A DNA stretch of 64,000 nt, taken from positions 1 through 64,000 of the IMG/VR virus record IMGVR_UViG_3300048623_000062, one strand, 5' to 3'. The position numbers were made by a program, and so were the translations under genes. The stretch comes from a virus. Its lineage: Duplodnaviria; Caudoviricetes. This document shows positions 1 through 64,000 of the stretch, piece by piece. How positions within the stretch are numbered: position 1 is the first letter of the stretch; the number at the start of each line of letters is the position of its first letter. A model generated the notes under the pieces. The model made no database searches, had not been told where the DNA came from, and saw nothing but the letters and a program-made list of their open reading frames with translations.

Positions 1-126
1 CTTGCAAGCGCGCTCGTACTCGGCATCGTCTTCTTCGGTGACGCCTTGGTGCCAAGGATGGTCGTGCCCCATGCCGCACATGCAGCCGTTGCCGGCTGAT
101 CGAAAGTAGTGGCGAATGATCCGCAT
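1..126 (-). CDS. Partial hypothetical protein (runs off left edge), MRIIRHYFRSAGNGCMCG...
   Basis: ATG at 126 directly after stop of upstream gene; open to position 1. Confidence 0.4.
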   Translation of the reverse strand, partial: MRIIRHYFRSAGNGCMCGMGHDHPWHQGVTEEDDAEYERACK

Positions 127-127
127 G

Positions 128-325
128 TCACCAGTCTCCATAGAAGCGCACCGTGCGGGTTCCGCCCGGCGCTCGAACGCACTCGCCGGGCGAGGTGCGC
201 TGCTCGAGAATGAGGTTGGGGACGTTGGGTGACGTCCCGGTGGACTTCGTGAGCGTGGAGGTCGCGACGACCACCAGCGCGCTCACCAGCATTCCGAAGA
301 GGAACGCGACGACGGGGTCTTTCAC
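128..325 (-). CDS. Small membrane protein
   Basis: GTG start overlapping upstream TGA; hydrophobic stretch VVAFLFGMLVSALVVVA. Confidence 0.55.
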   Translation of the reverse strand: MKDPVVAFLFGMLVSALVVVATSTLTKSTGTSPNVPNLILEQRTSPGECVRAPGGTRTVRFYGDW

Positions 326-582
326 GTCCACCCCCTGCGCTGCTTGGCGGCCCGGCGTCGCGAGCGAATGGTCTGGCGACGCGTTGGCTCGCCTGCGTTC
401 CATGGCCTATCGAGCAGGTAGATCAACTGACCATGGCTATCGCCGTACAGTCTCGCGACTACATCTCGACCGCAGTTGCCGCAGCGGAATTCGGTTCCGT
501 CGAAGCACTCACCTGCGTCGGATGGCCCACGACAGTACGGGCATCGCGAATCGAAGGGCACGAGTTCGTCATCATCGCTCAT
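322..582 (-). CDS. Zn-ribbon hypothetical protein
   Basis: CPYC...CGNC motifs; start overlaps upstream stop. Confidence 0.6.
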   Translation of the reverse strand: MSDDDELVPFDSRCPYCRGPSDAGECFDGTEFRCGNCGRDVVARLYGDSHGQLIYLLDRPWNAGEPTRRQTIRSRRRAAKQRRGWT

Positions 583-947
583 CGGGTCACCTTGGCGAGC
601 GCGGCAAGGAGATCTCGCTCGGCGTTAACCACGCGAACCGCTGACGCGCTTGAGGAGGATGACGTCCACTCGTCGGCCGCCTTCAAGCACTCGTTGCATG
701 CAGCCTCCCATGCCTTCCCAGCTTCAAGGATCGCGAGTAGCACCGGCGCGGCGTTGACCAAGGCGACGATGACAGCCGCGTCGGAGGGGTAGAGGTCGTC
801 GGCCACGTCAAACACGATGTCATCGTCAAATACATTGACAATGCCGGTGCCGTCCTCCGACTCTCGGGTCTTCCATGTGCCCAGCACTATCTCCGCGAGG
901 AGTCGCTTGAGGTCGGTGATGTTGATGGGTTCGCTTGCCACTGTCAT
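579..947 (-). CDS. Ead/Ea22-like phage protein
   Basis: W...DAAVIVALVNAAPVLL motif resembles this phage family (recognition only). Confidence 0.5.
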   Translation of the reverse strand: MTVASEPINITDLKRLLAEIVLGTWKTRESEDGTGIVNVFDDDIVFDVADDLYPSDAAVIVALVNAAPVLLAILEAGKAWEAACNECLKAADEWTSSSSSASAVRVVNAERDLLAALAKVTR

Positions 948-1168
948 GCTCCTTGGGATGGTGCCTTCCTATGCCATCCACCGCCGGGACCCTTGGCGAA
1001 GAACGCTTTCCCAGCCTTGCGCAGCCGCTGCAGTGACCGGTCGATCTTCCTTCGGTCCGGCGTGAGGTGGCCGAGTCTGTGTCGCAGCCCGATGTAGACG
1101 TCGTTGAACCGCAGCGGCTGCTCGTACGACTGGGATAGGACGAAGGCATCGATCTCGGCGGACGTCAC
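944..1168 (-). CDS. Small winged-helix-like hypothetical protein
   Basis: GTG start at 1168; IDRSLQRLRKAGKAFF...GGW wing-like end. Confidence 0.5.
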   Translation of the reverse strand: MTSAEIDAFVLSQSYEQPLRFNDVYIGLRHRLGHLTPDRRKIDRSLQRLRKAGKAFFAKGPGGGWHRKAPSQGA

Positions 1169-1410
1169 TCGAGCGCCTCCTGGGCCGCGGTGCGCACGGC
1201 CGGGTGTTCGTCGCCGTAGGCGATCCGCTTGATGACCTCGCGGACCATGAAGTGGTCGAGGTGCGGCGCCAAGCCATACACCACGCCCTCGCGGACCACC
1301 GGCGCGGGATGGTTGGCGAGCACGCGGAGCCAGCGCAACGGCGGCGGCTTGCGCTTGCCGAGCCGCTCCGCGATGAAAGTGAGGACCTCGGGCGGAAGTT
1401 TGCGGTTCAT
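1165..1410 (-). CDS. Small helical (HEAT-like) hypothetical protein
   Basis: HPAPVVREGVV...HPAVRTAAQEAL repeats. Confidence 0.5.
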   Translation of the reverse strand: MNRKLPPEVLTFIAERLGKRKPPPLRWLRVLANHPAPVVREGVVYGLAPHLDHFMVREVIKRIAYGDEHPAVRTAAQEALE

Positions 1411-1820
1411 GGCTTGAGCGGCTCCGGTTCCGCGAGGACAGCATCGACTAGAGCCTCTTCCAGTCGGGCGACTTTCACGATGGCATCGCAGTAACTTCTG
1501 CGGTCGTGCTGCGTCGCCCAGTTCAGGTCGGCTAGCGCCGCGCGCGCCGCAATCACATCGCGCTTTAGCTGCTTGATCTCGGTCATGGTGCCTCCCTGAA
1601 CGCGTTGTCGACCAGCGAGCCGCGCTTCGGCGATCTCGTCGCGAGCTCGACTCTCATCGGCGGATGCGCGATGGAGGTGCGCCTGGGCCTGGTCCCATGC
1701 CTGCGAGGCAACAGCTCTGCGCGTCGTGGTGCTGGCGAGGTCGGCATGGGCCGCATCGAGCCGCTTGATGGCTTGCTTGACCTCGTCGAGTGCCACGTCC
1801 TCTGCGTTGTCCCTGTTCAT
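1407..1820 (-). CDS. Coiled-coil hypothetical protein (possible internal start at 1586)
   Basis: ORF track; GGAGG RBS before internal ATG. Confidence 0.55.
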   Translation of the reverse strand: MNRDNAEDVALDEVKQAIKRLDAAHADLASTTTRRAVASQAWDQAQAHLHRASADESRARDEIAEARLAGRQRVQGGTMTEIKQLKRDVIAARAALADLNWATQHDRRSYCDAIVKVARLEEALVDAVLAEPEPLKP

Positions 1821-1878
1821 GTCTCGTAACTCCTTGAAATCACATGGGTTCCATAGAACGAAGATACTAAATAACTAT

Positions 1879-2400
1879 TTAGTATACGCGCGGCGCGAGG
1901 CTGAGCAAGGTCTGCGCGCCGATGGGCTGCACCGACGGCGGAATGCCATCGGGGGCAATGTGGAGCGCGACGGGCTTCGATGCGCAGCACGCCGCCGATC
2001 CGCTGCGATGGAAGCCGGCCCTGAGGAAGCAGCGCCCTGGATCGCGCTTGCGCTTCGTCTTGTCGCGATCGACGAAGGTGATCATGCCCTCGGGCGGCGG
2101 TTCCCAGTAGAACCGCGTCGCCGCGAGCGCCTCGATGATGAGCGCGGATGACAGGTGGAGGTCGGGGCGCTCGTTTCTGAACGCCGAGCACACCCACGCG
2201 CCGCGCCACGCGTGCTTGACGTACTCGGCGAACGGCCACGACGTGATCCACAGAGCTGCTGCATCGATGACGAGCACGACGCATCGACCAGGCGGCACGA
2301 ACTGGTCGGCGCCGACCTTCTGCCTGTTGTAGTGGTTATCGGCGATCCGCCGAGCTACGGGGTCAGCCCGCCAGGATTCGCGCCAATGCATAGCCGTCAT
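1879..2400 (-). CDS. Putative Mom-like/GNAT-fold DNA-modification protein
   Basis: HYNR, FRNE..LSSALIIEA, ITFVD..K..PG.CFLRAG pattern recalled from Mom-like phage proteins; not searched. Confidence 0.45.
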   Translation of the reverse strand: MTAMHWRESWRADPVARRIADNHYNRQKVGADQFVPPGRCVVLVIDAAALWITSWPFAEYVKHAWRGAWVCSAFRNERPDLHLSSALIIEALAATRFYWEPPPEGMITFVDRDKTKRKRDPGRCFLRAGFHRSGSAACCASKPVALHIAPDGIPPSVQPIGAQTLLSLAPRVY

Positions 2401-2665
2401 GTCTCGATGCCGAAGCTATCGAGCAAGCTCGCCGGTGCGGAAGTAGTGCGCCTCCAGGAGGCTGATGTCGGCGTACTTCACCTCGCACCACGTCGTCGAT
2501 GATTCGAAGACGCGGACCGCGAACGACAAAATGCGCGGCCCAGCCGATGCGAGATAGGATCCAGCCAGCGAGGTTCTCGGTCGTGGGAACATCGAGCCCG
2601 GGTGCTTCATGGCGAGAAGCCCGACCTCGATGCCGGTCTGGTTTGACACCATCACGATCACGAGG

Positions 2666-3271
2666 TCAGCATGAACACGCGAAGTACGATGGATGATTCG
2701 AGAGTTTGATGCCGAGGACGATCTCCGCATGCATCCAGAAATCATCCGGCGGGTAAAAGCTGTGGCTTGACCCCGACGATAGACCCCAGCAGCCCAAATC
2801 GTGCACGCCGCCCACGTCGAGCTCGCCGATCACCTGCTTGATCTCCCCCATGATGTAGTCGTAGTCGAACCCAGCGACCTCGATGTGCTCACGAAGCCAC
2901 CGCTCGGACTCCGCCTTGCGTTCGCCGGCTACCTTGTCGAGCGCGACCTGAACCTCATCGGGGAACGCTGGGTGTGTCCACACGTGACGGAGGCTGTGCA
3001 CCATCCGGGGGTACATCACGAACCAGAACCGCTCGCCTTTCTTGATCGGTACGGTGAGGAACGGGTCGACGATGCCGAGCGCCTCCGGATCACCAGGTCG
3101 GCAATAGAATGCCGCTCCATCGCGCACAGTGATGTGGTTGCCACCGAGGAGTCCATCCTCTCCTGCGACGACAGGCTCCACGGCAAGGTGGATGGCGTCG
3201 CGCTTCTGCTTGTCGTCGATCAGCGTGCCCAGGGTGTCGAGTGCGTCAGTGGAAACGGATCTCTTCGTCAT
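2666..3271 (-). CDS. Conserved phage hypothetical protein
   Basis: RDAIHLAVEPV...GIVDPFL...SLRHVWTHP motifs typical of a widespread phage family. Confidence 0.7.
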   Translation of the reverse strand: MTKRSVSTDALDTLGTLIDDKQKRDAIHLAVEPVVAGEDGLLGGNHITVRDGAAFYCRPGDPEALGIVDPFLTVPIKKGERFWFVMYPRMVHSLRHVWTHPAFPDEVQVALDKVAGERKAESERWLREHIEVAGFDYDYIMGEIKQVIGELDVGGVHDLGCWGLSSGSSHSFYPPDDFWMHAEIVLGIKLSNHPSYFACSC

Positions 3272-3456
3272 TGGATTAGTACCGCCTTCGGTGTGTCGTT
3301 ATCGCGGAGCCAGATCAATCTCGGATAGCACTTCGTGCATGCGCCGTGCGCGGCCATCCCGCCGCTCCAGATGACCAACTGGTCATGCACGCACTCCGGG
3401 TGCATGCGGCGTCGGTACCACCACTTCCGAATGCTGTTGAACCAGGGGTTGGTCAT
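3268..3456 (-). CDS. Small Cys/His hypothetical protein
   Basis: ORF coupled to neighbours; C..H...C..C. Confidence 0.5.
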   Translation of the reverse strand: MTNPWFNSIRKWWYRRRMHPECVHDQLVIWSGGMAAHGACTKCYPRLIWLRDNDTPKAVLIQ

Positions 3457-3755
3457 GGCTCCGTGCCGAAGTCGGTGAGGTCATCGCTGGGAACCACGTG
3501 CACCTCGTCGTGAGTCACGTCGGCGACGAATAGCCGCGTCGGACCCCGCTCGGATCCCTTGGTGTTAGATACCGTCTCGATGAGCAGGTGGAACGACATT
3601 GGGCCACGGCCCACGTATTCGCCTTCGCCTTGAGCGATGGAGACTGCGCGCACGATGCCGCTGCAGTCCTCCCAGGAGCCGTCGAGCGGCGCCGTGCCCC
3701 GGGTGTACTTGCGTACCGTGACGCGCTTGCCGAGCAGGTCTGTGGTGACGCTCAT
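3453..3755 (-). CDS. Hypothetical protein (SH3-like beta barrel?)
   Basis: LLGKRVTV...GIVRAV pattern; coupled start/stop. Confidence 0.55.
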   Translation of the reverse strand: MSVTTDLLGKRVTVRKYTRGTAPLDGSWEDCSGIVRAVSIAQGEGEYVGRGPMSFHLLIETVSNTKGSERGPTRLFVADVTHDEVHVVPSDDLTDFGTEP

Positions 3756-3759
3756 GAGT

Positions 3760-4119
3760 TCACTTTCTCGGGGTGATGTCGTGGTCGCCTTCGTGGTCTG
3801 GTTGCTTCGTGCATCGGCTCGACGAGCCGCACGTGCAACTGACGTACTCGTGGCACTGATCCATGAAGTTGCCGTATTCGGAGTACGGGACGATCCGATG
3901 ACCGGCGTGTTTTGCGAACCAGTCGATGCTGATCCCGCCGTAGCAGCCAGAGAGGTGGAAGTTCAGCGTGGTGCCAAGATCGTCAGATAGTGGTTTCAGC
4001 GCGACGATCTGAGCAGCGTGCTTGCATAGGATGGCCATCTCCCTGGACATGTGGTTGGCATCGCTGAATCCGTGTGTCTCACTGCAGTCCATACAGCGGA
4101 TACTCCAGTCCTCGCTCAT
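3760..4119 (-). CDS. Cys/His-rich hypothetical protein
   Basis: ATG at 4119 overlaps upstream TGA; CMDC and C-terminal CTC...C..HEGDH. Confidence 0.6.
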   Translation of the reverse strand: MSEDWSIRCMDCSETHGFSDANHMSREMAILCKHAAQIVALKPLSDDLGTTLNFHLSGCYGGISIDWFAKHAGHRIVPYSEYGNFMDQCHEYVSCTCGSSSRCTKQPDHEGDHDITPRK

Positions 4120-4277
4120 GACTCGCCTCCGATGTCGACCCATTGCGGAACGCGGTCTCGCTCCCATTCGTAGTGGTTGCTCCACATGGCCGCTCTGGCC
4201 AACGGGCACTCTGTATCCGGGATCGATCCCGTGATGGCCCAGTACAACAGCACGATCGCGGTGTCGGCGTCGCTCAC
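4116..4277 (-). CDS. Small hypothetical protein
   Basis: GTG start overlapping upstream stop. Confidence 0.4.
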   Translation of the reverse strand: MSDADTAIVLLYWAITGSIPDTECPLARAAMWSNHYEWERDRVPQWVDIGGES

Positions 4278-4801
4278 CACATCCTCCAGTGCAGCAGAAT
4301 CCACGCCAGCCACTCGAGGCCACCGGATGCAACGAACGACCCCGCGGCCACGGCGGCGACCACCGTGTTGCAGGCGACGCGGAACCGCTGGCTCTCCGGT
4401 GGGATGACCGAGCAGGTGAGCGCTGGGCGGCGGTTGTCGCTGGCCCAGAACACCTCGAGCGCCCAACTCGAGGCTTGCTCCATCGCCATCCCGGCGTTCA
4501 GGCCGACGCTCACGTACCGGCTGAGCTCGGCATGCTCCGAGGTGTCGTTCACCTTGTACGCGGCGAGCGCGCGCGTCGCGGTGACAAGCGGTGACGAGCA
4601 AACGGCGAGGGTGACCTCCGACTGCCTGTCAGCGTCGCGAACGCGGTCCTCGTCGTTCCAGTCGAACTCCATCCCGTCGTCGCCATCCGCGAGGCGATAT
4701 CTTGCCAGTGGCAAGTCCTCGCAATACGCCTCCTCCAGTGTGATCTTGCCGTCGAGGTAGGCGTCCCAGCGCTCCAAGCGTTCTCCGAGGATGTCGCGCA
4801 T
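4274..4801 (-). CDS. Hypothetical protein with C-terminal hydrophobic segment
   Basis: ATG overlaps TGA of DUF1643 gene; the longer 446-aa call is an off-frame extension. Confidence 0.55.
   Translation of the reverse strand: MRDILGERLERWDAYLDGKITLEEAYCEDLPLARYRLADGDDGMEFDWNDEDRVRDADRQSEVTLAVCSSPLVTATRALAAYKVNDTSEHAELSRYVSVGLNAGMAMEQASSWALEVFWASDNRRPALTCSVIPPESQRFRVACNTVVAAVAAGSFVASGGLEWLAWILLHWRMW
4702..4714. repeat. Dispersed palindrome TTGCCASTGGCAA copy
   Basis: cTTGCCAGTGGCAAg read directly; inside CDS (LPLA frame). Confidence 0.9.
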
Positions 4802-5382
4802 CAGATCCTCCATTCGGTGGGTTCGGTGTCCGCCTTCAGGTATAGCGGGTGTTTGGGGTGCCCGTCCTTGGTCAACCCCAGATGATGGAGCCTGATGCCG
4901 TGGTCGGCCAGGAACGTGCGGACCTGGCGCCCGCGACCGCGGTAATCGCCGTGGGTGCCCCAGCCGGCAACAACGATGGTGGCGTGACGGCACGCCGACA
5001 GGATGTGCTGGAGGTTCTCCTCGTGGTTCCGATCGCTGTCGGTCCAGGAGTAGAGCGCCTTCGGATCGGTGGAGCGGAGCGGCTCGATGTTGACCGCCTC
5101 GTACAACTGGCAATTCCACCGGCGGGCGAACGCCATGCCTCGCGTGACGGTCGGGTCCGGGCGGAACGCGTCGGCCTTGCTCGGGTTGAGCATGCAGAAC
5201 ACGGCGCTCCTGAACCCGACCCCCTGGAACCTGCCTCCCATCGTGTAGTCGTGCACAACCACAGACCCGTCGGCTACAAGCAGGCTCGACGGCGTCAGCG
5301 AGCGCGCGAGCCGGAACCGCATGGTGCGGCAGTCGCTGAAGCGCGCCCATCCAGTGAGGTCGGAGTTGAACTCGTCGATCAT
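4801..5382 (-). CDS. DUF1643-family protein
   Basis: MLNPSKAD...DPT, NIEPLRSTDP, VAGWG, LTKDGHPKHPLY signature motifs. Confidence 0.85.
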   Translation of the reverse strand: MIDEFNSDLTGWARFSDCRTMRFRLARSLTPSSLLVADGSVVVHDYTMGGRFQGVGFRSAVFCMLNPSKADAFRPDPTVTRGMAFARRWNCQLYEAVNIEPLRSTDPKALYSWTDSDRNHEENLQHILSACRHATIVVAGWGTHGDYRGRGRQVRTFLADHGIRLHHLGLTKDGHPKHPLYLKADTEPTEWRI

Positions 5383-5399
5383 CGTGTGCTCCGTGGGGT

Positions 5400-5585
5400 T
5401 CAGTTGCCGGATCCGGCAGCCGCGTACGCCTCGGAGAACGCCTTACGAATGGCGTCCTCGGCGTGCTGCCGACGCTTATGGAACGCCGCGTAGAAGCGCA
5501 TCCCGCCGACCTCGCCGATGAGAATGCATCGGCCCGGGAACCTGACGTCGTCGACGGTCGTGAAGGTGATCGTGTAGTCGGCCAT
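5400..5585 (-). CDS. Small hypothetical protein
   Basis: ORF track, operon context. Confidence 0.5.
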   Translation of the reverse strand: MADYTITFTTVDDVRFPGRCILIGEVGGMRFYAAFHKRRQHAEDAIRKAFSEAYAAAGSGN

Positions 5586-5588
5586 GGA

Positions 5589-5945
5589 TCAATTCCCCAC
5601 GACGTCGAGACCACCGGCGGGTAGATCCTTGCAACCGCGCCGGTGGTAGTGCGCGATCGCCACCGCGACGGTGACGCACTGCTTGGTGCGGCGAGCCATG
5701 CGGGTGGCCGCCTCGTCGATCTCGGTTTCCGTCCCGCTCACCCACTGGCGCTCCTCGCCGCAGAGCAGGATGCGGTTGTGCTTGATGTTGTCGACGGAAT
5801 CCAGCAGCGGTTTCCTGTCGGCCACTCGAATCGCAACGTCAACTGAACGGCCGATCGCATCGACGACATCAGACAGAACCTTCAGCGCCACAGCGCCAAG
5901 CAACCATGCTCGCAGCGTCAACATCACAGACTCCTTTCGAAACAC
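5589..5945 (-). CDS. Hypothetical protein, possible N-terminal membrane anchor
   Basis: AAAGGAG RBS upstream; AWLLGAVALKVL. Confidence 0.55.
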   Translation of the reverse strand: MFRKESVMLTLRAWLLGAVALKVLSDVVDAIGRSVDVAIRVADRKPLLDSVDNIKHNRILLCGEERQWVSGTETEIDEAATRMARRTKQCVTVAVAIAHYHRRGCKDLPAGGLDVVGN

Positions 5946-6186
5946 CCGCCTTGTCCCGTCTCGGGGTCGGGCTCGTATCGTTTACCACCCACGTCTCGGC
6001 AAGCAAACTAACCCCACGTCTCGGATAAGAACGCTCGAGACTCGTCGTCGGAAACAGGGCTCCGAGCCACCCTTGAGTTGCCGGTCTTTCCCGGCTGTCA
6101 GCACGCGCTACGTGGCGTTTGCAAACTCACGATGGTTACCTCTGCATTATTAGGCCGCTACAGCAACCAAAAAGCCGCCCAGCCTG

Positions 6187-6278
6187 TGCCGCGTGGTGGA
6201 ATCGAACCACCTCCTCCGAGTCCTCGCGCAGTGATGCTGACGTTGCCGTCGGACTAACAAACTGCAGGCGGGACCGGC
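6187..6278 (-). ncRNA. tRNA-like structured RNA candidate (non-canonical)
   Basis: Perfect T-arm GGTGG-TTCGATT-CCACC (6195-6211) and GACG-GCAA-CGTC hairpin; acceptor and anticodon arms do not fold canonically. Confidence 0.35.
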
Positions 6279-6292
6279 GAGCTTCCGTTGTT

Positions 6293-7057
6293 CTATCGCG
6301 GCGGAGAGTTCCAGGTCATGCCGTTCCTGATGTCGTCCTCCCTGGCCAGGACGCTGGACTCTGCGAGTTTGGGGATGTGGACGGCAAGGTCCACGTCCAT
6401 CGTGTAGTCGTCGATATCGAAGTAGAGCCCGCTCCGGCGCAGGCGATCCACGCGCTCGGCCAGCGACCCCTTGCGCCAGCCGAGAATCCACCGACGCATC
6501 TGCCCCGGCTGGTACTCATCTTCGAACGGCGGGTGACGCAGGAGTGCGTCGCCCAGGTCGCGGAGCATCTGGTCCTCGAATTTGCGCTTCCAGGCCACGC
6601 CCCAGAGTTCGCCGCCGCTCTCGGAGAGGTTGGAGGTCCCGACGAACCCGTGCTCTCTGGAGGCCAGCAGGAGCGCGTTCAGGGCCGCCCAGGAGTAGCA
6701 GACGTCCCCCAGGAGCACGATGGTCCGGTCCTCGGGGTTCTGAGGTTCAGTGCTGTCCCGCTGCGCGAGATAGCGGGCGATCCCCTTCAGGGAGGAGTTG
6801 CCGGGATCGGCGAGCTCGACGTGATTCGCGCTGTCCTGCGCGTCCGCGAACCGCATCACCAGTTGGACCCATACATCCTTCCAGGTGACCACGGTGATGT
6901 CGATGTCGTGACTGGCAGCCAGGGTTCCGAGTTGCCGCAGCGTGCGTACGAGGATAGGGGCGCCGACGCACGCGGCCAGCGACAGCAGTTGCTTGGGGCC
7001 ACACGCGTTCCCGAGTCGCTTCTGTGTGCCCTGGGCGAGGATGACGATGTTGATCAT
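6293..7057 (-). CDS. Sugar/phosphate nucleotidyltransferase-like (GT-A fold)
   Basis: VILAQG.QKRL...PKQLL N-terminal signature, LLGDV, C-terminal DIDD..DVD. Confidence 0.75.
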   Translation of the reverse strand: MINIVILAQGTQKRLGNACGPKQLLSLAACVGAPILVRTLRQLGTLAASHDIDITVVTWKDVWVQLVMRFADAQDSANHVELADPGNSSLKGIARYLAQRDSTEPQNPEDRTIVLLGDVCYSWAALNALLLASREHGFVGTSNLSESGGELWGVAWKRKFEDQMLRDLGDALLRHPPFEDEYQPGQMRRWILGWRKGSLAERVDRLRRSGLYFDIDDYTMDVDLAVHIPKLAESSVLAREDDIRNGMTWNSPPR

Positions 7058-7302
7058 TTGCCCACCGTGAACGCCTGGGCGATGCGCCCGGCGATGTTGT
7101 CGTACGGCACCGAGATCGTGCCAGTGAACCGAACGGTCTTGGCATGGAGGTACAGCGTGTGCGGGTGAAGGGATTGCTCGGTCCCGGTGTGCTCACCGAG
7201 CGTCGCATCGATCGCGTACACCATGGTGCTCACGCCGCTCAGTTTCACCCGAACTGGGTACTTGAACGTGACGTGATACTGCGTCTTGTCCTCGGTCACC
7301 AC
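7054..7302 (-). CDS. Hypothetical protein
   Basis: ORF track, coupled to neighbours. Confidence 0.5.
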   Translation of the reverse strand: MVTEDKTQYHVTFKYPVRVKLSGVSTMVYAIDATLGEHTGTEQSLHPHTLYLHAKTVRFTGTISVPYDNIAGRIAQAFTVGK

Positions 7303-7595
7303 GACAACTCCTTGCTGATGCCGATCACGCCGCCGTTGTTCATGAAGCTGCGAATGCGCAGCATCTCCTCGGTGCCGTCGTAGAATCCGGGGCCTCCGAA
7401 GATAGCGACGATCTTCGTGTCGACGATGAGGCTGCCCGACAATATCTGGCGCCTGATCACGAGAATGTCTTCGCCGCCTTTTGCCTTGAACTCCACTCCT
7501 CGGATGCGGAGGTCGAGCGGCCCGCTTGCCAGGTCGACCGTGTAGTGAATCTCGGCCTCGACGGACCGTCCGGTGTTCGCCGCCACGCTACTCAT
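7296..7595 (-). CDS. Hypothetical beta-rich protein
   Basis: GGGAGG RBS before ATG at 7595. Confidence 0.55.
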   Translation of the reverse strand: MSSVAANTGRSVEAEIHYTVDLASGPLDLRIRGVEFKAKGGEDILVIRRQILSGSLIVDTKIVAIFGGPGFYDGTEEMLRIRSFMNNGGVIGISKELSW

Positions 7596-7899
7596 CCTCC
7601 CACGGCTCGCCCTCGGCCGGGTCGATGTCGACGATGCTCTTTTCCGCGTCCTCGAGTGCGCGCGTGGCGCCGCCGAACGACTCGAGCGCCTCCTGGAGAA
7701 GTTCGGCGCGCTTCTCCCCGTCCCGGTCCTCGTCCGGCGACAGGAACAACCCCATGAGGTCGTGGAGCGCGGCCTCGGCGTCCTTGGCGAGCGTCTGCGC
7801 CGCCGCGACACGTGCCATCACGTAGTCGCGCACAGTGGCATCCTCGTTGGGCGGTTGTTGGATGACCGGCTGGCGTTCCGGTCGGCGTCTCGGGGGCAT
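7588..7899 (-). CDS. Acidic helical hypothetical protein
   Basis: ORF track, plausible composition. Confidence 0.55.
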   Translation of the reverse strand: MPPRRRPERQPVIQQPPNEDATVRDYVMARVAAAQTLAKDAEAALHDLMGLFLSPDEDRDGEKRAELLQEALESFGGATRALEDAEKSIVDIDPAEGEPWEDE

Positions 7900-7986
7900 C
7901 TCAGACCTCAGATAGTGGTGGTTCGCAATCGTGACGTCGCCGGGGTCAACGCGACGGTCGGGGCTGTCAGGTCGCCGCGATGACCT

Positions 7987-8355
7987 CTAGCCGTCGCCGT
8001 AGCCGTCGCCGTCGCCGTCGCCGGAGCCGGAGCCGTCGCCGTAGCCGTAGCCGGAGCCGGAGCCGTAGCCGGAGCCGTCGCCGTAGCCGTAGCCGGAGCC
8101 GTAGCCGGAGCCGTCGCCGTCGCCGTAGCCGGAGCCGGAGCCGTAGCCGTCGCCGTCGCCGGAGCCGGAGCCGTAGCCGGAGCCGGAGCCGGAGCCGTAG
8201 CCGGAGCCGTAGCCGTAGCCGGAGCCGTCGCCGTAGCCGTAGCCGGAGCCGTAGCCGGAGCCGTCGCCGTAGCCGGAGCCGTCGCCGTCGCCGTAGCCGG
8301 AGCCGTAGCCGTCGCCGTCGCCGGAGCCGGAGCCGTAGCCGGACTCAGCCTTCAC
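7987..8355 (-). CDS. Gly-Tyr-Ser-Asp low-complexity repeat protein (GYGSGSGDG)
   Basis: GTG at 8355 overlapping upstream gene end; hexanucleotide-type repeats 7990-8340. Confidence 0.65.
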   Translation of the reverse strand: MKAESGYGSGSGDGDGYGSGYGDGDGSGYGDGSGYGSGYGYGDGSGYGYGSGYGSGSGSGYGSGSGDGDGYGSGSGYGDGDGSGYGSGYGYGDGSGYGSGSGYGYGDGSGSGDGDGDGYGDG

Positions 8356-8653
8356 TGGTCTCGATCTTCGAGAAGTTCGAGATCGCCTCTGGGGTGCAGT
8401 CCAGAACGTTGACAATGCCGGTGAGTAGTACGCTCGGCGCCGCAGCTCCGACACGAGAATTCTTCGCATTCGGACCACATGGACCATACGCGGCCAACGA
8501 CGTGATGCCGCCAGTACGTCCGTACCATTTTGCGATGTGCTGGCAGTTCAGCATCCGAACGCTCTTGGTTGCGACGATCTCATTGTCGTCAGCTTCGATC
8601 TGGCCGAAGTAGAGGCCGTAATTCTGGTTACCAACAATCACATACCGCTTCAT
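8345..8653 (-). CDS. Phage hypothetical protein usually found next to GDGYG-repeat ORFs (in-frame extension to 8818 possible)
   Basis: MKRYVIV...GLYFG...VNVLDCTPEAI; AAGGA RBS before ATG at 8653. Confidence 0.6.
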   Translation of the reverse strand: MKRYVIVGNQNYGLYFGQIEADDNEIVATKSVRMLNCQHIAKWYGRTGGITSLAAYGPCGPNAKNSRVGAAAPSVLLTGIVNVLDCTPEAISNFSKIETSEG

Positions 8654-8825
8654 TGGATTCCTTCCGCCACCTGTGGTGGCCACTCTATTCCGGATCGCTT
8701 CCCGATGAGCGTCGAGTTCATCACGGAGCGCATCGCGGTCCGCCTTGATGCGCTCGAGTTCGTCGCGATGGCGCTCCTCGAGCACATCGATGGTTGCGCG
8801 TCTCAAGATCTCAGACATCGGTGAA

Positions 8826-9152
8826 TCACCTCAGCAGGCGTCGTGCCTGCGATGGGGACAACGTGAACGCCTGTCTCGCAGGCTGGTTGTGTGGGTTCTG
8901 GCTCTCGACGCCATCGGCCGCGCGCACGCCGATCACCTTCACGATGGCGATCTGGCAGACCTCCATCATGCGGTGGCACTTGTCGCAGGCGACCTTGTGG
9001 CCGGTGTCCAGCAGCTGCTGGGAGTCGAGCTCGGTGAAGTTGTTCTTATTGCCGCAGTGCGGACAGGGCACCTCGCCCACCGTGCCGCGGATCCATGGGC
9101 GCTGCTGTGGAGGCGGAGGCTGGCGTGGACCACCGAGTAGCTTCCGGATCAT
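8826..9152 (-). CDS. Zn-ribbon protein
   Basis: CPHCG...CDKC. Confidence 0.6.
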   Translation of the reverse strand: MIRKLLGGPRQPPPPQQRPWIRGTVGEVPCPHCGNKNNFTELDSQQLLDTGHKVACDKCHRMMEVCQIAIVKVIGVRAADGVESQNPHNQPARQAFTLSPSQARRLLR

Positions 9153-9337
9153 GACTTCTTCCCCTTGGCCGGCCCCGGGGAGAAGCCGATCGCCTTGTAC
9201 AGCAGCACGCGTGCCATCGAGCTCGGCTTCAGCCCGGCTTTCTTGCCGAGCTCGCGAATGACATCCTTCGCGGCCTTGCTGACGCGCACCTGGAGCAGGT
9301 CCTCCAGGTCTAGGCTGTCATCGTTCGCGTCGGCCAT
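9149..9337 (-). CDS. Ribbon-helix-helix DNA-binding protein
   Basis: LQVRVSKAAKDVIRELGKKAGLKPSSMARVLLYKAI matches RHH pattern. Confidence 0.75.
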   Translation of the reverse strand: MADANDDSLDLEDLLQVRVSKAAKDVIRELGKKAGLKPSSMARVLLYKAIGFSPGPAKGKKS

Positions 9338-9347
9338 GTGTTACAAA

Positions 9348-9383
9348 CCTATACTGACGTGATGGCGTCGAGTCAAGTATGAT
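9348..9383. promoter_or_regulatory. Overlapping divergent sigma70-like promoters
   Basis: Minus: TTGACT-17-TATAGG; plus: CTGACG-18-TATGAT; lies between divergent genes. Confidence 0.5.
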
Positions 9384-9389
9384 CGCCGC

Positions 9390-9782
9390 ATGCCACGAAT
9401 CAAAGACGGGTACTGGGACTTCTACCTGATGGGGCGCGAGGAGCGCGTCGCCAAATACAAGCGGGACATCGACCTCGACGCGTTGGAGCGTCAGGTCAAG
9501 GCGTCCGACGCCTCCATGCACCAGGTCATCCTGGCAGAGTGTGAGCAGGTGTGCGCGCCGCTGAGGACCGCGCGCGAACAGCGGAAGTGGGTCGCGGTCC
9601 CGGGCATCGCATCCGACATCAAAGAGGCCGGCGGCGATGAGTCGGCCGCATACACCGCGTGGTGCCACGGCCGGATCGACGAGCTCGCGCTGGTGATCGA
9701 GCGAGATCTCCTCGATGCCATGTCGCCCGATGATGGCGACGACGAGGACGAAGATGAAGAGGACGACGAGGACGAGGACTAG
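9390..9782 (+). CDS. Acidic-tailed hypothetical protein
   Basis: Only plus-strand gene in left arm; fills gap; poly-D/E tail. Confidence 0.6.
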   Translation: MPRIKDGYWDFYLMGREERVAKYKRDIDLDALERQVKASDASMHQVILAECEQVCAPLRTAREQRKWVAVPGIASDIKEAGGDESAAYTAWCHGRIDELALVIERDLLDAMSPDDGDDEDEDEEDDEDED

Positions 9783-10105
9783 ACCGCCAGGATCGATGAG
9801 CGCAGGACAGGAAGGTCGCCCTTCACCGTAACGTCGCGCACGACCCCAATCAGCACGACGTCCTCCCACTCGAAGAACTGCTCGATGAAGTGGTCGACGC
9901 GGTCGATGCCGTTCTTGCTCTCTCCGAGCTTGCTAAGCATCTTCAGGATGCCATCTGGCTGCCTCGACAAGACGCCCTGCATGGCCTGCGAGCCGCCTCG
10001 TATCAGCACGACGCACTCGAGCAGGACCTGACCGTCCGCGTCTTCGGTGCCGTTGGTATAGAACAGTTTATCGATGGTATTCTGCATCCGGGGGTTGTCG
10101 CTCAT
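9779..10105 (-). CDS. Hypothetical protein (Sm/SH3-like?)
   Basis: ORF track, coupled to GT gene. Confidence 0.55.
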   Translation of the reverse strand: MSDNPRMQNTIDKLFYTNGTEDADGQVLLECVVLIRGGSQAMQGVLSRQPDGILKMLSKLGESKNGIDRVDHFIEQFFEWEDVVLIGVVRDVTVKGDLPVLRSSILAV

Positions 10106-11277
10106 GGGGTCTTCCGTTTCATGCTCGCGATTGCGTTGTAGATGTTCGCCCCGACGACCTTGCGCGAGAACCGGTCGGAGGGGTCGTAGTCGAGTCTGAG
10201 GCTGGTGATGCGCTCGAGATACGCGCGGCGCATCGCGATCGCGAGTTGCGATGGGTCCGGGTCGTGCCAGTCATCGTGCACGGACATCCCTTGCGCGCCG
10301 ATGTACTGCATCCGGCCGGTGCCGGTGGCGGGGTCCATCGACACCGTGCGGATCTCGCCGCCGGCCGGCCGAAGCTCGCACCGGTAGCGGTCCGCCGAGG
10401 TGTTCGCGAGGAAGTCGTCGCTCCCCTGCCCCTTGGGCGCGATGATGTGCCGCCTGGCCAGCATCGCCTCGAAGGCGGGGAGGTTCCACGCCTCGCCCCG
10501 GGTCGCGGTGACGAAACAGTGGCTGCCCTGATGAAGCGCGTCGAGCTCGTCATCCGCGAGATGGTGGGTGGAGAATGACATGGGCGGCCATTGCTCCTGG
10601 GGTACGCCTGTCGTGATCGCCGCAAACCGCCCCGCCGTTTGCGGCGCCCCCACCGAATGGACGTGCAGGTGGACGTCGTGGTGCCCACCGAACGCGCGGA
10701 TATACGCCTGGATGAGGCCCTCGACGTTCTTGCGGCGATTCCAGGCTCCGATGTAGTAGAAGTTGTATGCGCTGGCCGGTGGAAGGCCGCTATCCGGCCG
10801 CCATCCGCGATGGCGCGCGCTGGTCGCCGGGTCGTAGGCGTGCGGAATGATCTCGACGCGCTTGGCGAGGTCGAAGTCACCCGGCCCAAACCTCATCGCA
10901 TGGCAGGTCTGCTTGCTCGGCACCCAGATCGCGTCGAACGGACCAAGCGCCTCGGCGACCGCATGCGAGATCGGTGAGAACCCCTCCCAGGTCGTGTACG
11001 CGATCCGCGGCGCACCCTTGCACAGATGACCGACGGCGCCCAGGACGTCGCCACAACTCACCGGCAGCGTGTGGATGATGACCGCGTCCACGTCCGCGCT
11101 GTCCTCGTTCACGTCCCGGATGAAAGGTGCCAGTGGCAAGAACCGGCTCGGGCACTGCTTGGCGTCGGTGGAGATCTCGAGGTCGATCCCAGCCTCGAGC
11201 ATGCTCATACAGAACTCGCCGGCGGCGTCGCCGTAGCCGGTGGGCTTGCCGAGGTGGCCGTAGTAGCGGACCTTCAT
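10102..11277 (-). CDS. Glycosyltransferase family 4 (GT-B)
   Basis: TGYG, YTTWE, IWVPS, YIGAWNRRKNVEGLIQAY, ATRGEAWNLPAFEAM (EX7E). Confidence 0.9.
   Translation of the reverse strand: MKVRYYGHLGKPTGYGDAAGEFCMSMLEAGIDLEISTDAKQCPSRFLPLAPFIRDVNEDSADVDAVIIHTLPVSCGDVLGAVGHLCKGAPRIAYTTWEGFSPISHAVAEALGPFDAIWVPSKQTCHAMRFGPGDFDLAKRVEIIPHAYDPATSARHRGWRPDSGLPPASAYNFYYIGAWNRRKNVEGLIQAYIRAFGGHHDVHLHVHSVGAPQTAGRFAAITTGVPQEQWPPMSFSTHHLADDELDALHQGSHCFVTATRGEAWNLPAFEAMLARRHIIAPKGQGSDDFLANTSADRYRCELRPAGGEIRTVSMDPATGTGRMQYIGAQGMSVHDDWHDPDPSQLAIAMRRAYLERITSLRLDYDPSDRFSRKVVGANIYNAIASMKRKTP
11128..11139. repeat. Near-perfect palindrome copy TGCCAGTGGCAA
   Basis: 12/13 match inside GT4 CDS. Confidence 0.75.
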
Positions 11278-11531
11278 AGATCCTCCGGCCGGAACGTCCA
11301 CGTGCGATTGAACGGTATCCCGTCGGGCGCGATGATGACATCGACGACCAGTGGTCTGAGCGCACGGTCCGTACGCGCGTCGAGATACTCCGCCATGCCC
11401 CAGAAAACGTTCAGGTCACAGTGGCCAGTTTCTTCGGCGGCGATGACGCATGCCGGCCTCGTGAACAAGCGCTGCGATCTGCCCAGGCGGAAGTGAAACA
11501 GCACGATCTGCCCCATCGTTGGAATCTTCAT
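11274..11531 (-). CDS. Phage hypothetical protein, tandem paralog 2
   Basis: MKIPTMGQIVLFHF...RPA...WTFRPEDL. Confidence 0.7.
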   Translation of the reverse strand: MKIPTMGQIVLFHFRLGRSQRLFTRPACVIAAEETGHCDLNVFWGMAEYLDARTDRALRPLVVDVIIAPDGIPFNRTWTFRPEDL

Positions 11532-11812
11532 AGATCCTCCGGCCTGAACGTCCACGTGTAATCAGCCGGGATTCTGCCGGCCGCAGTAGTCGCGGCCACG
11601 GCTGGCAAATAAAAGTCGACAAACATGGTGCCGATGTCTCGGTGTCCCCGCTGCGGGCTGTCGGTCGGCCACCACATTACATACAGGCCACAACTCACAC
11701 CGCTGTCATCGGGAGGGACGACAACGACCGCAGGACGAGTGATAAGCGCCTTGCGTTCGCGATCGTGGAAGTGGAACAGCACGATCTGTCCCATCGTCGG
11801 AGTCTTCATCAT
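11528..11812 (-). CDS. Phage hypothetical protein, tandem paralog 1
   Basis: MKTPTMGQIVLFHF...RPA...WTFRPEDL. Confidence 0.7.
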   Translation of the reverse strand: MMKTPTMGQIVLFHFHDRERKALITRPAVVVVPPDDSGVSCGLYVMWWPTDSPQRGHRDIGTMFVDFYLPAVAATTAAGRIPADYTWTFRPEDL

Positions 11813-11834
11813 CTCAGAGTCTCCTTGGAGTTGT

Positions 11835-12341
11835 TCAGGCAGGCGTGACCGCGCTCCGCAGGCGGGCGTGGTCGATATCGTTCGAGATCGGGATTGGGAT
11901 CACGGTCGTGTCGATCGCGTGCTTGTGCCACATGGGCATGTACCGGTCGGTCGGCGTCACCACGGCTTCGTACCGCGCGGCGGTGGCGATCGCGTAGGGG
12001 TCCACCGGGAACGAGGGTGTCAGGAGCACGTTGTGAACACCGGCCGTGTAGAGTTCCTGGCGCCCGCTGGCTACGCCGTCGCGCTGGCCCTTGGAGTTCG
12101 TCATGGGCACGTTCTGCACCCAGGACCAGCGGCTCGAGGCGCAGCACACGATGTTGACGTAGCGCGCGTGGAGCGGCGTGGCGAGCAACTGAGCGTAGGG
12201 TTCCCAGGCGCCCGACAACATGCCGGTCATCGATCCCACGCGCACCGGTGCGATGCGCAGGAGCGATTTCAGGTACTCGAGGGAGACCTTGCCGGTCGGC
12301 GAGTCGTCTGTGGTTGCGAAGTAGCGGATAAGCAGGCGCAT
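11835..12341 (-). CDS. Possible stand-alone GT-B N-terminal-like domain
   Basis: SPTGKVSLEY, VVTPT, IPIPI resemble N-terminal half of the adjacent GT4. Confidence 0.4.
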   Translation of the reverse strand: MRLLIRYFATTDDSPTGKVSLEYLKSLLRIAPVRVGSMTGMLSGAWEPYAQLLATPLHARYVNIVCCASSRWSWVQNVPMTNSKGQRDGVASGRQELYTAGVHNVLLTPSFPVDPYAIATAARYEAVVTPTDRYMPMWHKHAIDTTVIPIPISNDIDHARLRSAVTPA

Positions 12342-12445
12342 GGGCTACCTGTCGGTCGCTCTAACCTGCGAGGTCCGGCGCTCAGGAAGGCGGCCGGATG
12401 CCAGCCAAGATTTGCCCGAAGTCCGGCGCTGAGGATTGCCGCCGG

Positions 12446-12622
12446 CTACCATGACCTGTACAGCCTCGGCTTCTCGGTGACGAGGAGCCACAATACGAAC
12501 GCGGCCAATCCGAGGCCGATCACCTTCTTCTCGATGAGCGCCTTGTCGACAGCCTCGCTGTCGCCGACGTACATCAACTGCGAGACCCCGCGGGCATATG
12601 GCTTGTGGTGGACGATCTTCAT
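12446..12622 (-). CDS. Small membrane protein (58 aa, not in ORF track) with YVGD motif
   Basis: Manual translation MKIVHHKPYARGVSQLMYVGDSEAVDKALIEKKVIGLGLAAFVLWLLVTEKPRLYRSW. Confidence 0.55.
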   Translation of the reverse strand: MKIVHHKPYARGVSQLMYVGDSEAVDKALIEKKVIGLGLAAFVLWLLVTEKPRLYRSW

Positions 12623-12705
12623 TGTCGCTCAGTCCTGACGTGTGGCTCATTCCGACTGGGCCTAACTTCGAGGATGCCAGGCTATCCTTCCCGTGTCGCC
12701 AGAAA

Positions 12706-13515
12706 TCAGGTCTTCGGCGGCAACCGCGGCAACTTCTGGAGTTTCGCCACCCAATCGACGGTGGTGTTCCAGTAGTTGTTGATCTGCTTGTTCGCCACCT
12801 CCGGATTGCGGAGAGCAAGTTCTTCGGAGATCGTGGGGTTGCACGTCACGGCGAAGTTGCAGTCGACCGCGTAGTGGTCGAGTTTCGCGTCGCGCCGCCA
12901 CTGCTCGGCCATGTAGATCATGGTCTGTGCGGGAATGAAGCGCCGGTGCGTCGGGTCTTGAAACGCGCGGTCCGAGCGATGCGAGGGCCAGGTGACGTGC
13001 ATCCATCCGCCGGGGACGAGGATGCGATAGCACTCGTCGAAGAACGCAAACAACGCGTCCTTGCGATCGTAGAGATCGCGATCCACGTCGTGGAACTTCG
13101 GCCAGTGGTCGACGTACTCCATCGGGATGTGCTCGATGTAGTGCGAGCAGTGGATCTCGAGGACCGACTCGTTCTCGAACGGCCATGGGTACGCCTGGAG
13201 GTTGACGACGTGCTGGGCGCCGGGCCAGATGTCGACGCCCTCGTAGCCGTCCTTGGGCGACTGGCCACTGGCAAGATCCAGCTTGCGGGTGACCGGCGGC
13301 TTGGAGACCCCGACTAGTCCCGGCTCTTGGAGCGCCGGGATGCTCTGGGTCTCCCCCTGGAAGGGGGTTGGGTATGGAGCCGTGTATCGCCCTGGCAGAG
13401 GCGTTCCGTTGCCGCTGGTGGCGATCGGCACGGCCTGGTGGCAGTCCTTGTAGGGCTTCCCGCTGCCGCACGTACATGGGGCGGAGAGCACGTTCTCGCG
13501 GTCGCTCGGCATCAA
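12706..13515 (-). CDS. SEC-C motif plus class I SAM-dependent methyltransferase
   Basis: CTCGSGKPYKDCH; KLDLASG, WPFENESV, SHYIEH, ECYRILVPGG, DPTH. Confidence 0.85.
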   Translation of the reverse strand: MMPSDRENVLSAPCTCGSGKPYKDCHQAVPIATSGNGTPLPGRYTAPYPTPFQGETQSIPALQEPGLVGVSKPPVTRKLDLASGQSPKDGYEGVDIWPGAQHVVNLQAYPWPFENESVLEIHCSHYIEHIPMEYVDHWPKFHDVDRDLYDRKDALFAFFDECYRILVPGGWMHVTWPSHRSDRAFQDPTHRRFIPAQTMIYMAEQWRRDAKLDHYAVDCNFAVTCNPTISEELALRNPEVANKQINNYWNTTVDWVAKLQKLPRLPPKT

Positions 13516-13829
13516 TCCTCCACGCGCTCGTAGGTGGCATCGAAGATGTCTGGCTTGCAGGGGTACAATTCGCCCTTGACGCCCTGGATGATGTAGTCGC
13601 CGTGGTTCACGGCGTGCACGCCTTCAAGCGTAGAGATCACGAGGCGGTCTCCGTGACCGGGAACTCCACACGGCGGAACGCGCTCCATCGGCGCGATGGC
13701 CCCAGGTTCCGGCCAGCGCTTATTCCACGCCTCGTGAATCCACCGCGGCCACTCCGTCATGGCCCATCGGCTTGCCTCGGTCATCTGGAACGCCTCGACC
13801 ACCACAGGCTTCTTGCGGAACTTCGGCAT
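13512..13829 (-). CDS. Conserved phage protein (PGDYG-like)
   Basis: FRKKPVVVEAFQ...TLEG...GDYIIQGVKGELYPCKPDIFDATYE. Confidence 0.8.
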   Translation of the reverse strand: MPKFRKKPVVVEAFQMTEASRWAMTEWPRWIHEAWNKRWPEPGAIAPMERVPPCGVPGHGDRLVISTLEGVHAVNHGDYIIQGVKGELYPCKPDIFDATYERVED

Positions 13830-13874
13830 GCACTACTCCTTTGGTTGCTGGTTATCGAGCTTGCGGTCGGTCGG

Positions 13875-15140
13875 CTACAGCCCCAGCCACTGGGGATTGG
13901 AGAGGTACCACCGCACGGTCTTCTCGAGCGACTGCTCGAGGCCCATCGGGCGCTGCCACCCCATGCGGCGGATGGCGCTGTCGTCCATCGCATAGCGCAG
14001 GTCGTGCCCTGGGCGCGACGAGTGGAAGTCGACGAGCTCGTACTTAAGCTCGTAGTCTTGGCATGCGCGCGTGCGTGCGTCCCGCTCGACGACTCCGTGG
14101 ATGATCTGGGCGAGCTCAAGGTTGGAGAGCTCGCGCTCTCCGCACACGTGAAGTTTGAGCGGAAGCGGGTCGAATGGAGCGTCGACCTCGTCGTATGACT
14201 CGAGGTGCTTGCGGTTCTCGTCATCTCCTACGATCAGCCACGCCAGCGCGTTCGCGAACGTGCGGCAGTGCAGGTAGAACCGCGTGCCCGCGCGCGTCCG
14301 CGTCGGGTCGGCGTGGATGTGGATGGTCTCGCCGGTGAGGATCTTGCGGATCACGAGCGGCACGAACTTCTCGGGGTGCTGGCGCTCGCCGATGAGGTTC
14401 ATGGTGTTCACGATGGTGATGGGCAGGCGGTACGTGTTGGCGTACGCCATGGCAACCATCTCGCCGCCGGCCTTCGCAGCTGCGTAGGGGTTCGCCGGGC
14501 GGAACGTGGCCGCCTCGTCGAAGCCGACGTGCATGGCGGAACGTCTCGCGTCCAAGACGTCCTTGACGATTCCCTGGTAGACCTCGTAATCGAGTCCAAT
14601 TCGCTCACGTTGGGCTTTGGCACCGCCATGCTTGGACAGGATTTCAATCAGGTCCATTGCAAGGTTCACGAACTTGTTAATCGCCGGAGACGCGAAGTTG
14701 CCGCTCCCCTGCATCGGCGCCGGCCCGTACACCTCATCCGTCGACACCACGAATACCCGCCGCACGCTGGGCATCTGCCGCACGGCCCACAGGAGATTGT
14801 GGGTGCCGATCACGTTGCTCTGCAGGAACGGCAACGGGTCGATGATGCTGTTGTCGACGTGGCTCTCCGCCGCGGCGTGGATGATGTAGTCGACCTCGCC
14901 GATCTCGCGCACCACCCCCTCTGCCAGTGGCAAGGTCAGGTCCGGGTTGAGCATCCGCACGCGGTCGGTGAACTCGCTGGGGTCCGACATGCCCTCGCGC
15001 ACAAGGCGGAGCCGGTCGAACCCCATGGAGGCGTACGACAGCTTGTCGAGCACAACGAGCTCGGCCGTAGTGGTCTTCAGGAAGTGCTCGACGAGGTGGC
15101 TGCCGAGGAACCCGCAGCCGCCGGTGATCAGGATGCGCAT
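13875..15140 (-). CDS. rmlB: dTDP-glucose 4,6-dehydratase-like extended SDR with internal insertion
   Basis: ITGGCGFLGS, HAAAESHVDNSI, STDEVYG, YAAAK, HPEKFVP, RPGHDLRYA. Confidence 0.9.
   Translation of the reverse strand: MRILITGGCGFLGSHLVEHFLKTTTAELVVLDKLSYASMGFDRLRLVREGMSDPSEFTDRVRMLNPDLTLPLAEGVVREIGEVDYIIHAAAESHVDNSIIDPLPFLQSNVIGTHNLLWAVRQMPSVRRVFVVSTDEVYGPAPMQGSGNFASPAINKFVNLAMDLIEILSKHGGAKAQRERIGLDYEVYQGIVKDVLDARRSAMHVGFDEAATFRPANPYAAAKAGGEMVAMAYANTYRLPITIVNTMNLIGERQHPEKFVPLVIRKILTGETIHIHADPTRTRAGTRFYLHCRTFANALAWLIVGDDENRKHLESYDEVDAPFDPLPLKLHVCGERELSNLELAQIIHGVVERDARTRACQDYELKYELVDFHSSRPGHDLRYAMDDSAIRRMGWQRPMGLEQSLEKTVRWYLSNPQWLGL
14922..14933. repeat. Near-perfect palindrome copy TGCCAGTGGCAA
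   Basis: 12/13 match inside rmlB-like CDS. Confidence 0.75.
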
Positions 15141-15515
15141 TTACGTTCGCTTTCTCGTGTATCGCTTGGCGTCTCGCAGCTTGACGCCGTTGACCGTTTC
15201 GCTGTTCAGTCGGTTCTTGGTGTCGATGAGGCGGTTGACCTCGTCGGCGTGGTGCTTCAGTTGAGCGTTCAGCGTGGCGAGTTTTGCGTTGAAGTCCGCC
15301 TCTGCGGCGGCGTGCATCTTCTCGTATTGCTCGGCCCACATCTCGGCTTGCAAGCAGATCCCTCGGATCCAGACCCACGGGTCTATATCCCTTTCGCATT
15401 CATCACACGTCAGCTCTTGTCTCGTCATCGAGACGGATACCGAATCGTGTTTGCAGGTCTCGAGCATCTTGCGACGGATGCGCGGACCAATGTCTATGAC
15501 CATGCCCGTGGCCAT
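15141..15515 (-). CDS. Zn-finger plus coiled-coil hypothetical protein
   Basis: CKH...CDEC then coiled coil. Confidence 0.6.
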   Translation of the reverse strand: MATGMVIDIGPRIRRKMLETCKHDSVSVSMTRQELTCDECERDIDPWVWIRGICLQAEMWAEQYEKMHAAAEADFNAKLATLNAQLKHHADEVNRLIDTKNRLNSETVNGVKLRDAKRYTRKRT

Positions 15516-15528
15516 CAGAACTCCGTGC

Positions 15529-15735
15529 TCAGAAAACGCATAGCAGGATGCCTCCGATGAGCGATGCCGGGCACGCGACCACGCACAGCGACATGGTGAC
15601 GAGCAGTTCCCACTCGTGCGGGTGTGGCTCTCCGGGCCACTCCGCATCGAAGCCGACCTCGATCGTCCAGTAGCACACGCCCGCGATGAGCGCGCAGACG
15701 GCCGCTGCCGCGAATAGGACGATCGCCCAGGTCAT
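15529..15735 (-). CDS. Small membrane protein
   Basis: Two hydrophobic segments; ATG overlaps upstream stop. Confidence 0.55.
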   Translation of the reverse strand: MTWAIVLFAAAAVCALIAGVCYWTIEVGFDAEWPGEPHPHEWELLVTMSLCVVACPASLIGGILLCVF

Positions 15736-15929
15736 TGACCGGACTGCGAGATGATGGCCGCCACGACCGCCCGCGAGATGGCGACCGCGCCGAGGAAGAA
15801 CATGAGCACGACGATCGCCACCCAGGCGAGCTCGGCCCACTGCCCAACGCGCTCCACGGCTTTCTTCCGCGCGGCATCGCTGCCTGCAAACGAGCAGAGC
15901 GCCACGATGGACCAGATGATGATTGCCAT
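15732..15929 (-). CDS. Small membrane protein
   Basis: Two hydrophobic segments; ATG overlaps GT2 stop. Confidence 0.55.
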   Translation of the reverse strand: MAIIIWSIVALCSFAGSDAARKKAVERVGQWAELAWVAIVVLMFFLGAVAISRAVVAAIISQSGQ

Positions 15930-16732
15930 CAGTACACCTCGCCGGTGTTCAGGTCCATGTGCCCGACCTTCACCCTGCAGTCCACCGCGAACCGCCGCCC
16001 CTTCCGCCGCGCCTCCTTGCAGAACCACAGATCCTGCGTGAACCCCATGGGCTTGTTGTCGAGGATGTCGTCGACCGTCACGAACCACGGCTGCGGCATC
16101 TCGCGGAAGAGGTCCATACGCCACAGCGCGCAGCCCATGGCGATCCCGTTCACCGGCATCACCTGGCCGCACCGGAGCGCCTCGGTGACGTTGCGCGGGG
16201 TGAACTCGAGCTCGCCGGTGGTTTCGAACCGCTGGGGGTCGCCGTACGCCATGGGCATGTTGTAGTCGCCCTTGGTGAAGTACAGCCCCGACACGGCGTC
16301 GTAGGCGCCGGCCTCGATGGTCTCGAGGAGCCGCTTCTGCGCGTCGGCCGGGACGAGGTTGTCCGACTCGACGGTCATGATGTACTTCCACTTCCCGAGG
16401 TCCGGGTGGTCCAGGATCGACCTCACCATCTTGTCGTAGGCGATCCCAACCTCGTCGCCGTGGCAGATCATCAGGTGCCGCTTCTGGTTCATCGGCGCAA
16501 TCATCCCCCACAGCGCCGCCGCGACCCGGAAGTGGATCAGCGGCTCGCGCGTGGGCATGATGACGATGGTCGACTGGTCTCGGTAGGTGTTGCCTGCGAT
16601 GGTCGACACCCGCTCGAACCCCAGACCGGGCGCCTCGGCGTCCGGCGCCATGGCATGTTGGAGTTGGGCGAGCTCCAACATCACGTTCACATGGGTGGGC
16701 TTGTCATCAGATCCCGGCACGGACGCCACCAT
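15929..16732 (-). CDS. Glycosyltransferase family 2-like (GT-A)
   Basis: VIMPTR, YIMTVESD (DxD-like), AVSGLYF, GMGCALW, QDLWFC, VKVGH. Confidence 0.8.
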   Translation of the reverse strand: MVASVPGSDDKPTHVNVMLELAQLQHAMAPDAEAPGLGFERVSTIAGNTYRDQSTIVIMPTREPLIHFRVAAALWGMIAPMNQKRHLMICHGDEVGIAYDKMVRSILDHPDLGKWKYIMTVESDNLVPADAQKRLLETIEAGAYDAVSGLYFTKGDYNMPMAYGDPQRFETTGELEFTPRNVTEALRCGQVMPVNGIAMGCALWRMDLFREMPQPWFVTVDDILDNKPMGFTQDLWFCKEARRKGRRFAVDCRVKVGHMDLNTGEVY

Positions 16733-16800
16733 GCCATAGAAGGAGCGATCCCGGCGAGCGCCAACGGCGCACTCGGGATCTGCTCACCACCTTGCCAGAG

Positions 16801-19632
16801 TCACGCCACGCCGAAGTTGAACACCATCGCCTTGCCGTCGCCGCCAGCAACCCCGTTTGATCCTCCGCCGTTACCGGCTCCGGCCGCGCCGCCGGCCACG
16901 CTGGTCGTCGCCGCAGTACCACCGCCCACCGCGTGGCAGATGTACCCACCGCCGCCGCCACCACCACCGCCAGCGCCGACCCCAGCGTTGCCACCGGCGC
17001 CGCCCGCGGCGGTCAGGAGCACGTTGGAGGGGTTGGTGACCGTGCGGGCCATGACCACAAGGTATCCACCGCCACCACCGCCACCGCCGCCGTTTGAGAC
17101 TCCGGTCACGCCAGCGCCCGAGGCGCCGCCTGCGCCGCCGGAGATCGAGGCGGTATTGGATGTGCCGAGACGCGCGACCTGGGCTGCGGGGAGGTTGTTG
17201 ATGCCACCGACCGAGACGGGGATCAGGTTGGTGATGCCGCCGCCGGTCGCGCCGGTATTGCCGCTGCTCGAGGCGCCCGAGTTGCCGCCGGTACCAGGGC
17301 GGAACGCCGTGGGGGCATTGTTGGTGTCCCCGCCGTTCTGGCCGTTGTTCTGGAGGCCATCGGAGCCGCCACCGCTGAAGCTGTTCAGCGAACCTTCGGT
17401 GCCAAGAAAGCCGACGCCCCCGGTGCTGCCGGATGCGTCGTTGCCCTTGCGCGAGATCGTGAAGGTGCCGCTTCCGGGACCAACGAGCGCGGTCCGACAG
17501 AAGATCCGGAATCCCGCCGAATCGAGCGTCACGCTTGAAGATCCGGTGAGCGTGTCATAGAACATGTCGCGCGTGAGCGTGGAGGCGGCGGTGACGCTGA
17601 CGTTGCCGTCGGAGCCATCTCCGAAGTACCCGCCGACGAGAGTCGGCGTTGCAGGTACGGACGCGGTGACCGTCGATCCGCTCATGCCGAACGAGACGCC
17701 GTTGGCGTTCGAGAACACCACCGTGCCGGCGGACTGGCTCGACCCGGCGGCGCTGAGCGCCACGCCACCGCCACCGGCGGCGGTGGCGGAGAACGACGCG
17801 GTCACGATATTGTTGCTCATCCCGAACGTGATGTTGTTCGAGTTCGAGAACACGACCGTGCCGGCCGTCGCCATCGTCGATCCGGCCGAGATCGCATTCG
17901 GCCCCACGCCCACCGCCGATGCGGTGATGGTCGAGCCCGACAGGCCGAACGAGACGCCGTTCGAGTTCGAGAACACCACGGTGCCAGCGCCGACCGACGC
18001 CGCACCGGCGCTGATCGCCGCCGGTCCAGTCGACTGGCTGTAGCTCGCGGTGACGATGGACGAGCCGGACATGCCGAACGAGACGCCGTTCGAGTTCGAG
18101 AACACGACGGTTCCCGCCGTCGCGGTCTGCGTGCCGGCCGCGATCGCCGCGGCGCTGGCGCCGGCCGCGCTGGCCGTGACGATCGATCCGTTCATGCCGA
18201 ACGAGACGTTGTTCGAATTCGAGAACACCACCGTGCCGCTGGTGAGCGTCGAGGCGCCCGCCTGGACGCCGATCGACGGCCGCACGGATGCCGTCAAGGT
18301 GGAGTTGCTGAGGCCCCAGGTGACGCCGTTCGAGTTGGCGTACGACACGGTGCCTGCGGACTGCGTGGCCGTCCCGGCAATGACAGCGTCGAGGCCGAGC
18401 TTGGAGGCGGTCACCGTCGATCCGCTGAGGCCGAACGAGACCCCGTTCGAGTTCGAGAACACGACCGTGCCAGCGCCGACCGAGGCGGTGCCGGCGCTGA
18501 TCGCCGCCGGTCCAGTCGACTGGCTGTAGCTCGCGGTGACGATGGACGAGCCGGACATGCCGAACGAGACGCCGTTCGAGTTCGAGAACACGACGGTTCC
18601 CGCCGTCGCGGTCTGCGTGCCGGCCGCGATCGCAGTGGGGCCGAGCCGCGAGGCGGTGAGGACGCCGTTCGACAACCCGAACGTGATGTTGTTGCTGTTC
18701 GAGATCGTGATCACGCCGGTGGTGACCAGCGACGCGCTCGCGCTGATGCCGATGCCCGACGCGGTGCCGCCGGCGGTCTGCGCGGTCGCGGTGATCACCG
18801 AGCCGGACATACCGAACGAGACGTTGTTCGAGTTCGAAAACACGATGGTGCCCGACGTTCCGGTCGACCCGGCCGCCGCGATCCCCGATGGACCGTCGTG
18901 GCTCGCGGTGACGATGGACGACCCCGACATCCCGAACGTGACGCCGTTCGAGTTCGAGAACACCACCGTGCCGGTCGTCGCAAGTTGAGACCCCGCGGAG
19001 ATCGCCACCGCGCCCGAGGTGCCAGCGTCCTCGGATGTCGTCGTGAAGCCGACGTTGACCAGCGGGGTGCCCGGGTTGTTCACGGGGACGCCCGAGCGCC
19101 GCACGCGCATGAACTTCGCGACGATGACGCCGCTCGCGAGGCGGTTCGACCCCTGGAACTGGAACGGCTGCGCCCAGTCGGTCGTGCCGTCGACCGAGAT
19201 CTCGACGATCAGCACGCCGCCGAAGGCCCCACCGACCTGCACCGTCTTGAACAGCCCGATGTCCGCGCTGACGTCCACGGACGCGCCCACGCCGTTCCCC
19301 GCGGGGACGGTCAGCGACGCGAACGTGGTGCCGGAGGTCGTGCCGCCGACGTTCACCGTGCTCGTGCCGCCGACGTTCACGTTGTAGCCGGAGACGCGCA
19401 CGCGCAGGAACCGCGCCGCGACGTTGATGGTCGTCGAGCCGCTGTTCTGGATGCTGGCCACCGCCTGCCATCCACCACCCTGGGCGGCGTCGTTGTTGAG
19501 CTCGATGGTGATGGTGCACAGCGCGGTGCCTACGACCGTGATCGTCTTGGTGGCCCCGAACGTCGAGACATCCGTGGCGGCGCCGACGCCGTTGCCGAGC
19601 GGTACTGTGAGAGAAACGAATTGATTCGCCAT
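16801..19632 (-). CDS. Long fibre/spike protein with 11 GTVVFSNSNGVSFG repeats and Gly-rich C-terminal domain
   Basis: Repeats counted in translation; YFGDGSDG..LTRDMFY Gly-rich domain seen in virion fibres. Confidence 0.75.
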   Translation of the reverse strand: MANQFVSLTVPLGNGVGAATDVSTFGATKTITVVGTALCTITIELNNDAAQGGGWQAVASIQNSGSTTINVAARFLRVRVSGYNVNVGGTSTVNVGGTTSGTTFASLTVPAGNGVGASVDVSADIGLFKTVQVGGAFGGVLIVEISVDGTTDWAQPFQFQGSNRLASGVIVAKFMRVRRSGVPVNNPGTPLVNVGFTTTSEDAGTSGAVAISAGSQLATTGTVVFSNSNGVTFGMSGSSIVTASHDGPSGIAAAGSTGTSGTIVFSNSNNVSFGMSGSVITATAQTAGGTASGIGISASASLVTTGVITISNSNNITFGLSNGVLTASRLGPTAIAAGTQTATAGTVVFSNSNGVSFGMSGSSIVTASYSQSTGPAAISAGTASVGAGTVVFSNSNGVSFGLSGSTVTASKLGLDAVIAGTATQSAGTVSYANSNGVTWGLSNSTLTASVRPSIGVQAGASTLTSGTVVFSNSNNVSFGMNGSIVTASAAGASAAAIAAGTQTATAGTVVFSNSNGVSFGMSGSSIVTASYSQSTGPAAISAGAASVGAGTVVFSNSNGVSFGLSGSTITASAVGVGPNAISAGSTMATAGTVVFSNSNNITFGMSNNIVTASFSATAAGGGGVALSAAGSSQSAGTVVFSNANGVSFGMSGSTVTASVPATPTLVGGYFGDGSDGNVSVTAASTLTRDMFYDTLTGSSSVTLDSAGFRIFCRTALVGPGSGTFTISRKGNDASGSTGGVGFLGTEGSLNSFSGGGSDGLQNNGQNGGDTNNAPTAFRPGTGGNSGASSSGNTGATGGGITNLIPVSVGGINNLPAAQVARLGTSNTASISGGAGGASGAGVTGVSNGGGGGGGGGYLVVMARTVTNPSNVLLTAAGGAGGNAGVGAGGGGGGGGGYICHAVGGGTAATTSVAGGAAGAGNGGGSNGVAGGDGKAMVFNFGVA
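17962..18632. repeat. Near-identical ~180 bp internal duplication in fibre gene (offset 486 bp)
   Basis: Copies at about 17962-18145 and 18449-18632. Confidence 0.8.
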
Positions 19633-19646
19633 AGATGAACTCCCTG

Positions 19647-20393
19647 TTAGACGCCGCGAACGAACCAGAACCCGGGCGCTGTCGAGTCGAAGGTGATGAT
19701 CACGCCGCCGCCCGCGGGGATGACGTAGTCACCAGGCCCGAAGAACTTACCACCCGCCGTGCCGGCGTCGTTCTGATTGCGGAGGGTGAGCGTCTGGCCG
19801 CCCGCGGTGCCGATGTTCTGGATAGCGATCTGCCGCCCGTCGGGATTGGGCGACGCGATGATGATGGAGTCGATGGTCGTCCCGGCCGCGTTCGGAAAGA
19901 CATCGAGTCGGGATGCGAGATTCAGCCCGGTAGCCTGACTCGGGCCGAGCTCGGCGTAGTTGGCGTTCGACGGGTTGAGCGTGGCGCTGTTGCCCAGGGT
20001 GAGCATCGTCTGCAGTACCGTGGCCGTGCCATTGATGACCGCGATCTGCGCGGTCTCGACGATCTGCCCGGCCGTGGTCACCACGTTGCCGTTGGTGTTG
20101 GTGACGAGCAGGTTGCCCGTCGATGCGAGGTTCGAGGTGATCTGCGTGCCGGAATTCTCGAGCAGCAGGTCAGCGCCATCGGTGACGAGGTGCATCCCAG
20201 CTCCGTCGTCGCAGGTCAGCGCCATCGTGTTCCCGGCGCCGGACGCGACCAGCGTGGTGCTCGACGCCTGCAGGAGCGCCGTCGGGACCTCGTCCGGGCC
20301 GTCCTTGCTGAGGATCAGACGCGCGGTCGAGTCGAGCACGCGCACCGTCACGGACTCGCCGGCCACTACACGACATGCAAACGGCTTCGCCAT
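19647..20393 (-). CDS. Putative virion spike/fibre-associated beta-rich protein
   Basis: T/N/G-rich; C-terminal DGRQIAIQNIG...VIITFD..FW domain. Confidence 0.6.
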   Translation of the reverse strand: MAKPFACRVVAGESVTVRVLDSTARLILSKDGPDEVPTALLQASSTTLVASGAGNTMALTCDDGAGMHLVTDGADLLLENSGTQITSNLASTGNLLVTNTNGNVVTTAGQIVETAQIAVINGTATVLQTMLTLGNSATLNPSNANYAELGPSQATGLNLASRLDVFPNAAGTTIDSIIIASPNPDGRQIAIQNIGTAGGQTLTLRNQNDAGTAGGKFFGPGDYVIPAGGGVIITFDSTAPGFWFVRGV

Positions 20394-20399
20394 GGATCC

Positions 20400-21281
20400 T
20401 CAGGTGGGGCTCGAGGTGAGGGGGGAGACGAAGAACGTGATGCGATCGCCGGCCTGGAGCTCGGCGGTCGCGATGCACACGAACTCCGTCGTGGTCTGCT
20501 GGTCTCGCGGGATGTCGAAGGCGACGATCGCCCCGACACTCTGACAGGTGCACGTCACGCCGTAGACCGCGGTCTGCGCGGTCGGCAGCGGGATCGTGAG
20601 CTCGGACAGGTCCGGCTCCTCGCCGGTGACGATGTAGTCGAACACGACCAATGTCGATGTGGTACCGCCCCCGCCGCCCTCGCCGAGCGTGGTCGCGCCG
20701 ACGTTGACGACGGGCAGCCCGGGGTTGATGGGCGGCACGCCCGCGCGCTTGACGCGCATGAGGCGCGCCACGACCACCGTCGATTCGGCGTTCGGCCGGT
20801 AGAACGCGAATGGCTGCGCCCACTCGTCGCCGTCGACCGATACCTCGACGATCAGCGACCCGCGGAACGGGCCGCCGACCTGCACCGTTTTGAACAGGCC
20901 CAGCAGCGCCGAGCTCACGTCGACCGAGTCACCGACGCCGTTGCTGGCCGGCACCGGAAGTTCAACGAACGTCGCCCCGGCATCGGTCGCGCCGACGTGC
21001 ACCGAGCTCGTGCCGCCGACCCGGGTGTTGTACGCGGACACGCTCGCGCGCATCCACCGCGCGGCCACGGAGACCGTGATCGATCCGCTGTTGTGGATGG
21101 TGGTCAGCGACTGCCACGACCCGAGCGTCGGATCGTCGCTGTTGTTGAACTCGATGTTGATCGCCGAGCGCGCGGTCCCGACGACCACGACGGTCTTCGT
21201 GCCGCCGAACGTCGACACGTCGACCGCGGTTCCGTTGCCGTTTCCGAGCGGAACCGGAAGCTCGGTGAAGACATTGCTCAT
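20400..21281 (-). CDS. Putative virion protein, paralog of fibre N-terminal module
   Basis: VPLGNGNGTAVDVSTFGGTKT vs VPLGNGVGAATDVSTFGATKT; two tandem domains shared. Confidence 0.7.
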   Translation of the reverse strand: MSNVFTELPVPLGNGNGTAVDVSTFGGTKTVVVVGTARSAINIEFNNSDDPTLGSWQSLTTIHNSGSITVSVAARWMRASVSAYNTRVGGTSSVHVGATDAGATFVELPVPASNGVGDSVDVSSALLGLFKTVQVGGPFRGSLIVEVSVDGDEWAQPFAFYRPNAESTVVVARLMRVKRAGVPPINPGLPVVNVGATTLGEGGGGGTTSTLVVFDYIVTGEEPDLSELTIPLPTAQTAVYGVTCTCQSVGAIVAFDIPRDQQTTTEFVCIATAELQAGDRITFFVSPLTSSPT

Positions 21282-21892
21282 ACGTGTCGCCTCCGCTGAT
21301 AGAGGAGCCACAGGAACACCGCGGCCCCGCCGACGACCAACACCGCACCGACGCCGATTCCGGCCAGCGCCAGCCAGCCGAGCGGGTCGTCGTTGTTCGT
21401 GAAGTTGCTCTCACCGGCCGCGAAGTCCGGCACCATCTTCCGACGCACCTCCCAGTGCGTGTGGTTCGCCGAGCTCGTCACGCCGACCTGCTGGCCGGCG
21501 GCGACTCGAGCGCCCGCAGGTGCATAGGCGGCGGTCAGCGGCTCGAGGTGCGCCAGGAGGTGGAACTTGCCGCTGTCGCCCTGGATGATGATGAGCCAGG
21601 GGCCATAGCCAACGAACGGCGCGCTGTTGCCATCGGCCGTTGCGACCACCGTCCCGGATTCCGGCGCCACCACGGTCGTCCCCGCGAAGCCCGCGACGTC
21701 CACGCCAGGATGACGGCATGGGTACAGCCCGACGCCGCACGACCCGTCCGCAGGCGTCGACCTGACCTCGAGGTAGCCGCCATGCGCGCCGACCTGGAGC
21801 GGGTAGATCGGCGGCTGCGGCCTACCTGGCGCCGGCGCGGCTGTCTCAACGGGGGTCGCCCCCAGCGCCTGCGCGGCGCGGGCGTAGGTCAC
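21278..21892 (-). CDS. M23 (LytM-like) endopeptidase with C-terminal membrane anchor
   Basis: HPGVD (HxxxD), APESGTVV, GYG, AHL, HTHWE (HxH); C-terminal TM plus RRR. Confidence 0.85.
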   Translation of the reverse strand: MTYARAAQALGATPVETAAPAPGRPQPPIYPLQVGAHGGYLEVRSTPADGSCGVGLYPCRHPGVDVAGFAGTTVVAPESGTVVATADGNSAPFVGYGPWLIIIQGDSGKFHLLAHLEPLTAAYAPAGARVAAGQQVGVTSSANHTHWEVRRKMVPDFAAGESNFTNNDDPLGWLALAGIGVGAVLVVGGAAVFLWLLYQRRRHV

Positions 21893-21895
21893 GTC

Positions 21896-23962
21896 TCACC
21901 ACCCGTCCCTTTCGTTGAGTACGAAGTGGAAGGTGGCACCGCGATCGCTGATCTCGGACTCCGCGACCTCGTCGGGGTCGAGCGCGCCGATGAGGTCCGC
22001 GCGAGCGAGCACGAGCGCCCCGGTGCGGTTGAGCTCGACGAGTTTCTTCTTGAACTGGTCGTAGGTCATGCCGCCCAGCCGTGGATCGTCCTGGACGCGG
22101 CGCCAGATCGCCGAGACGAACACCTTGCTCCCGAAGCGGCCGTAGCCGCGTCCGTTGCGCTGGTCCTCGTCGGTCTTCTTGACCGCGTCGATGACCGCGT
22201 CGGCGACGCCGCCCACCGGCGCCACGACCGTCGCGGGCGCTGGACGCTGGACCACATGCCGAGTCACCGCCGGGGCCGGCCGCGCCGGGGAGCGCCGCGC
22301 AGCCTGATTGGGTTCGTTGACCACGAAGTGGTACGTCGCGCCGCGATCGTGAATCTCCGACCCGATCACCTCATTGTGGTCCATCGCGGCAACGAGGTCC
22401 GCGCGCGCCATCGTGAGCAAACGCTGGCGATGCGCCTCGAGCAGACGCCGCTTGAACTCCTCGGCGGACATCGAGGCGAACCGAGGGTAGTCCCGGAGGT
22501 CTCTCCAGATCGCCGCGATGAACACCTTCCGATCGCCGAATCGGCCGCGCGCCTCCCCCTCGACCTCGCTCTCGTCGCCGATCCCATCGGCCGCCACGTT
22601 GACCGCCTGGGCGAACTCCTCGATGGGCATCTCGCGCCGCGCAGACCGCGCAGGAGCCGCAGCCGGCGCATGCCCGAGACGCTGGCGATATGCCGCGTAC
22701 TGCAGCCGCGAGTCGCCCTCGAAGATACCGCCGGCGAGTTGCTCGTCGGTCAGCTTCACGTGCCGGCCATCCGCGCTGTCGAGGCTCAGCACTTTCTGCC
22801 GGCGCATGTCGTTCACGCCTGCGGTGAACTCCTCGTGCGAATACTGCGGCATCGCCTTGCGCAGGTCGTAGAGCAGTACGTAGTTGTGACCCTTGTCGAG
22901 CCGACGGAACGCCGTCTCGAAGTCGCGGGCGAAGTTCGCCGCGAACGCGCCGGGGTCCGGCAACGGGTCTGGCTTCACATGCGGCCCCGGCGCGGCGAGC
23001 AACCGGTCGTACTCGGCTGCCTCGCGCTCGTGGCGTCTCATGTCTCGCAAATCCGCGCGCGTCGCCCCGGTCTTGGTCGGCCGGGGGCGAGGCGGCGGGC
23101 TCAGCACTGCGTCGGGCGGTCGCGACAGCTTGACCGTCCGCGAGGCCACGGGCGACGGCGCACGCGCGGGCGAGCGAGGCGACTTCGGCTTCGACATCCG
23201 ATCCGTGTCGCGCGCGGGCCGCTTGGCGAAGATCACCTCCTTGAGGTCCTTGGCCAGCGCGCCGCCCTTGGCGAGGTATCGGTAGTGCTCGAACTCCGCC
23301 GCGGAGTTTCCGGTAAAGAACACAAACCGGTCGACGAGGTCCGGGCGATTCTCCTCCACCCAGTGAAACAGGTCGATGCCGCTCTTGTCGCCGAGCACAT
23401 CCACGTCGCTCACGATGAGGCCGACCATGTGGACCTTGATATTCGCGATCGCCGCGTCCACGTTGTCCGAGACGATGACCGGCGTGCCCTTGAAGATCCG
23501 CCCGAGCATCTTCGTGGTGCCGGCCTGCAGGACCGGATCGTCCTCGAGCAGGATGATGCGATCTTGGCTGTTCGCGGCGTGGACGTCTTGCTTGGCCGGG
23601 TTCTGCACCTCGGCGCCACCATCCCAGGTCAACTCGAGTTGGCCATCGCGGGACTCGAGCTCGGCCGTGAACGTCGGCACGCGGAGCCCGGCGCCATACA
23701 CCACCGAGTCCCACTCGCCACCGGCGCCCATCGCGTAGGACACCAGGATATCGCCGACGTCCGACGGACGGAGGTCCGACGCGGATCGGTGAAGTTGATC
23801 GGCGATGCCCACGAGGCCGGTGTGGTTCACCTCCTCGTAGAGGTGCGCGAGATCCTCGGCCGCCTTGCGCGCTGGCGCCGGCGCCTTGCCGCGGGTCTGC
23901 GATACGCTCTCCCAGAGCGCCTCGCTCATCTCATTGATCAGGCCGCCCCGAGACCACGTCAT
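21896..23962 (-). CDS. Multidomain protein: receiver-like domain plus repeated winged-helix-like domains
   Basis: IILLEDD...LIVSDV...FFTG...LAKG receiver motifs; two strong RFG.KVF..AIW...ARADL...SEI.DRGAT repeats and one weaker. Confidence 0.7.
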   Translation of the reverse strand: MTWSRGGLINEMSEALWESVSQTRGKAPAPARKAAEDLAHLYEEVNHTGLVGIADQLHRSASDLRPSDVGDILVSYAMGAGGEWDSVVYGAGLRVPTFTAELESRDGQLELTWDGGAEVQNPAKQDVHAANSQDRIILLEDDPVLQAGTTKMLGRIFKGTPVIVSDNVDAAIANIKVHMVGLIVSDVDVLGDKSGIDLFHWVEENRPDLVDRFVFFTGNSAAEFEHYRYLAKGGALAKDLKEVIFAKRPARDTDRMSKPKSPRSPARAPSPVASRTVKLSRPPDAVLSPPPRPRPTKTGATRADLRDMRRHEREAAEYDRLLAAPGPHVKPDPLPDPGAFAANFARDFETAFRRLDKGHNYVLLYDLRKAMPQYSHEEFTAGVNDMRRQKVLSLDSADGRHVKLTDEQLAGGIFEGDSRLQYAAYRQRLGHAPAAAPARSARREMPIEEFAQAVNVAADGIGDESEVEGEARGRFGDRKVFIAAIWRDLRDYPRFASMSAEEFKRRLLEAHRQRLLTMARADLVAAMDHNEVIGSEIHDRGATYHFVVNEPNQAARRSPARPAPAVTRHVVQRPAPATVVAPVGGVADAVIDAVKKTDEDQRNGRGYGRFGSKVFVSAIWRRVQDDPRLGGMTYDQFKKKLVELNRTGALVLARADLIGALDPDEVAESEISDRGATFHFVLNERDGW

Positions 23963-23974
23963 CGCTTTCGCCCT

Positions 23975-24499
23975 CTAGGCGTCCATCGCCCGGTTGTTGG
24001 TGATTCCGATGCGCAGCCGGCACAGCGACACGCCGCTGTGCAGCGCGCCCGCCACGTGCCTGTCGTCGCCCATCTCCCACGCGCATTCGAACGGCTCGAT
24101 CGAGAGACGCCCGATACCGCCGGCCGCCATCAAATCCGGTGACTGCGTCGCCAGGATCGTCGTGCGCATCGGATTGACCGCCGACGGGTCGAAGTCGATC
24201 GCCTTGCGATCCCCCGGAATCCGCGACTGCTTGCGACAGCGCGGACAGATGATGTGCGCGACCAGCGGCTCGCCGGGGATGGCGTAGACATCGACCGTCA
24301 AGAACTGGTCGCCGTACACCACCACCACCTCCTGCTTGCCTGCCGTCAGGCTGGTCGTCATCGAGATCCCGGTCTCCATGTCTCCGGCAATGCGCACGAC
24401 CTCGCGCTCCTTGCCACTGGCAAGCGAACCCGGCTTCACGCCCATCATGTCTTGCACGCGCGGGTCGCGGAGGTCGATGGAGAGCGAGTTCTTGGTCAT
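23975..24499 (-). CDS. Zn-binding hypothetical protein
   Basis: CPRC, distal C...C. Confidence 0.6.
   Translation of the reverse strand: MTKNSLSIDLRDPRVQDMMGVKPGSLASGKEREVVRIAGDMETGISMTTSLTAGKQEVVVVYGDQFLTVDVYAIPGEPLVAHIICPRCRKQSRIPGDRKAIDFDPSAVNPMRTTILATQSPDLMAAGGIGRLSIEPFECAWEMGDDRHVAGALHSGVSLCRLRIGITNNRAMDA
24411..24423. repeat. Dispersed palindrome copy
   Basis: cTTGCCACTGGCAAg; inside CDS (LASGK frame). Confidence 0.9.
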
Positions 24500-24509
24500 G
24501 GAGCCGAGT

Positions 24510-24773
24510 CTACTTCTTCAGGAGCAAGACGGCGCCGAGCCCGGCCACGCCGAGCAGGAGAAGCGTCGTGGTAGAGATCCCGCCCTGCTGGGCGGCCAGC
24601 GCCGCCGCGAGATCGCGGTTGGTCTGGGCAGCCGCGGCAGCCGCGCCCGCTGACTGCTGACTGCGGTTGTAGAAGTCGAGGACCGCCTTGGCGCCGCCGC
24701 CGATGTCGTCCCAGAAGTCACCGACCCCGGCGTACCCGGATCGGCTGATGAGGTTGTTTCGCGCGTACGCCAT
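24510..24773 (-). CDS. Small virion membrane protein, MAY...GVGD leader
   Basis: GGAG RBS; C-terminal TM LLLLGVAGLGAVLLLKK. Confidence 0.7.
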   Translation of the reverse strand: MAYARNNLISRSGYAGVGDFWDDIGGGAKAVLDFYNRSQQSAGAAAAAAQTNRDLAAALAAQQGGISTTTLLLLGVAGLGAVLLLKK

Positions 24774-24786
24774 GGTGGGTGTCTCC

Positions 24787-25188
24787 TTAGCCGCGCTTCT
24801 TGAGGACGAGCGCGAGCATGATGATACCGCCACCGATGGCGATCGCGGTAGTAGTAGACAGGCCGGTCTGGGGCTGCGGGGCGATGACGGTCGGCTGCTG
24901 GCCGGGGAGGAAGCGGAGGATGGAGTCCAGGATGCCGCCGCCCGCACTCATTCCCGCCGGGTGCGCCGGATCGGGATCCACGGCGCCCGGCGCGCGGTAC
25001 GTCGACCCGTCGGAGTTGAACGTCGTCATGCCGCCGTCCGGGGTCGCGCAGTAGTTGCCCGGCTTCCGGTAACCATCGCCGATGGGAATCGTCGAGCACT
25101 GGTCATCCGACGAGAACCCCCCGAACGCCCCGAGGACGCCCCCGAGCAGGGAGCGCTTGTTCTTGACGAGGACGCGCTTCATGTACAT
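24787..25188 (-). CDS. Virion membrane protein
   Basis: ATG overlaps upstream TGA; C-terminal TM plus KKR. Confidence 0.7.
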   Translation of the reverse strand: MYMKRVLVKNKRSLLGGVLGAFGGFSSDDQCSTIPIGDGYRKPGNYCATPDGGMTTFNSDGSTYRAPGAVDPDPAHPAGMSAGGGILDSILRFLPGQQPTVIAPQPQTGLSTTTAIAIGGGIIMLALVLKKRG

Positions 25189-25529
25189 CAGATCTTCCCC
25201 TTCTTCTTCGACAGGAGATAGTAAGCGAGGCCGCCGCCGGCCGCGAGGACGACGTAGGGCACGTAGTTGGTCTTTGGCTCGGGCTGCGCACCTTGCGCGC
25301 CGCCGCTCACGGCGCTCGAGAGCGCATCCTTGAGCCAGTCGAGCATGCTCGGGCCGCACGCGGCGCCAACGCGCTTGAACGGATGGTCGGCCGGAAACTG
25401 ATCGCACGGGATCCGCTTGGGGCCGGTGATGTCGATGGGCGGGTTGCTCGAGTTCGGGTCGAAGATCGTCGGATCGACCTCGTGAGGAGCGGTGACCGGA
25501 TCGCCCATGCCGCGTCGGTGGTAACTCAT
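25188..25529 (-). CDS. Virion membrane protein, MSY...GMGD leader
   Basis: C-terminal TM YVVLAAGGGLAYYLL-KKK. Confidence 0.7.
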   Translation of the reverse strand: MSYHRRGMGDPVTAPHEVDPTIFDPNSSNPPIDITGPKRIPCDQFPADHPFKRVGAACGPSMLDWLKDALSSAVSGGAQGAQPEPKTNYVPYVVLAAGGGLAYYLLSKKKGKI

Positions 25530-26275
25530 GAACTCTTCCGATCCTTGAGTAGGAGGTAGGCCCCCAGGACGGCGACACCGCCGACCAGGAGCACCGTGGT
25601 CATCGGGTATCCTGCGATCATGACGCCGTTCGCGTCTGGGATCTCCGGGCTGGGCGGAATGACGATCGGCCCATTGGGACCCATGACGACTCGGCCGCCG
25701 TCTGGAGTCGGGACCGCACCTCCTCCGCCACCACCACCGCTGCTTGGTACCGGGGGCTGCACGACAAGACCAGGACCAGGTGGTTGCGTCGGCGACGTGG
25801 GGGATGTTGGCGTCGTGGGTGACGTCGGGTTCTGGGTCGTCGCACCACGATGATCACGCACGATCGCGCCGGGGATCGGGGCCTTGGTTCCCGGCACGAA
25901 CCCGGGCGGGATCGCTGCGGGTGGCGGCGGCGGCGAATTCGGACTGTGATACGCGCCGGGCTGCAGCGTTCGCACGCCTCGCATGCCGGGGAGTGGAACC
26001 GGGTTTGCCGGAGGGGTTGGTGTTGGCGTACGGGTTGGAACCGGCGCTGGGCGACGGTCCGGAGCGCGGCTTCCGCCCGGCGATCGCCGATCTGGCGTGT
26101 CGCGATCGATGGCCCCGAGAGCCCCCGATGCGACCGCCGCCATGAGGCGATCTCGTGCGCGGGTCGCGCGCCCGACCTGAACCCGGCGGTAGCGGGTCGA
26201 CGATGACACCATGTCGGATGCGGCGATCGCCCCCACGCCGCGCGTCGCGCGGTCGCTATCTCTCGTGTACCCCAT
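25526..26275 (-). CDS. Pro-rich virion membrane protein, MGY...GVGA leader
   Basis: Pro/Thr-rich stalk; C-terminal TM. Confidence 0.7.
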   Translation of the reverse strand: MGYTRDSDRATRGVGAIAASDMVSSSTRYRRVQVGRATRARDRLMAAVASGALGAIDRDTPDRRSPGGSRAPDRRPAPVPTRTPTPTPPANPVPLPGMRGVRTLQPGAYHSPNSPPPPPAAIPPGFVPGTKAPIPGAIVRDHRGATTQNPTSPTTPTSPTSPTQPPGPGLVVQPPVPSSGGGGGGGAVPTPDGGRVVMGPNGPIVIPPSPEIPDANGVMIAGYPMTTVLLVGGVAVLGAYLLLKDRKSS

Positions 26276-26565
26276 TACCGTCGCCCTCGGCCGTGGTGCC
26301 CATGGCCGCCCCCATGGCCACCGCCCCGCCCTCTACCAGCACGATAGGACCCCCACGACGGCCCCCACGGCATGCCCCACCCAGCGGGCGGATCGTAGTC
26401 CATGTCCGCCGCCTCCACGTTCACCACGACCTGCGGGGCCGCAAACGGCGGCGACTGCGTGCCAGCCGACCCGGCCGTGAGCGCAGAGGTGGCCGCAGAC
26501 TTCTTGGACAGGTAGTAGAGCGCCACGGCGGCGCCACCCAGGATGAGCACGGTGGAAGTCTTCAT
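26275..26565 (-). CDS. Membrane protein with N-terminal TM and Gly/His/Arg tail
   Basis: MKTSTVLILGGAAVALYYLSKK. Confidence 0.65.
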   Translation of the reverse strand: MKTSTVLILGGAAVALYYLSKKSAATSALTAGSAGTQSPPFAAPQVVVNVEAADMDYDPPAGWGMPWGPSWGSYRAGRGRGGGHGGGHGHHGRGRR

Positions 26566-26879
26566 CGGTTCTTTCCGAGCTCGTACCCGATCAGCGCCGG
26601 CACACCGAACAGCGCGGCGAGCGCGAGTGGGTACACCCATTTGTTCTGCTGCGCGAACGCGTACCCGCGTAGCGCTGGCATCAGGCTTCGCAGTCCGGCG
26701 CCGCCTGCCAGGTTCGGCGGCGTCGTGCCGCACGAGATCACCGGCTCACCGCGCTCGACGCTACGCAGTTGCCCAGCGATGCACACCGCCTCATTGAAGT
26801 ACGGGTCGTTGACGACGTTCGCCGCCGCCGAGATGGTGTCGCCGATGCCGCCCAGAGATGTTCTGCGTTGATACGTCAT
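26562..26879 (-). CDS. Virion membrane protein, MTY...GIGD leader
   Basis: C-terminal TM. Confidence 0.7.
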   Translation of the reverse strand: MTYQRRTSLGGIGDTISAAANVVNDPYFNEAVCIAGQLRSVERGEPVISCGTTPPNLAGGAGLRSLMPALRGYAFAQQNKWVYPLALAALFGVPALIGYELGKNR

Positions 26880-26892
26880 TTGGTGCTGGTGT

Positions 26893-27012
26893 GAAGTCGG
26901 CTGAGGTCGCCCGCCCGCGCTATCGCATCCTTCCCGGGATTTTGGTGACGACGCGAAGACAGAAACGTCGCCCTCATTGCGCTCGCACCGGCGAGCGACC
27001 TCAGCCGACTTC
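26893..27012. repeat. 18-bp perfect inverted repeat enclosing further hairpins (intergenic)
   Basis: GAAGTCGGCTGAGGTCGC 26893-26910 and GCGACCTCAGCCGACTTC 26995-27012. Confidence 0.85.
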
Positions 27013-27014
27013 GA

Positions 27015-27464
27015 TCACCGGCCTCCTTTGCGCATGAGGAACACGACACCCACGACGCCAGCGATCAAAAGGAGCGTCGACCTCGACATCCCACCAATCT
27101 GGTCGTCGCCGGACGCGGCGGGCAGCCCCAGCGCGTCGGCCATGCCGGAGACGGCGTTCGTAATCTCGGCCATGCGAGACGACACGAACGAGACCGGGTT
27201 GGCGAATGCGGCGTTTGCCGCCTCGATCGCTAGGCGCGAACCCTCGTCGTGGAACTGCGTGAACGAGTCGGTCGCCTTCCGCTGATAGATCAGGACCGCG
27301 GCCATCGCGAGCTCGGGCGTAACCTGGTTGCCGACCGGCAGCGGCGCGGTGATGAACTGGTACGGCACCTTCGCGGCCATGAACCGATTGACCTGGCGCG
27401 CCAAAACAGCGGCCGGGCCGGTGGCCTGGACACTGTCATCTCCCATGGGGCGCAGGTAAGTCAT
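27015..27464 (-). CDS. Virion membrane protein, MTY...MGD leader
   Basis: C-terminal TM LLLIAGVVGVVFLM-RK. Confidence 0.7.
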   Translation of the reverse strand: MTYLRPMGDDSVQATGPAAVLARQVNRFMAAKVPYQFITAPLPVGNQVTPELAMAAVLIYQRKATDSFTQFHDEGSRLAIEAANAAFANPVSFVSSRMAEITNAVSGMADALGLPAASGDDQIGGMSRSTLLLIAGVVGVVFLMRKGGR

Positions 27465-27468
27465 GGGC

Positions 27469-28092
27469 TTAGAGGTTCGTGATGCGGTAGCCGATGAGGT
27501 CGACGTGCAGCGTGCCTTCGGTGGGAGGGACGGCGCTGTTCCAGGTGAAGGCGAGGTAGTTCGGGCGGAACACGATCGTCGCGTTCGGCGACCACATGGT
27601 CGGGACCGGACACGGCACGATGTTGTCGGGCCGAGAGAACAGCGGGCCGCGCGGCGCGTTCTGCATGTTGCGCTGCGCGCCGCCGTCCTGCATCTCGTAC
27701 ATGAGATCGATGATGTCGGTGCCGACCTGCTGCGTCGGTAGCGGGAAGGTGGACACCGGGCGCCACCGGCCGAGGTTCGTGGCGCCGCTCGGCCCGCTCG
27801 GCCGCCATAGCGCCATCGGATAGTGCGTCATGATAAACGGGCCATCCTGCGACACCGTGATGATGATCGGCGCGCCAGCCTGGCCCTCATCGGAGGCGGT
27901 GAAGGTGACCTCGCCAGCGAGCACGCTCTCGATGCGGCGCCCCGGGATCCGGTCGATCTCTTCCTGGACCGAGGCCGGGCGCTCGTTGAGTTGGTTGAAT
28001 GCCTGGGCCAGTTGACCGATCTGCGCCTGCAGAGTGGTCAGCGCGGTCTTGTGGCTGCGGAGGATCGCGGCTTCGGCTTGCGACAGTGCCAT
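27469..28092 (-). CDS. Putative single jelly-roll capsid protein 2
   Basis: 207 aa; N-terminal coiled coil then beta-rich body (VTF...QDGPF...LHVDLIGYRI); tandem with a second such gene. Confidence 0.55.
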   Translation of the reverse strand: MALSQAEAAILRSHKTALTTLQAQIGQLAQAFNQLNERPASVQEEIDRIPGRRIESVLAGEVTFTASDEGQAGAPIIITVSQDGPFIMTHYPMALWRPSGPSGATNLGRWRPVSTFPLPTQQVGTDIIDLMYEMQDGGAQRNMQNAPRGPLFSRPDNIVPCPVPTMWSPNATIVFRPNYLAFTWNSAVPPTEGTLHVDLIGYRITNL

Positions 28093-28228
28093 GTCAGGAC
28101 TCCCTTTAGGTGGGGTTCCCGGAGATTCCGGGCTCGCCGAGCGAACTCGGCGGTGGGACAGACGTCTCAGATGGCAACTTCAGTTGTGGTGCCCGGCGAC
28201 CTGTTCAGGAGCCGTCGGGCGGCGCGTC

Positions 28229-28804
28229 CTACTGGACGTCGCGGGTCTGGAGACCGTCGAGCATGAACATGATGTTCTTCACGTCGTCGGTCGCGCCGCT
28301 GTTGAGTTGGTCCAGCGCGCTCGTGGTGCCGATCGCGAAGAAGTCCGCCTGGGCGGCGAAGTTCTGGCGAACCGGCACGATGATCGGGCGGGCCAGCTTC
28401 AGGATCGACGCCTGCTCGGGCGTGCCGTTCGAGAACACCGACTGCGAGGAGTCGAAGCCCCACACGCCACCACCGGCCGGGAAGTACCAGCACGGCGCCT
28501 GGAACATCGGCTTGGTGCCGACGGTCAGGGTCCAGAACAACTGGCTGGTGACGTTCAGGTAGTTGTCGCGGCGGTTGGTGCCATCGAAGTACTCGAAGCA
28601 CCGGATCGCCAGGATCACGTACGTCTGATCCGACGCCAACTGGCCGGCGGTCTGGAGGTTGGTCAGCGCGAGGTTGCCGATGTTCGCGTTGCCGAACAGC
28701 TTCGTCGAGTTGACGATCGGCGTGGTGGGGTCACCCGTGGTGCGGATGAGGGTGTCCCAGAGGGGCTGGTGGAGCCGCTCGCGGTATCCATGGAGACGAG
28801 GCAT
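28229..28804 (-). CDS. Putative single jelly-roll major capsid protein 1
   Basis: 191 aa; HQPLWDT...LF..TNLQTAGQL...YVILAIR...MLDGLQTRDVQ pattern; strong AAGGA RBS, structured leader. Confidence 0.6.
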   Translation of the reverse strand: MPRLHGYRERLHQPLWDTLIRTTGDPTTPIVNSTKLFGNANIGNLALTNLQTAGQLASDQTYVILAIRCFEYFDGTNRRDNYLNVTSQLFWTLTVGTKPMFQAPCWYFPAGGGVWGFDSSQSVFSNGTPEQASILKLARPIIVPVRQNFAAQADFFAIGTTSALDQLNSGATDDVKNIMFMLDGLQTRDVQ

Positions 28805-28929
28805 CTGTTTGTCCTTGCTATGTACGTTTGGTTCGGTGAGGGGCTGGAAGAATCTCCGGCGGTCACCAGGCGGGGGTCGCCCGCCGCATCTCAGATGTCG
28901 TGTCCGCGGGTGAACCGCGGGTAAGGCGA

Positions 28930-30240
28930 TCAGCCGCCGAACTTGCCGGCGAAGATGCCGTTGTAGAGTTGGCCCGGGTTGTCGTAGCTCGTACCGGCGG
29001 CCGGGATCTGCTTGGTGAACGACCTCGCCGGCACGGGCGCGAGGAACGACTGCGTCGGCACCGGCGCGAGCAGGTTGCCACCGCCACCCATGAGGCCGCC
29101 CATCGTGCCGCCGAGCTCCTCTTCGACGCCGAGTTCCTCCTCGAGGCCGAGCTCTTCCTCGACGCCATCACCGACCGCGATGTAGTCGGACAGCGTCATG
29201 CTGTCATTGATGGGCGTCGCGCCGACCGCGATGTAGTCGCCCATCTGGACGTAGTCGGACAGGCCGATCATCGACTTGACGCTCGCCGGAGCGAACGATC
29301 GGATGATGGACTCGAGCGCGCCCAGGCCGGTGCCCAGCAGGATGGCGTTCTTGTGCTTCGCCAGGAACCCCACCTTGCCAGCGCCCCAGTTCGCGAGCGC
29401 CATCGCACCGACCGACAGCACCGGGCCGGCGGCCGTACCGAGGAACGTCGCGCGCGCCGCGACCGAGCTCACGACGAACTTGCTGCCGTACAGCGCGGCG
29501 AACACCGGGATGGCGCTCTTGGCGATGTCGATCAGCCCCCCGAACATGCCGGGGTTGCGACGGTAGCGGCGGTGGCCACCACGGCGCATGCGCCGCGCGC
29601 CACGGCGGCGGCGCCGCACGGACCCACGCCGACGACGCCGGCTGCGCCGCCGTCCCGGGTTCGAGGCGTACGCGCCGGGGTGCGGAACACGGAGGGTGCG
29701 GGCGCTATGCGCCGAGTGCGTGCGCGTACTGCGCCGCGTGCGCGAGCTCTTGCGGCGCCGACGACGGCGCTTCGGAGCGCTCGCCTTGCGTGCGCGGCGC
29801 CGACGACGGCGCTTCGGAGCGCTCGCCTTGCGTGCGCGGCGCCGACGGGTCCGGCCGATGCCGCCGACCTTGCCGGCCTTCCGACGAGCTGCCCAGCGCC
29901 GCTTCATGGCGCGAGACCGCTTCGATGATTTCTTCCGCTTCGCCATAGTAGCTTTGCTCCTGCGGGCTCGACGGCCACGCTTTGTGCTGGTCGACTTGTG
30001 CGCGCGCCTGCGCTTGCGAGTTGGACTCTTCTTGGATGCGCGGCGGGCCTTCCAATACCGCGCAAGCGCGGCGGGCTGCCGGCGCTTCCTGCGCGACCCG
30101 CCGGCTTTAAGATGCGCCAGGTAGCGCTTGGATAGCGCGCGCCGCTTTCGGCGGGCTGGGTTCTTGATCACCGCTCTGCCGCGGACCCGAAGCCCGCGAC
30201 GCTTACCGTTGACGAAGAGGATGCCCACCTGATCGGACAT
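28930..30240 (-). CDS. Arg/Lys-rich core/DNA-condensing-like protein with hydrophobic middle and acidic C-terminus
   Basis: N-terminal half dominated by R/K, three NP motifs, 42-bp tandem repeat at 29752-29847, DYIAVG repeats, EEELG repeats. Confidence 0.65.
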   Translation of the reverse strand: MSDQVGILFVNGKRRGLRVRGRAVIKNPARRKRRALSKRYLAHLKAGGSRRKRRQPAALARYWKARRASKKSPTRKRRRAHKSTSTKRGRRARRSKATMAKRKKSSKRSRAMKRRWAARRKAGKVGGIGRTRRRRARKASAPKRRRRRRARKASAPKRRRRRRKSSRTRRSTRTHSAHSARTLRVPHPGAYASNPGRRRSRRRRRGSVRRRRRGARRMRRGGHRRYRRNPGMFGGLIDIAKSAIPVFAALYGSKFVVSSVAARATFLGTAAGPVLSVGAMALANWGAGKVGFLAKHKNAILLGTGLGALESIIRSFAPASVKSMIGLSDYVQMGDYIAVGATPINDSMTLSDYIAVGDGVEEELGLEEELGVEEELGGTMGGLMGGGGNLLAPVPTQSFLAPVPARSFTKQIPAAGTSYDNPGQLYNGIFAGKFGG

Positions 30241-30260
30241 CGAGGGTGGACATACTTAAG

Positions 30261-30515
30261 TCAACCCCCTATTTCGTCTTTCTTGCCACTGTCGTGACCG
30301 TCATCGGTCGGCAAGAAATCGCGCAGGACGATCACGAGACTGTCCTCATCGTCCAGCTTTTGATAGCTGCCAGGCTGGGTTAGACCGTCCAGCGCTTTGG
30401 ATAGTTGGTCGGCGGCACGGCCGATGCTCAAGTACGCGTCGATGGCACGGACGCACGCGGGGGATGCGCTGAGTTCTTGGCCGCCGCTACCCTCGGCAAA
30501 TCTGACGAACGACAT
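30261..30515 (-). CDS. Hypothetical protein
   Basis: ORF track, operon context. Confidence 0.5.
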   Translation of the reverse strand: MSFVRFAEGSGGQELSASPACVRAIDAYLSIGRAADQLSKALDGLTQPGSYQKLDDEDSLVIVLRDFLPTDDGHDSGKKDEIGG

Positions 30516-31034
30516 CTAGATATCCTTCCGTCGCCCGGTTAGGCGATCGCTGATCTTGCGAAGTGCGTTGCCGAGTTTCTCGTCGGCATCTGCGGCGGTC
30601 TTCGCGACGGTCTCCATGTTCTGGATGTACTCGCGGCGCTGGATGTTCTCCGCCTCGCGGGCGTCCTCGTAGAGCTTGCGGAGGTTTTCCGCCTCGCGGT
30701 GCGCGTACTCGGCGCGGAGCCGGTCATGGATGCCGTCGAGTCGAACGCGCTCCGCGGCCCACACCTCGCGCTCCTTGGCGTGATCGATGATGGCCTGATG
30801 TCGCGCCCCCTCGACTTCGGATATCCGCTTGCTGTGGGCGGTGGAAAGCGTCTCGAGTTGCTTGGCGTGCTCGGCGTCGAGTTTCTCGCGCGACTCCTCA
30901 GACTTCGCCATGCGGCCCGCGTAGTGCTTGAACAAAAAACCGACTGTCAGGGCTAGCGCGGTGACGGCGACGATCAGCGCGGAGTCGAGCGTGGACAGGG
31001 TGGACGGGTCGATATTCGGTGTCAGCGGGGTCAT
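30516..31034 (-). CDS. N-terminal TM plus coiled-coil protein
   Basis: ATG at 31034 overlaps upstream TGA; LIVAVTALALTVGFLF. Confidence 0.65.
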   Translation of the reverse strand: MTPLTPNIDPSTLSTLDSALIVAVTALALTVGFLFKHYAGRMAKSEESREKLDAEHAKQLETLSTAHSKRISEVEGARHQAIIDHAKEREVWAAERVRLDGIHDRLRAEYAHREAENLRKLYEDAREAENIQRREYIQNMETVAKTAADADEKLGNALRKISDRLTGRRKDI

Positions 31035-31555
31035 CCGTCGATTCCTCTCGGGTAGACGCCAAGCCCGCCGCCCCACATCATCGCGATCACCTTCGTGCGC
31101 GCCTCGATCACGATCAGGCAGTTGCCATCCGGCGTGGCGTAGAGCTCGGGATAGCCGCCCTTGCGGGTGGCGCGCATCTCCTGCTTGAACCCATCGGGCA
31201 TCTCGTACGAGAAGCCCAGGTTGATACCCAGACGGGTGAGCGCCGTGGCGTCGCGGAACTTCGCGGGCACATCCACCGCCGGACCGCCATCGGCATCCGC
31301 CGACGTGGGCAGGTACGTGTTCACGCCCGCGTCGTGCTCGTGGATGTAGTTGACCGGAGACCTGGGCTTGCGCAGTGTCTCCGGGTCGACCTTGGGCGAG
31401 CGGTAGGTCACCCACAGCGCCTTGCCAGCTCGGTACATGGTGCGCGGCATCTCGAATCCGCGACCGACGATGATGCGTTTGTGCCCGTAGCGGTGGAACT
31501 CCTCGTACTTGAGGATCGCCGCGTCGAGATCTTCGTTGTCATCGTCGTCGTGCAT
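31031..31555 (-). CDS. Putative virion structural protein
   Basis: YEEFH...VTYRSPK...YIHEH...PELY...GG.LGV..RGIDG; lies in structural block. Confidence 0.6.
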   Translation of the reverse strand: MHDDDDNEDLDAAILKYEEFHRYGHKRIIVGRGFEMPRTMYRAGKALWVTYRSPKVDPETLRKPRSPVNYIHEHDAGVNTYLPTSADADGGPAVDVPAKFRDATALTRLGINLGFSYEMPDGFKQEMRATRKGGYPELYATPDGNCLIVIEARTKVIAMMWGGGLGVYPRGIDG

Positions 31556-31557
31556 GA

Positions 31558-32283
31558 TCAGTCCTTGGCGAGGTACCGCTCCCACAGCAAGTACCCGCCC
31601 ACGACAAGCGCGGTGTACTTCAGGACTCGGTATAGGTCTGGGAGGTCGTTGGCCACCAGGACCGCGGTCTCTCCGATCGCCAGCACCGCGCCAATCAGCA
31701 GTTTTGCCGTCGACCATGCCTTGTCGAACGCGCGCTGAAAGGTGGCCAGGCTCCCGATCCACCACGGCGCGATGCACCCAACGACCGCGGCGGTTACCAT
31801 GCTCGACGAGCACGTCGCGAGCGAATCGACCACCCAGCGCTTGAGGCCCTGGGCGTTGACGAGTCGGATGCCGTTCTGATCGGCGTTGTTAGCCGCAGCC
31901 AGATAGCCGAGCGACCGCTCGCCCACGCGCGCCAGGTCGTTGACCGCGCGCATGATGCTGTCCTGCGATGCATTCGGCTCCGCGCGCGCCTGGTCGATCG
32001 CCACCTGCACGGTCCTCACCGTATCCATGACGTTGGCGACCTGCGTCCGAATCTCGTCGGGCGTATAGAACCCTGTCGGATTCCAGTTCGCCGACAAGTC
32101 GTTCACCTTGGCATCCATCGGAGCAAAGGTGGCATTCGCAAGCGCGATGCATTGCGCCTCGTCGCTGGGCCGTGTCGTCGGCAAGCCGAGATCGGCGTTG
32201 AGGTTGTTCATGAAGTCACCCCACCAGTCGCCGAGACTGGTGGGCTTGCGTAGACGCGTGCGCACTCGTCTGGTGTACGTCAT
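31558..32283 (-). CDS. Helical virion membrane protein, MTY...SLGD leader
   Basis: C-terminal TM; GGAG RBS before ATG at 32283. Confidence 0.7.
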   Translation of the reverse strand: MTYTRRVRTRLRKPTSLGDWWGDFMNNLNADLGLPTTRPSDEAQCIALANATFAPMDAKVNDLSANWNPTGFYTPDEIRTQVANVMDTVRTVQVAIDQARAEPNASQDSIMRAVNDLARVGERSLGYLAAANNADQNGIRLVNAQGLKRWVVDSLATCSSSMVTAAVVGCIAPWWIGSLATFQRAFDKAWSTAKLLIGAVLAIGETAVLVANDLPDLYRVLKYTALVVGGYLLWERYLAKD

Positions 32284-32591
32284 CGGAGAATTCTCCATGC
32301 AAGATATCCGAGCGCCGCGTACATCAGTAGCGATCGCGACGACAGCGCTTCGTCAGACCCGTCGAGGCTCGCGACACGGCCTTGCGGCAGTTCGCCGCTG
32401 CCTACCTTCGTCGCTCCCACGGGGAGTTTCCACGACGCACGCGACGGGGACACGCCAAAGTCGCCCTCGAGCCCCGGCCCCACAGGCTCGGGCGTCGCCT
32501 TCGACGGCGACCCGGCGTGAGTGCCGCCGGGTCCGGGCGCCTCGTAGTAGTCGTAGGCGCGCCGCGTGTAGTCGTAGACCGAGTACCGCAT
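32280..32591 (-). CDS. Virion membrane protein
   Basis: MRYSVYDY...; C-terminal TM. Confidence 0.65.
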   Translation of the reverse strand: MRYSVYDYTRRAYDYYEAPGPGGTHAGSPSKATPEPVGPGLEGDFGVSPSRASWKLPVGATKVGSGELPQGRVASLDGSDEALSSRSLLMYAALGYLAWRILR

Positions 32592-32596
32592 GGGGC

Positions 32597-32944
32597 CTAC
32601 CGGCGCCGCTTCTTTCCGAACATCTTCCATGCGACGAAGAGGCCAACCACGGCCAGCGTGGCCATACCGCCGGGCACCGACTCGACGATGCCGGCCAAGG
32701 CGCCACCGCCGCAGCCGCACGACCCGTGACAACTGCAGTCGCCCATCGGCGCCTGCCGCGTCACGCCGATCGGCTCGGGCGCACCGGGCGCCGGCAAGAT
32801 CGTTGATCCGTCGAGCGACGTCCCCTCGAGCGAGCCGAGACCACAGCATCCGAGCGCGGTCGCGTCGGCCGCGCGCGTCTGCTGCGGGATGCCGGTCTTC
32901 CAGTTGATGATGGAGCCACCACCGCGTTGATACGCAAACTTCAT
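32597..32944 (-). CDS. Cys-containing virion membrane protein (GLGS and MGD motifs)
   Basis: C-terminal TM plus KKRRR. Confidence 0.65.
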   Translation of the reverse strand: MKFAYQRGGGSIINWKTGIPQQTRAADATALGCCGLGSLEGTSLDGSTILPAPGAPEPIGVTRQAPMGDCSCHGSCGCGGGALAGIVESVPGGMATLAVVGLFVAWKMFGKKRRR

Positions 32945-33228
32945 GGGCAACCCTTCTTCTGCCCGAAGCCCTGGGCGATGGAAATTGGGACTGCGGCCAC
33001 TGGCACGAGCCGACCAGCGAGCCCGTAGATGAGCGCCCAGATGATCGACCCCGTGCGACGGTACCCGTGGTAGGTGAGCGCGATCGCGGATGCCGTCTTG
33101 ACCGGCTCGCTGGTCACGGCGCGGCGCAGGCTGAACGGTTCTGGGGCGGCGTCGGCTCCGAGCCCGTTGATCCCGACCGGCGCGACCACGATGCCGCCCC
33201 CACGAGTCCTGTATCGCTGATAGCGCAT
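32941..33228 (-). CDS. Virion membrane protein, MRY...GLGA leader
   Basis: GGGAGG RBS; hydrophobic C-half. Confidence 0.65.
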   Translation of the reverse strand: MRYQRYRTRGGGIVVAPVGINGLGADAAPEPFSLRRAVTSEPVKTASAIALTYHGYRRTGSIIWALIYGLAGRLVPVAAVPISIAQGFGQKKGCP

Positions 33229-33860
33229 TACTTCCTCCCTCGCTTGCGCTTGTTCATGAGCAGGTAGCCGATGCCACCAGCCACGCCGAGCAGGGCGAGT
33301 TTTTCGATGCCGGAGAGCGCAGCCAGCGACGCCATGACGCCGGCGTCCGGTGCCACGATCGTCTTGCCGCTCTTGGTCTGGATGGTGGGCACCGAGACCG
33401 CGAGCGGCCCCGAGACCGTCGCCGGCACGCCCAGCGTATCGGCCATCGCCCGCACCTGGGCGGCCAGGACATCGACGTCGGGCGCGACGCCCATGCAGGT
33501 CGACGGGTCGCCCATCACCGAGCCGGCGGACGCCGCCTGCACGCGGCGAAACAGCGCCAGCGTCGCGGGGCCGACCGAGCCGTCCACGACGATCTTGCCG
33601 AACCCCTTGGCCTGGGCGACGCGGTTGAGTTGCCGCTGAAACTCCTGCACCACCTTGAGAGCGGGGAAGTTCATCGGCTTGCACACGCCGTTCACCGTCA
33701 CGAAGTCCGCGGACGACGTGGTCGATCCGCCGTTGGCGGTCTGGTTCACGTTGTCCGACGGATCCGGCTCGACGGCCGAGAACGGTCCCAGGGCCTTGAG
33801 CAGGTCCGCGAGGCCGCCGTTGTCGTCGCCGACCGCGGAGCGATGTGCGAGGTACGTCAT
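33228..33860 (-). CDS. Peptidoglycan-binding-like domain with C-terminal TM, MTY...AVGD leader
   Basis: VQEFQRQLN...VDGSVGPAT motif. Confidence 0.7.
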   Translation of the reverse strand: MTYLAHRSAVGDDNGGLADLLKALGPFSAVEPDPSDNVNQTANGGSTTSSADFVTVNGVCKPMNFPALKVVQEFQRQLNRVAQAKGFGKIVVDGSVGPATLALFRRVQAASAGSVMGDPSTCMGVAPDVDVLAAQVRAMADTLGVPATVSGPLAVSVPTIQTKSGKTIVAPDAGVMASLAALSGIEKLALLGVAGGIGYLLMNKRKRGRK

Positions 33861-34330
33861 CGAGACCTCCGCTTCGAGAGCATGCAGTAGAGGATGTAGG
33901 CCCCGATCCCGTAGGTGACGATGCCGCCCGGAACTTCCGGCAGAAAGTCGAGCGGACCATCGACCGCAACCGGGAACGTCATCGGCTGGTAGGCCATCGC
34001 GACGGTCGGCTGGATACGGAAGCCCTTGCGCTCCGCATCGATCAGCGCCTTCACGTTGGCACCCCAGGACATTCGCTCCCAGTTCGGGCCAGCAACCTGC
34101 TCTAGAGCACGCTCAGTCGCCTCATCGAGCCGCCCGCTCACGAGCACGTCCATCGCCCCCAGCTTCCAGAGCGCTCGCTGGATCTGCTGGACGAGGATGA
34201 TGATCTGGCTGGCCTTGGGGTCCGTGGTGGCCGGAGCGACCATCATGTACGGGATGATGCCCGTAGCGTTGAAGTTCCCGACGCCGATGGCGGTCAGGAG
34301 CTCGCGCGATTCCATCGATGTCTCGCTCAT
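33857..34330 (-). CDS. Peptidoglycan-binding-like domain with C-terminal TM
   Basis: VQQIQRALWKLG...VSGRLDEATERAL. Confidence 0.65.
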   Translation of the reverse strand: MSETSMESRELLTAIGVGNFNATGIIPYMMVAPATTDPKASQIIILVQQIQRALWKLGAMDVLVSGRLDEATERALEQVAGPNWERMSWGANVKALIDAERKGFRIQPTVAMAYQPMTFPVAVDGPLDFLPEVPGGIVTYGIGAYILYCMLSKRRSR

Positions 34331-36054
34331 GACTTCTTCTTTTTCTTGGTCAGGAGGGCCACTGCTAGCACGCCGCCGCCCGCAACCAGCACCAGCGGCA
34401 GCACTGATTTCTTAACCACGACCGGCGGCGGTGGTGGCGGCGGTGGGGCGCCGTTGCACGCGCGCGCCGCCGCGCCAGCACCGGCATTTCCGGCCGCTGC
34501 GCCCGCAGCCGGATTGCCAACATAGGCCCCGGCAACGGCCCCGGCTGCGGCGCCGACGCCTGGCGTCGAGACGAGGTCGCACGTGAGGTCGCCGACCTTG
34601 CGGACGCCATCGGCGATGGTCTTGCCAACGACATGCGAGATCGCCTGCCCGATGCCGAGCGGGTCCGCGATCTTGATGAGCGTCTGTGGAAGCTTGATGA
34701 CCGTGTTGATGATCGACCCCCACGTGCTCACGTCCGGCACCTTGGACAGCCACACCCGCAACGCCTGTGGGTTCTCCGGTGACCAGTCCTTATAGTCAGT
34801 CCCAGGCCAAAAAATCATGTGCAACTGCAGGTTGTTCCCGTTGTTGGGATCCTGGAGGTATGCGACCGCCGTCCCAGGGTTGAACATATTCCTGGCCGTC
34901 AGGAGGTTCACCTTGGTTTCTGGCCCGATCCCGACTCTCGCGAGCATAGCGAGTTCTTCGGGCCGGAACGGCCGACGATGCTCGAGGTCCTTCAGGGGGC
35001 CATCCGGCTTGGTCAGCAAAAGTTCCCCGATGGCCTTCACCTGCTCATTCGTGAGCGTGCGAAGGTCGCGGGCCGCAAAATCCGGCTTGCGGCCACCTCG
35101 GTCAAGGTGCAGCGGCTGTCCCGATCCGGCGGCCACCGTAGGGCTCTGAAAGTTCATTCCGCCGATCGAGAACGTTCCCGGCGGTGGCGGTGGCTCTGAG
35201 ATGCCGCCCGGCGCACCGGTGCTCTTGGTGACGGTCCACGGTGTCCCGTCCGCCTTGCATGGCATCGGATTCGGGGCCACGCCCACGCGCACACGCACGA
35301 GATACCCACCCTTCCCATCGTCGACCCAGTTGTATCCCTCGGGCGGCAGGCAGTTGAGGGCCGGCTTGGCCGGCGCTGCCGTGTCGCCCATCGCCCCTGG
35401 TGAACGCATGTAGCACCCCAGGCCCAGGGACGTACCAGCCTGGGGTGCGACGCGACGAGCGCCCTTGGTGACGAGCTCGGCCGTGACGCCAGCGGCCATC
35501 GCGCGCGCGATTGCCAGTGGCAAGGCGTCCGCGGGCGATACACCATGCGCGAGGTAGCGACGAAAGATGTCCTGCGTCCGGTCGTACAGCGACTTGTCGA
35601 TGCGGCCCATGATCCCGCGGAGCGCGGTCTCCTGCTGGGCGCGCGGCAGCGTCGAGATCTGCGACAGGATCGCCTGAGCCGCCTTGGCGCCGTAGGTCTC
35701 CACCGCGGGGGGCAGTGGCTCGTCGCCGCTCAGCGGCTGCACCGTGACTTGACGGCCGCCGCCCGGCAGCGGGCGAGCCGCGACGAGCTTCGGGCGCTGG
35801 TTCAGCCACGGCGGGATCTTGGGGCCGGAATACGACCCCGAGGGCTGCCACTTCGTGGTGAACGTGCCCTGCCCGTACCCTTCATCGTCGATGTACTGCG
35901 GCACGGCGAAGCCGCCGTTGCCGACGCGCGGGTCATCGTAGGTGCCGCGCGGCATCTGCTTGGTGATGAACGCGCGGCGCTCGAGGCCCTCGTCGTCCAC
36001 GTTGTCCGGGATCGCGTACCCCGAGGACCATGGTGGTGGTAGGTTGTATGCCAT
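34327..36054 (-). CDS. Large virion membrane protein
   Basis: 575 aa; internal GAMGD; poly-Pro then C-terminal TM plus KKKKK. Confidence 0.7.
   Translation of the reverse strand: MAYNLPPPWSSGYAIPDNVDDEGLERRAFITKQMPRGTYDDPRVGNGGFAVPQYIDDEGYGQGTFTTKWQPSGSYSGPKIPPWLNQRPKLVAARPLPGGGRQVTVQPLSGDEPLPPAVETYGAKAAQAILSQISTLPRAQQETALRGIMGRIDKSLYDRTQDIFRRYLAHGVSPADALPLAIARAMAAGVTAELVTKGARRVAPQAGTSLGLGCYMRSPGAMGDTAAPAKPALNCLPPEGYNWVDDGKGGYLVRVRVGVAPNPMPCKADGTPWTVTKSTGAPGGISEPPPPPGTFSIGGMNFQSPTVAAGSGQPLHLDRGGRKPDFAARDLRTLTNEQVKAIGELLLTKPDGPLKDLEHRRPFRPEELAMLARVGIGPETKVNLLTARNMFNPGTAVAYLQDPNNGNNLQLHMIFWPGTDYKDWSPENPQALRVWLSKVPDVSTWGSIINTVIKLPQTLIKIADPLGIGQAISHVVGKTIADGVRKVGDLTCDLVSTPGVGAAAGAVAGAYVGNPAAGAAAGNAGAGAAARACNGAPPPPPPPPVVVKKSVLPLVLVAGGGVLAVALLTKKKKKS
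35511..35523. repeat. Dispersed palindrome copy
   Basis: TTGCCAGTGGCAA inside CDS. Confidence 0.9.
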
Positions 36055-36065
36055 TTCGTTGTCCT

Positions 36066-36683
36066 TTAGGCCGCCACCGGCCAGGTCGCCCCGGCCTTGA
36101 CGCGAGAGAGCATCTGCGGGGTCTTCTCTGCCGCCACGGGGTCGAGCACGATGTGCGTGCCGGTTCGCGGCTCGAGGGCGCGCGTGAACACGTGGGAGTA
36201 TTGCGGTTGCCCCTGGAAGAACATCCGCTGAAACGCGACGGTGGCGAAGTCAGCTCGACCGCCAACCGCGATCACCGCAGCTGCCAGCCAGCACGCCATG
36301 TCGTCGCAGTCGAGCGACGGCCGGTGACCGGCCATGATCTGCTTGCTGATCAGGTGGGGGGCGCGCACGAGCTCGGTGCGGCGCGGGTCGCGCATGTACC
36401 GCGTGCGCTGCAGCAGGAACTGGTACAGCGCCAGATACTCGGACGTGTAGTCTTTGCTGTCGAGCCACTCGCAAACGATCTCGGCGAGTTGCCGCGTCTC
36501 GAAGTGGTCCGCGTCGCCCAGCACGGCGCGCCGCATGACGTCGATGGTCTGCGGCGCGCCTGCGTACCCGATGCGCGACGTCGGCGCCTGGTCCGGGAGC
36601 CAGAATAGACGCGCCCCCCCATAGCCCATCCCCGACTGGGGGACGAGCGGGGCGAGGCGGGCGCTATTCGGGTTGGTGGGCAA
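36066..36683 (-). CDS. Transglutaminase-like cysteine protease (putative maturation protease)
   Basis: LDCDDM (Cys), YSHVF (His), VLDP (Asp) triad; RYMRDP..TELV upstream motif. Confidence 0.8.
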   Translation of the reverse strand: MPTNPNSARLAPLVPQSGMGYGGARLFWLPDQAPTSRIGYAGAPQTIDVMRRAVLGDADHFETRQLAEIVCEWLDSKDYTSEYLALYQFLLQRTRYMRDPRRTELVRAPHLISKQIMAGHRPSLDCDDMACWLAAAVIAVGGRADFATVAFQRMFFQGQPQYSHVFTRALEPRTGTHIVLDPVAAEKTPQMLSRVKAGATWPVAA

Positions 36684-36759
36684 GCACAGCGTTCACCCGG
36701 GAAGATGAGGGCTGGCAGGAAGACGTCGTGGTCCCAGCGGCGAGTCGGCTGGGGTCGGG

Positions 36760-38430
36760 TTACTCGATGAGGGCGGCCCCGACCTTGCGCAGCCAGTTCT
36801 TGCCTGACTGCGATGAGAGGGGCGATTCACCCGGCAACTGTGCCACCTTCTGCATGAATAGGTCAATACCGGCCATCTCGGGCGAGTGATGCTTGCGCAG
36901 CCATGCCAGAATGTCGGCCGGGATGGCCGAGCGCCCGCTCTGCGCCACGATCTCCGGGTCCGCGCCGCCGCCGAATGCGTTCTCGAGGAACGTGATGAGC
37001 CGCTTGAGCTCGGCCGGGTCGACCACGGGGATCTCGATGGCCTCACCGTTCACGCCCGGCACGAGTTTGGGCTTCCGGGTGACCGGGCGGAGCGTGGTTC
37101 CATCCGTCGTCTTGTATCGCTGGCCAGTGGCCTCATTGACGATGATGCGCGGACGCGCGGGCGCCTGGGCCTGCTGCGGAGCCGCCGGCGCGGGCGCCGC
37201 CCCCTTGAACACCGAGGTCACTGCCCCGATATTCTCCGGGGTGAGCGCCCCGAAGATCTTGCCGATCGTCGAGGCATCCTCTTGATCATCGTCGCCTGCG
37301 ATGACCTCTTTGAGGTTCTTGATATCCTTCATCTGCTCGAGGAGCGGCTTTTCTTTCTTCTCGCGGAGTTCCTTCACCTCGATTCTAAGCTCGGCGTTGT
37401 CGCGCTCGAGGCGCCGCACGTCCGCGTTGAGCACGCTGACCTGGACGTCGTTGGTCGCCTTCATAGAGGCGATCGCCACCTCGTGCGACTGGCGTAGCGC
37501 GGTGATCTCGCGCTCGTAGCTCTGCTTGGTGTTCATCATCTCGCGCTCGTGCGCTCGCTCGGCCGCCTCCCTCGCGCGATCGTGGCGATCCTCGGCGCGC
37601 GCGATGTCCGCGTGCGCTGCCTCCTTGAGTTGGCGCACCTCTGATTCGTGCTGCGTGCGTAGCGCGAGCACCTGGCCGTTATTGCCGTCGATGGCGTTGG
37701 TGAGGATGCGGTCCAGCACCGGGTTCTCTGGTGGCTTCGTGTGGCGCATCTCCGATAGTTCGCGGCGCATGTCGGCGATCTCGCGCTCGCGCGAGCGCAC
37801 CGTCTCCTGCATCTGCTCGAACATCATCTGAACGCTTGGGTCGATGCCACGCGGCTCGTGGTCGTCCTTGCCGTCCTTGCGGTCGAGCAACTCCTTCATC
37901 GTATCCATCGCGATCTTCGCCATCTGCGGCGACTCGCTGTGAGAGGCGGTCCCCGGGGGTGCTATGCCCGTCTTGCCAGGGATCCGTGGCTCACCGGCGA
38001 TCTTCATCGTCCGATGGGCCTTGTACTCGAACGACCCCTTGGCGTTGGGCAGCATGATGCGGAGGTTGTACTTGCCACCGCCGTGCTCGTTGCGGAGGAA
38101 TTCCTCGTCGAAACGCTCCTCGTACGTGTGGAGGTATCCCTCGATGGACACCATCTGACCCGTCGCCGGGTCGCGTACTTCCCGGGGGCTCTCTCGGCGA
38201 ACGACGATGCGCATGGCGCCGCCCTTGCCGATCTCGCTGAGCCAGTCATGGAGTGACTTCTCGTCCTCGGTCTTGATGGCCTGCATGACCGGGGATAGCC
38301 GCTCGGGCGCAACCGCCGCCGGCACCGGCGCGGCCTTCCCCTTGGTGCGCTTCGCCTCCGGCGGCGACTCATCGACACCAGCTTTCAGATCATCCTCGGT
38401 CATGTCGAGCGCGGCGACTTCCTTCATCAC
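36760..38430 (-). CDS. Large coiled-coil protein of morphogenesis block
   Basis: EHGGGKYNLRI N-domain followed by long E/R-rich coiled coil. Confidence 0.7.
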   Translation of the reverse strand: MMKEVAALDMTEDDLKAGVDESPPEAKRTKGKAAPVPAAVAPERLSPVMQAIKTEDEKSLHDWLSEIGKGGAMRIVVRRESPREVRDPATGQMVSIEGYLHTYEERFDEEFLRNEHGGGKYNLRIMLPNAKGSFEYKAHRTMKIAGEPRIPGKTGIAPPGTASHSESPQMAKIAMDTMKELLDRKDGKDDHEPRGIDPSVQMMFEQMQETVRSREREIADMRRELSEMRHTKPPENPVLDRILTNAIDGNNGQVLALRTQHESEVRQLKEAAHADIARAEDRHDRAREAAERAHEREMMNTKQSYEREITALRQSHEVAIASMKATNDVQVSVLNADVRRLERDNAELRIEVKELREKKEKPLLEQMKDIKNLKEVIAGDDDQEDASTIGKIFGALTPENIGAVTSVFKGAAPAPAAPQQAQAPARPRIIVNEATGQRYKTTDGTTLRPVTRKPKLVPGVNGEAIEIPVVDPAELKRLITFLENAFGGGADPEIVAQSGRSAIPADILAWLRKHHSPEMAGIDLFMQKVAQLPGESPLSSQSGKNWLRKVGAALIE

Positions 38431-38849
38431 TTCGACTCCTTGTCGTCCTCGGACTCTTGGTCTTCGTCCTCGTCCTCATCGGGAACGGTGATCTCGCCGA
38501 GCACGTTGCTGCCGTCCTCGCACAACTCGCGGAACTTGGAGATCGCCTCGAGCACCTTCGGTTCGCCGGTCGCGCGCTTCTCGAGCTCGGTCGCCAGCAC
38601 GAGGCCAGTGGTGATGATGCTCGCGAACGTGTCAGCTGTGTCCTCGTGGAGCGTGTCCGGCGCGCCATCCATGAGGTCGGCCACGGCTTCGTCGACCTCG
38701 CCGAACTCCTCGACGAGCGACTCGAGCCACGGCAGCAGATCGCTCGAGAAGAACGACACGACGTCATTCGCCGTGGTCAACTTCCCGGCGAAGCCCTTGG
38801 CTTTGCCGACGATCTCCTTCAGGTCACTCTTCAGTTGTACGGTGCTCAT
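38427..38849 (-). CDS. Acidic helical hypothetical protein
   Basis: ORF track; GGGAG RBS. Confidence 0.65.
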   Translation of the reverse strand: MSTVQLKSDLKEIVGKAKGFAGKLTTANDVVSFFSSDLLPWLESLVEEFGEVDEAVADLMDGAPDTLHEDTADTFASIITTGLVLATELEKRATGEPKVLEAISKFRELCEDGSNVLGEITVPDEDEDEDQESEDDKESK

Positions 38850-39561
38850 TTGTCTCCCTGGTGCTCGGTAGCGGTTCGTTGTTGAGGATCATCTCGCGAA
38901 TGCGCGCTCGCGCGTGCGCGGCAGCTGCGGCGTGGGCGGCGTTGTGACTCGAGTTGTGAAATTTCCGGTCCGGGAACTGATCGCACCAGGCGCACCGCAT
39001 GGACGGCGCATCGTAGTCATCGTCTCGACCAGATATCGTCGACGAGAACGTGCAGAGCGCGAATTCCGCCTCGACCTGTGCGTCGAGAATCAGCCGCTCC
39101 GCTTCCTCGGCTTCACGCATGGCTTTGCGCCGGCGCCCCTCCCACCGCGCGACCTGGTACGCAAAGTCACCCCCATCCTTGGACTGCCGGTAGGCGCGTT
39201 CGCGCTTCCTGCGCCCCTCGTCCGGCGCCACCGGTTCCCACCGGTTGCACTCCGTTACCGGCATCACCCCCAGCGGCATCTCGATGCCAGTGTCCGGGTA
39301 GCAATAGCGGTGCGTCTCGGCGTGGAACGGCACTGGGGGCTGGTAGGTGCCCCCCCCAACCCCCGGAACGATCACAGGTAGGCGCCTCACTTTGGGGGGT
39401 TCGGCGTCGACCTGAATGCGGAACCGGTGGTAGTGGCGGCATGGCCCCGCCTCGCACAGGCTCGGGCGAGGGTCCGGGGGCGGACGCTGGGCCGTGAGCG
39501 ACGCAGGAGCGTCGAGGTCGACCCCGTGGGAGGGGTCCGTGGGGGCGGTAATTGTGCGCAT
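38824..39561 (-). CDS. Cys/His-rich hypothetical protein
   Basis: CEAGPCRHYH, CAWC motifs; first gene of left arm. Confidence 0.55.
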   Translation of the reverse strand: MRTITAPTDPSHGVDLDAPASLTAQRPPPDPRPSLCEAGPCRHYHRFRIQVDAEPPKVRRLPVIVPGVGGGTYQPPVPFHAETHRYCYPDTGIEMPLGVMPVTECNRWEPVAPDEGRRKRERAYRQSKDGGDFAYQVARWEGRRRKAMREAEEAERLILDAQVEAEFALCTFSSTISGRDDDYDAPSMRCAWCDQFPDRKFHNSSHNAAHAAAAAHARARIREMILNNEPLPSTRETNEHRTTEE

Positions 39562-39583
39562 GCCGCATCATGCCAGTCTCATG

Positions 39584-39784
39584 CGGGGTTTCCGTGGGAC
39601 GAGTGTGGGTTTTCCGTGGGTTTTCCAAGCCCCAGATCTGGGTACCTGGAGCCCCAGGGAGATCTCCGACCCCACCCTGTAGCGTAGGGACGCCTCACCC
39701 AAGCACTGAAAACCCTCTAGGAAACCCTCTGAGTGGTGAAATCCGCCCGGTCTGGTGTGTCCAAAAGTCGACAGTTCACCACTC
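39584..39784. promoter_or_regulatory. Repeat-rich control region at main strand-divergence point
   Basis: GGGTTT(T)CC x3 (39584-39626), inverted G(A)AAACCC x2 (39708-39728), 10-bp IR GAGTGGTGAA/TTCACCACTC (39731-39784). Confidence 0.6.
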
Positions 39785-39828
39785 CGGAGTGGCCGAGCGG
39801 CGCGTTAACCCCGGTCGTCTCGTCGATC

Positions 39829-39841
39829 TTGCCACTGGCAA
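39829..39841. repeat. Dispersed palindrome copy (intergenic)
   Basis: cTTGCCACTGGCAAg. Confidence 0.9.
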
Positions 39842-39890
39842 GGCGTTCGCATTACTTCTGGGAGTCGGGCGGTTGTCGCCTGGCCCTGAC

Positions 39891-39923
39891 ACCGCCCCTT
39901 GGGGGAAGGAGAGTTCTGAGATG
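39891..39923 (+). repeat. Early-region element family A, partial copy (3' part)
   Basis: ACCGCCCCTTGGGGGAAGGAG..TTCTGAGATG. Confidence 0.8.
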
Positions 39924-40088
39924 AGCCGAAAATTCTACAAGGACAATGGTCGCGCAGAGATGTCGGCGCGGATCGCCGGTGGGGGCGGCTGGTGGCTATC
40001 CGACTGCCCATATACCGGATGGCGCCGCGAAGCCTGGCAGGCTGGCGCATGGTCCGCCATGCAGTCGGCGCGAAAGGCTGGAAAGTAG
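39921..40088 (+). CDS. Small early protein (55 aa, not in ORF track)
   Basis: AAGGAG RBS; MSRKFYKDNGRAEM... Confidence 0.55.
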   Translation: MSRKFYKDNGRAEMSARIAGGGGWWLSDCPYTGWRREAWQAGAWSAMQSARKAGK

Positions 40089-40337
40089 ATGCGCGCCATC
40101 CTCCTAGGCGTTCTCCTGTCGGCATGCGCCGTAGAGGCGCCCGAACCCGCCCCGGCGCCCGAGGCCAGTGCGTTCCCGTTGCCGCGGTGCAAGACGACGC
40201 ACTGCACCACGGTGGAGTGCACGGACGACAGCGGCGTGTGCACATGCCACTGGCCACCGGCGTACGACATTCTCTGTGAGGGTGTCGAGGGTGACGCGAT
40301 GGGCGATGGCCACGACCACACTCACGGTGCGCCGTGA
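40089..40337 (+). CDS. Cys-rich lipoprotein-like protein
   Basis: Signal with LSAC lipobox; HCTTV.C...CTCHWPPA.DI.C. Confidence 0.65.
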   Translation: MRAILLGVLLSACAVEAPEPAPAPEASAFPLPRCKTTHCTTVECTDDSGVCTCHWPPAYDILCEGVEGDAMGDGHDHTHGAP

Positions 40338-40510
40338 ACGCGAAACAGGCGCGGTACGCCGCGCAACTACTCAGCACCACGCTCAAGACGCGGGCCGCAC
40401 TTGCGGCGAGGCCCTGGACGGTCAAGCTGGACGGGCGGTTCTACGGTCGCTACGCCTCCGAGGGAGAGGCACGCGCCAAGGCGGACGAGATTGGCGGAAC
40501 AACTCCGTAG
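40334..40510 (+). CDS. Small early protein
   Basis: GTG overlaps upstream TGA; manual translation 58 aa. Confidence 0.5.
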   Translation: MNAKQARYAAQLLSTTLKTRAALAARPWTVKLDGRFYGRYASEGEARAKADEIGGTTP

Positions 40511-40609
40511 GGGGTACAGATTCGCCAGGGTCGGCCGACCCACCCTGACGAGCCGATACTGCTACCGAGCCACACCGCACCGCCCCTTGGGGGAAGGAGT
40601 TCTGAGATG
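40501..40609 (+). repeat. Early-region element family A, full copy
   Basis: AACTCCGTAGGGGGTACAG-hairpin-GAGCCGATACTGCTACCGAGC...CCCCTTGGGGGAAGGAGTTCTGAGATG. Confidence 0.9.
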
Positions 40610-40825
40610 AGCAAGAAATTCGCACCAGGGATGAAGGTTCGCTTCACTGCGAAGTTCCTTCGAAACACCGGGTCGTACACTGGCAGTGCGGGGCTTGACC
40701 GGTGGGTCGTTCAGCCGTGCGACTGCAGCCTGTGCGGCACTGGCGACTTCGTCGCCACCGACGAGTCCAGCGACTACGGTGGACAGCGTCACATCAACGT
40801 TGACAACCTGCAGGCAGTACGCTGA
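40607..40825 (+). CDS. Small SH3-like early protein
   Basis: FAPGMKVRF...; RBS inside repeat. Confidence 0.65.
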   Translation: MSKKFAPGMKVRFTAKFLRNTGSYTGSAGLDRWVVQPCDCSLCGTGDFVATDESSDYGGQRHINVDNLQAVR

Positions 40826-41076
40826 TGTACGTCAGCGTCTACTGCAACGAAGGAATGGATAGCGGGTTGGTGTACCTTCTCAACGAGCGGACATTCGCCG
40901 ATCAGGTTGCGGATGAGAGGGAGGCCACGATCGCCGAGCCTGACGGATACATTCCCAACTGCTGCGGGGATCTCCGTGTGGAGTTCACCGACCGCGTTCC
41001 CCACGTCATCGGTGAACGATACCAGGGCAGCACGTGCATTTGGTCCGGGGCCTCGTTTTACTTCGAGGGCCGCTAA
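40825..41076 (+). CDS. Early hypothetical protein
   Basis: TGATG coupling. Confidence 0.55.
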   Translation: MYVSVYCNEGMDSGLVYLLNERTFADQVADEREATIAEPDGYIPNCCGDLRVEFTDRVPHVIGERYQGSTCIWSGASFYFEGR

Positions 41077-41080
41077 GAAA

Positions 41081-41344
41081 ATGCGTCGCGCCGTCATCCT
41101 GCAACTCGTCGAGGGAGTGCGCGTGCTGCCGTCGGTGGGGATCCGTAGGCACCGGATCACCCTGACGCACCGCCCGACCCTCCGTCGCCTTACCCTGCCT
41201 CGCCCCAGCGTGGTTGTTGGTCCGGCCATCTACGACTCTCGCGTAGACCCTCCGAGGTTTTCGCACTGGTCGGCCGTGGCCACCCTGCTTCTCCTGACGG
41301 TGCTTTGCGCATGCGTCGGGTTTGTTGAGTTACCCCACAGGTAA
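41081..41344 (+). CDS. Early protein with C-terminal TM
   Basis: ATG at 41081; AVATLLLLTVLCACVG. Confidence 0.5.
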   Translation: MRRAVILQLVEGVRVLPSVGIRRHRITLTHRPTLRRLTLPRPSVVVGPAIYDSRVDPPRFSHWSAVATLLLLTVLCACVGFVELPHR

Positions 41345-41505
41345 CTCTACGGCGATGCTCCCTGGCCGAACTAGAGAGCATGAGCCGCAAAGCACACCAG
41401 CCTACCCTCCCAATTCTGCCGTCAGACATTGGTCGCCGGACACCAGAGTTAGACCTCGCGGTCTGCTACTACCACCAAACCCGGACTTTCCACAGGACGC
41501 CAATC

Positions 41506-41766
41506 ATGACATCGAACGAATACCACGAAGCACGGATACGTGAGTTCGGCGCCGAATGGTTGGGCAGGTTGGCACGTGAGCAGCACACCCAGGACGCTAT
41601 TAAACCGTGGGTCGTACTTGCGTACAAGCGTAACGTGCGTAACGTGCGTGATTTCGCCATCGTGGCTGGCTACAACCGCTGGACTGGCGAGAGCATCCAC
41701 TGGATCGTGCCGTCAATCACCGATGACGAGCGCTACGACATTTCCGCAGCTGTCGAGGTGACCTGA
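41506..41766 (+). CDS. Early hypothetical protein
   Basis: CAGGA RBS before ATG at 41506. Confidence 0.55.
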   Translation: MTSNEYHEARIREFGAEWLGRLAREQHTQDAIKPWVVLAYKRNVRNVRDFAIVAGYNRWTGESIHWIVPSITDDERYDISAAVEVT

Positions 41767-41961
41767 ATGCAGACCTACAAGATCGTCCGCCTGTTTTTCA
41801 ACAGCAATGCAAGGCGCGTCATCCGCAGGCGTCTGACCCTGTCCGAGGCGCAACGGCATTGCCAGGACCCAGAAACATCGTCCAGCACGTGCACCAAGTC
41901 GGCTGGCAAGCGTCGCACGAAATTGCGCGGGCGGTGGTTTGACTCGTATACGAAGGAGTAA
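41767..41961 (+). CDS. Conserved small phage protein
   Basis: YKIVR...LTLSEAQRHCQDPETSS...WFDSY. Confidence 0.65.
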   Translation: MQTYKIVRLFFNSNARRVIRRRLTLSEAQRHCQDPETSSSTCTKSAGKRRTKLRGRWFDSYTKE

Positions 41962-42069
41962 CTCTGTAGGGGGTACAGATTCGCCAGGGTCGGCCGACCC
42001 ACTCTGACGAGCCGATACTGCTACCGAGCCAACACCGCACCGCCCCTTGGGGGAAGGAGTTCTGAAATG
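41960..42069 (+). repeat. Early-region element family A, full copy
   Basis: Near-identical to 40501-40609. Confidence 0.9.
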
Positions 42070-42375
42070 AGCGAGAAATCGACCGAGCAAGATCCGGCCA
42101 TCCTCGTGGCCGAGGGAACCATAGGCGCGAACCGCTGGCGCCAATACTTCGTGATCACGGATCGTCGCTGTGCGATCGTGGAGATGAGCGAAGCGCTCCT
42201 CTGTGGTTGGCGCTTCGCTCGGGTCACTGTCCAGGGTGAGGAAGACTGGCCGATGCCCAAGGCGAAGATTGTGCAGTGGAAATTCGCAAACGGCGACTAC
42301 GCCGTCGCGCCGGACCTAGGCGATTTCAGGAATGCGCTGCTCAAGGTCGCTAGCGCCGGAGCCATCGAGCGATGA
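42067..42375 (+). CDS. Early hypothetical protein
   Basis: RBS inside repeat A. Confidence 0.6.
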   Translation: MSEKSTEQDPAILVAEGTIGANRWRQYFVITDRRCAIVEMSEALLCGWRFARVTVQGEEDWPMPKAKIVQWKFANGDYAVAPDLGDFRNALLKVASAGAIER

Positions 42376-42458
42376 CGTGCTACGTCCATCAGGATCCCCG
42401 CTTGCTGCCACGCAGGCTCGGTCGGCGGTGCGGTGATACCATTCTCGGAGGCGAAGCG

Positions 42459-42692
42459 ATGACTGAGCAGTCACTCGAAGGCGCGCTAGCGGATCTCCAG
42501 TCGGAGCACGATGCCGACGTTGACGCACGGCTTCACGCGGTCGCGTGTGCAATCTCCGAGGAAACCGGATGCCAACCGCTCACGGCCATCCGGTCTATGC
42601 TGCAGAACGCCAAAGGCATCGGCGAGCGTCTGACTCTCTCGACGGAAACGGTCGAGACGTGGTGCCGAGAAGCAGACTTCGACGACGAGTAG
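42459..42692 (+). CDS. Early acidic hypothetical protein
   Basis: GGAGG RBS before ATG at 42459. Confidence 0.55.
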   Translation: MTEQSLEGALADLQSEHDADVDARLHAVACAISEETGCQPLTAIRSMLQNAKGIGERLTLSTETVETWCREADFDDE

Positions 42693-42694
42693 CA

Positions 42695-42790
42695 GGGGCA
42701 TGGCGCCCATCGGTGGCACCGGGGATTGTCTCGGTGCACTGACTGACGCCACGCACAGACACCCCGCTCATGGAGCGGAGGGAGATTGAG
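42695..42790 (+). repeat. Early-region element family B, copy 1
   Basis: GGGGCATGGCGCCCATCGGT-GCACCGGGG...TCTCGGTGC-ACTGACTGACGCCACG, then CCGCTC-ATG-GAGCGG hairpin. Confidence 0.85.
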
Positions 42791-43492
42791 ATGAAGAAAT
42801 TCGCGAACGTTTGCGCCACGCTTGCCACGCTCATGGTTCCCGGGGTCGCTTTGGCCGCCACTGGCGCCGCACCGGAGTCCGGAGTGGCAGGGATCGTCAC
42901 GGGGGTTGCCGGACTGGTAACTGCATGTGCTGGACTGGTGACCGCGATGCGTGGCATCCGGTTGGCACGGCGCGCGGATGCGCGCGCCAAGAGCGCCGTG
43001 AAATGGGCAGACCGACTCGCCAACGCACACGAGGACGGGGTAGTCCTCGTTCTCAGTTACCCTGCGGCACGCGTCTCGTGCCGAGGATTGCTTGAAGCAA
43101 ATGGGTGGCGAATCTGCCATTACCCAGTGACGCAAGCCGAGCTTGATCGCGGTGTATTTTTGCCTGGCCCGCACACGGTCGCTGACGTCTGCGTGGCAGA
43201 CGCGATAGTGGTGGAGGGGCTAAGCGACACCGACATGTCGAAGCTTGCGACCGTGCGGGAATTTCGCGACAATATCCGGCTGGGTGCTGGAGTCGTCATG
43301 TTTACCGCCGGGTCAAACACCCGGTACGACCTGACGGCGTGGGGAGAATGCGATCAGGGGGTGACGACCCCCGTGACCTGTGAGGCCGCTGTCCGCGCCT
43401 CCCTCGCACGCCGAGCGGCTACGGCGCGGCGTCAGGGGATCCGACCGGGGACGCTGTCACAAGCACGTGCATCGCTGCTGAACGCGGACTAG
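42791..43492 (+). CDS. Membrane-anchored protein with Rossmann/receiver-like C-domain
   Basis: Signal/TM segments then VVLVLSY, DAIVVEG, VVMFTAG strands. Confidence 0.6.
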   Translation: MKKFANVCATLATLMVPGVALAATGAAPESGVAGIVTGVAGLVTACAGLVTAMRGIRLARRADARAKSAVKWADRLANAHEDGVVLVLSYPAARVSCRGLLEANGWRICHYPVTQAELDRGVFLPGPHTVADVCVADAIVVEGLSDTDMSKLATVREFRDNIRLGAGVVMFTAGSNTRYDLTAWGECDQGVTTPVTCEAAVRASLARRAATARRQGIRPGTLSQARASLLNAD

Positions 43493-43496
43493 ACAC

Positions 43497-43563
43497 GGGG
43501 GCATGGCGCCCATCGGTAGCACCAAGGGCTGGTCTTTGGTGCGCTGACTGACGCCACGACACA
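43497..43563 (+). repeat. Early-region element family B, copy 2
   Basis: Same flanks; stem GCACCAAGG/CTTTGGTGC shows compensatory changes. Confidence 0.85.
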
Positions 43564-43575
43564 GGGGGTTCTGAG

Positions 43576-44286
43576 ATGACGCTCTACCGCAACGTGTACA
43601 AACTCGGCCGGAAGCTCGACGCAATCATTGCTATTGACGAGGATTCGCCGCTTTCGACTCCGGTCGGCGCCGAATGGGACGACACGATCGATCACGTCAG
43701 GGTCGCCGCTACGGTCATTCTACCGACCGACGTCGCAGGCAATATCCACGTCGACCTGCTAGGTAGCAACGTCGCTGTGGCAGGGGTTCATGTCGCCTAT
43801 ATCTGGGGCGAGCGCTGCCCTGTGGGGCGACAACGGGTAATCCGACTCGGCGCCGAGACGCTTGCCGACGCAGTAGCGGCCGTGCGACAGGGGCTCGAGT
43901 GTGACCTTTCCGAACTCCGTGCACATGTAGGGCGCCGAGACGCACGCATCCAGTTGCGCGAGGGTCGCCTCGCTCACGGGCGAAGCGTAATGCCACCAAG
44001 GCAGGAGTTGGTGGCGCGGTTCGATGTGACGGGCATGGCGCTGGGCGAGGTGTCCGCTCTCGCTGCCGAGGTTGTCGCCCAAGCGGAAGCGTGCGAGGAA
44101 CACCCGGACGTCACTGTCCGGGTTGAGATACCGGACGGAATCACCGATGACGGTGCGTTTCCCGCACACTGCGTCGACGCCACGGAGGCGCCCACCGCCC
44201 GGATCCGCGTTCCGATGGATGCGGTACCCGAGGAGTTGGACGACTGGGGCCAGCCGACCACGCCGCGCTCCGGGCCGTCGGACTGA
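43576..44286 (+). CDS. Early hypothetical protein
   Basis: ORF track; follows element B. Confidence 0.65.
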   Translation: MTLYRNVYKLGRKLDAIIAIDEDSPLSTPVGAEWDDTIDHVRVAATVILPTDVAGNIHVDLLGSNVAVAGVHVAYIWGERCPVGRQRVIRLGAETLADAVAAVRQGLECDLSELRAHVGRRDARIQLREGRLAHGRSVMPPRQELVARFDVTGMALGEVSALAAEVVAQAEACEEHPDVTVRVEIPDGITDDGAFPAHCVDATEAPTARIRVPMDAVPEELDDWGQPTTPRSGPSD

Positions 44287-44309
44287 GTCCAAACCACACA
44301 GGAGATAGC

Positions 44310-44459
44310 ATGCGCTGCGACAAAGAGATCGGCCGGATCGGCCACTGGCACCAATGCGACCGTACTGCTGTGGTCACGGTGGCATCGAAAACCATCCACA
44401 GCCCAACGCTGTTCATGAACTACTGCGACAAACACAAGCCGCTCAAGGATGGCAAGTAG
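44310..44459 (+). CDS. Small Zn-finger protein (49 aa)
   Basis: AGGAG RBS; C...C...YCDKH. Confidence 0.5.
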   Translation: MRCDKEIGRIGHWHQCDRTAVVTVASKTIHSPTLFMNYCDKHKPLKDGK

Positions 44460-44461
44460 CC

Positions 44462-44569
44462 ATGACCGTCCGCGCCGATCCAGCCTACCGCGGCGTCGCC
44501 CTACACCTTGGCCACACTGCCAGGTCGTGGATCGCCGAGCAACGCATTCTCGCTGCCGGCGGTCGGTAG
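44462..44569 (+). CDS. Very small early protein
   Basis: Stop coincides with start of element A copy. Confidence 0.35.
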   Translation: MTVRADPAYRGVALHLGHTARSWIAEQRILAAGGR

Positions 44570-44672
44570 GGGGTACAGGTTTCACCGCGGATGGTCGATT
44601 CATCCCGGTGAGCCGATACTGCTACCGAGCGACAACCGCAACCGCCCTCCTGGAGGGCAAGGAGCCACCATG
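44566..44672 (+). repeat. Early-region element family A, diverged copy
   Basis: Conserved GTAGGGGGTACAG and GAGCCGATACTGCTACCGAGC flanks; different but still paired stems. Confidence 0.85.
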
Positions 44673-45200
44673 GGTAAGAAGGAACTGGAAACCGCCTGCA
44701 TCGAGCTCGGACTCACGATCGAGGCGTTCTTCGTGCCGTACTCGCAGAGCGAGAACGCAAAGATGAGCGCTGGTAGCGATAGGCCGTGGCGCTCGCTAAA
44801 CTGGACGATCGTCTTGCGCTGCAAGGGCAGTGAAATCCTCCGCACCAACTTCGCCGCTGGAGTAGGTCACACGCCGACGTGGGCATCGGGGACGTGGGCA
44901 TCGGGGGCATCGAGTCGCGCCGATGTCGCAGCGGCGATCGCGCGAGAGATCGAGACTGGCCGCGCCAACGGCAAGCCAATCCTCCCAGACCGCATCGACT
45001 GCATCGCCAGCGTGGTCGCCGACGCGGACGTGCTCGACTTCCCCGACTTCGAGGCGTTCGCCGGCGAGCTTGGCTACAACCCCGACAGCCGTCACGCAGA
45101 GCGGATCTACAACGCCTGTGTGAAGACCGCCATAGCACTGCGCGCTGCCGTTGGCGAGGATGGCCTCGCTAAACTCCGCGCGGCCAGGGAGGACTACTAG
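44670..45200 (+). CDS. Conserved phage hypothetical protein
   Basis: AAGGAG RBS; FEAFAGELGYNPDSRHAERIYNAC. Confidence 0.7.
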   Translation: MGKKELETACIELGLTIEAFFVPYSQSENAKMSAGSDRPWRSLNWTIVLRCKGSEILRTNFAAGVGHTPTWASGTWASGASSRADVAAAIAREIETGRANGKPILPDRIDCIASVVADADVLDFPDFEAFAGELGYNPDSRHAERIYNACVKTAIALRAAVGEDGLAKLRAAREDY

Positions 45201-45204
45201 GCTC

Positions 45205-45405
45205 ATGGCGACGCCATACGAGATCGCGAGTGAAGCCCATCGGCAAGCCGCGTCGTTGTACGCTAAGGCGTCGAGCGCCTACCGCGCTCGCACGATCGGC
45301 GACGCCGAATTTCTCGCGGCTAGGGCTGCATTCGATGCGGCCACCGCGGCATTCGATGCGGCGTACGCCGCCGAGGAAGCGCGAGTGCTGGCGGGGGAGT
45401 CATGA
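45205..45405 (+). CDS. Ala-rich helical small protein
   Basis: ATG at 45205. Confidence 0.5.
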   Translation: MATPYEIASEAHRQAASLYAKASSAYRARTIGDAEFLAARAAFDAATAAFDAAYAAEEARVLAGES

Positions 45406-45893
45406 CCGACATTTGCCAGTGGCAAGAGTCGGAAGCGGTGCGCCTCGGCAGCACCGACCAGCAGTTGCTGTACGCCTCTGGGCAACTCCGCGAGGAGGAC
45501 CTCACCTCACTAGCTCGCAATGCGCTGTTCGCTCCGCTCTCTGTCCTGCGTCCTAGGCGCCAGATGTCACCCACCGTCATCCGTCATCCCGTGGACGCGT
45601 CCACCGGCCGGTGGACCTGCGCACCGGACGGCCGACGTTTACCAGTTCGGTGGTCAACTACACTTACGTCCGAGCTTACGGACATGGAGTTAGCCTCTCT
45701 CGCTGCGGTGGAGATCGCAGTCGAGCGCATGAACCTCAATGAGTGGTTGATCCGAGCGCGCGTTTACGCCACGATTCAACCACGGCTTCACCGGGGATAC
45801 TGCACGGCATGCCTGCAGTCCGCCGCTGAAGTATCCGCTCTCGTCTCGGTCTCTTGGGCCGGACGCACCCTTTCCCGGGAGTACGCACTATGA
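45402..45893 (+). CDS. Hypothetical protein
   Basis: GGGGGAG RBS; coupled. Confidence 0.55.
   Translation: MTDICQWQESEAVRLGSTDQQLLYASGQLREEDLTSLARNALFAPLSVLRPRRQMSPTVIRHPVDASTGRWTCAPDGRRLPVRWSTTLTSELTDMELASLAAVEIAVERMNLNEWLIRARVYATIQPRLHRGYCTACLQSAAEVSALVSVSWAGRTLSREYAL
45413..45425. repeat. Dispersed palindrome copy
   Basis: TTGCCAGTGGCAA; inside CDS (CQWQ frame). Confidence 0.9.
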
Positions 45894-46276
45894 GCCGCCA
45901 TACTCGCTCCTACGCGGAGCGCCCCGCATCGCGCGTCGTCGCAATCCCGTCCCTTCGTGCGACCACGGAGATCCCGACGCCACCGCCGCGCCATATTCCA
46001 TCGTCGCTGGACGACTTCGGAGACCAGACCGACCACGGTCACCACTCCATCACCGGGATCCCGGCGATGGAGTGCAACCGGCCCGCACTCGCGCCGTGGG
46101 CCGTCCAGAATGGCGTATTGGCGGTCCTCCAGGCGACCGGGGGGTACGTGTCCGCTCATGACGCCATGGCGGGCTCGGTCGATCACATCGACGAGCTCGA
46201 ACAACTCATCGTGCGCCTCACGGCGCGCGACGCACTTCACATCCCGTTCGTTCAACCGGAAAGGATCCCTTCATGA
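45890..46276 (+). CDS. Hypothetical protein
   Basis: ATG overlaps upstream TGA. Confidence 0.5.
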   Translation: MSRHTRSYAERPASRVVAIPSLRATTEIPTPPPRHIPSSLDDFGDQTDHGHHSITGIPAMECNRPALAPWAVQNGVLAVLQATGGYVSAHDAMAGSVDHIDELEQLIVRLTARDALHIPFVQPERIPS

Positions 46277-46470
46277 CCCTCAGCGCCCTCAAAACCCAGA
46301 AGACCGTGTACCAGTCCGGCCACACGCCGGAGGTCCGCCCCACGCATCGCTGCAAGCAGAGCATCACGCTCGACGGCGCCAAGTACCCATGCCTGCTGAA
46401 CATCGAGCACCACGGGATGCATGACGGGTTCGCCGTCCATCCCGTCGACGGCAACGTCGTCCTCTGGTAG
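46273..46470 (+). CDS. Small Cys/His protein
   Basis: AAGGA RBS; C...C...H.G.H. Confidence 0.55.
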   Translation: MTLSALKTQKTVYQSGHTPEVRPTHRCKQSITLDGAKYPCLLNIEHHGMHDGFAVHPVDGNVVLW

Positions 46471-46498
46471 TCCCTCCCCCTCCTACCAGAGGCGATAA

Positions 46499-46545
46499 CC
46501 CCGGCGCGAATCCCTCCCCCGTTCCCGCGCCGGGGTCTGCAGGAT
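46499..46545 (+). terminator. GC-rich intergenic hairpin (terminator or processing site)
   Basis: CCCCGGCGCG...CGCGCCGGGG inverted repeat; no clear U-tract. Confidence 0.4.
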
Positions 46546-46562
46546 CTGCCCTACCTGCACTG

Positions 46563-47186
46563 ATGAGCCAGGGCCACGGAGATTCTTATATGACCGAGCA
46601 CGCCAACACCGAATACCCCCGCCTCACGGACGATCGCCAGTGGCATCGCTATTCGTACAACATCGGTTCCCCGTACGACGACTGGGCGACCGCGCGCAAG
46701 GATGCACAGCGCGAGCTCGAGGCGTTGCCACTGGGTGCCGCAATCGTCGATGTCCACTGGGCGGGCGGCGACGGCTACCTGGTCGTGCGGCCGACTGTCG
46801 AGGACGCCGAGCGCTACCTCGACGAGTTGGTGGACCGGCACCGCGGAACCCGGCCGAGTCGACATTACGCCGACCTGACCTATCCGGGATGCAGCGAGAG
46901 CAGTGCGGTCGTCCTTGTGGTCAAGGCGGCTATCGACTCTGTACGACGAAACGCGGTCACCGATGACGACCTACGCAAGCTGCAGCAGGAGGCCGAGGCC
47001 GCTCACGATTTTGACACGGTCTATCTCGTCAACTGCGCGCTCGACCTGCCAGGTCCGGCGCCGAAGATGCCACCGGGCGACGCGCGGGCCAAGTTGGAGC
47101 AGCACATCATGGACGTGCGCAAGGCGCGCATGGATGAGGCCAGAAGCAAACTCTCGGACGTTGTCTGCGAGCTCTGGAATTCCTGA
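46563..47186 (+). CDS. Hypothetical protein
   Basis: ORF track; alternative start 46590. Confidence 0.6.
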   Translation: MSQGHGDSYMTEHANTEYPRLTDDRQWHRYSYNIGSPYDDWATARKDAQRELEALPLGAAIVDVHWAGGDGYLVVRPTVEDAERYLDELVDRHRGTRPSRHYADLTYPGCSESSAVVLVVKAAIDSVRRNAVTDDDLRKLQQEAEAAHDFDTVYLVNCALDLPGPAPKMPPGDARAKLEQHIMDVRKARMDEARSKLSDVVCELWNS

Positions 47187-47205
47187 ACTTCCCGTGCTCG
47201 AACTC

Positions 47206-47358
47206 ATGAACACGCAAGACGACGCCATCCTGTCTATCGCATGCCCCAAATGCGAAGCCTACCCGGGCGACCGCTGCCACTCGATGGCCAGCAGTGGGTG
47301 GAGGGTGGTCCGTGCGCATCGCGAGCGCGTACTCGCCGCCCACAGGAAGGCACCATGA
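47206..47358 (+). CDS. Small Zn-finger protein
   Basis: CPKCEAYPGDRC...HRER. Confidence 0.6.
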   Translation: MNTQDDAILSIACPKCEAYPGDRCHSMASSGWRVVRAHRERVLAAHRKAP

Positions 47359-47663
47359 TCACGTTCTGCGAATGCGGCCACGGACGTGAATCGCACGATC
47401 TCGATGACGCGTGCTCCGCGTGTCGCTGCCGCGCCATGAGCAACCCAGCCGACATGAACCTTCCCATGGTCAAGGTGGCGCGCGAGCGGCACGAACTTCG
47501 CCTGCATCGCAACCGGAAGGCATTGCGCGGCGCCACCGTCATCGCGATCACTGCCGCGTACTTCCTAACCTACAGCAGCGTAGTTCTCGCAGTTGTGATA
47601 GCGGCTGGCCTGGTCGGGGAGATCGCATCGGAACGGTGGCAGAAGCGCCAGGAGGTCCCATGA
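47355..47663 (+). CDS. Zn-finger plus TM protein
   Basis: CECGH..H...C..CRC; C-terminal TM. Confidence 0.55.
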   Translation: MITFCECGHGRESHDLDDACSACRCRAMSNPADMNLPMVKVARERHELRLHRNRKALRGATVIAITAAYFLTYSSVVLAVVIAAGLVGEIASERWQKRQEVP

Positions 47664-47968
47664 GCGAACTCACCAAGCTCGACGTTGCTGTACTCACCTG
47701 CTTCATCACGACGCTGTTCTGCGGGGTGATCGGCGTGTGGCGCGCCATCCTGGAGGCCAAGGCGAGCGACCGCAGGGAGTACGAGCAATACGAGCGAGGA
47801 CTCCGGCACGGACGAGAAGGGGAGGCGCGAGACCAGCGCCAGCGAGAGATCGACGCCGAACGCTCACGAATCGACCTCGAGCACGCGGCGCGGAATCTCG
47901 AGATCGTGGAGGAATACAGCCGTCGAGTCCGAGCGTACGTCGACGACGAAAACAGGACCTGGAACTGA
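47660..47968 (+). CDS. TM plus coiled-coil protein
   Basis: GGAGG RBS. Confidence 0.55.
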   Translation: MSELTKLDVAVLTCFITTLFCGVIGVWRAILEAKASDRREYEQYERGLRHGREGEARDQRQREIDAERSRIDLEHAARNLEIVEEYSRRVRAYVDDENRTWN

Positions 47969-48459
47969 TGCTTGACCCACGCACCATCGAGACGCTGCTC
48001 GCCGAGGCCGTTGCCCTGCAGGACTGGGATACGGTCGCGGTGTGCGAGCGTGCGTTGACCGGGATCATCTCGGTCGCCACCATGAAGCGCCTCAGCCCGC
48101 AAGCGTGCGTGGTCGTCCAGACCCTCGAGCTCAGACTCGCAGGCGTCCGGGCCGACAACCCGATGGTGCCCGAGAAGTACACCGAGATCGCCTTGCTCAC
48201 CCAGGACAAGGCCATCGAACGACTCGAGGCGAAGATAGGTCATCGCGTCGACCTTGATGAACGCGACCCCGCTTATTTGCCACCCGATGACGCGACTGCA
48301 GCCTGTGACGATGTCGATGTGGAGCTTGAGCTCGATGTCGACGTGTCCGATCTCGCCCCCACTCTTCCGCCCACGCCGCGGATGATCCGCGTATTCTCAG
48401 GGCTCGACCTCACTGAGCTCGATGACCCGGATGACGACAAGACGGTGATACCATCATGA
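47968..48459 (+). CDS. Acidic hypothetical protein
   Basis: TGATG coupling. Confidence 0.55.
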   Translation: MLDPRTIETLLAEAVALQDWDTVAVCERALTGIISVATMKRLSPQACVVVQTLELRLAGVRADNPMVPEKYTEIALLTQDKAIERLEAKIGHRVDLDERDPAYLPPDDATAACDDVDVELELDVDVSDLAPTLPPTPRMIRVFSGLDLTELDDPDDDKTVIPS

Positions 48460-48878
48460 GAATCATCCTGCTCCTTACCCTGCCTCTTCTCGTGACGTGC
48501 GCCGCGCTGTCGTCCGGCGGCCCCAGCGATCTGCCGGACTGCGCGGCCATCCACTGCACCACCGTGGACTGCGAAGGTGGTGACTACCAGATCGGGCGTT
48601 CCTGCACATGCCACTGGCCGCCCGCGAACGACATCCAGTGCTGGGATGACAGTGGCACGGTGGACCGGATGACCGGCTGCGCCGAGCAGGCTGATCTCTG
48701 GTGTACTCGAGCCGGGTTCCCCGGCGGCGGGTGTGTCGTGTGGTACGCCACGCGCTGCATGCCCACCGGACCTGACGCCACCATGTACTCTGACGAGCTC
48801 GCGGACTGTCTGGCTGCGATCGTGACCACCCCGCTACCGCGCACCGAGCCGCTCGAGTGCGTCGAGACCTGGCGATGA
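48456..48878 (+). CDS. Cys-rich secreted/lipoprotein-like protein, paralog of 40089-40337
   Basis: Signal peptide; HCTTVDC...CTCHWPPANDIQC. Confidence 0.65.
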   Translation: MRIILLLTLPLLVTCAALSSGGPSDLPDCAAIHCTTVDCEGGDYQIGRSCTCHWPPANDIQCWDDSGTVDRMTGCAEQADLWCTRAGFPGGGCVVWYATRCMPTGPDATMYSDELADCLAAIVTTPLPRTEPLECVETWR

Positions 48879-49081
48879 CGCCTGACCGGAAACGCGTCAT
48901 CGCGATTCACGTGTTGATGTACATCGCCGACCACATGGAAGCAGTGCTCGACGTGGACCCCGGACCCCATGACCTCGTCGAGACCGACGTCGAGGACGCA
49001 TTCCTCGTCAAAACGTTCAAGCGCGAAGCGGACAAGATACGCAAACGCGCCGACCGACTGCGCAAATCAAGGAGAATCTGA
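48875..49081 (+). CDS. Small hypothetical protein
   Basis: ATGA coupling. Confidence 0.5.
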   Translation: MTPDRKRVIAIHVLMYIADHMEAVLDVDPGPHDLVETDVEDAFLVKTFKREADKIRKRADRLRKSRRI

Positions 49082-49082
49082 G

Positions 49083-49256
49083 ATGCCTACCAAGATTGTC
49101 TCTAACCGCTCGATGACCCCGGCCCCGGACTTTCATATGGCCCTCCTATGGCTCCGTTCCATGGAGTCCATAATCGGCCACTCTGCGGTGGTCCTGCTGT
49201 CGGAGGTCGAGCAGTACGACCTGTTCGGGAACTACCGGCCGTTGGTTAAGGCGTGA
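49083..49256 (+). CDS. Small hypothetical protein
   Basis: AAGGAG RBS. Confidence 0.45.
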   Translation: MPTKIVSNRSMTPAPDFHMALLWLRSMESIIGHSAVVLLSEVEQYDLFGNYRPLVKA

Positions 49257-50288
49257 TCTCGACCACGCTCTACAACGAGAACGACGACTTCGCAGCCACC
49301 TGGCTGGAAAGCCTCATCGCCCATGGCCACATCGCGCAAGGAACCGTCGACCGACGCTCCATCGCCGACCTCACCCCAGCCGACGTTTCCGGGCCTGGAC
49401 AGCGCCACTTCTTCGCCGGGATTGGCGGATGGTCCCATGCCCTACGCCTCGCCGGAGTCAGCGACGATACCGACGTCTGGACAGGGAGTTGCCCCTGCCA
49501 GCCGTTCTCGGACGCGGGCAAGGGGGGGCGGAGTTCTCGACCCTCGACATCTTTGGCCGGCATGGTTCTCACTCATCCGCGAGTGCCGCCCTCCAATCAT
49601 CTTTGGAGAGCAGGTTGCGAGCCGCGATGGTCTCGAGTGGTTCGACGCTGTTTCGACTGACCTGGAACGATGCGATTACGCCGTCGGGGCGGCGGATCTA
49701 TGCGCTGCGGGCGTCGGTGCTCCGCACATCCGACAGCGGCTGTACTTCGTGGCCTACGCCATTGGCGACCGACGGCTCAAAGGCATCGGCGTACAGCAAC
49801 CGCAACGGCGACCCGAACCAGCCGTGCCTCAAGCTGACCGGAGCGGCGAAGATGGCGGCGTGGCCGACGCCGGTGGCACGGGACCACAAAACGGGCGGGA
49901 TGGACAGCCAGCTATCGACCGTGGCTCCGCTCGCAGCATGGGCAACCCCGGCCGCACACGAGGCGGGCGGAACGCCGGAGACGTTCATGGCGCGCAAGAC
50001 GAAGTGCGCGGAGCGAGCCGCGGACCGGGGCGTGAGCATGGGCGTCTCGTTGACGTCGCTGGCGATGCAGGTGCAACTCGCGGATTCTGGAACCCAGCCG
50101 ACTGGATCCTCTGCCGAGACCCAGCCGGGGGTCAGCCGGTCGCCCGGCCAGTTGAACCCGGAGCATTCCCGCTGGCTGCAGGGGTACCCGGCCGCGTGGG
50201 GCTCTTGCGGGGCTACGGCAACGCCATCGTCCCGCAAGTCGCCGCCCAGTTCATCCAAGCGGCGCTCCAAGCCATAGGAACGGCGTAG
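49253..50288 (+). pseudogene. C5 cytosine DNA methyltransferase alpha chain, frameshifted by one extra G in G7 run (49522-49528)
   Basis: HFFAGIGGW, GSCPCQPFS in frame 1; DPRHLWP, GEQV, APHIRQRLYFVA, GYGNAIVPQVA in next frame; removing one G gives GKGGGVLDPRHLWP. Confidence 0.85.
49323..50277 (+). CDS. Overlapping alternative-frame MTase beta chain (WPTP repeats, motif IX); start uncertain, also crosses G7 run
   Basis: SAALQSSLESRL, WPTP x2 plus WATP, GQLNPEHSRWLQGYP in ORF 49429-50277. Confidence 0.7.
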
Positions 50289-50309
50289 CAGATCCCGGAT
50301 GATTCCGAC

Positions 50310-50322
50310 TTGCCAGTGGCAA
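50310..50322. promoter_or_regulatory. Dispersed palindrome copy directly upstream of parB-like gene
   Basis: cTTGCCAGTGGCAAg, intergenic. Confidence 0.85.
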
Positions 50323-50493
50323 GCGTGGCGAGCATGATGCCACGCGACTCTGTGATTGACCCTGCGATCGAACGTTTTGGCAATGGCGGTAGCCCGCGAG
50401 GCGGCGTACCTCACCGCTGAACGCGAAAGCCTCGGACTGGTGAGTCCTGACGGCCCGCCACCCTTCCCTATCCCCATCCCCAAGGAGACTGTG

Positions 50494-51825
50494 ATGCGTT
50501 TCGATGACGATACTGACACCACCCCCGAAGAAGAGATCGATGAAATCGGCCCGGAAGTGACCGACGAGATCGAAGGCGACCCCGACGACAACGAGATCCC
50601 GGACCCGGAAGTCGTTCTAGTTCCAGACCCGGAGGCCGACTCGCCCGAGGAGCCGGTGCCGACCAAGGGGAATGGCCGCTCCAAGAAGCGGGCTTCGAAG
50701 CCGAAGCCGGGATCGGATGACCTCACGCTGGTGCCGACACGCTCGTTCGCCAAGCAGATTCCGGTCGCCGCCGAAGTCGTGGAGCCGCCGACTCCGGCCG
50801 AGGAGCGTGAGGTCCGGTACGAGCGCTTGAGTTCGATCCGGATCGAATACAAGCACTGGCAGAACCCGCGCCAGCGCACGGGGCTCGAGGACGCCAAGAT
50901 CAAGGCTCTTGCCGAGAGCATCTCGGCCCGCAGCACTACCGATGAGACCGGCGTTGTCACGGCCGGCCTCAAGACGCCGCTGGACGTCGTCGCCATCAAG
51001 TCCAACGGCGGCACCGTCCTCCTGGCGATCGACGGTCAGCGCCGGACGCGCGCGATGGAGTACCTGGGTCTACCGAGCGACACGCTCGTCCCGGTGTTCT
51101 ACTACAAGCCGGAACCCATCGACTGGACCCCAGCGGTTGCCGCCGAGCTCCTGCTCGAGGTCGTCGAGATGGCCTCCACGCGCGAGGGGCTGTCGAGCTT
51201 CGAGCTCGCGGACGTCGCCCAGCGACTCCGCTCGTCCAAGGACGAGGACACCGGCAAGGAATACACGATGGCGAAGATCGCCAAGGCGATCGACCGCTCC
51301 GAGTCGTGGTGCTCCAAGATCCTGGGCGCGATGAAGACCGCCACGCCTGCGCTCTTGCTGCGGTGGGAGAAAGGCGAGGTCACGGACGAGCAATTTAAGG
51401 ATTTGGCCGCGACCAAGGAGCCAAGCAAACAGAAGTCCGCCCTCAACGCCGTCATCGAGGCGCGGACGACCGGCGACACGCGCGGCGCGCGCACCCTCGC
51501 CAAAGAAGCGAAGGTCATCGCAAAGCGCGACGAGCCAAAGTCGAAGCCAAAGAAGCCGGCCAAGGGCGAGCAGACGTCGATCGATACGCCTCCTCCCATG
51601 AGGCCAACCCCGGGTGCGATCCTCGACGACCTGATCCGCGTGGCCGACGATCGCCCGCCGACCCACGACTACGTGCGCGGCATCATGGACGGCTTGCGAT
51701 ATGCGCGCGGCGGCATCGACCCGAGGAACTTCGGTAAGCCGTGGGGGGTATATCTGGGGCTCGTCATGGGCGAGTCGCCCACGAAGGCGAAGCCGGCCAA
51801 GGGCGCCAAGAAGCCCAAGAAGTAG
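50494..51825 (+). CDS. parB: ParB/Srx-family protein with HTH
   Basis: AAGGAG RBS; NPR, ALAESI, GLKTPL, IDGQRRTRA, REGLSSFE, MAKIAKAIDRSESWCSKIL. Confidence 0.85.
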   Translation: MRFDDDTDTTPEEEIDEIGPEVTDEIEGDPDDNEIPDPEVVLVPDPEADSPEEPVPTKGNGRSKKRASKPKPGSDDLTLVPTRSFAKQIPVAAEVVEPPTPAEEREVRYERLSSIRIEYKHWQNPRQRTGLEDAKIKALAESISARSTTDETGVVTAGLKTPLDVVAIKSNGGTVLLAIDGQRRTRAMEYLGLPSDTLVPVFYYKPEPIDWTPAVAAELLLEVVEMASTREGLSSFELADVAQRLRSSKDEDTGKEYTMAKIAKAIDRSESWCSKILGAMKTATPALLLRWEKGEVTDEQFKDLAATKEPSKQKSALNAVIEARTTGDTRGARTLAKEAKVIAKRDEPKSKPKKPAKGEQTSIDTPPPMRPTPGAILDDLIRVADDRPPTHDYVRGIMDGLRYARGGIDPRNFGKPWGVYLGLVMGESPTKAKPAKGAKKPKK

Positions 51826-52027
51826 ACGCTTCTCAGTGCGCTCGGACTGAGACTAGAACTGGCACTGACTCTTTGAGCGTAGCTCGGTACGATTTGAGCC
51901 CGAGACGGAAAATTCGCCAGTACTCCTCGGGCTCGCCGAGACGGGCAATGCAGATCCGAGACGGCCTTCTGCTGCCGTGACAGCCACTCCTGGTTGACCT
52001 GACCATTGTTCCGCGCGACCATGCAGC

Positions 52028-52246
52028 ATGGGAGCAATCATCGACCTGTGGAAAAGCGAGCGCGGCCTCATGGCCATGGTGCTCATCATCGCGAGCTTCG
52101 TGCTCACCATGACCGGCAAGGTGTCGGCCGACGTGTGGGTCGAATATACGAAGTGGATCTTCGTGACCTACGCGGCGGCCAAGATGGTCACGAGCGTGGC
52201 CGAGACGCGTGCCGGAGCGACCGCTGACCAGAAGCCGCAAGGGTAA
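52028..52246 (+). CDS. Holin-like two-TM membrane protein
   Basis: Small, two hydrophobic segments, charged C-terminus. Confidence 0.5.
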   Translation: MGAIIDLWKSERGLMAMVLIIASFVLTMTGKVSADVWVEYTKWIFVTYAAAKMVTSVAETRAGATADQKPQG

Positions 52247-52359
52247 CCCGCCGCCCTCCACCTGGCTGGGCACGCTGAGCGCGCCGACGCTCCCGATCAT
52301 TTAGAACACCCCAGCGTTCCAATGGCTGGGACTGCACCACCACTCTCACGGAGAAATCG

Positions 52360-52767
52360 ATGAACAACTACCGCTATCCACGATCGCCGATCACCGCCTA
52401 TTTCACGTCCGTCGTCTGCCTACTGCTGTTCGCCTGCACGCTCGGCGCGAGCTGCGACAAGAGCCAGCGGCAGGACACCCTCCGCGCCAGCCTCATCACC
52501 GTGAACGCGGCCCGCGACGGCTTCACCGTGTGGGACGTCGAGCACCAACAGCGCCTCGTCGAGGACGCCGTGGATCGCGAGACCGCCATCAAGGCGGTCA
52601 CCGAGTACCGCACCACCACGCAGAAGCCCATCGTCGATGGGTTCACCGTCGCCTATCGCGCGCTGGCCGTCGCGGCCACGCAGACCGACGAGCCGTCACT
52701 CAAGGCAGCGCTCATCGCCGCCACCGAGCTCGTGGACGCCGTCAAACGTCTCACCCAAGGGAAGTAG
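52360..52767 (+). CDS. Lipoprotein-like helical protein (possible lysis accessory)
   Basis: LLLFACTLGASC lipobox-like; GGAG RBS. Confidence 0.55.
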   Translation: MNNYRYPRSPITAYFTSVVCLLLFACTLGASCDKSQRQDTLRASLITVNAARDGFTVWDVEHQQRLVEDAVDRETAIKAVTEYRTTTQKPIVDGFTVAYRALAVAATQTDEPSLKAALIAATELVDAVKRLTQGK

Positions 52768-52770
52768 CCA

Positions 52771-53058
52771 ATGCCATCCACCGCCAGCAAGGTTCTCAAC
52801 ATCTCCGCCGTCGCCCTCGAGGCCGTCGGCGCCGTCGCAGCGCACGCCAAGACAGTGCTCGGCGGCAGCCACACCGTCGACCAGTTGTCGGACATCGCCA
52901 AGATGTTGGTGGCGGTTGTCGAGGCAGTCCGACATGGCCTCGAGACCACCGCGACCGCCGCCGATGTCGAGGCATCCCTGACCTCACTGCTCACCGGCAT
53001 CACGTCGAACAACTCGATCGTCGACGCGATGATTGACGAGAAGTTCAAGCAAGGGTAG
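52771..53058 (+). CDS. Small amphipathic helical protein
   Basis: ORF track, operon context. Confidence 0.55.
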   Translation: MPSTASKVLNISAVALEAVGAVAAHAKTVLGGSHTVDQLSDIAKMLVAVVEAVRHGLETTATAADVEASLTSLLTGITSNNSIVDAMIDEKFKQG

Positions 53059-53219
53059 CCAGCGACCCTGATCGCTGGACGCCATCCGAGTGAAGCCAGA
53101 GGTAGCCCGATGCCTTACCAAACCGGGAACTCCACCTGTCGAGGACCTGGATGTATCGGGACTAGGCGCGCCATGGGGAATCGGGACTTGAGCGGAGTGG
53201 TTGTCGTATACTAGGCGTC

Positions 53220-53855
53220 ATGCCTAGCCCCCAGCGAACCGCCCGCGCGCCGCGCTGCCAGGTGTACGAGAACAACCGGCGCTGCACGCGCGACGGCCAC
53301 GGCGAACCGGCCGTGTGCGCGCGCCACCGCGCCGCAATCGCCGGCGCCGCCAAGGCATCGCCATTCGCGACGATCGTCGCCGAGCAGGTCGAGAACTTCC
53401 TCGGCGGCAAGCCCATCAACCGCGAGGCGATCTTCGGCGGCATCGCCGAGACCCTGGCCCAGCAGTGGGCTCCGGCCATGGGCGGCGGGTACCACCCCGA
53501 GGTCGGACGACAGGAGAGCGAGAACTCAGCCCATCGGCGGGCTCAGTCAGGTCGCGCCGCCCAAGGCGTGAACTGGGGCGACATCTTCCGCGACGCCCAG
53601 GAGCGCGTACGGGATGCACAGCGCCAAACTCGGCAAACGCCTCCACCCCAGGCGGACGACAGCGAGCGCATCGCCCGCGACGTCGCGCTCGCTCGCCAGG
53701 TCATGGGGTTCGCGGCTTCCGAGCCGCTGACCGAGGAGGTGATCACCGCGAGGAAGCGCGCGCTCGCCAAGAAGCACCACCCGGATCGCGGCGGCAGCGT
53801 CGAAAAGATGGCGACCATCAACAACGCGGCTGACGTGTTGATGGCGTCGCTGTAG
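53220..53855 (+). CDS. Zn-finger plus C-terminal J-domain (DnaJ-like co-chaperone)
   Basis: LAKKHHPDRGGS...INNA (HPD motif); N-terminal C...C...CARH. Confidence 0.8.
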   Translation: MPSPQRTARAPRCQVYENNRRCTRDGHGEPAVCARHRAAIAGAAKASPFATIVAEQVENFLGGKPINREAIFGGIAETLAQQWAPAMGGGYHPEVGRQESENSAHRRAQSGRAAQGVNWGDIFRDAQERVRDAQRQTRQTPPPQADDSERIARDVALARQVMGFAASEPLTEEVITARKRALAKKHHPDRGGSVEKMATINNAADVLMASL

Positions 53856-53864
53856 CATCGGCGG

Positions 53865-54575
53865 ATGCCAAGACTCTACTCGTACCGAGAACGCCTCTAC
53901 TCCGACCTCTACGACGCCGTGTCGCCGCGCGCGTTCGACCGCAATACCGACGGCCGAGGCGTCGTCCTCAAGATGTTCAGCAACGAGAACATCGGGAACG
54001 TCGCGCTGACCAACCTCCAGACCGCCGGCCAACTCCCGGATATGGCCATGGCAGTCTACAGTTGGTACGCGCGCACCAACATCTCCGAGATCGGCGGTAC
54101 CGACGCGTTCAAGCGCGCGTGGCACGCATGGGTCAATGCAACGACTGTCGATTTCATCGTCGGAGCGAGGCCGTACGGCGTGCGGTCGCTGGCCAGCCTG
54201 CTCATGGGGCGCGTGCCCTTCGAGTCGACGCCCGACGCCGCCGCGACCGATCGCATCGCCAAGCACGCGTGGGCGGCGTTTAGCAGTGAAATCAGCGTTG
54301 CCACGAACGGTGATCGCGATGGAACCGCCGCCTGGGAAGAGGCGGCATGGCGCCTTCTCTCCCCTCAAGAGCGACACGCATGGTTCAAGGCAGCGACCGC
54401 CAAGGACCCCCGCAACGCGGTTATTCACATGCCGAGACGCACGAGCTTCGGTGTCACCGTGACCAGCGATCCAAGCGCGCTACGGGCGCTGCTCGAGGTG
54501 ATGCCGACCGACGCCGCCCCTCAGGCGCTGGTCTGGGTGCATCTCGAAGGCTGGACGACCCGCGATATCCAGTAG
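53865..54575 (+). CDS. Diverged paralog of putative capsid protein 1 with helical insertion
   Basis: MPRLYSYRERLYSDLYD/NIGNVALTNLQTAGQL/EGWTTRDIQ vs MPRLHGYRERLHQPLWD/NIGNLALTNLQTAGQL/DGLQTRDVQ. Confidence 0.75.
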   Translation: MPRLYSYRERLYSDLYDAVSPRAFDRNTDGRGVVLKMFSNENIGNVALTNLQTAGQLPDMAMAVYSWYARTNISEIGGTDAFKRAWHAWVNATTVDFIVGARPYGVRSLASLLMGRVPFESTPDAAATDRIAKHAWAAFSSEISVATNGDRDGTAAWEEAAWRLLSPQERHAWFKAATAKDPRNAVIHMPRRTSFGVTVTSDPSALRALLEVMPTDAAPQALVWVHLEGWTTRDIQ

Positions 54576-54592
54576 CCTGATATGATGCTGGC

Positions 54593-55321
54593 ATGGCGGA
54601 TGCCAGCTTCGACGCCGACGTAGCCCAAGCGCGAGGCGTCTACCAGACGCTCGGGCCGTGGATCGACCGCTACCACGGCGGGATCCCAGTCGGCTTCCTG
54701 GCCGCCGCCATCTCCCACGAGAGCGGCGGCAACTTCAACGCCCCGGGCGACATCCTGCTGGGCGAGGTCGGTTACCTCCAGGTCGCCGCCTACGTGCCGC
54801 CGCTGTTCGGATACGCGGCCGAGGCGCGGAACGACCCCGAGTCGAACATCGCGATCGGCGTGCTCGAGTACGAGCTCGAGGCCGCGCTGTGGGCGCTCTC
54901 GACGCCCCAGGTCTCACTCGGCTCGTCCGACAACTGGAAACTCGCCCGGCTGGCGTTCGCGGTCGGCCGCTCCGGGTCGCGTCAACTCGCCAACGCCGCC
55001 GCCTTGAGCGTCGGCCTCCCCCAGGGCGACGTGTTCGGCGCCATCCGGCGCTACGTGCAGGTCTCCGGCGGCATCCCGCTCGGCAGCCAGAGCGCGGACA
55101 AGGTCGCCGCGCGCGTGCTCAGCATCGATCGCCAGTGGGACATCGGCCAGGCCGTGGCCTTCGGGATCCCCGGCCCTCCGATGTACATCCCGGATCCGCC
55201 GGCCGGCCCGTACGTCATCCCGCCTGAAGTTGCCCCCTATTTCGTGAAGCCGATCTCAGGTATCCTCCTACTCGCAGCCGGTGGAGCTGTACTCACCTAC
55301 CTCCTACTGAGGCGAGCATGA
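54593..55321 (+). CDS. Lytic transglycosylase (SLT-like) with C-terminal membrane anchor
   Basis: ISHESGG (catalytic Glu), GYLQV, DPESNI; C-terminal TM. Confidence 0.75.
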   Translation: MADASFDADVAQARGVYQTLGPWIDRYHGGIPVGFLAAAISHESGGNFNAPGDILLGEVGYLQVAAYVPPLFGYAAEARNDPESNIAIGVLEYELEAALWALSTPQVSLGSSDNWKLARLAFAVGRSGSRQLANAAALSVGLPQGDVFGAIRRYVQVSGGIPLGSQSADKVAARVLSIDRQWDIGQAVAFGIPGPPMYIPDPPAGPYVIPPEVAPYFVKPISGILLLAAGGAVLTYLLLRRA

Positions 55322-55827
55322 AGCCCTTGATTCTCACGCCCCGAACGAGACCGCAGCCCGGCGGCGCGGGCAGCAAGATCGGCCCCATCTCCACGAATCG
55401 GACGGTGGCCACCGTCCAGACCCCAGCGGTCCAGAGCGGCCAGTCCGAGTACCGGTACCAGGCGAACACCTACATCACCAAGGTCCCGGTCACCGGCGAG
55501 CCGCCGCAGATCATCTACAACGGCGATCGGCTGTGGGCTCGCGTGACCCTGACGCTCGAGACCGCCGGCCCCGTCGCGGTCGGCGAGAACCAGCAGTTGA
55601 CCCCGGTGCTGTCGGGCAAGGGGCAGTTGCTGCAAACGGGCGTCGCGACCACGTTCAACATCGGCAAGGGCAACAAACTCTATGTCGCCGCCACGACGGT
55701 GAACAGGATCAAGGTCCTCGTCGAGGCGGTACCGTGGCTCGAGACCATCACCGGGCTCCTGACCTCGGTGCTCGGATCGATGGGCGGCAGCGTGCTGGAC
55801 CTCGTCCGGTCTCGCTCGAAGCTGTAG
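55318..55827 (+). CDS. Small beta-sandwich virion-like protein
   Basis: RVTL...VAVG...GKGQLL.TG...KLYV...KVLVE. Confidence 0.55.
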   Translation: MKPLILTPRTRPQPGGAGSKIGPISTNRTVATVQTPAVQSGQSEYRYQANTYITKVPVTGEPPQIIYNGDRLWARVTLTLETAGPVAVGENQQLTPVLSGKGQLLQTGVATTFNIGKGNKLYVAATTVNRIKVLVEAVPWLETITGLLTSVLGSMGGSVLDLVRSRSKL

Positions 55828-55830
55828 ACC

Positions 55831-55843
55831 TTGCCACTGGCAA
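55831..55843. repeat. Dispersed palindrome copy (intergenic)
   Basis: cTTGCCACTGGCAA. Confidence 0.9.
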
Positions 55844-55861
55844 CCAGAGGACCCTACCCCT

Positions 55862-56662
55862 ATGTCATACCCTCAGCCCTCAGCGAACGGCTACTGCGTC
55901 GGCGGATCCCAGTTCTTCCGTCTACGCACGCTGCTGTCGTCTCCCGGTGACATCTACGAGTCCGACCAGGGCTGTCTGGCCCTGTCGCTCGGTCCGGACT
56001 CGGACTTAGCGAACATCAACGTCAACTACTTCGATGACCAGGTCACGAACTTCGTGCAGCAGACGACGATCGGCCCGCAGCGGTCGTTCGTTGGTCGAGT
56101 CGACGCGAACCCCAGCGAGACCTACTCGCCATCGAAGGTCCCCGGTCGGATCTTCTTCTGGTCGGCCGATATCTACGATCCGAATTTCCGCCCCAGGACG
56201 TTCGATTTCACCAACGACACGATCAACTTTCAGACGCCGGTTCTCGACGTGGTCCAGTATTTCCAGGCGCCCCCTACGCTGGTTCCGCCGCGCATCGACA
56301 AGCAGTTCGTATATCAGAACTACAACGCGTTCGGCGGCGTGTGCTGGATCGTGGTCCCGTTCTACAGCCGGAAGTTCGCGTACATCCAGTTCACGAATCG
56401 CACCCCGGCGTCGGGAATGACGTTCCAGATCATCGGCGTGAATTTCGCGATTTCGCCGAACCCGAACCCGATGAACCCGCTTGCCGGTCCGCCGTATCAC
56501 CAAGAACGACAAATCTTGGCGCCAACGCTCATCCCGTTCACGACCTCGTCGAACACCATCGTCAACGCGACCACCGTTGGGATGTTCGACGCGCTCGTGA
56601 TCGGCATCCAGGGGGCGGTTGGGCCGGCCCCGCTCCGCATCGTCACCTCGGACACGCTGTGA
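55862..56662 (+). CDS. Beta-rich putative virion (vertex/spike) protein
   Basis: Aromatic/beta-rich composition; structural block context. Confidence 0.55.
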   Translation: MSYPQPSANGYCVGGSQFFRLRTLLSSPGDIYESDQGCLALSLGPDSDLANINVNYFDDQVTNFVQQTTIGPQRSFVGRVDANPSETYSPSKVPGRIFFWSADIYDPNFRPRTFDFTNDTINFQTPVLDVVQYFQAPPTLVPPRIDKQFVYQNYNAFGGVCWIVVPFYSRKFAYIQFTNRTPASGMTFQIIGVNFAISPNPNPMNPLAGPPYHQERQILAPTLIPFTTSSNTIVNATTVGMFDALVIGIQGAVGPAPLRIVTSDTL

Positions 56663-56669
56663 GGACCAC

Positions 56670-57023
56670 ATGCCAGCTGCACTGACCCTTCCGGAGGCCG
56701 CCGGGGCCGCGTTCGACAACCTTCAACTCAAGTGGGTATCGGACAATCTCAAGAGCAGCATGACGCTGTTTTCGAACGGCATCTCTGGTGTCGGGTCCGA
56801 TCAGCAGGCGGACTCTCACCCGATCCGGAACTGGTTCGCGCTGATCGCGAACCTCGCCAATCAGATGCCGTCGTTTGCGGTCGCCATCGGCGATCTGACG
56901 CTGTCGGCCGAGTACATCTACCGGATTTGCTGGGTCACCCAGCAGTTGCTCGACCAGTCCCTCATCACGTCCGGGCAAGCGGCGGCGATCCTCATCGAGT
57001 ACAACGCGGCGTTCACTATCTAG
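56670..57023 (+). CDS. Hypothetical helical protein
   Basis: GAGGA RBS before ATG at 56670. Confidence 0.6.
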   Translation: MPAALTLPEAAGAAFDNLQLKWVSDNLKSSMTLFSNGISGVGSDQQADSHPIRNWFALIANLANQMPSFAVAIGDLTLSAEYIYRICWVTQQLLDQSLITSGQAAAILIEYNAAFTI

Positions 57024-57033
57024 GCTTGCTCGG

Positions 57034-57078
57034 CAGCCTTTGGCCGAGACCCAACTCGCCAGCCTTGGCCGAGACCCA
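57034..57078. repeat. Short tandem direct repeat at convergent junction
   Basis: CAGCCT(T)TGGCCGAGACCCA x2. Confidence 0.7.
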
Positions 57079-57098
57079 CGCTGCGGCGAGATATGATG

Positions 57099-57683
57099 TC
57101 ATCTATACGGCTTACGTCCGTCGCCTGCCAGCTTTTGGATCACGTGCTGGAAGAACGCCGTGGTGAGTGCCTGCGGTCCGCGCTTCGCGCGCATCAGCGC
57201 GACGAGCTCAGCGGCCGACGCGCGCGTGAGGCGCGCCAGCGAGAGAGAGGCGACCAAGGAGGATCGGTTGGCGTCGGCGGCACAGGCGACCAGTACGCGC
57301 TTCCCAGCGCCCAGCGCCTGCGCCACCATGCGAGACGCCATGATCACGGCGGCAAGCTCCTGGTGAGACAGGATGTCGTTCACCACCGGGCAGCGCACCA
57401 ACTGGCCGCGAAACGCAACATGATCGGGCTGCGCCTCCGCTGCGCACAGCACCAACATGTCGAAGTCGGGCAGGTCCCGGTCGACCATCGGCGTGGCCCC
57501 CACCCAGAGCCGCGGCACGATGTTGCTGACATCGAGCGGCTCCGCGCCCGCAGCGAGCTTGCGGCGCCGTCGCTCCGCGGAGAGCCACCCGCCGCGCTGC
57601 GGCGCTGGCGCTTGCTCGTGCGCACGACAGAACAGGCTGCCGGGTTCCCGGCCGTCTGGGCACCGCGGCGCGATGCAGGACAT
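57099..57683 (-). CDS. Dual-specificity protein phosphatase-like with N-terminal Zn finger
   Basis: VSNIVPRLWVG, VLVACAADANRS (CX5R, atypical), MRAKRG. Confidence 0.75.
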   Translation of the reverse strand: MSCIAPRCPDGREPGSLFCRAHEQAPAPQRGGWLSAERRRRKLAAGAEPLDVSNIVPRLWVGATPMVDRDLPDFDMLVLCAAEAQPDHVAFRGQLVRCPVVNDILSHQELAAVIMASRMVAQALGAGKRVLVACAADANRSSLVASLSLARLTRASAAELVALMRAKRGPQALTTAFFQHVIQKLAGDGRKPYR

Positions 57684-58597
57684 CACACCGCCGGAGCGTC
57701 GACCCAGGACAGCGCAGCAAAGGTCTTCGGGCCGATGACGCCGTCCGCAGCGAGGACGTGGAGCGTCTGGAACGTCTTGACCGCAGCCAGGGTCGATGGG
57801 CCGAAGACTCCATCGATGTCGGACGGGTTGCCGGCCGCGCAGTAGTGATCGGTGCTGGCCCCGAATACTCGACGCTGCACCCACTTCACGCGATCACCGC
57901 GCTCGCCTTGCCGCATCACGTTGAAGCGGTTGAGGTCGACGGTGTTCGTGAACCCGTACATCGGGAACGCGTCGCCCTGGTACTGGTGAATCCACCAGTT
58001 GCCATTGTCGCCCCACGGCGGCGGCACCGCCGGGTCTAGATCGCCCTTGGCGAACGGGGTCGGGTCGAGCCGCGCCTTCGCGTGCGTCGGCCACGGCCAC
58101 GGTTTCGCCAGCCATAGCGGGGACGCGCGCATGGCGCCGGCCGGAAGGTTCTTGAGGTCCTCCCTCCAGACCCGCGCGGAGGTGTAGATCATCGGCGCAG
58201 CGCGGTAGACTGAGCTCATCGCCTCCCACGCGCGGCTCACCAGGTCAAGCTCAACCGCCGGCGACGCCGCCGTGTCTTCGACATCGATCGTCGGGATCAG
58301 GTCCTTGCCGGTCAGCGTGCCGACGTTGTCGGCGAACGCGTGGACTTGGTCCTCCGGCGACATCTTCGCGACGATGTCGGGCTTGAGCCGGAGGTAGAGG
58401 TACGCCCCACGGACGAGACCTGCCGCTCCGGCGTTGACCCAGTCGCGGCCGATGACCGGATCCGCGAAGGTGCCCCAGGCACCCCGGAACACCACGAACC
58501 CCAGCGACGATCCCTGGTCCGCACACCCCCGCTTCGCGTCGTTCCAGTTGGGCGGCCGATTGCCGTCCACCGACGCGTAATCGACGCCGACGATCAC
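57683..58597 (-). CDS. GH25 muramidase endolysin with peptidoglycan-binding domain
   Basis: GVDYA, RGAYLY, IDVED, WIHQY..D, DLN; VKWVQ...DGVFGPST...ADGVIGPKT. Confidence 0.9.
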   Translation of the reverse strand: MIVGVDYASVDGNRPPNWNDAKRGCADQGSSLGFVVFRGAWGTFADPVIGRDWVNAGAAGLVRGAYLYLRLKPDIVAKMSPEDQVHAFADNVGTLTGKDLIPTIDVEDTAASPAVELDLVSRAWEAMSSVYRAAPMIYTSARVWREDLKNLPAGAMRASPLWLAKPWPWPTHAKARLDPTPFAKGDLDPAVPPPWGDNGNWWIHQYQGDAFPMYGFTNTVDLNRFNVMRQGERGDRVKWVQRRVFGASTDHYCAAGNPSDIDGVFGPSTLAAVKTFQTLHVLAADGVIGPKTFAALSWVDAPAV

Positions 58598-58968
58598 CGA
58601 CGCCCCGCTGGCAGGGGGAACGGGAGCGCGACCGAGTTGGCGACGAGCTCGGCGATGCGGACGCCGATCATCTCGACCATCTTCATGTAGTCACTGATGA
58701 GGCCGGACGGACAGAATGACCCACGCATGCCCTTGGGTTCGCCGGTGATCGTGTCCACCGTCTCCCATTCGCGGACGATCGCGAAGGTGATGATCCCGTC
58801 GCGGCGACGCTGACTTATGATCCCGACCATCCCGTTGGCGCCCGTGAGCCGGTCGATGTCCACGAACGGTGCCGCCGACTGCGAGCGCAGCGGCTGATGC
58901 TCCGGATTGAGGTGCGGCGCCAGTCGGCTCCGCCGTGAATACGTCGCAGATTCCTTGTGGTTCGCCAT
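58594..58968 (-). CDS. Hypothetical protein
   Basis: ATG at 58968; coupled to endolysin. Confidence 0.55.
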   Translation of the reverse strand: MANHKESATYSRRSRLAPHLNPEHQPLRSQSAAPFVDIDRLTGANGMVGIISQRRRDGIITFAIVREWETVDTITGEPKGMRGSFCPSGLISDYMKMVEMIGVRIAELVANSVALPFPLPAGRR

Positions 58969-59213
58969 GTGAGACACACCGTACCATCTGCTGGTGTATC
59001 CGTGGTAAGAAGACACTACGGGTAGCGGCTCGAACCATAGCGCCTCGGGGAGACCCCAAGGACAGGGTGTATTTGGCTCGGTGTCTCAGTCCGCCGAGTA
59101 ACGTCGGATGGCAAGGGGATGCACCATCCGGGACCTACATTCAACAGACTCGAGCCGTTGCCCGGCTTTCATCGCTTCCGGCGCTGTTGGTCGCAGGCGT
59201 TGAGGTCGCTGAC

Positions 59214-59363
59214 CTATTTTGGGCAACTGGCGCTGTAGGTGTCGTTGCACCATGGCTGCTTGCTCGTCGCCACCGCCCCTGCGGCCACCTGCGTGAGGTG
59301 GGCTGTGGTGAGCGTGCGGATGGTCTCGAGCTTCAGGGCGACGCGCGGTCTGGTGTTCTTCAT
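59214..59363 (-). CDS. RiPP (lanthipeptide-like) precursor peptide, 49 aa, not in ORF track
   Basis: MKNTRPRVALKLETIRTLTTAHLTQVAAG-AVATSKQPWCNDTYSASCPK; GGGGG RBS. Confidence 0.65.
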   Translation of the reverse strand: MKNTRPRVALKLETIRTLTTAHLTQVAAGAVATSKQPWCNDTYSASCPK

Positions 59364-59381
59364 CCCCCAGACTAGCACGCC

Positions 59382-59732
59382 TCAGCGCGACGGCGGAGTC
59401 GCGTACTCGGGGCCGACCATCGACGTGTCGACGACGATCGCCGCGGGGAACTGCGACGGCTCGGCCGCGATCACCTCGACCTGGATGGTCGCCTGCTTTC
59501 CGAGGGCGTTGATATTCACGTTGATGGGGCCGGGCGACTCGGTCACCCCGTCGATATACACCGTCCGGCCGTCGGGGAGCACCCCAACGCGACAGCGCTC
59601 GCTCGGGCAACTCGCCACGATCGGCGAGGTCGTGTCGAGCACGTTGTTCGCCGATCCGATGGAATCGAACGCGGAGTACAGGAGGATGGGACCGAGGTTC
59701 CGAGACTTGCCAACATGAATTTGGAATTGCAC
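59382..59732 (-). CDS. Ig-like beta-sandwich hypothetical protein
   Basis: Probable GTG start at 59732; beta-rich. Confidence 0.5.
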   Translation of the reverse strand: MQFQIHVGKSRNLGPILLYSAFDSIGSANNVLDTTSPIVASCPSERCRVGVLPDGRTVYIDGVTESPGPINVNINALGKQATIQVEVIAAEPSQFPAAIVVDTSMVGPEYATPPSR

Positions 59733-59857
59733 TGGCCGTGGTGTACCATGGCGCTGCCCAAGCCGACCGCAGTAGGTCTCAGGTAAGAGCCGGGTCCTGA
59801 GGCCCACGTACCCACCGTGGAATCGTCCCTGTCAGCTACGGTCGGCCCGGCTTGGGT

Positions 59858-60742
59858 CTATCGTCGCCTGCGCTTCGCGCGTTCAACCACGGGCGGCGCC
59901 TTGAGCAGCCCGCTCACGAGGCCAGCGCCGATGTTGTCGAGCTCGTCCTGCGACACCGCGCTCACGTAGCGCGCTGCGGTCTCCATGCTCTCCCACCCCA
60001 TGTACCGCTGTAGCTTCACGATCGCGTTCGGGTCGCCGGCCAACTGGTTCAGGTAGTTCGTCGCGAACGTGTGCCGGTAGCGGTGCGGAGACATGTTCGC
60101 GATGTCGACCTTCGCTGCGGTCCGCTTCGCCGCGCGATACACCATCACCCGAGCCACCTCCGGGTTATCTGATGCGCTGATGAGATCGCGGACGCGCTCC
60201 CAGTCGGAGAAATCGGCGAGCTCGCGCAATTGCGCCCGGATCGGCTCGGCAGAGATCTCCATGCGCTTGCGACCCTTACCTTCGTACACAAGCTTGCCAG
60301 TGGCAAGCGCGCGCTGCACATCGGCGTTCTGCATGCGCAGGACGTCACTGCAGCGAAGCCCACGGATGGCCATAATGAGCAGCACCTGGCGCATCGCCTC
60401 GTTGCGCATTGAGCACGTCTGCATGTGCTGGATGACCTCGCGCCACTGCTCGAGGTCGAGCGGTTGCTTGGTGGTCAGGCGTCTGGCCGGAGGGAGTCGG
60501 ATGTCCTTGAGTACCTCGGCCATCTCCGGGTTCTTGGAGAACTTCGCCCACGCGCGCAGCGCAGCCATGTTGGTGCGCAGCGAGTTCGGGGCCAGGCGGC
60601 CGGCCACGAGGCGCCGGGTGAGTTGGCGATCCTTGGCGCATGACTTCAGGTTCGACACGTAGAGCGCCGCCGTGCCGATTGACCGACCGCGGTCGAGAAC
60701 CCAAGAGCGGAACTTCGCGAGGTTATGCTCGGTGATTTCCAT
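59858..60742 (-). CDS. Tyrosine recombinase (integrase/resolvase)
   Basis: RGLRCSD (R), GKG (K), PHRYRHTFA (HxxR), YMGW, ARY (Y); likely start 60742 or 60766. Confidence 0.9.
   Translation of the reverse strand: MEITEHNLAKFRSWVLDRGRSIGTAALYVSNLKSCAKDRQLTRRLVAGRLAPNSLRTNMAALRAWAKFSKNPEMAEVLKDIRLPPARRLTTKQPLDLEQWREVIQHMQTCSMRNEAMRQVLLIMAIRGLRCSDVLRMQNADVQRALATGKLVYEGKGRKRMEISAEPIRAQLRELADFSDWERVRDLISASDNPEVARVMVYRAAKRTAAKVDIANMSPHRYRHTFATNYLNQLAGDPNAIVKLQRYMGWESMETAARYVSAVSQDELDNIGAGLVSGLLKAPPVVERAKRRRR
60294..60306. repeat. Dispersed palindrome copy
   Basis: gcTTGCCAGTGGCAAgc (17 bp); inside recombinase CDS (LATGK frame). Confidence 0.9.
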
Positions 60743-60764
60743 CGGCAGCGGTAGGATACCATTC

Positions 60765-61517
60765 ATGGTGAGCGCGCGAACGTTTGTCGATAATCCGCCA
60801 TGGGCAACCCAACTACTGGCCAATGCATACGAGTCTCTCGAGGCTCGTGTTCGGCCGGACTGGTTGCCCAAGCTATCTCGGGTCACTGCCGGCAAGGCAA
60901 CGCAGCGATCCGCGAAGGTCGTGATGAAGGCCGAGATGCGGGAGTACGGCTGCGGCGCCTTCGGATGCGTCATGCCGACGCTTGATGAAACCGTTGTTCT
61001 GAAGCTCACCTCCGACGACACCGAGGCCGAGTTCGCGAGGGGGATCGCCGCCACGCTCGTCGCGCCGATCTGCGTCCGCTACTACGACATCCTCGAGACG
61101 GATCAAACCTTCAAGGGGGAGAGGGTCTGGCTCCTCTGGCGCGACAGCGCCAACTACGTGGGCGACGTCTACGCCGCCTTCGGTGACATGAAGGGCGACG
61201 TGGCGTCGCATCTCATCAATGAGCAGCACCGGTCAGCAGCGTTCGTGCTCGTCAAGGTGTGGAAGATGAGCAAGCAAGGCACCAAGGGCGACCTGTCGGC
61301 GGTCGCCCCGGAGATCAAGATCTGGCGCGCCAGCGTGCAGGACATCATCGCGTCGGCCGTCAAACCGATCGCTGACCTGTTCTCTGGCGTCCTCCGGGTG
61401 TTTGACGAACAGAGGATCTTCATCGGCGACGTGCACGAGGGAAACGTTGGACAGGTGACCCAGGACGGCGTGGAGCGGTGGGTAATCACTGACCCAGGTC
61501 ACGTGGTGGTGTTCTAG
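60765..61517 (+). CDS. Atypical protein kinase-like enzyme
   Basis: YGCGAFGCV Gly loop, VVLKLT, DVHEGNV catalytic loop, ITDPG. Confidence 0.8.
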   Translation: MVSARTFVDNPPWATQLLANAYESLEARVRPDWLPKLSRVTAGKATQRSAKVVMKAEMREYGCGAFGCVMPTLDETVVLKLTSDDTEAEFARGIAATLVAPICVRYYDILETDQTFKGERVWLLWRDSANYVGDVYAAFGDMKGDVASHLINEQHRSAAFVLVKVWKMSKQGTKGDLSAVAPEIKIWRASVQDIIASAVKPIADLFSGVLRVFDEQRIFIGDVHEGNVGQVTQDGVERWVITDPGHVVVF

Positions 61518-61966
61518 AGGACCAGAGACACTACCGGTAGACCTGCACCTCCGTGCAGTGTGCGGGGAGATCTGCCGCTCTATGTCATCAGCGCGCGATC
61601 AGAGTATCGTTTGCCACATGTGGCGCCTTCACGTGCTTGCCCGGTTCCTCAGTTGGTATGACCTCTTGGGTGTCGGGTTGGCGATGTTAGATGGGTCATA
61701 CTGGAAAACGCCGATCTACGACGATCGGAACTTCCTGCCGCCGTCCGAGGCGGGTGCGGCGTTCGAAGGAGGGGATTGATGCCTCGCCTGATCGGGTGTC
61801 GCAAGCCACCGATCTGCATCACGGTGGCATCCGAAACGGTGTGCGTAAGCAACCGATTCACACTTCTCGTTCTCGAGACCGAGGTCGTCCGTCTGCCGCC
61901 ACTCACCGAGGACCAGCCGACGCCGCGTGACTGGCCCGCCGCGTGGCTGGTGAAGTGGAGAGATCG

Positions 61967-62170
61967 ATGAAACGCATCGTCGACATCGCGCTCACACCAC
62001 TCGGTGATGGGCGCGTCCACGTCTACGCCATCCACAAGACCGCAGATGTCACGACGGTTCTATTCGACTGCTCGGTCGAATCTGGACGGGTCACGAGAAC
62101 GATGGACGAGGTCGCACACCCAGAATCCAACGTGCGCAATATCTCGATCTGCGGTCGGGAGCGGTCATGA
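61967..62170 (+). CDS. Small hypothetical protein
   Basis: GGAGAG RBS; coupled to Rep. Confidence 0.55.
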   Translation: MKRIVDIALTPLGDGRVHVYAIHKTADVTTVLFDCSVESGRVTRTMDEVAHPESNVRNISICGRERS

Positions 62171-63285
62171 GCGCCTTCACTCGTCTTGGATGCTCCATCT
62201 GGGACTGGGAGGTGTTCACCGAACTCACGATGCTGGGGCGCAACTTGTGGCTCGGGCTCTACACGTCGTCGGAGGCCAAGCGCCACGTCCCCGGACTGTG
62301 GCAAGGCGGCATTGCGACGATGGCGGACGCCGCGCGGATGCGCCCTGATGAAGCACGCGACGCGCTCGAGGAACTCTTGACTCGCGAGGTCGTCGAGTAC
62401 GACCCCAAGACGCGTGTCCTCCGGCTCTGCGAGCTTCCGGATGCCGGTGAGTACCCGAGCAACGGCAAGGTGATCCTGAACTGGTGGACGAAGTTCAGAA
62501 CGGTGCCCGACTGCCCGGTGCGGAACGCGCACGTGCGAACGATCGCGTGGCTCCTGACCGAAGGAGCGAAGAGGTCAGGCAAGGAAGCCGCCTCACCTCA
62601 CCATGCTGAGGCGTGGTCAACCACGTTCGGGCTGATCAAGGTTCCGGCGAATCGGCGTCGTGGTCTGCGAAGTCTGTCGGATAACTCCGACACCGGAACA
62701 CCTTCGCAGCCGTCTCTGTTCGGGATCCTCGCTGCCCCTTCCGGAGCCTCCGGGTCCGATTCAGAGTCTGAGTCGAGTTATCCACAGGATGTGAACAGTT
62801 CTGTGGATAACTCTGCCGTTCTGCGTCAATCGAATAAAATCAGGGGTCCGGAAACGGTATCCGATACGGTATCCGATACCGTATCCGATACCAACAGGAT
62901 CCCGGATCCCGGATCCCGGATCCCGGATCTTCTTTCTTTCTCTGGAGAACGGACTAGCAAGCGATCGGTCCTGACGCTGGTCCCAACCACGCTGCCGTAC
63001 AGCGCAAGCGACGTGCTCCGCGAAGTCGCCAAGGCTGGAGCATGGGACCCATCGCTCGATTTGGCCTATCAGGCTGCCCTGGGAGCGATGATTCAGACCT
63101 GGTCGGCGGCAGGGATACCCCTGGACGATTTTCGCGTCCTGGGCGAGTACAGCGCGCATTCCAGGGTCACCCGAGATGCGAGGTGGCTGGTGGGTTGCGA
63201 TCTACCCAAGGAAATCTCGCAAGCGCGCCGCACGCTGGAATGGCGTGACGCGCAGGTGGCGATGATGCGAGAGTCCAGTTCATGA
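62167..63285 (+). CDS. Phage replication initiator-like protein (N-terminal wHTH, low-complexity linker containing origin)
   Basis: RLGCSIW...NLWLGLYT...PGLW...ALEELL.REVVEYD; internal iterons and DnaA boxes. Confidence 0.75.
   Translation: MSAFTRLGCSIWDWEVFTELTMLGRNLWLGLYTSSEAKRHVPGLWQGGIATMADAARMRPDEARDALEELLTREVVEYDPKTRVLRLCELPDAGEYPSNGKVILNWWTKFRTVPDCPVRNAHVRTIAWLLTEGAKRSGKEAASPHHAEAWSTTFGLIKVPANRRRGLRSLSDNSDTGTPSQPSLFGILAAPSGASGSDSESESSYPQDVNSSVDNSAVLRQSNKIRGPETVSDTVSDTVSDTNRIPDPGSRIPDLLSFSGERTSKRSVLTLVPTTLPYSASDVLREVAKAGAWDPSLDLAYQAALGAMIQTWSAAGIPLDDFRVLGEYSAHSRVTRDARWLVGCDLPKEISQARRTLEWRDAQVAMMRESSS
62775..62929. promoter_or_regulatory. Putative replication origin within rep gene
   Basis: TTATCCACA 62778-62786 and inverted 62802-62810; AT-rich 62828-62840; 12-bp (G/C)GTATCCGATAC x3 62856-62891; GGATCCC x4-5 62897-62929. 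Confidence 0.75.
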
Positions 63286-63300
63286 ATTTGAGACGCGAGG

Positions 63301-63414
63301 TTGAGTGCCAAGGAGTTGGGACGATGCCGCGATGCTATCGCGGCGCAGGAGGACCGCATCGCCCGTCAGGACGGCGACATCCGCGAACTTCGTCGACTGC
63401 GAGGACTCGCATGA
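63301..63414 (+). CDS. Small coiled-coil protein
   Basis: TTG start after GAGG; SAKELGRCRDAIAAQEDRIARQDGDIRELRRL. Confidence 0.4.
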   Translation: MSAKELGRCRDAIAAQEDRIARQDGDIRELRRLRGLA

Positions 63415-63593
63415 CTCGTCGTTCCATCAACGCCCATCGGATCGTGATCTATCAGGCCGGTGGCCAGTGGTCGGCAGCCTGCAGGTGCGCGCTGATGCTT
63501 GTCGTCGTCGGAAACAAGCGCGCCGACGTCGAGCGCGAGTACAAACAGCACGTCAAGCGCTCGGAACGAGCGTCCAATAGGAGCAAGCAGTGA
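63411..63593 (+). CDS. Small Zn-binding hypothetical protein
   Basis: GAGGA RBS; H...CRC...HV. Confidence 0.5.
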   Translation: MTRRSINAHRIVIYQAGGQWSAACRCALMLVVVGNKRADVEREYKQHVKRSERASNRSKQ

Positions 63594-63880
63594 GTCTCGA
63601 GTACGCCATCCGCGAACTCGCCAAGCGCCACAACCGCGACGTCGCGGTGCTACTCGAGGTCTGGAACGAGCGTGCCGCGATCCGCGAGTACCTCTCGCGG
63701 ACGGGCCGGCCTATGGCCGAGCTTGAGGCGCTCCACGAGGTGGAGGCGATGTACAAGATCGGCCAGCACGCGCCGAGACCACAGCAGCCAGCGGCTCCTG
63801 ATGCTGGACTAGGGCCCTCCTCGACACCGCGGCGCCGCGCGGTCCGCAAGCCGCACCCGGGTGACAGCCGTGCTGGATGA
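63590..63880 (+). CDS. Hypothetical protein
   Basis: GTGA coupling; WNERAAIREY...AELEA. Confidence 0.55.
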   Translation: MSLEYAIRELAKRHNRDVAVLLEVWNERAAIREYLSRTGRPMAELEALHEVEAMYKIGQHAPRPQQPAAPDAGLGPSSTPRRRAVRKPHPGDSRAG

Positions 63881-64000
63881 CCTGATCGCCATGTTCGTGT
63901 CGGCGTGGATCCTCGTGTGGACCGCGCTCTACGAGCCGAACCGCGGAGGGTGCCCCGCTGGCTGGCATCACGAGGGGATTCGCGAGACCGGCCGCTACGA
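63870..64000 (+). CDS. Partial membrane/secreted protein running off right edge
   Basis: GTG start; hydrophobic N-terminus. Confidence 0.35.
   Translation, partial: MLDDLIAMFVSAWILVWTALYEPNRGGCPAGWHHEGIRETGRY

Follow-up and report, generated by a model that had tools for sequence, protein, structure and literature searches.

What reads the short palindrome that recurs along the genome of this uncultivated bacterial virus, and what does its reader do there? The window analysed comprises positions 1-64,000 of an 81,143-bp IMG/VR contig, and a sequence-only reading of it had proposed a distributed centromere-like system bound by a ParB-like protein or by a genome-organising or packaging factor. 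The eight perfect copies of TTGCCASTGGCAA listed in that reading (4702, 24411, 35511, 39829, 45413, 50310, 55831 and 60294) all proved exact, and the whole contig holds 11. With flanks, the consensus is (c)TTGCCA-S-TGGCAA(g), 13 bases with a central C or G. Composition alone predicts about 0.002 copies per 81-kb contig and 0.0014 per 64 kb, in line with the earlier estimate of about 0.001 per 64 kb, and none of 100 dinucleotide-preserving shuffles gave any match. The near copies named before are true one-mismatch sites, but their coordinates were one or two bases off and are correctly 11127, 13262 and 14921; the site at 935 is a two-mismatch copy, and those at 30283 and 46725 retain only the left half-site and centre. 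The copies, to which no strand is assigned, are as follows.

4702-4714: perfect copy TTGCCAGTGGCAA in coding DNA, its position kept in G001
11127-11139: one-mismatch copy GTGCCAGTGGCAA within a glycosyltransferase-like gene (10102-11301, minus strand), at the same codon in G001
13262-13274: one-mismatch copy TGGCCACTGGCAA within gene 12706-13515 (minus strand)
14921-14933: one-mismatch copy CTGCCAGTGGCAA within gene 13875-15140 (minus strand)
24411-24423: perfect copy at about codon 28, close to the 5′ end of gene 23975-24499 (minus strand)
35511-35523: perfect copy within gene 34327-36054 (minus strand)
39829-39841: perfect copy between genes, close to where leftward (virion) genes give way to rightward (early) ones
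45413-45425: perfect copy at the very start of ORF 45402-45893 (plus strand), read C-Q-W-Q
50310-50322: perfect copy 5′ of the ParB-like gene, a 15-bp palindrome with flanks; candidate autoregulatory operator
55831-55843: perfect copy in the space separating genes 55318-55827 and 55862-56662; the ATG follows 19 nt further on
60294-60306: perfect copy inside the integrase gene, encoding L-A-T-G-K
65810, 69053 and 74855: further perfect copies beyond the window

Selection acts on the DNA, as had been argued from the different reading frames of the coding copies (LATGK and CQWQ among them). Coding copies indeed occur in all three frames and on both coding strands, and in-gene copies retain their exact codons in distant relatives while the flanks have diverged. 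The integrase copy is the clearest case: L-A-T/S-G-K stands at matching codons in five integrases of 48-90% identity, and the T/S change tracks the permitted central C/G. The 24411 copy occupies an identical codon position in G001, G003 and G005 (proteins 53-99% identical), the region equivalent to that of the 39829 copy holds copies in G001, G004, L035, L037, L038 and L041, and the 55831 copy recurs at the matching intergenic position in G001, G004, G005, L035, L037 and L038. By crude gene calls, copies are about 2-fold enriched between genes (19 of 54, against 9.7 expected). The palindrome is probably a protein-binding site selected at the DNA level. That it acts instead as an RNA hairpin, or is a promoter element repeated through the genome, is disfavoured and seems extremely improbable. 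A 6-bp stem with a triloop could form from cUUGCC-ASU-GGCAAg, and the left half-site resembles the -35 consensus TTGACA; for a hairpin, however, any two complementary arms would do, yet one exact sequence is retained by viruses with proteins at 35-50% identity. The use of both coding strands and all frames speaks against it as well, no Rfam family was matched, and a -10 element lies at 16-18 nt in only 5 of 150 site-orientations (background rate 1%), all five being copies at the ParB-like gene.

The palindrome recurs roughly once per 5-7 kb, and its copies are also spaced more evenly than random. Gaps measure 3.2-5.8 kb over 35.5-74.9 kb; with one-mismatch copies included, their coefficient of variation is 0.49, where random placement gives 0.91 (P=0.006), and the smallest gap among perfect copies gave P=0.004 against random placement. 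The period of about 5 kb claimed earlier holds for the right-hand half only, because the perfect-copy gaps within the first 35 kb are larger (19.7 and 11.1 kb).

Judged by sequence comparison, the palindrome and the ParB-like gene are conserved as a pair across the whole virus clade. The palindrome is kept among relatives whose ParB proteins are only 33-48% identical, and 15 of 16 GC-rich loci carry a copy upstream of the ParB-like gene, usually exact and in a few with one or two mismatches, which persists although the neighbouring genes differ. G001 holds 10 perfect and 4 near copies and G004 holds 7 and 7; the copies of G003 and G005 are degenerate (TTKCCASTGGMAA), and the metagenome-assembled genome (MAG) contigs G007:C411 and G008:C2 hold 4 and 8. 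Equal abundance in host DNA, which the earlier reading had named as fatal to it, was not found in the genomes searched, namely three MAGs and 151 bacterial genomes of candidate host taxa. Every copy in the MAGs (8.3, 8.0 and 3.0 Mb) lies on a viral contig, and the 151 genomes hold 17 copies, against 11 for a reversed control pattern, a density about 6,000-fold lower than in the virus.

The genes and elements that bear on the reader and its function are these.

49253-50288, plus strand: C5-cytosine DNA methyltransferase, just 5′ of the operator
50310-50338, plus strand: sigma-70-like promoter TTGCCA-17 nt-CATGAT, whose -35 is the left half-site of the palindrome
50383-50401, plus strand: conserved leader element ATGGCGGTAGCCCGCGAGG between the operator and the ParB start; candidate upstream ORF or RNA element
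50494-51825, plus strand: orphan ParB/KorB/Noc-fold protein of 443 aa, from structure and profile
59858-61054, minus strand: tyrosine integrase, context that argues for integration over plasmid-like maintenance

The ParB-like identity proposed for the 50494-51825 product was borne out by fold and profile. The protein has a disordered acidic N-terminus, a putative nucleotide-binding N-domain with boxes NPR, GQRR and TREGLS, an HTH with recognition helix RSESWCSKIL, a C-terminal dimerisation domain and a Lys-rich tail. For its AlphaFold model (pLDDT 79) the top Foldseek matches, all with E between 2e-8 and 2e-6, are Noc 7nfu (the best, E 2e-8), ParB-CDP 6sdk and 7bnk and KorB 8qa9, and the family profile matches Spo0J 4umk (E 5e-6), aligning NPR/QPR, GQRR/GERR, the REGLS box and the HTH. 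The protein itself falls below threshold in Pfam and PHROGs; members of its family match ParB_N, HTH_ParB, RepB and KorB, the last with E 0.007 in 6 of 27. Where ParB box III (ENLQRE) has its E-N pair, other residues stand in this protein, the segment reading ...ASTREGLS; CTP hydrolysis, perhaps CTP use, may differ from that of known ParBs. A homodimer was modelled through residues 368-425 with ipSAE 0.50 (best of three controls 0.00), a mark that 20 of 30 proteins solved as one-chain pairs reach, against 1 of 23 single-chain structures; runs had at least 55% of contacts in common, with partner pLDDT of at least 73. Since ParB C-terminal dimers have been solved, this pass may reflect likeness only.

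A dimer of this orphan protein is the most likely reader of the palindrome. Wherever the palindrome is invariant, the recognition-helix core S-x-S-W-[VC]-S-[KR] hardly varies either, and two distant homologues with other recognition helices, L165 and L166, lack the palindrome. An autoregulatory role for the 50310 copy had been suggested, and this copy does overlap the only sigma-70-like promoter in front of the gene (9 of 12 matches, 0.1 expected in shuffles), an overlap seen also in G001, G005, L036 and L164; together with its conserved place 5′ of the gene, this makes it a candidate operator through which the protein would autoregulate. The leader ATGGCGGTAGCCCGCGAGG is near-identical in G000, G001, G002, G004, G005, L036 and L164, whose ParB proteins are only 38-46% identical.

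Two genomes count against this protein as the reader. G002 encodes a ParB with the same recognition helix (RSESWVSKML), but has no dispersed copies and a single variant site, cTTGCAAcTTGCAAg, 5′ of the gene. The unrelated virus G159, which shares almost no proteins with the clade and has no detectable member of this ParB family, carries five perfect copies that serve as operators in front of leaderless genes: each lies within the 17-nt spacer of a TTGACG...TATATT promoter, where the 13-mer is paired with a second palindrome, GTGATTGSCAATCAC; either another protein can therefore read the palindrome, or ParB acts in trans. A different DNA-binding protein, such as a small viral repressor or a host factor, might then run a stoperator-like repressor network in which the ParB-like gene is merely one target. 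Four small proteins (9779-10105, 11835-12341, 64170-64634 and 78398-78886) are indeed present in all palindrome-bearing genomes and absent from G002. Neither these four nor ten G159 proteins around the cluster contain a Pfam DNA-binding domain, however, no candidate reader is common to G159 and the clade, and no regulon-like set of copies was seen in any of 154 bacterial genomes searched. The sole conserved link is the promoter of the ParB-like gene itself, in 15 of 16 loci, and ParB-family proteins are known readers of exactly such sites. We consider a different reader unlikely, though it is the strongest of the alternatives.

The neighbouring methyltransferase raises another alternative, in which a clamp loaded at the dispersed sites would recruit or activate the viral C5-cytosine methyltransferase or another modifier, so that only palindrome-bearing (own) DNA is modified along its full length. 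A C5-methylase (PF00145) lies directly 5′ of the ParB-like gene in G000, G001, G005, L034, L035, L037, L038 and L163, and among six complete or near-complete genomes it is present in the strong-motif G000, G001, G004 and G005 and absent from G002 and G003, which lack the motif or have it in weak form. Fusions of phage ParB folds to DNA methyltransferases are frequent (PMC12704722), and on double-stranded DNA a thymine dioxygenase strictly requires activation by a phage ParB (PMC13229309). The correlation, however, comprises only six genomes, two of them close relatives; the G004 methylase is ~33 kb from ParB, L033 and L036 have none within 10 kb, and the G000 gene (49253-50288) appears frameshifted: its N-terminal motifs and the remainder are in different frames, through either a true frameshift or an error of assembly. 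The dioxygenase-activating ParBs, unlike the 50494-51825 protein, lack a DNA-binding domain, and a search for a Tet/JBP homologue, run without a positive control, found none. Such marking is distinctly unlikely.

The centromere reading itself was not supported. It would make the virus an N15-like extrachromosomal prophage whose ParB relies on a host ParA or some other motor. In its favour, N15 has four dispersed SopB sites, a ParB-family protein occurs here together with dispersed palindromes, and tyrosine recombinases can double as plasmid dimer resolvases. As noted earlier for the window, no ParA is visible: profiles PF13614 and PF01656, which recovered 14 of 14 positive controls, found no ParA-type ATPase in the whole contig or in four complete relatives, and the ParB-like protein, including its N-terminus, has no ParA-binding motif [LFI]G[KR]G[LFI] as defined in PMC12704722. 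The conserved integrase adjoins lysis genes, an arrangement known from temperate viruses that integrate; neither a replication initiator nor a plasmid-type module was recognised; and the records of relatives end in direct terminal repeats, like virion DNA. A true distributed centromere is very unlikely.

We give about an even chance to the reading in which an orphan ParB-type clamp controls its own gene and, from evenly spread loading sites, silences or organises the genome as a whole, in the manner of KorB or Noc and not of ParA-driven partition. Direct repression at each site is unlikely, because most dispersed copies do not lie beside recognisable promoters. The clamp would use the other 10-13 copies, in and between genes, for loading or as operators, and from them could occupy, and possibly slide over, the whole viral chromosome.

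Among known systems, Spo0J and other chromosomal ParB-parS pairs share the fold, box I (NPR/QPR), box II (GQRR/GERR), the HTH position and C-terminal dimerisation; chromosomal parS, however, is a 16-bp even palindrome clustered near the origin, and canonical ParB works with ParA and SMC and has the LG[KR]GL motif and ENLQRE, both absent from the virus protein. N15 SopB and P1 ParB-parS likewise join a temperate phage, a ParB-family protein and scattered inverted-repeat sites, but those phages encode a partner ATPase (SopA, ParA) and are kept as plasmids, whereas this virus has an integrase and no ATPase; no sequence match to any record in phage or plasmid collections was obtained. Stoperators of cluster A mycobacteriophages (L5 gp71) are also 13-bp sites that recur many times in and between the genes of a temperate phage, where they serve genome-wide silencing. 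Unlike the virus palindrome they lack symmetry and follow the direction of transcription, and the protein that binds them is a monomeric immunity repressor instead of a ParB-fold dimer. VirB-virS of Shigella uses an orphan ParB-type CTP switch to control transcription, not segregation (PMC10770331); VirB is an anti-silencer at few plasmid promoters, with no genome-wide even spacing. Noc of Bacillus, an orphan ParB paralogue without ParA and the best structural match, has palindromic sites dispersed chromosome-wide; it differs in its N-terminal membrane-targeting amphipathic helix and division-site control, the virus protein having a long acidic disordered N-terminus instead.

KorB of plasmid RK2, a sliding clamp dependent on CTP, exerts long-range silencing, and its OB core TTTAGCGGCTAAA is a 13-bp palindrome with a central G/C, present at 12 sites on RK2 (PMC11790492). 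Both KorB (8qa9) and the virus protein have a ParB fold with N-terminal nucleotide-binding domain (putative in the virus protein), HTH and C-terminal dimerisation domain; both sites are 13-bp perfect palindromes with central G/C (TTTAGCSGCTAAA in RK2, TTGCCASTGGCAA in the virus); and in both a replicon of 60-80 kb carries about a dozen sites, of which some lie at promoters, others well away from them, and one controls the protein's own operon (a candidate in the virus). KorB differs in having the ParA partner IncC and an IncC-binding N-terminal peptide and in also partitioning its plasmid, whereas the virus has neither ParA nor such a motif. In the virus, the replicon has an integrase, no KorA- or TrbA-like clamp-locking partner was found, sequence similarity to KorB is marginal and box III lacks its E-N residues. 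An orphan ParB of KorB/Noc type, with dispersed loading or operator sites, fits better than an N15-type dispersed centromere, and the closest likeness of the virus system is to the KorB operator network of RK2 rather than to a classical partition centromere.

A pattern search with TTGCCASTGGCAA located eight perfect copies of the 13-bp palindrome in the window, all at the positions claimed in the sequence-only reading, and 11 in the whole contig (81,143 bp, 65% G+C, CheckV completeness 94%). None of 100 dinucleotide-preserving shuffles contained any copy, and the expectation from base composition, 0.0014, agrees with the earlier rough figure of about 0.001 per 64 kb. With up to two mismatches allowed, the window held 14 matches against 0.67 expected.

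Palindrome copies other than the eight perfect ones of the window
11127, 13262 and 14921: one-mismatch copies, all differing only in the outermost left bases
65810, 69053 and 74855: perfect copies beyond the window, on the same contig

A G follows nine of the 11 perfect copies and a C precedes five, with the full site thus tending to a 15-bp palindrome, cTTGCCASTGGCAAg. Among the genome's palindromes with six-base arms, this one alone has more than three copies. Outside full sites, the 7-bp core CCASTGG has its expected frequency (~20 observed, 18 expected), and therefore the signal is the long site and not a short restriction-type word. In the literature searched, the exact 13-mers appeared only as tomato CRISPR target sequences. 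The bacterial DNA searched is almost devoid of the site: 151 genomes from the family of a Bradyrhizobium-labelled MAG contained 17 copies in total versus 11 for a reversed control pattern, giving a density of ~0.02 per Mb compared with 136 per Mb in the virus. Three MAGs containing a relative (8.3, 8.0 and 3.0 Mb) had 1, 4 and 8 perfect copies, all on the viral contig, and when bacterial genomes were searched for prophage copies, three viral-looking MAG contigs were the only result. In the candidate taxa searched, the motif is thus far from being as abundant in bacterial as in viral DNA.

Homology searching with the 443-aa ParB-like protein encoded at 50494-51825 delineated a family of ~195 clusters at 50% identity, and the same search retrieved five complete IMG/VR relatives (75-86 kb, with direct terminal repeats). 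Nine further loci came from assemblies (L033-L038, ParB 33-48% identical) and from three MAG contigs (L040-L042); the palindrome was present in all of them, L035 and L037 having five copies each, ~5 kb apart, within 21 kb.

ParB-like protein and palindrome in the complete relatives
G001: ParB 83% identical; 10 perfect and 4 near copies
G004: ParB 38% identical; 7 perfect and 7 near copies
G003 and G005: ParB 44-45% identical; relaxed form TTKCCASTGGMAA
G002: ParB 46% identical; no dispersed copies

Individual copies keep their places across this clade. The ParB-like gene has its upstream copy in 15 of 16 GC-rich loci (L163 and L164 counted). Seven genomes share the copy separating the orthologues of 55318-55827 and 55862-56662; five share the one in the integrase (codons ~252), four the one in gene 23975-24499 (codon 28) and three the one in a GP88-like gene (codon 148). 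In the integrase the 13 bases are unchanged while the flanking codons have diverged, and the encoded residue alternates between Thr (ACT) and Ser (AGT), tracking the permitted central C/G; selection is thus on the DNA, as had been proposed from the window. The accompanying statement that coding copies fall in different reading frames was also correct, genic copies occupying all three frames and either coding strand. Across five genomes, 19 of 54 sites were not wholly within a gene (9.7 expected, P=0.002, by crude GC3-based gene calls).

The proposed spacing of about 5 kb held for the region from 35.5 to 74.9 kb, where neighbouring perfect copies are 3.2-5.8 kb apart, and failed for the left-hand half with the virion genes, where the gaps are wider. 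When the genome was taken as circular, the gaps between the 14 copies (perfect or with one mismatch) had a CV of 0.49 versus 0.91 for random placement (P=0.006), and the smallest gap among the 11 perfect copies was 3.2 kb (P=0.004); similar values were obtained for G001 and G004. Even spacing held inside coding DNA, to the point of fixing integrase codons, is a clear DNA-level constraint on protein sequence.

Several other elements of these genomes were recorded. A variant, TTGCCACTGTC[AG]T, with an intact left half-site and an altered right half lies at 935-947 and 30283-30295 of the window, and the copy upstream of the ParB-like gene of G003 (~190, TTGCCACTGTCAT) is exactly this variant. A second over-represented word, GTTCGAGAACAC (nine copies), was rejected as a regulatory motif because it derives from ~125-bp (~42-aa) tandem coding repeats (...TVVFSNSNGVSFG...) of a 943-aa protein (16801-19632, minus strand); this protein is kept in G001 and G002 and has no Pfam or PHROG match. 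No terminase, portal, capsid or tail match was obtained from Pfam or PHROGs for the large virion-region proteins of 16801-38849 (556, 575, 436, 943 and 688 aa), nor any tblastn match for the 556-aa protein in 50,697 phage records, and the clade is far from cultured phages. No Rfam families or tRNAs were found in the window.

The site nearest the ParB-like gene lies among the following features:

49253-50288: C5-cytosine methyltransferase gene, apparently split between frames near 49535
50310-50338: sigma-70-like promoter TTGCCA-17 nt-CATGAT
50383-50401: leader element ATGGCGGTAGCCCGCGAGG
50494-51825, plus strand: ParB-like gene, true start the ATG at 50494, with AAGGAGAC in front

By direct sequence search the protein had no match in Pfam, PHROGs, phage and plasmid collections or PDB sequences, and its identification came only from homologue profiles and a fold search. 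It falls below the Pfam threshold itself; its homologues match ParB_N, HTH_ParB, RepB and KorB, with PF02195 matched by 7 of 27 family members, HTH_ParB, HTH_31 and HTH_23 by 7-13, and KorB (PF08535) weakly by six (best E 0.0069). Compared with Spo0J/ParB structures, the family profile reached 4umk at E 4.7e-6. Boxes I and II are present, NPR and IDGQRRTRAM being invariant in 27 homologues, and in the alignment to Spo0J (4umk, 1vz0) NPR corresponds to QPR and DGQRR to GERR (GERRxRA), the HTH also being aligned. In box III, T-R-E-G-L-S (segment ...vatREgLsSfEl) aligns to ENLQREDLN; the E-N pair of ENLQRE, catalytic for CTP hydrolysis, is not conserved in the family, and the R-E-x-L part is kept.

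An AlphaFold model built from the 27 homologues (pLDDT 79, >90 over residues 110-350) has a disordered, acidic N-terminal stretch of 95 residues and a central HTH after the N-domain, with helices 259-266 and 270-282 aligned to the Spo0J HTH. Foldseek matched it at E 2e-8 to 2e-6 to Noc (7nfu), ParB with CDP or CTP-gamma-S (6sdk, 7bnk, 7bnr), Caulobacter ParB (6t1f), Spo0J (1vz0) and KorB (8qa9), the last with the highest target-normalised TM (0.66); the Foldseek probability was 1.00 to ParB, Noc, KorB and sulfiredoxin. A two-copy model paired symmetrically through C-terminal helices 368-425 (ipSAE 0.50 versus 0.00 for three controls; at least 55% of contacts agreeing across runs; pLDDT at least 73). 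Among solved structures, 20 of 30 homodimers and 1 of 23 monomers attain the ipSAE mark, and the predicted C-terminal dimerisation may reflect likeness to solved ParB dimers. Profiles and fold together confirm that the protein belongs to the ParB-fold, HTH-bearing group of ParB/Noc/KorB type, and the ParB identification made from the window is borne out.

The copy at 50310 was likewise confirmed, and it overlaps a promoter. The only sigma-70-like promoter in 49900-50600 uses the left half-site as its -35, and the same TTGCCA-17-CATGAT arrangement recurs in G001, G005, L036 and L164. Of the 150 site-orientations across all genomes, those with this arrangement are confined to the ParB copies (background rate 1%), and therefore the palindrome is not a general promoter element. 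At the ParB-like gene it would act as an operator shutting off that gene's own promoter; ParB- and KorB-type proteins usually have such a self-operator. The leader element ATGGCGGTAGCCCGCGAGG is near-identical in the contig itself, G001, G002, G004, G005, L036 and L164, though their ParB proteins are only 38-46% identical, and is followed by a variable hairpin; it has no Rfam match and could be a short upstream ORF (MAVARE...) or an RNA element.

That the ParB-like protein reads the palindrome is well supported, though not proven, by these comparisons. In the GC-rich clade both recognition helix and palindrome are nearly invariant, and the canonical site persists at L163 and L164, whose helices read KSKSW and RSKGW. 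The palindrome is missing only in two distant, lower-GC ParB homologues, in which no alternative site could be defined. In one distant relative of the family (L166, 56% G+C), positions 4118-5119 contain palindromes on GGCAAC/GTTGCC arms (GGCAACGTCACGTTGCC, GGCAACGGTTGCC and CGTTGCCGCAGGCAACG); clustered within 1 kb, they may form a separate site set for a diverged ParB.

Two genomes do not fit the link between ParB and palindrome. The ParB of G002 (IMGVR_UViG_3300036868_000046) retains the same recognition helix, and a single symmetric variant, cTTGCAAcTTGCAAg, lies upstream of its gene, the dispersed sites being missing; no other dispersed palindrome was found there. A 14-copy word of G002 was dismissed as a replacement palindrome because it belongs to a CRISPR-like array (17088-18490, L015), in which a ~36-bp repeat (GTCGCAAGGGATGCTCAAGGCTCCATGCCTTGAGAC) occurs at least 12 times, once every ~72 bp, and some spacers are duplicated. 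G003 carries ten hairpin units CTCGGC-NNN-GCCGAG, most then followed by AC (26726-27221, 32063, 35380 and 35446; L020), seven of them within 500 bp and with ends resembling the G002 repeat (...GAGAC). A 653-aa protein of the contig (75069-77030, minus strand; L039:13069-15030), with homologues in G001, G002 and G003, has a weak match to a Cas12f1-like TNB domain (E 1.7e-4, below the Pfam cut-off) and may belong with the hairpin repeats of the relatives.

The second misfit has sites without a ParB of this family. Among the matches listed, a motif-first scan of IMG/VR returned mostly single chance copies in unrelated contigs (median GC 0.53), and a two-copy locus (L139) proved to be a coding tandem repeat. 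G159 (IMGVR_UViG_3300025918_000011), an unrelated 69-kb virus sharing almost no proteins with the clade, has five perfect copies within 3.8 kb (41194-45075; L161:1194-5075), each lying in the promoter (TTGACG...TATATT) of a leaderless gene, within its 17-nt spacer. A second palindrome, GTGATTGSCAATCAC, adjoins the sites of the first in three copies, and the region has the look of a two-operator switch. Either the sequence has a second reader protein, or it is a route of interaction between the two virus types; Pfam searches of G159 and of the motif-co-occurring candidates gave no alternative DNA-binding protein.

ParB-guided methylation is a rival explanation of the dispersed sites, or an added function. 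A C5-methylase is present in four strong-motif genomes and absent from G002 and G003, it mostly lies directly upstream of the ParB-like gene, and a phage ParB is known to activate a DNA-modifying enzyme (PMC13229309). No Tet/JBP homologue was found, in a search run without a positive control. The methyltransferase of the contig itself appears split, HMM positions 61-86 lying in one frame and 82-164 in another: the gene is frameshifted or a pseudogene, or the assembly is in error. G001 has an intact orthologue with 391 aa open.

The sites had also been taken for a distributed centromere, and this part of the sequence-only reading is not supported. As it had remarked, no ParA is visible: PF13614 and PF01656 are absent from the contig and from G001, G002, G004 and G005, the control being positive in 14 of 14 genomes. 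The ParB-like protein has no match to the ParA-interacting motif [LFI]G[KR]G[LFI] (PMC12704722). With neither partner ATPase gene nor ParA-binding motif, a ParABS system was rejected. A tyrosine integrase adjoins the lysis genes in the contig and in the loci of relatives, and together with the direct terminal repeats it argues against a plasmid-like prophage in need of a centromere.

Eleven perfect and three near copies, one of them at the regulator's own promoter, with positions kept across the clade, have the makings of an operator network. We give about an even chance to a KorB/Noc-like orphan ParB network, in which a ParB-type clamp would autoregulate through its own promoter copy and occupy the whole genome through the dispersed copies. 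A bolder and rather improbable proposal is that the clamp, loaded at 'self' sites set at even intervals, covers the viral chromosome from end to end with a coat that would mark viral as opposed to host DNA, either for selective methylation by the C5-methylase encoded nearby or for silencing or compacting the whole genome; in that case co-infecting viruses would cross-talk or come into conflict at the G159 operator. Were the methylase link true, it would show how a virus confines DNA modification to its own genome. A clade of ~75-88 kb uncultivated viruses now has a defined protein, a 13-bp site and a conserved site map including a candidate autoregulatory copy, and a direct test of the role of viral orphan ParBs needs only one purified protein and a few oligonucleotides.

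Noc, too, is an orphan ParB, and its sites are scattered over the chromosome. Orphan ParB-fold proteins are common on phages and prophages, those lacking a ParA-binding motif on prophages, their roles being mostly open (PMC12704722). The closest parallel is KorB, whose 12 sites on the 60-kb plasmid RK2 are 13-bp palindromes centred on G/C (core TTTAGCGGCTAAA) and which works as a CTP-dependent sliding clamp in long-range promoter silencing (PMC11790492); if the KorB-like reading is true, this mode of silencing extends from one plasmid family to viruses. No candidate for a KorA/TrbA-like co-repressor or clamp-locking partner was found among the neighbouring proteins with Pfam. Although the viral system differs from KorB/RK2 in its viral replicon, its want of a ParA partner and its diverged box III, the two are alike in the form, number and distribution of their sites and in self-control.

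Follow-up and report, generated by a model that had tools for sequence, protein, structure and literature searches.

The 64-kb window analyzed here (the whole stretch of DNA under study) probably contains the virion module of a virus whose complete genome of ~81 kb maps as a circle. The virus would infect a peptidoglycan-bearing, GC-rich bacterium and belong to a large uncultured group with genomes of 79 to 86 kb. As the best explanation for its gene complement and for the predicted folds of two of its proteins, we favor a tailless icosahedral virus in which a jelly-roll capsid would overlie a membrane. All evidence for this reading is computational and comes from the gene content, including the hallmark genes that are absent, from predicted folds, and from conservation. 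Such a virus would represent a kind of tailless bacterial virus that is widespread, unusually large, and so far undescribed.

An Essentially Complete Genome with Colinear Relatives

The window covers 64 kb of an 81,143-bp IMG/VR virus record whose genome is essentially complete. Four complete relatives of 79 to 86 kb (G001, G002, G004, and G005) are colinear with it; all four have direct terminal repeats and a completeness rating of 100%, and the two ends of the record are adjacent within G001. Many similar records with terminal repeats, in the same tight size range of 79 to 86 kb, are present in IMG/VR. The surroundings (±10 kb) of close and distant relatives were equally dark, with 0 tailed-phage hallmarks in precomputed Pfam annotations and no credible Walker A motif in the long frames of these neighborhoods.

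Outside the virion module, two genes bear on lifestyle and host:

59858..61054 (-): tyrosine integrase (Pfam Phage_integrase, E 3e-14)
57683..58597 (-): endolysin, GH25 muramidase with a PG_binding_1 domain

The integrase fits the temperate lifestyle proposed in an earlier, sequence-only reading of this DNA, and the combination of GH25 and M23 peptidoglycan hydrolases indicates a bacterial host. That reading had also raised the possibility of a host within Myxococcota; the family of the 191-aa capsid candidate described below occurred in 4 of 401 sampled Myxococcota genomes, and the two cases examined were virus-length contigs. The genome also encodes a 489-aa protein with a GxRRxRA ParB-type motif, contains eight copies of a dispersed 13-bp palindrome, and encodes a beta-helix protein.

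Predicted Jelly-Roll Proteins Resemble Capsid Proteins of Internal-Membrane Viruses

The core of the module is a pair of adjacent genes, both present as first described and with a strong coding signal (GC3 of 0.93 for the 191-aa gene and 0.89 for the 207-aa gene), to which a distant third gene can be added:

28229..28804 (-): major capsid protein candidate, 191 aa, predicted single jelly roll (AF2 and fold match)
27469..28092 (-): second jelly-roll protein, 207 aa (AF2 and fold match)
53865..54575 (+): 236-aa paralogue of the 191-aa protein (hhalign, BLASTP)

Structure prediction agreed with the proposal that both adjacent proteins are beta-rich. The AF2 model of the 191-aa protein (pLDDT 88, pTM 0.81) found its best solved match in the SPV1 capsid protein (6oj0_T, Z 8.5, rmsd 3.9, 135 residues aligned), followed by P23-77 VP17 (Z 6.5), HCIV-1 (Z 6.4), and HHIV-2 (Z 6.3). 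The 207-aa model (pLDDT 80.5) has a predicted N-terminal helix of ~32 residues (5 to 36) followed by a beta sandwich (strands 53 to 204), and again matched SPV1 6oj0_T best (Z 6.9, 132 aligned), with HCIV-1 (Z 6.4), HHIV-2 (Z 6.0), and P23-77 VP17 (Z 4.7) behind it; P23-77 VP16 was matched at Z 5.2. Identity in the SPV1 alignments of the two proteins was 4 to 11%. Jelly-roll capsid proteins dominated the Foldseek lists, and among viral models the 191-aa protein matched I1ZBH9 best (211 aa, TM 0.55, E 6.6e-4). According to the notes of the aligner, matches outrank a common beta sandwich from about Z 8, a level that only the SPV1 match reached, and at Z 5 to 6 the same fold lists contained jelly rolls that are not capsid proteins (PHM, nucleoplasmin) as well as cement or decoration proteins of tailed phages (KHP40, Pam1, GP4). 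Both monomers are predicted jelly rolls, and among solved structures they match capsid proteins of internal-membrane viruses best.

The 191-aa family comprises 668 homologues in 308 clusters at 50% identity, with large loop insertions between conserved strands in some members, and its profile matched no solved capsid protein by sequence among PDB chains. No other gene of the group is as conserved as that of the 191-aa protein, which is 77 to 100% identical in G001, G002, and G005. The 207-aa protein has 508 homologues, and no homology between the two families was detectable at the profile level. The 236-aa protein, first noticed through a 62-nt DNA repeat, aligned over its full length with the 191-aa family profile (hhalign probability 99%, E 5e-18) and by BLASTP across the N-terminal arm (E 3e-15); it has an inserted, probably helical segment and is kept in G001, G002, and G005. 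The jelly rolls had been described as a pair; with this gene they form a set of three. The 236-aa paralogue may serve as a penton at the vertices or be a minor capsid variant, and for the 207-aa protein a role as second capsid protein or at the vertices is possible. Structured leaders had been noted for both adjacent genes; the 125-nt leader of the 191-aa gene did fold better than shuffled sequences (z -2.47, 2 of 200), whereas the 136-nt leader of the 207-aa gene did not (z -1.25).

The Module Is Rich in Tail-Anchored Membrane Proteins

The other genes of the module, and one at 54593 outside it, are the following:

38427..38849 (-): 140 aa, acidic (net charge -24), heading the module
36760..38430 (-): 556 aa, conserved; its center is a long, charged coiled coil
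36066..36683 (-): transglutaminase-like (Cys-His) protein, 205 aa, homologue of SSIP-1 gp34
34327..36054 (-): 575 aa, rich in Pro and Gly; C-terminal TM helix, tail KKKKKS
33228..34330 (-): 157 and 210 aa, both tail-anchored, with C-terminal TM helices and basic tails
31558..32298 (-): 246 aa, two TM helices, leader MTYTRR
28930..30240 (-): hyper-basic protein, 436 aa, net charge +97, directly upstream of the 191-aa gene
25188..27464 (-): membrane proteins of 149, 105, 249, and 113 aa, all small and tail-anchored
21896..24499 (-): 688-aa and 174-aa proteins
21278..21892 (-): M23 peptidase with a C-terminal TM anchor (Pfam Peptidase_M23, E 1.5e-12)
16801..21311 (-): variable receptor-binding set of a 943-aa repeat fiber and 248-aa and 303-aa proteins
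54593..55321 (+): 242 aa, probably lytic-transglycosylase-like; C-terminal TM helix, tail LLRRA

About ten proteins of the module end in a TM helix and a basic tail (21278, 25188, 25526, 26562, 27015, 32280, 33228, 33857, 34327, and 31558, the last being the two-TM protein), and two or three more lie outside it (12446, 54593), so that the sequence-only reading was right about the type of protein and slightly generous in counting over a dozen. The 149-, 105-, 249-, and 113-aa proteins each start with M-[TSG]-Y-x-R, end in a TM helix and basic tail, and are kept in G002 and G005. The 157- and 210-aa proteins gave weak signals of peptidoglycan-binding domains, both below the cut-off (PG_binding_1, E 0.008; PG_binding_3, E 0.13). 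Two membrane-anchored wall hydrolases, also anticipated earlier, were recovered: the M23 protein, with a TM helix at residues 179 to 197 and further PHROG peptidase matches, and the 242-aa protein, with a weak PHROG transglycosylase match (E 0.0045), a TM helix at residues 217 to 235, and 63 to 67% identity in G002 and G005.

The hyper-basic protein lies where it had been reported. Its N-terminal half is rich in Arg and Lys, a moderately hydrophobic segment is rich in Gly and Ala, and the tail, EEELG, is acidic; the protein is 43 to 81% identical in relatives, and its composition and position make it a candidate DNA-condensing core protein. The 205-aa protein, 77% identical in G002 and G005, is a candidate maturation protease or virion enzyme. 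The 556-aa protein (39 to 43% identical in G002 and G005) had no match in Pfam, PHROG, or PDB and only unnamed viral clusters in the ESM Atlas; as a guess, it may be a scaffold or size-determining protein. Comparison of the 575-aa protein with the ESM Atlas was uninformative. Whereas the 174-aa protein belongs to the core, the 688-aa protein is conserved only in part, and the receptor-binding set is absent from G002 and partial in G005. Within this set, the previously noted fiber (16801 to 19632, minus strand) carries about 12 GTVVFSNSNGVSFG-type repeats and has a 200-aa N-terminal module in common with the 303-aa protein (62% identity over 203 residues, E 5e-72), predicted to serve for anchoring.

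Tailed-Phage and Packaging-Motor Genes Were Not Detected

None of the 111 ORFs matched a terminase, portal, HK97 capsid, or tail profile in Pfam or PHROGs. Six-frame searches of five genomes gave 0 matches for Terminase_6N, Phage_capsid, FtsK_SpoIIIE, and Phage_portal, the portal search being of this one Pfam family, and AAA_25 gave a single 12-bit match, below the cut-off, in G004. Positive controls were detected in 14 of 14 cases for FtsK_SpoIIIE/AAA_25, and also in the Terminase_6N, Phage_capsid, and Phage_portal searches. The absence of these hallmarks, first remarked upon for 64 kb, thus extends to the flanks, the 81-kb genome, and four complete relatives. For the HK97-fold major capsid protein it is a profile-level result, with fold prediction covering the 191-aa and 207-aa proteins. 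A motif scan of four genomes found no Walker A motif or P-loop in any credible frame; terminases with deviant Walker A motifs exist, and hence the motif scan alone is not decisive. Neither a tape-measure-like gene nor, in the Pfam and PHROG surveys, any conjugation gene was found.

Alternative Readings

An enveloped, pleomorphic, or otherwise different architecture, with the jelly rolls forming a nucleocapsid layer, matrix, or spikes, is also compatible with the many membrane proteins, the candidate DNA-condensing basic protein, and the lack of a motor, which would fit budding or wrapping of a nucleoprotein. However, both jelly rolls best match capsid proteins of icosahedral viruses with an internal membrane, the GH25 and M23 lytic set suggests lysis rather than budding, and the sole sequence link to a cultured virus leads to SSIP-1, for which an icosahedral particle with a membrane inside has been described (PMC6260650, PMC6356626). 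We consider such an architecture unlikely.

It is quite unlikely, in our judgment, that the genome belongs to a highly divergent member of Caudoviricetes whose HK97 capsid, portal, and terminase escape profiles and whose jelly rolls serve as decoration, cement, or fiber. The decoration proteins in the fold lists are compatible with this idea, as are the automatic ESM Atlas labels of these clusters ("Uroviricota"), and genome size, integrase, endolysin, beta-helix protein, and anchored fibers are all common among tailed phages; a divergent HK97 fold or portal could moreover be hidden in the conserved 556-, 575-, 372-, or 266-aa protein. Against it stand the empty hallmark searches with their working controls, the lack of a P-loop and of a tape-measure-like gene, and the packing of the module with tail-anchored membrane proteins, while top conservation and a full-length paralogue, as found for the 191-aa protein, would be unusual for a decoration protein. 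A nonviral plasmid-like or integrative element using these proteins at the cell surface or for secretion is very unlikely: the palindromes, ParB-type motif, and integrase, and the lack of recognized replication or packaging genes, would suit it, but the many IMG/VR records of uniform size with terminal repeats, the endolysin, fibers, and SSIP-1 virion-protein homologue, and the lack of conjugation genes do not.

A Proposed Virion and Its Assembly

For the tailless icosahedral virus that we favor, we infer the following architecture, packaging, and maturation. The shell would be built of small single-jelly-roll proteins, the 191-aa protein being the main building block and the 207-aa protein and 236-aa paralogue occupying second-capsomer or vertex positions. 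About ten tail-anchored virus proteins would sit in a lipid membrane beneath it, and fibers and spikes may plug into the vertices through their common N-terminal module. The membrane-anchored M23 and transglycosylase-like enzymes could open the cell wall on entry, and the GH25 endolysin would act on exit. The transglutaminase-like Cys-His protein may trim the M-x-Y...G[DA] leaders common to the membrane proteins.

Because no terminase, FtsK-HerA ATPase, or P-loop protein was found, we propose that the genome may not be pumped into a preformed shell. Instead, the +97 protein would condense it, and membrane and capsid would then enclose the condensed DNA, by analogy with the nucleoprotein core of the archaeal virus SPV1. 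In this scheme the protamine-like protein would be membrane associated, perhaps helped by the ParB-motif protein and the palindromes. We know of no bacterial precedent for motor-less packaging of 80 kb, and we put forward only tentatively, as possible rather than probable, that a widespread lineage holds ~80 kb of dsDNA in a jelly-roll capsid and membrane through protamine-like condensation with no NTPase motor.

Known tailless, membrane-containing bacterial viruses have genomes of 10 to 44 kb, and to our knowledge every closely studied one among them with a jelly-roll capsid carries a packaging ATPase. If correct, a common environmental group of 79 to 86 kb that encodes three jelly rolls but lacks a P-loop protein would extend this size range about twofold, question the need for a packaging motor in large dsDNA bacterial viruses, and provide a bacterial counterpart of the SPV1 strategy at four times the genome size. 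SSIP-1, now an orphan phage, would gain its first relatives, and the common transglutaminase-like protein would tie it into a new high-rank group of jelly-roll viruses. Given that automatic pipelines label such genomes as tailed phages, the non-tailed share of soil and sediment viromes may be underestimated; the 191-aa family, with its many clusters, would offer a ready marker for finding these viruses and a system to bring into culture.

Comparison with Halopanivirales, SPV1, and SSIP-1

The sequence-only reading had assigned the virus to a Halopanivirales-type lineage, a placement that our data do not support. Members of Halopanivirales/Helvetiavirae (P23-77, IN93, SH1, HHIV-2, and HCIV-1) have small single-jelly-roll capsid genes side by side, a feature seen here at the level of predicted folds, and an internal membrane, for which the counterpart here is suggested by the ~10 tail-anchored proteins. 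Yet their conserved core joins the capsid proteins with an FtsK-HerA (A32-like) ATPase, which is missing here along with any P-loop; the genome here is three to five times larger; and the fold matches to capsid proteins of P23-77, HCIV-1, and HHIV-2 (Z 4.7 to 6.5) come without sequence homology. We do not count the virus as a member of Halopanivirales, because neither the packaging ATPase nor sequence homology was detected. Furthermore, SPV1 rather than P23-77 or SH1 is the best fold match of both proteins, the 191- and 207-aa proteins show no detectable homology to each other, and the sole sequence link to a cultured virus is to SSIP-1.

SPV1 (Portogloboviridae) provides the best solved fold match for both jelly rolls, without a sequence signal. 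SPV1 is not known to have a packaging ATPase, in agreement with the lack of one here, and a DNA-condensing basic protein is plausible in both. SPV1 has an archaeal, hyperthermophilic host (Sulfolobales) and a circular genome of ~20 kb, in contrast to the 81 kb and bacterial wall hydrolases found here.

The Salisaeta phage SSIP-1 has been described as a tailless phage that contains a membrane and two types of major capsid protein (PMC6356626, PMC5332951). Its virion protein gp34, which matches Pfam Transglut_core, is a homologue of the 205-aa protein by phmmer (E 5e-8) and BLASTP (E 2e-11); the DCD...H motif and the catalytic Cys and His are aligned, and this is the only sequence link from the virus to any cultured virus. 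For the capsid candidates, gp46 was the top SSIP-1 match of the 191-aa family profile (E 0.19, not significant), and hhalign against gp45/gp46 gave E 0.029 over the N-terminal arm (not significant); we suspect that I1ZBH9 is gp46, likewise of 211 aa. The genome of the virus here is about twice the size of that of SSIP-1. The structural proteins of SSIP-1 include a P-loop ATPase (gp40; AAA_25, E 5e-11) without a counterpart here, and gp44, encoded immediately upstream of the SSIP-1 capsid genes, is not a basic protein, in contrast to the +97 protein. Both have a bacterial host, a circular map, and an integrase, adjacent structural genes (gp45 and gp46, about 200 to 210 aa, in the SSIP-1 record), and a transglutaminase-like gene upstream of the capsid genes.

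Two Adjacent Jelly-Roll Genes as Candidate Capsid Genes

The two adjacent genes that the sequence-only reading had proposed as a capsid pair with structured leaders are real, and a structured leader was borne out for one (z -2.47) and not for the other (z -1.25). The proteins central to this analysis are as follows.

16801-19632 (-), 943-aa fiber
27469-28092 (-), 207-aa protein, second jelly roll
28229-28804 (-), 191-aa protein, capsid candidate
28930-30240 (-), 436-aa hyper-basic protein
36066-36683 (-), 205-aa transglutaminase-like (Cys-His) protein
53865-54575 (+), 236-aa paralog of the 191-aa protein

Neither the 191-aa nor the 207-aa protein matched Pfam or PHROGs, and one homolog matched DUF7592 below the cut-off. 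The 191-aa family comprised 668 homologs (308 clusters at 50% identity) and the 207-aa family 508. The 191-aa protein was modeled from a 62-row alignment (A2) with a pLDDT of 88 and a pTM of 0.81, and the 207-aa protein from a 36-row alignment (A3) with a pLDDT of 80.5, as a beta sandwich preceded by a long helix at the N terminus. When both models were compared with solved folds in an all-against-representatives structural search, the capsid protein of the archaeal Sulfolobus polyhedral virus 1 (SPV1; 6oj0_T) was the top solved chain for each, and Foldseek gave a weak result of the same kind.

Table. Matches of the two models to solved capsid proteins
Solved protein; 191-aa model; 207-aa model
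SPV1 6oj0_T; Z 8.5, rmsd 3.9, 135 aligned; Z 6.9, rmsd 3.6, 132 aligned
HCIV-1; Z 6.4; Z 6.4
HHIV-2; Z 6.3; Z 6.0
P23-77 VP17; Z 6.5; Z 4.7
P23-77 VP16; Z 5.2; not among matches listed

The models thus support a jelly-roll fold for both proteins. Because the Z values are middling, with values of 5-6 in the same lists for jelly rolls that are not capsid proteins and for cement proteins of tailed phages, we only infer a capsid role from these predicted folds. Prediction of a complex between the 191-aa and 207-aa proteins was uninformative either way (score 0.00). Homology was absent when the two families were compared by hhalign, hence the pair is not a duplicated gene. In searches with the 191-aa family, tblastn of the 191-aa protein and its distant relative P0346 against 50,697 GenBank phages gave no match, profile A2 gave chance matches only against solved structures, and a shape search of the ESM Atlas with the 191-aa model gave unnamed viral clusters only.

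Three observations strengthen the capsid reading. The 191-aa gene was the most conserved among four genomes (77-100% identity), and its full-length 236-aa paralog (hhalign probability 99%, E 5e-18) lies in a second conserved block at 50.4-59 kb; at a guess, this paralog is a natural candidate for a vertex protein. Longer members of the 191-aa family carry loop insertions of 100-250 residues and retain the N- and C-terminal strands, a behavior also known from capsid proteins that bear surface towers. Among these members (P0287, P0298, P0305, and P0320), one insert is Gly/Thr-rich and beta-solenoid-like and the others are helical. In two short contigs of distant relatives, a 217-224-aa gene follows the capsid homolog, and the next gene in L014, a Logan contig, is 153 aa. 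Tested by profile comparison as second jelly-roll genes, those of L034 and L014 gave insignificant results.

An Essentially Whole Genome without Recognizable Tailed-Phage Hallmark or Packaging Genes

Bases 1-64000, the window, belong to an 81,143-bp IMG/VR record that is 94% complete (CheckV), with a GC content of 64-69%; genes were called on the whole record by third-position GC. The record is colinear with a complete relative of 86.4 kb (G001), on which its two ends fall ~1.4 kb apart, and is therefore essentially whole and circularly permuted. Its first 9 bases (window 1-9) recur as its last 9 (genome 81135-81143), CTTGCAAGC, which fits a circular molecule opened at an arbitrary point. Direct terminal repeats were present in G001 and the relatives G002, G004, and G005 (79-86 kb), all four rated 100% complete. 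Synteny was kept in a core block at 24.0-39.6 kb across all four genomes compared, and the fiber set at 16.8-21.9 kb was variable among them.

Pfam and PHROGs searches of 111 ORFs recovered no terminase, portal, HK97 capsid, or tail gene. Six-frame searches of five genomes, independent of gene calling, gave zero matches to Terminase_6N, Phage_capsid, Phage_portal, and FtsK_SpoIIIE and found the positive controls every time, and a six-frame search of the five for AAA_25 gave a single 12-bit match in one genome. Walker A motifs were absent from all credible reading frames in four genomes and from credible protein-coding frames within the ±10-kb neighborhoods of eight relatives. Hence, the lack of recognizable terminase, portal, and HK97 genes that had been read from the window extends to its flanks, and the outcome that would have refuted the sequence-only reading did not arise. 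Searches of the 205-, 303-, and 556-aa proteins against solved structures (phmmer) gave no match, and the 556- and 575-aa proteins retrieved only unnamed viral clusters from the ESM Atlas.

Several other elements were recorded. A 13-bp palindrome, TTGCCA(C/G)TGGCAA, occurs in eight copies (window 4702, 24411, 35511, 39829, 45413, 50310, 55831, and 60294) against zero expected. One copy is just upstream of a 489-aa gene (50356-51825) whose product, not recognized by Pfam, contains AIDGQRRTRA, resembling the ParB GxRRxRA box. Directly upstream of the 236-aa paralog, a 211-aa protein (53220-53855, +) closes with a segment that resembles a J domain and contains an HPD motif (Pfam DnaJ E 7.7e-4, under the cut-off); judged by this segment, it may be a virus-encoded co-chaperone. 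A 653-aa protein (L003:12069-14030, -; genome 75069-77030) gave a weak Cas12f1-like TNB-domain match (E 1.7e-4, below cut-off) and is kept in G001, G002, and G005 at 36-95% identity.

Membrane Proteins, Fibers, and Wall Hydrolases

Upstream of the capsid candidates, the 436-aa protein has a net charge of +97, confirming its hyper-basic character. The C-terminal transmembrane helix with a short tail of Lys/Arg behind it, described for over a dozen proteins, was seen in ~10 in the module. Many membrane proteins start M-[TSG]-Y-x-R, with G[DA] within ~20 residues, a pattern confirmed by eye. Membrane-anchored wall hydrolases had been proposed, and two are present; one is an M23 peptidase with a C-terminal transmembrane helix, and the other has the same kind of anchor and a weak transglycosylase likeness. 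The 943-aa ORF is a repeat fiber, and its 200-aa N-terminal module, common to the 303-aa protein (62% identity), looks like an exchangeable plug-in for one virion site. In our working model, condensed nucleoprotein would be wrapped in a membrane studded with proteins and in a shell of jelly-roll proteins, fibers would sit at the vertices, and the membrane-anchored wall hydrolases would be used for entry.

Adjoining the fiber genes is a sugar-modification cluster (window 6293-16732, -). One of its genes (13875-15140) encodes an NAD-dependent epimerase/dehydratase, and another (10102-11301) matches group-1 glycosyltransferases weakly, below the cut-off. The 111-ORF survey also gave an NTP-transferase-like Pfam match and a PHROG glycosyltransferase match, not assigned to genes. 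G005 shares part of the cluster and G002 lacks it; it could act in glycosylation of the virion or in surface conversion of the host.

Host, Lifestyle, and Distant Relatives

An integrase suggests the temperate lifestyle proposed from the sequence, and the GH25, M23, and peptidoglycan-binding signals indicate a bacterial host; a tRNA or att site was searched for and none was found. The host had been read as possibly Myxococcota. Two GTDB matches were virus-length MAG contigs labeled Peribacteria and Myxococcales, and the contigs behind the MAG labels Myxococcales, Peribacteria, and Nitrobacter are virus-length or short. Of the 401 genomes sampled from the phylum to which the Myxococcales MAG belongs, 4 carried the capsid family, one on an 83-kb contig (74% GC) that has only the capsid, integrase, and DUF5131 genes in common with this genome.

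The distant relative G288:C16 (83,222 bp, 74% GC; L039-L043), from a MAG in that phylum, encodes a 221-aa capsid homolog followed by a 233-aa gene, with a 2626-aa giant gene ~3.8 kb downstream; in the cultured Salisaeta phage SSIP-1, the giant structural gene gp43 (2319 aa) is also near the putative capsid genes, but upstream. Near 80.2 kb, G288:C16 has an EF-Tu-like GHVGAGKT motif, which may mark host DNA. The Logan contigs L014 and L015 are 43.8 and 18.7 kb (58% GC). The former, a dark contig of SSIP-1-like size, encodes a capsid homolog ~31% identical over the tblastn match, with no P-loop within ±10 kb of it, and a 206-aa ORF weakly matching SSIP-1 gp34 (E 0.0016).

Relation to Known Viruses

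Placement among Halopanivirales-type viruses, as the sequence-only reading had it, fails, since the packaging ATPase that accompanies their MCP pair is absent here and the capsid candidates show no homology to theirs in sequence. SPV1 is the closest working analog, on three grounds. Its capsid protein is the best match for both modeled folds, and it is not known to encode a packaging ATPase. Its nucleoprotein core lies beneath a lipid layer (PMC8459092).

No paper describing such a virus group was found in the literature; this analysis adds the link to SSIP-1, a jelly-roll gene beyond the adjacent two, family members with loop insertions, and absence tests that do not depend on gene calls. SSIP-1 provides the sole sequence link to a cultured virus; this tailless phage contains a membrane, has a T number of 49, and uses two types of MCP (PMC6356626, PMC6260650, PMC5332951). 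Its virion protein gp34 is homologous to the 205-aa protein (E 5e-8 and 2e-11), and the alignment pairs the Cys and His residues of a transglutaminase-like core. Unlike this virus, SSIP-1 retains a P-loop ATPase (gp40); its record also holds two adjacent structural genes of ~210 aa.

Follow-up and report, generated by a model that had tools for sequence, protein, structure and literature searches.

The adenovirus protease AVP cuts after the last Gly of (Met/Ile/Leu)-x-Gly-Gly-x and the poxvirus protease I7 after the Gly of Ala-Gly-x; both belong to viruses of eukaryotes and are cysteine proteases of clan CE, and the peptides that they release are basic. In phage T4 the capsid targeting sequence (CTS) is removed by the virus-encoded prohead protease gp21, a serine enzyme of another fold whose site is Leu/Ile-x-Glu. 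The CTS itself is a short conserved N-terminal leader that sends diverse proteins into the assembling particle (PMC3012670). Two enzymes with a transglutaminase-like fold also act on N-terminal parts of their substrates. LapG removes the N-terminal module of LapA by cleavage at a di-alanine (PMC10990149), and the C96 peptidase of the lasso-peptide systems, a transglutaminase-like cysteine protease, removes leaders with a separate leader-binding element; its recognition is bipartite, consisting of a distal leader motif bound by the RRE partner and a conserved residue beside the cut (PMC10885120).

Here we analysed a gene block of an uncultured bacterial virus whose record spans 81,143 bp. The window is a stretch of 64,000 nucleotides of that record, and the block under study occupies positions 21278-36683 on the minus strand (Table 1). 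An earlier note on this DNA had pointed to a shared leader on otherwise unrelated proteins of the block. The leader pattern is real and its carriers include an M23 peptidase, a 575-aa protein and many small proteins. The nine N-termini listed in that note all lie at minus-strand start codons (21892, 24773, 25529, 26275, 26879, 27464, 32283, 33228 and 33860), most of which have an upstream Shine-Dalgarno-like sequence or are coupled to the preceding stop codon, and two extra Met-x-Tyr starts were found at 36054 and 32591. When block genes were compared with the others, the motif was strongly concentrated in this late or structural block: 11 of its 24 genes start with Met-x-Tyr, against 2 of the 96 genes that the 81-kb genome has outside it (Fisher p = 1.3e-7; binomial P = 2.8e-12 for the block, taking a Tyr frequency of 2.4%). 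A hydrophobic-Gly-Asp/Ala site follows within residues 4-40 in 9 of these 11 proteins, where 16% would be expected (P = 3.5e-6). All 11 have a C-terminal hydrophobic segment, followed in most by a basic tail.

Table 1. Genes of the block and a small outlying gene discussed in the text (positions in the window).
Positions	Strand	Product	Support
36066..36683	minus	Transglutaminase-fold Cys-His-Asp enzyme, 187-205 aa; candidate for recognising or cutting the tag	Fold model, triad, homologues
34327..36054	minus	575-aa protein, Met-Ala-Tyr start, C-terminal helix and Lys tail	
33857..34330	minus	157-aa C-terminally anchored protein, untagged; weak peptidoglycan-binding match	
33228..33860	minus	210-aa tagged, tail-anchored protein; orthologue tags 12 to 23 residues to Gly-Asp	
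32941..33228	minus	95-aa tagged protein (Met-Arg-Tyr ... Leu-Gly-Ala), hydrophobic C-terminus	
32597..32944	minus	115-aa tail-anchored protein, variant tag in which residue 3 is Phe, not Tyr	
32280..32591	minus	103-aa Met-Arg-Tyr protein; conserved Tyr-rich N-terminus, hydrophobic C-terminus, no nearby Gly-Asp	
31558..32283	minus	241-aa tagged protein; long Arg-rich spacer to Leu-Gly-Asp; hydrophobic C-terminus	
28930..30240	minus	436-aa protein; protamine-like basic N-terminal half, hydrophobic middle	
28229..28804	minus	191-aa highly conserved beta-rich protein, untagged; candidate major capsid protein; paralogue at 53865-54575	
27469..28092	minus	207-aa untagged protein, candidate second capsid protein	Conserved in 8 genomes
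27015..27464	minus	149-aa tagged, tail-anchored protein; shortest tag, 9 residues; orthologue tags up to 29	
26562..26879	minus	105-aa tagged protein, hydrophobic C-terminus; site Leu-Gly-Gly, Met-Gly-Asp in most orthologues	
25526..26275	minus	249-aa Pro-rich, tail-anchored, tagged protein (Met-Gly-Tyr ... Val-Gly-Ala)	
25188..25529	minus	113-aa tail-anchored protein, 10-residue tag	
24787..25188	minus	133-aa tail-anchored protein; variant tag (Tyr at residue 2, Phe-Gly-Gly), canonical in orthologues	
24510..24773	minus	87-aa tail-anchored, tagged protein	
21278..21892	minus	204-aa tagged M23 peptidase; GTG start, site Leu-Gly-Ala, C-terminal anchor	PF01551, E=1.5e-12
12446..12622	minus	Small membrane protein of 58 aa, encoded outside the block; Tyr-Val-Gly-Asp near the N-terminus	Conserved in L005, L008

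The tag consists of an aromatic residue at position 3 (Tyr, rarely Phe), a usually Arg-rich spacer and a small-hydrophobic-Gly-(Asp>Ala>Gly) site, the Gly of which lies between residues 7 and 39 across orthologues. In 12 related genomes we found 90 ORFs with both Met-x-Tyr and a C-terminal anchor, and 64 of these carry the Gly site, with the logo [Gly/Ala/Pro/Ser]-[Met/Leu/Val/Ile]-Gly-[Asp 40, Ala 13, Gly 7, Ser 4]. In this ORF set the leader has a net charge of +2.6 and the following 15 residues one of -1.7, and conserved Gln or Lys residues that would suggest cross-linking are absent from the tags. An amphipathic acidic segment follows Gly-Asp in many tagged proteins. Tags are as short as 9 residues and, read by eye, are without a hydrophobic core, and Arg-Arg is frequent in them but not constant, so that neither a Sec nor a Tat signal peptide, with its twin Arg, describes them.

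Both tag ends are kept by the orthologues in the 12 genomes, one of them at 43% GC, while the basic spacer varies in length and sequence. The tag survives in the 43%-GC relative despite different codons, and therefore acts at the protein level; fixed ends with a free spacer further argue that it is bipartite. This pattern fits a pair of recognition elements with a linker between them, such as cleavable leaders have. The tag of the M23 peptidase is kept in four orthologues. The L016 group, which is more distant, has largely lost the Met-x-Tyr half of the tag.

Internal copies of the motif, also claimed in the earlier note, are present in the 575-aa protein and in the basic 436-aa protein, but in a distant relative some keep only the Tyr and lose Gly-Asp. 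In the 575-aa protein a hydrophobic-Gly-Asp site separates a conserved domain at the N-terminus from a variable one. The 436-aa protein has an internal Tyr-Arg-Arg-Asn-Pro-Gly-x-Gly-Asp junction that resembles the entire tag and is conserved in 8/8 aligned orthologues, and three Tyr-x-x-hydrophobic-Gly-Asp/Ala repeats near its C-terminus. In its orthologue in the low-GC relative L011 the junction is kept, and the C-terminal repeats retain Tyr and lose Gly-Asp. Tag-like units thus occur at internal domain junctions in these two proteins and as a tandem pair in relative L021. The outlying Tyr-Val-Gly-Asp copy in the 58-aa protein is present as well.

Among the untagged products, the AF2 model of the 191-aa protein is all-beta with a pLDDT of 57.7, and several jelly-roll capsid proteins are among its best matches, which are weak (Z 5.0-5.7). 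Together with the 207-aa protein it was compared with viruses that have two single-jelly-roll capsid proteins (Sphaerolipoviridae-like), to which the block may show a resemblance. A GH25 muramidase with a peptidoglycan-binding domain is also encoded in the genome. No prohead-protease family was found by Pfam and PHROGs in the proteins scanned.

The block is headed by the enzyme gene, which starts at TTG 36683 or ATG 36629. The Met-Gly-Tyr at 36629 is probably not a tag, because the same Gly-Tyr-Gly-Gly stretch is often internal in homologues. The Cys, His and Asp motifs noticed earlier are present and conserved: across 17 close and 40 distant homologues Cys108 and His146 do not vary and Asp163 hardly does, in the Cys-His-Asp order of the transglutaminase-like superfamily. 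No Pfam match was obtained for the window enzyme itself at E<=0.1, and 27 of the 40 distant homologues matched PF01841 (best E=1.3e-16). No signal peptide was seen on reading the sequence. The AF2 model (pLDDT 78.5) has a transglutaminase core fold and matched best 3kd4, a putative protease (Z 14.0, rmsd 3.1, 148 aligned); the cross-linking transglutaminases TG3, FXIII and TG2 followed at Z 12-13 and LapG at Z 9.1-9.3, and a resemblance to the wall-lytic PeiP was also noted. The protease-like gene of the earlier note is thus a real transglutaminase-fold Cys-His-Asp enzyme, but its fold is as near to cross-linking transglutaminases as to proteases and does not separate protease, cross-linking and wall-lytic activities. 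No other protein of the module is as well conserved as the enzyme, which shows 70-97% identity among the best 120 of 537 homologues. Its gene was found in every complete relative examined, and among these we found no relative without it that would serve as a negative control.

One homologue belongs to the cultured phage SSIP-1, whose virion contains a membrane inside and is built with two types of capsid protein (PMC6356626). The enzyme matches SSIP-1 gp34 with 114 bits, and the triad of gp34 is intact. gp34 is annotated as a structural protein. As in the block, SSIP-1 proteins near gp34 carry Gly-hydrophobic-Gly near the N-terminus together with C-terminal anchors: this motif occurs within the first 50 residues in only 4 of 57 proteins; all four belong to the structural module, and two are annotated structural. 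However, the SSIP-1 genome is 43.8 kb compared with 81 kb here, gp34 is anchored in the membrane by a C-terminal anchor of its own, unlike the window enzyme, no SSIP-1 protein starts with Met-x-Tyr, and no block protein family other than the enzyme is detectably shared.

That some twelve late proteins, unrelated but all anchored in the membrane, share one tag beside a conserved cysteine enzyme suggests an undescribed route of sorting, and perhaps of trimming, for the proteins of a viral membrane. In the interpretation that we favour, tentatively and at somewhat less than an even chance, the tag is an assembly signal for virion-membrane proteins that is probably recognised and cut by the adjoining transglutaminase-fold enzyme. 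The block would encode the membrane proteins of a tailless-looking, probably lipid-containing virus. Each of these unrelated proteins would sit in the membrane by its C-terminal helix, usually with a basic tail after it, and the bipartite N-terminal tag would mark it for the virion membrane. The upstream-encoded Cys-His-Asp enzyme would recognise the tag and probably cut at the Gly, freeing a basic leader and leaving an acidic mature N-terminus. A processing or sorting signal for membrane virion proteins had been proposed in the earlier note; enrichment, conservation, the C-terminal anchors, and the enzyme's fold, triad and homology to gp34 support it in part, and we infer the virion location of the tagged proteins, the action of the enzyme on the tag and the cutting of the tag. 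A fuller version, to which we give rather less credence, is a virus-encoded leader system in which the bipartite tag selects tail-anchored proteins for an internal membrane and a virion transglutaminase-fold peptidase removes it, releasing basic peptides; the pairing would then be ancient and shared by ~80-kb soil viruses and SSIP-1.

A close rival to a tag that is cut is one that stays in place and docks on the capsid, which we consider somewhat less likely. The aromatic and hydrophobic-Gly-Asp elements would bind the inner capsid face or an assembly chaperone, so that tail-anchored proteins are gathered into the future virion-membrane patch with the basic spacer on acidic lipid or protein, and the enzyme would have another job. 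The aromatic fixed at residue 3, for which a simple cut site does not account, and the two elements joined by a free spacer suit a linear binding motif, and Tyr is retained in the repeats of the basic protein even where Gly-Asp is gone. The C-terminal helix and basic tail point to a topology that would place the N-termini in the cytoplasm, facing the capsid. Since an amphipathic acidic segment follows Gly-Asp in many proteins, Gly-Asp could be a helix cap. However, tag-like units at internal junctions and the sharp basic-to-acidic switch are more typical of propeptides, and no binding partner was identified.

Cutting of the tag by a different protease, either the M23 metallopeptidase that carries it or a host enzyme, is in our judgement improbable; the transglutaminase-fold protein would then be a virion-associated cell-wall endopeptidase that acts at entry, like PeiP/PeiW, or a true transglutaminase cross-linking proteins of the particle. 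M23 peptidases cleave next to Gly, and the M23 domain here is well matched; but phage M23 enzymes mostly target peptidoglycan, and this one is itself tagged. The enzyme model matches both PeiP and cross-linking transglutaminases, its SSIP-1 homologue is structural and anchored in the membrane, which one would expect of an enzyme used at entry, and the block also has a protein resembling a peptidoglycan-binding domain. On the other hand, the genome already supplies its GH25 muramidase, the very high conservation of the enzyme may fit service to many substrates, and a cross-linker is disfavoured by tags that have no conserved Gln or Lys. Least probable is a relic of common descent, in which a small membrane-protein family was expanded by duplication and its ends were kept by chance or for membrane insertion, without dedicated recognition. 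Several tagged genes are indeed small, adjacent and of variable number between genomes, and one cluster unites paralogues. Yet the tag also stands on the M23 peptidase and on the 575-, 241- and 210-aa proteins, which have no similarity between the ends, and both ends hold while the spacer turns over in genomes that range from 43% to 69% GC.

A cut assembly tag would differ from each of the described systems. Like the T4 CTS, it is a short leader, conserved at the N-terminus of proteins that otherwise differ; T4, however, is a tailed phage that brings soluble cargo onto a scaffolding core, whereas here the cargo would be membrane-anchored and the candidate enzyme has a transglutaminase fold. 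As in AVP and I7 substrates, a short Gly-containing site is common to many proteins, but here a hydrophobic residue directly precedes the Gly and a second, aromatic element is present. The transglutaminase fold and the small-hydrophobic-Gly-Asp/Ala/Gly logo do not match the adenain/I7 clan; as the clan differs, the comparison with adenovirus and poxvirus drawn in the earlier note holds as a functional analogy only. LapG shares the Cys-His-Asp fold and a cut site of small residues, but it works in the periplasm, depends on calcium and has one adhesin as its only substrate. PF06035 (LapG/BTLCP, Peptidase C93) did not match the window enzyme and matched only 1 of 40 homologues (E=0.0088), so that the viral enzyme was not assigned to that family. 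The lasso C96 system likewise pairs a transglutaminase-like enzyme with a bipartite leader, and by analogy the leader may be cut here too; its substrates are small peptides rather than membrane proteins. The 40 homologues gave no match to a lasso-type Pfam family, and we recognised neither an RRE nor a cyclase in the block. We found no published description of such a tag paired with a transglutaminase-fold enzyme.

To our knowledge, how membrane-containing phages choose their own membrane proteins from the host membrane is still unexplained. A conserved, seemingly transplantable short tag with a candidate processing enzyme opens the question to direct tests, since SSIP-1, a phage in culture, has a homologue of that enzyme. 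Should the tag load proteins into particles, it could also serve to load membrane proteins of foreign origin, much as the CTS of T4 has done for soluble cargo, and a virion role would be added to those of transglutaminase-fold enzymes. If the fuller version, the virus-encoded leader system, is true, no code for maturation or sorting would have been described before it in bacterial viruses that contain a membrane.

All N-termini that the earlier note listed as sharing a leader were found, each at a plausible start codon, after gene calling by codon-position GC and hand curation of the start codons in the minus-strand block of 24 genes. Its Met-x-Tyr start is enriched there, occurring in 11/24 block genes vs 2/96 in the remaining genome (Fisher p=1.3e-7; for the block, binomial P 2.8e-12 at a Tyr frequency of 2.4%). 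The second element of this tag, hydrophobic-Gly-Asp/Ala, lies within residues 4-40 of 9 of the 11 Met-x-Tyr proteins, against an expectation of 16% (P=3.5e-6). The earlier note did not stress the other end of these proteins, which is like that of bacterial tail-anchored proteins: a hydrophobic C-terminal segment is present in 11/11, with a strict anchor pattern (a helix and a short, usually basic tail) in seven and an assignment by eye in four. A Sec/Tat signal was ruled out, as the tags have no hydrophobic core. The Met-Gly-Tyr at 36629, one of two possible starts of a transglutaminase-fold protein (hereafter, the enzyme), is unlikely to be a tag, as homologues often have the equivalent stretch internally.

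Eight related viral contigs (identity 74-100%) were gathered with the untagged 191-aa capsid candidate as query, two of them complete genomes of 82.6 and 86.3 kb with terminal repeats. More relatives came through the enzyme, namely L011 (a contig of 43% GC), three MAG-binned contigs of ~73-89 kb and a more distant fragment, L016. The three binned contigs are near-complete genomes of the same virus group inside Peribacteria, Galbitalea and Myxococcales MAGs (L020, L021, L022); their placement in unrelated MAGs is probably mis-binning and carries no host information.

In these relatives both ends of the tag are fixed within orthologous families, but Met-x-Tyr is largely lost in the L016 group, where anchors and the N-terminal hydrophobic-Gly-Asp/Ala are kept in part. 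The spacer between the ends differs in length and sequence among orthologues, and the tag up to Gly-Asp spans 9 to 29 residues in the family of a 149-aa protein and 12 to 23 in that of a 210-aa protein; the M23 peptidase tag ends in Leu-Gly-Ala in every orthologue compared. Across 12 genomes, 90 ORFs combine Met-x-Tyr with a C-terminal anchor, and in 64 of them the Gly site lies between residues 4 and 45, with the logo [Gly/Ala/Pro/Ser]-[Met/Leu/Val/Ile]-Gly-[Asp 40, Ala 13, Gly 7, Ser 4] and the Gly at residue 7-39 (median 18). The net charge is +2.6 in the leader and -1.7 in the 15 residues after the site. Variants have Tyr at residue 2 or Phe at residue 3. The tag persists at 43% GC in L011, and it is written in different codons with different flanks from gene to gene; it therefore works at the level of the protein, and a nucleotide-level explanation was ruled out on the same grounds. 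Outside the window and far from the block, the record also encodes a small C-terminally anchored protein whose Arg-rich N-terminus ends in Leu-Gly-Asp, so tag-like leaders are not limited to the block; its homologue in the related contig L010 has Leu-Gly-Ala at the same place.

The internal copies that the earlier note described were also seen, in the 436-aa basic protein, including its C-terminal repeats, and in the 575-aa protein. In the former, a unit resembling the whole tag, Tyr-Arg-Arg-Asn-Pro-Gly-x-Gly-Asp, sits exactly at the junction of the protamine-like and hydrophobic halves in 8/8 aligned orthologues, and L011 retains a related form. In the latter, a conserved hydrophobic-Gly-Asp/Ala-Asp site separates a conserved from a variable domain. 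One L021 protein has two tandem tag-like units, each ending Ser-Met-Gly-Asp/Ala. Near its C-terminus the basic protein has three Tyr-x-x-hydrophobic-Gly-Asp/Ala repeats; in L011 Glu-Tyr-Val repeats stand in their place, and this loss of Gly-Asp counts against a pure cut-site reading.

The Cys-His-Asp motifs noticed in the enzyme proved to be conserved, with Cys108 and His146 invariant and Asp163 nearly invariant among aligned homologues. There were 537 homologues, and the best 120 of the 537 were 70-97% identical, all unnamed and many on contigs of 75-104 kb; a full HMMER search gave 680 representative relatives. Pfam had no match for the enzyme from the window, whereas 27/40 distant homologues matched PF01841, and tblastn with the enzyme on deposited phages gave no match. 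Its AF2 model (pLDDT 78.5) resembled 3kd4, a putative protease (Z 14.0), true transglutaminases (Z 12-13), 3isr, another putative cysteine protease (Z 11.7), PNGase (Z 9.5-9.8) and LapG (Z 9.1-9.3), and the Foldseek matches include the pseudomurein endoisopeptidase PeiP. These structural matches and the conserved residues together establish a transglutaminase fold with its triad for the modelled enzyme, whose protease reaction is putative. Its gene was said to head the block; the first tagged gene comes right after it, but with three genes upstream the enzyme gene is not the operon's first. The enzyme region is missing from two fragments, L008 and L009, only through contig incompleteness. A complex prediction that paired enzyme residues 20-187 with residues 1-40 of a tagged 105-aa protein (alignments of 17 and 8 rows, respectively) scored 0.01 vs a mark of 0.32 in a single run without controls, which counts neither for nor against an interaction. 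In about one third of the aligned homologues, a variable N-terminal extension ending Ser-Gly-hydrophobic-Gly precedes a conserved Tyr-Gly-Gly, and this could be a self-processing site.

SSIP-1 is a cultured phage with an internal membrane and two capsid protein types (PMC6356626). Its gp34, an annotated structural protein with a C-terminal anchor, scored 114 bits to the enzyme profile with the triad intact, and tblastn with gp34 on deposited phages returned SSIP-1 itself and one weak match only. Profiles of all block families detected none other than the enzyme in SSIP-1. Gly-hydrophobic-Gly occurs in the first 50 residues of 4/57 SSIP-1 proteins, all in the structural module; three of the four are C-terminally anchored, and two of them, gp37 and gp53, carry a structural annotation.

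The 81,143-bp record, whose first 64 kb form the window, has a completeness estimate of 94% and a GC content of ~65%. From 39561 down to 21278 every gene lies on the minus strand in tight packing, and in scans of most block proteins Pfam and PHROGs matched just the M23 peptidase and, weakly, a receiver domain and a peptidoglycan-binding domain. A strict scan of the 118 called proteins of the record found no Walker-A motif, and among the proteins scanned neither Pfam nor PHROGs had a match for a packaging ATPase, portal or terminase. For the 191-aa capsid candidate, a low-confidence model gave only generic beta-sandwich or jelly-roll matches, and a protein-atlas look-up only unnamed viral clusters. 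On the opposite strand, what appears to be another small structural-like cluster comprises a 236-aa paralogue of this candidate (53% identity across the 58 N-terminal residues) and, after it, two proteins with C-terminal anchors and one that starts Met-Ser-Tyr; two relatives, L004 and L006, have variable paralogues as well. A 943-aa ORF with tandem repeats, at which the GC-based caller wrongly favoured antisense ORFs, may encode a spike or fibre rich in repeats. Shine-Dalgarno-like sequences and wall-lytic enzymes indicate that the host is a bacterium; the virus, which encodes an integrase, may be temperate, and the glycosyltransferase and epimerase/dehydratase matches suggest virus-encoded glycan modification.

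Coordinates of the features discussed
Feature	Sequence	Position	Strand	Remark
Glycosyltransferase, group 1	window	10102-11277	-	weak match, E about 1e-3
NAD-dependent sugar epimerase/dehydratase	window	13875-15140	-	clear match
943-aa ORF	window	16801-19632	-	repeats of ~123-129 nt (41-43 aa), roughly 17.8-18.6 kb
Tagged block	window	21278-36683	-	24 genes
M23 peptidase	window	21278-21892	-	Pfam E=1.5e-12
207-aa capsid candidate	window	27469-28092	-	untagged
191-aa capsid candidate	window	28229-28804	-	untagged
436-aa basic protein	window	28930-30240	-	
575-aa protein	window	34327-36054	-	
Enzyme	window	36066-36683	-	
Enzyme N-terminal extension	window	36629-36683		
236-aa paralogue	window	53865-54575	+	
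Three proteins after paralogue	window	54593-56662		
Apparent second cluster	window	53865-56662	+	
GH25 muramidase fused to PG-binding domain	window	57683-58597	-	likely endolysin
Tyrosine integrase	window	59858-60766	-	PF00589
Small anchored protein	whole record	70895-71164	+	
Homologue of small anchored protein	L010	20113-20448		
Protein with tandem units	L021	14282-14656		

We tentatively favour the interpretation that the tag would be an assembly signal on the proteins carrying it, which the transglutaminase-fold enzyme would recognise and probably cut at the Gly. We lean to it because two conserved elements are joined by a free spacer, the basic leader gives way to an acidic sequence at the site, units like the tag occur at domain junctions, the enzyme is unusually conserved and found in every complete relative, its SSIP-1 homologue has structural status, and transglutaminase-fold peptidases that remove N-terminal pieces have precedent. 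LapG cuts at di-alanine (PMC10990149), and lasso-peptide C96 peptidases require a separate leader-binding element (PMC10885120), which, if present here, would explain the bipartite tag. The main rival, an uncut docking motif for capsid or chaperone, is only somewhat less probable; it accounts better for the invariant position of the aromatic residue and for the repeats that keep Tyr alone. We consider it improbable that the M23 peptidase or a host enzyme does the cutting and that the transglutaminase-fold protein acts as a lysin at entry or as a cross-linker. That the tagged proteins are simply paralogues is very improbable and does not agree with their unrelated middles.

For membrane-containing phages, the literature searched yielded no account of a tag of this kind or of a virion enzyme with a transglutaminase fold. 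Functionally, the T4 capsid targeting sequence (PMC3012670) is the tag's closest phage analogue. Judged from sequence, the tag and its putative processing enzyme would belong with virion-protein leader systems.
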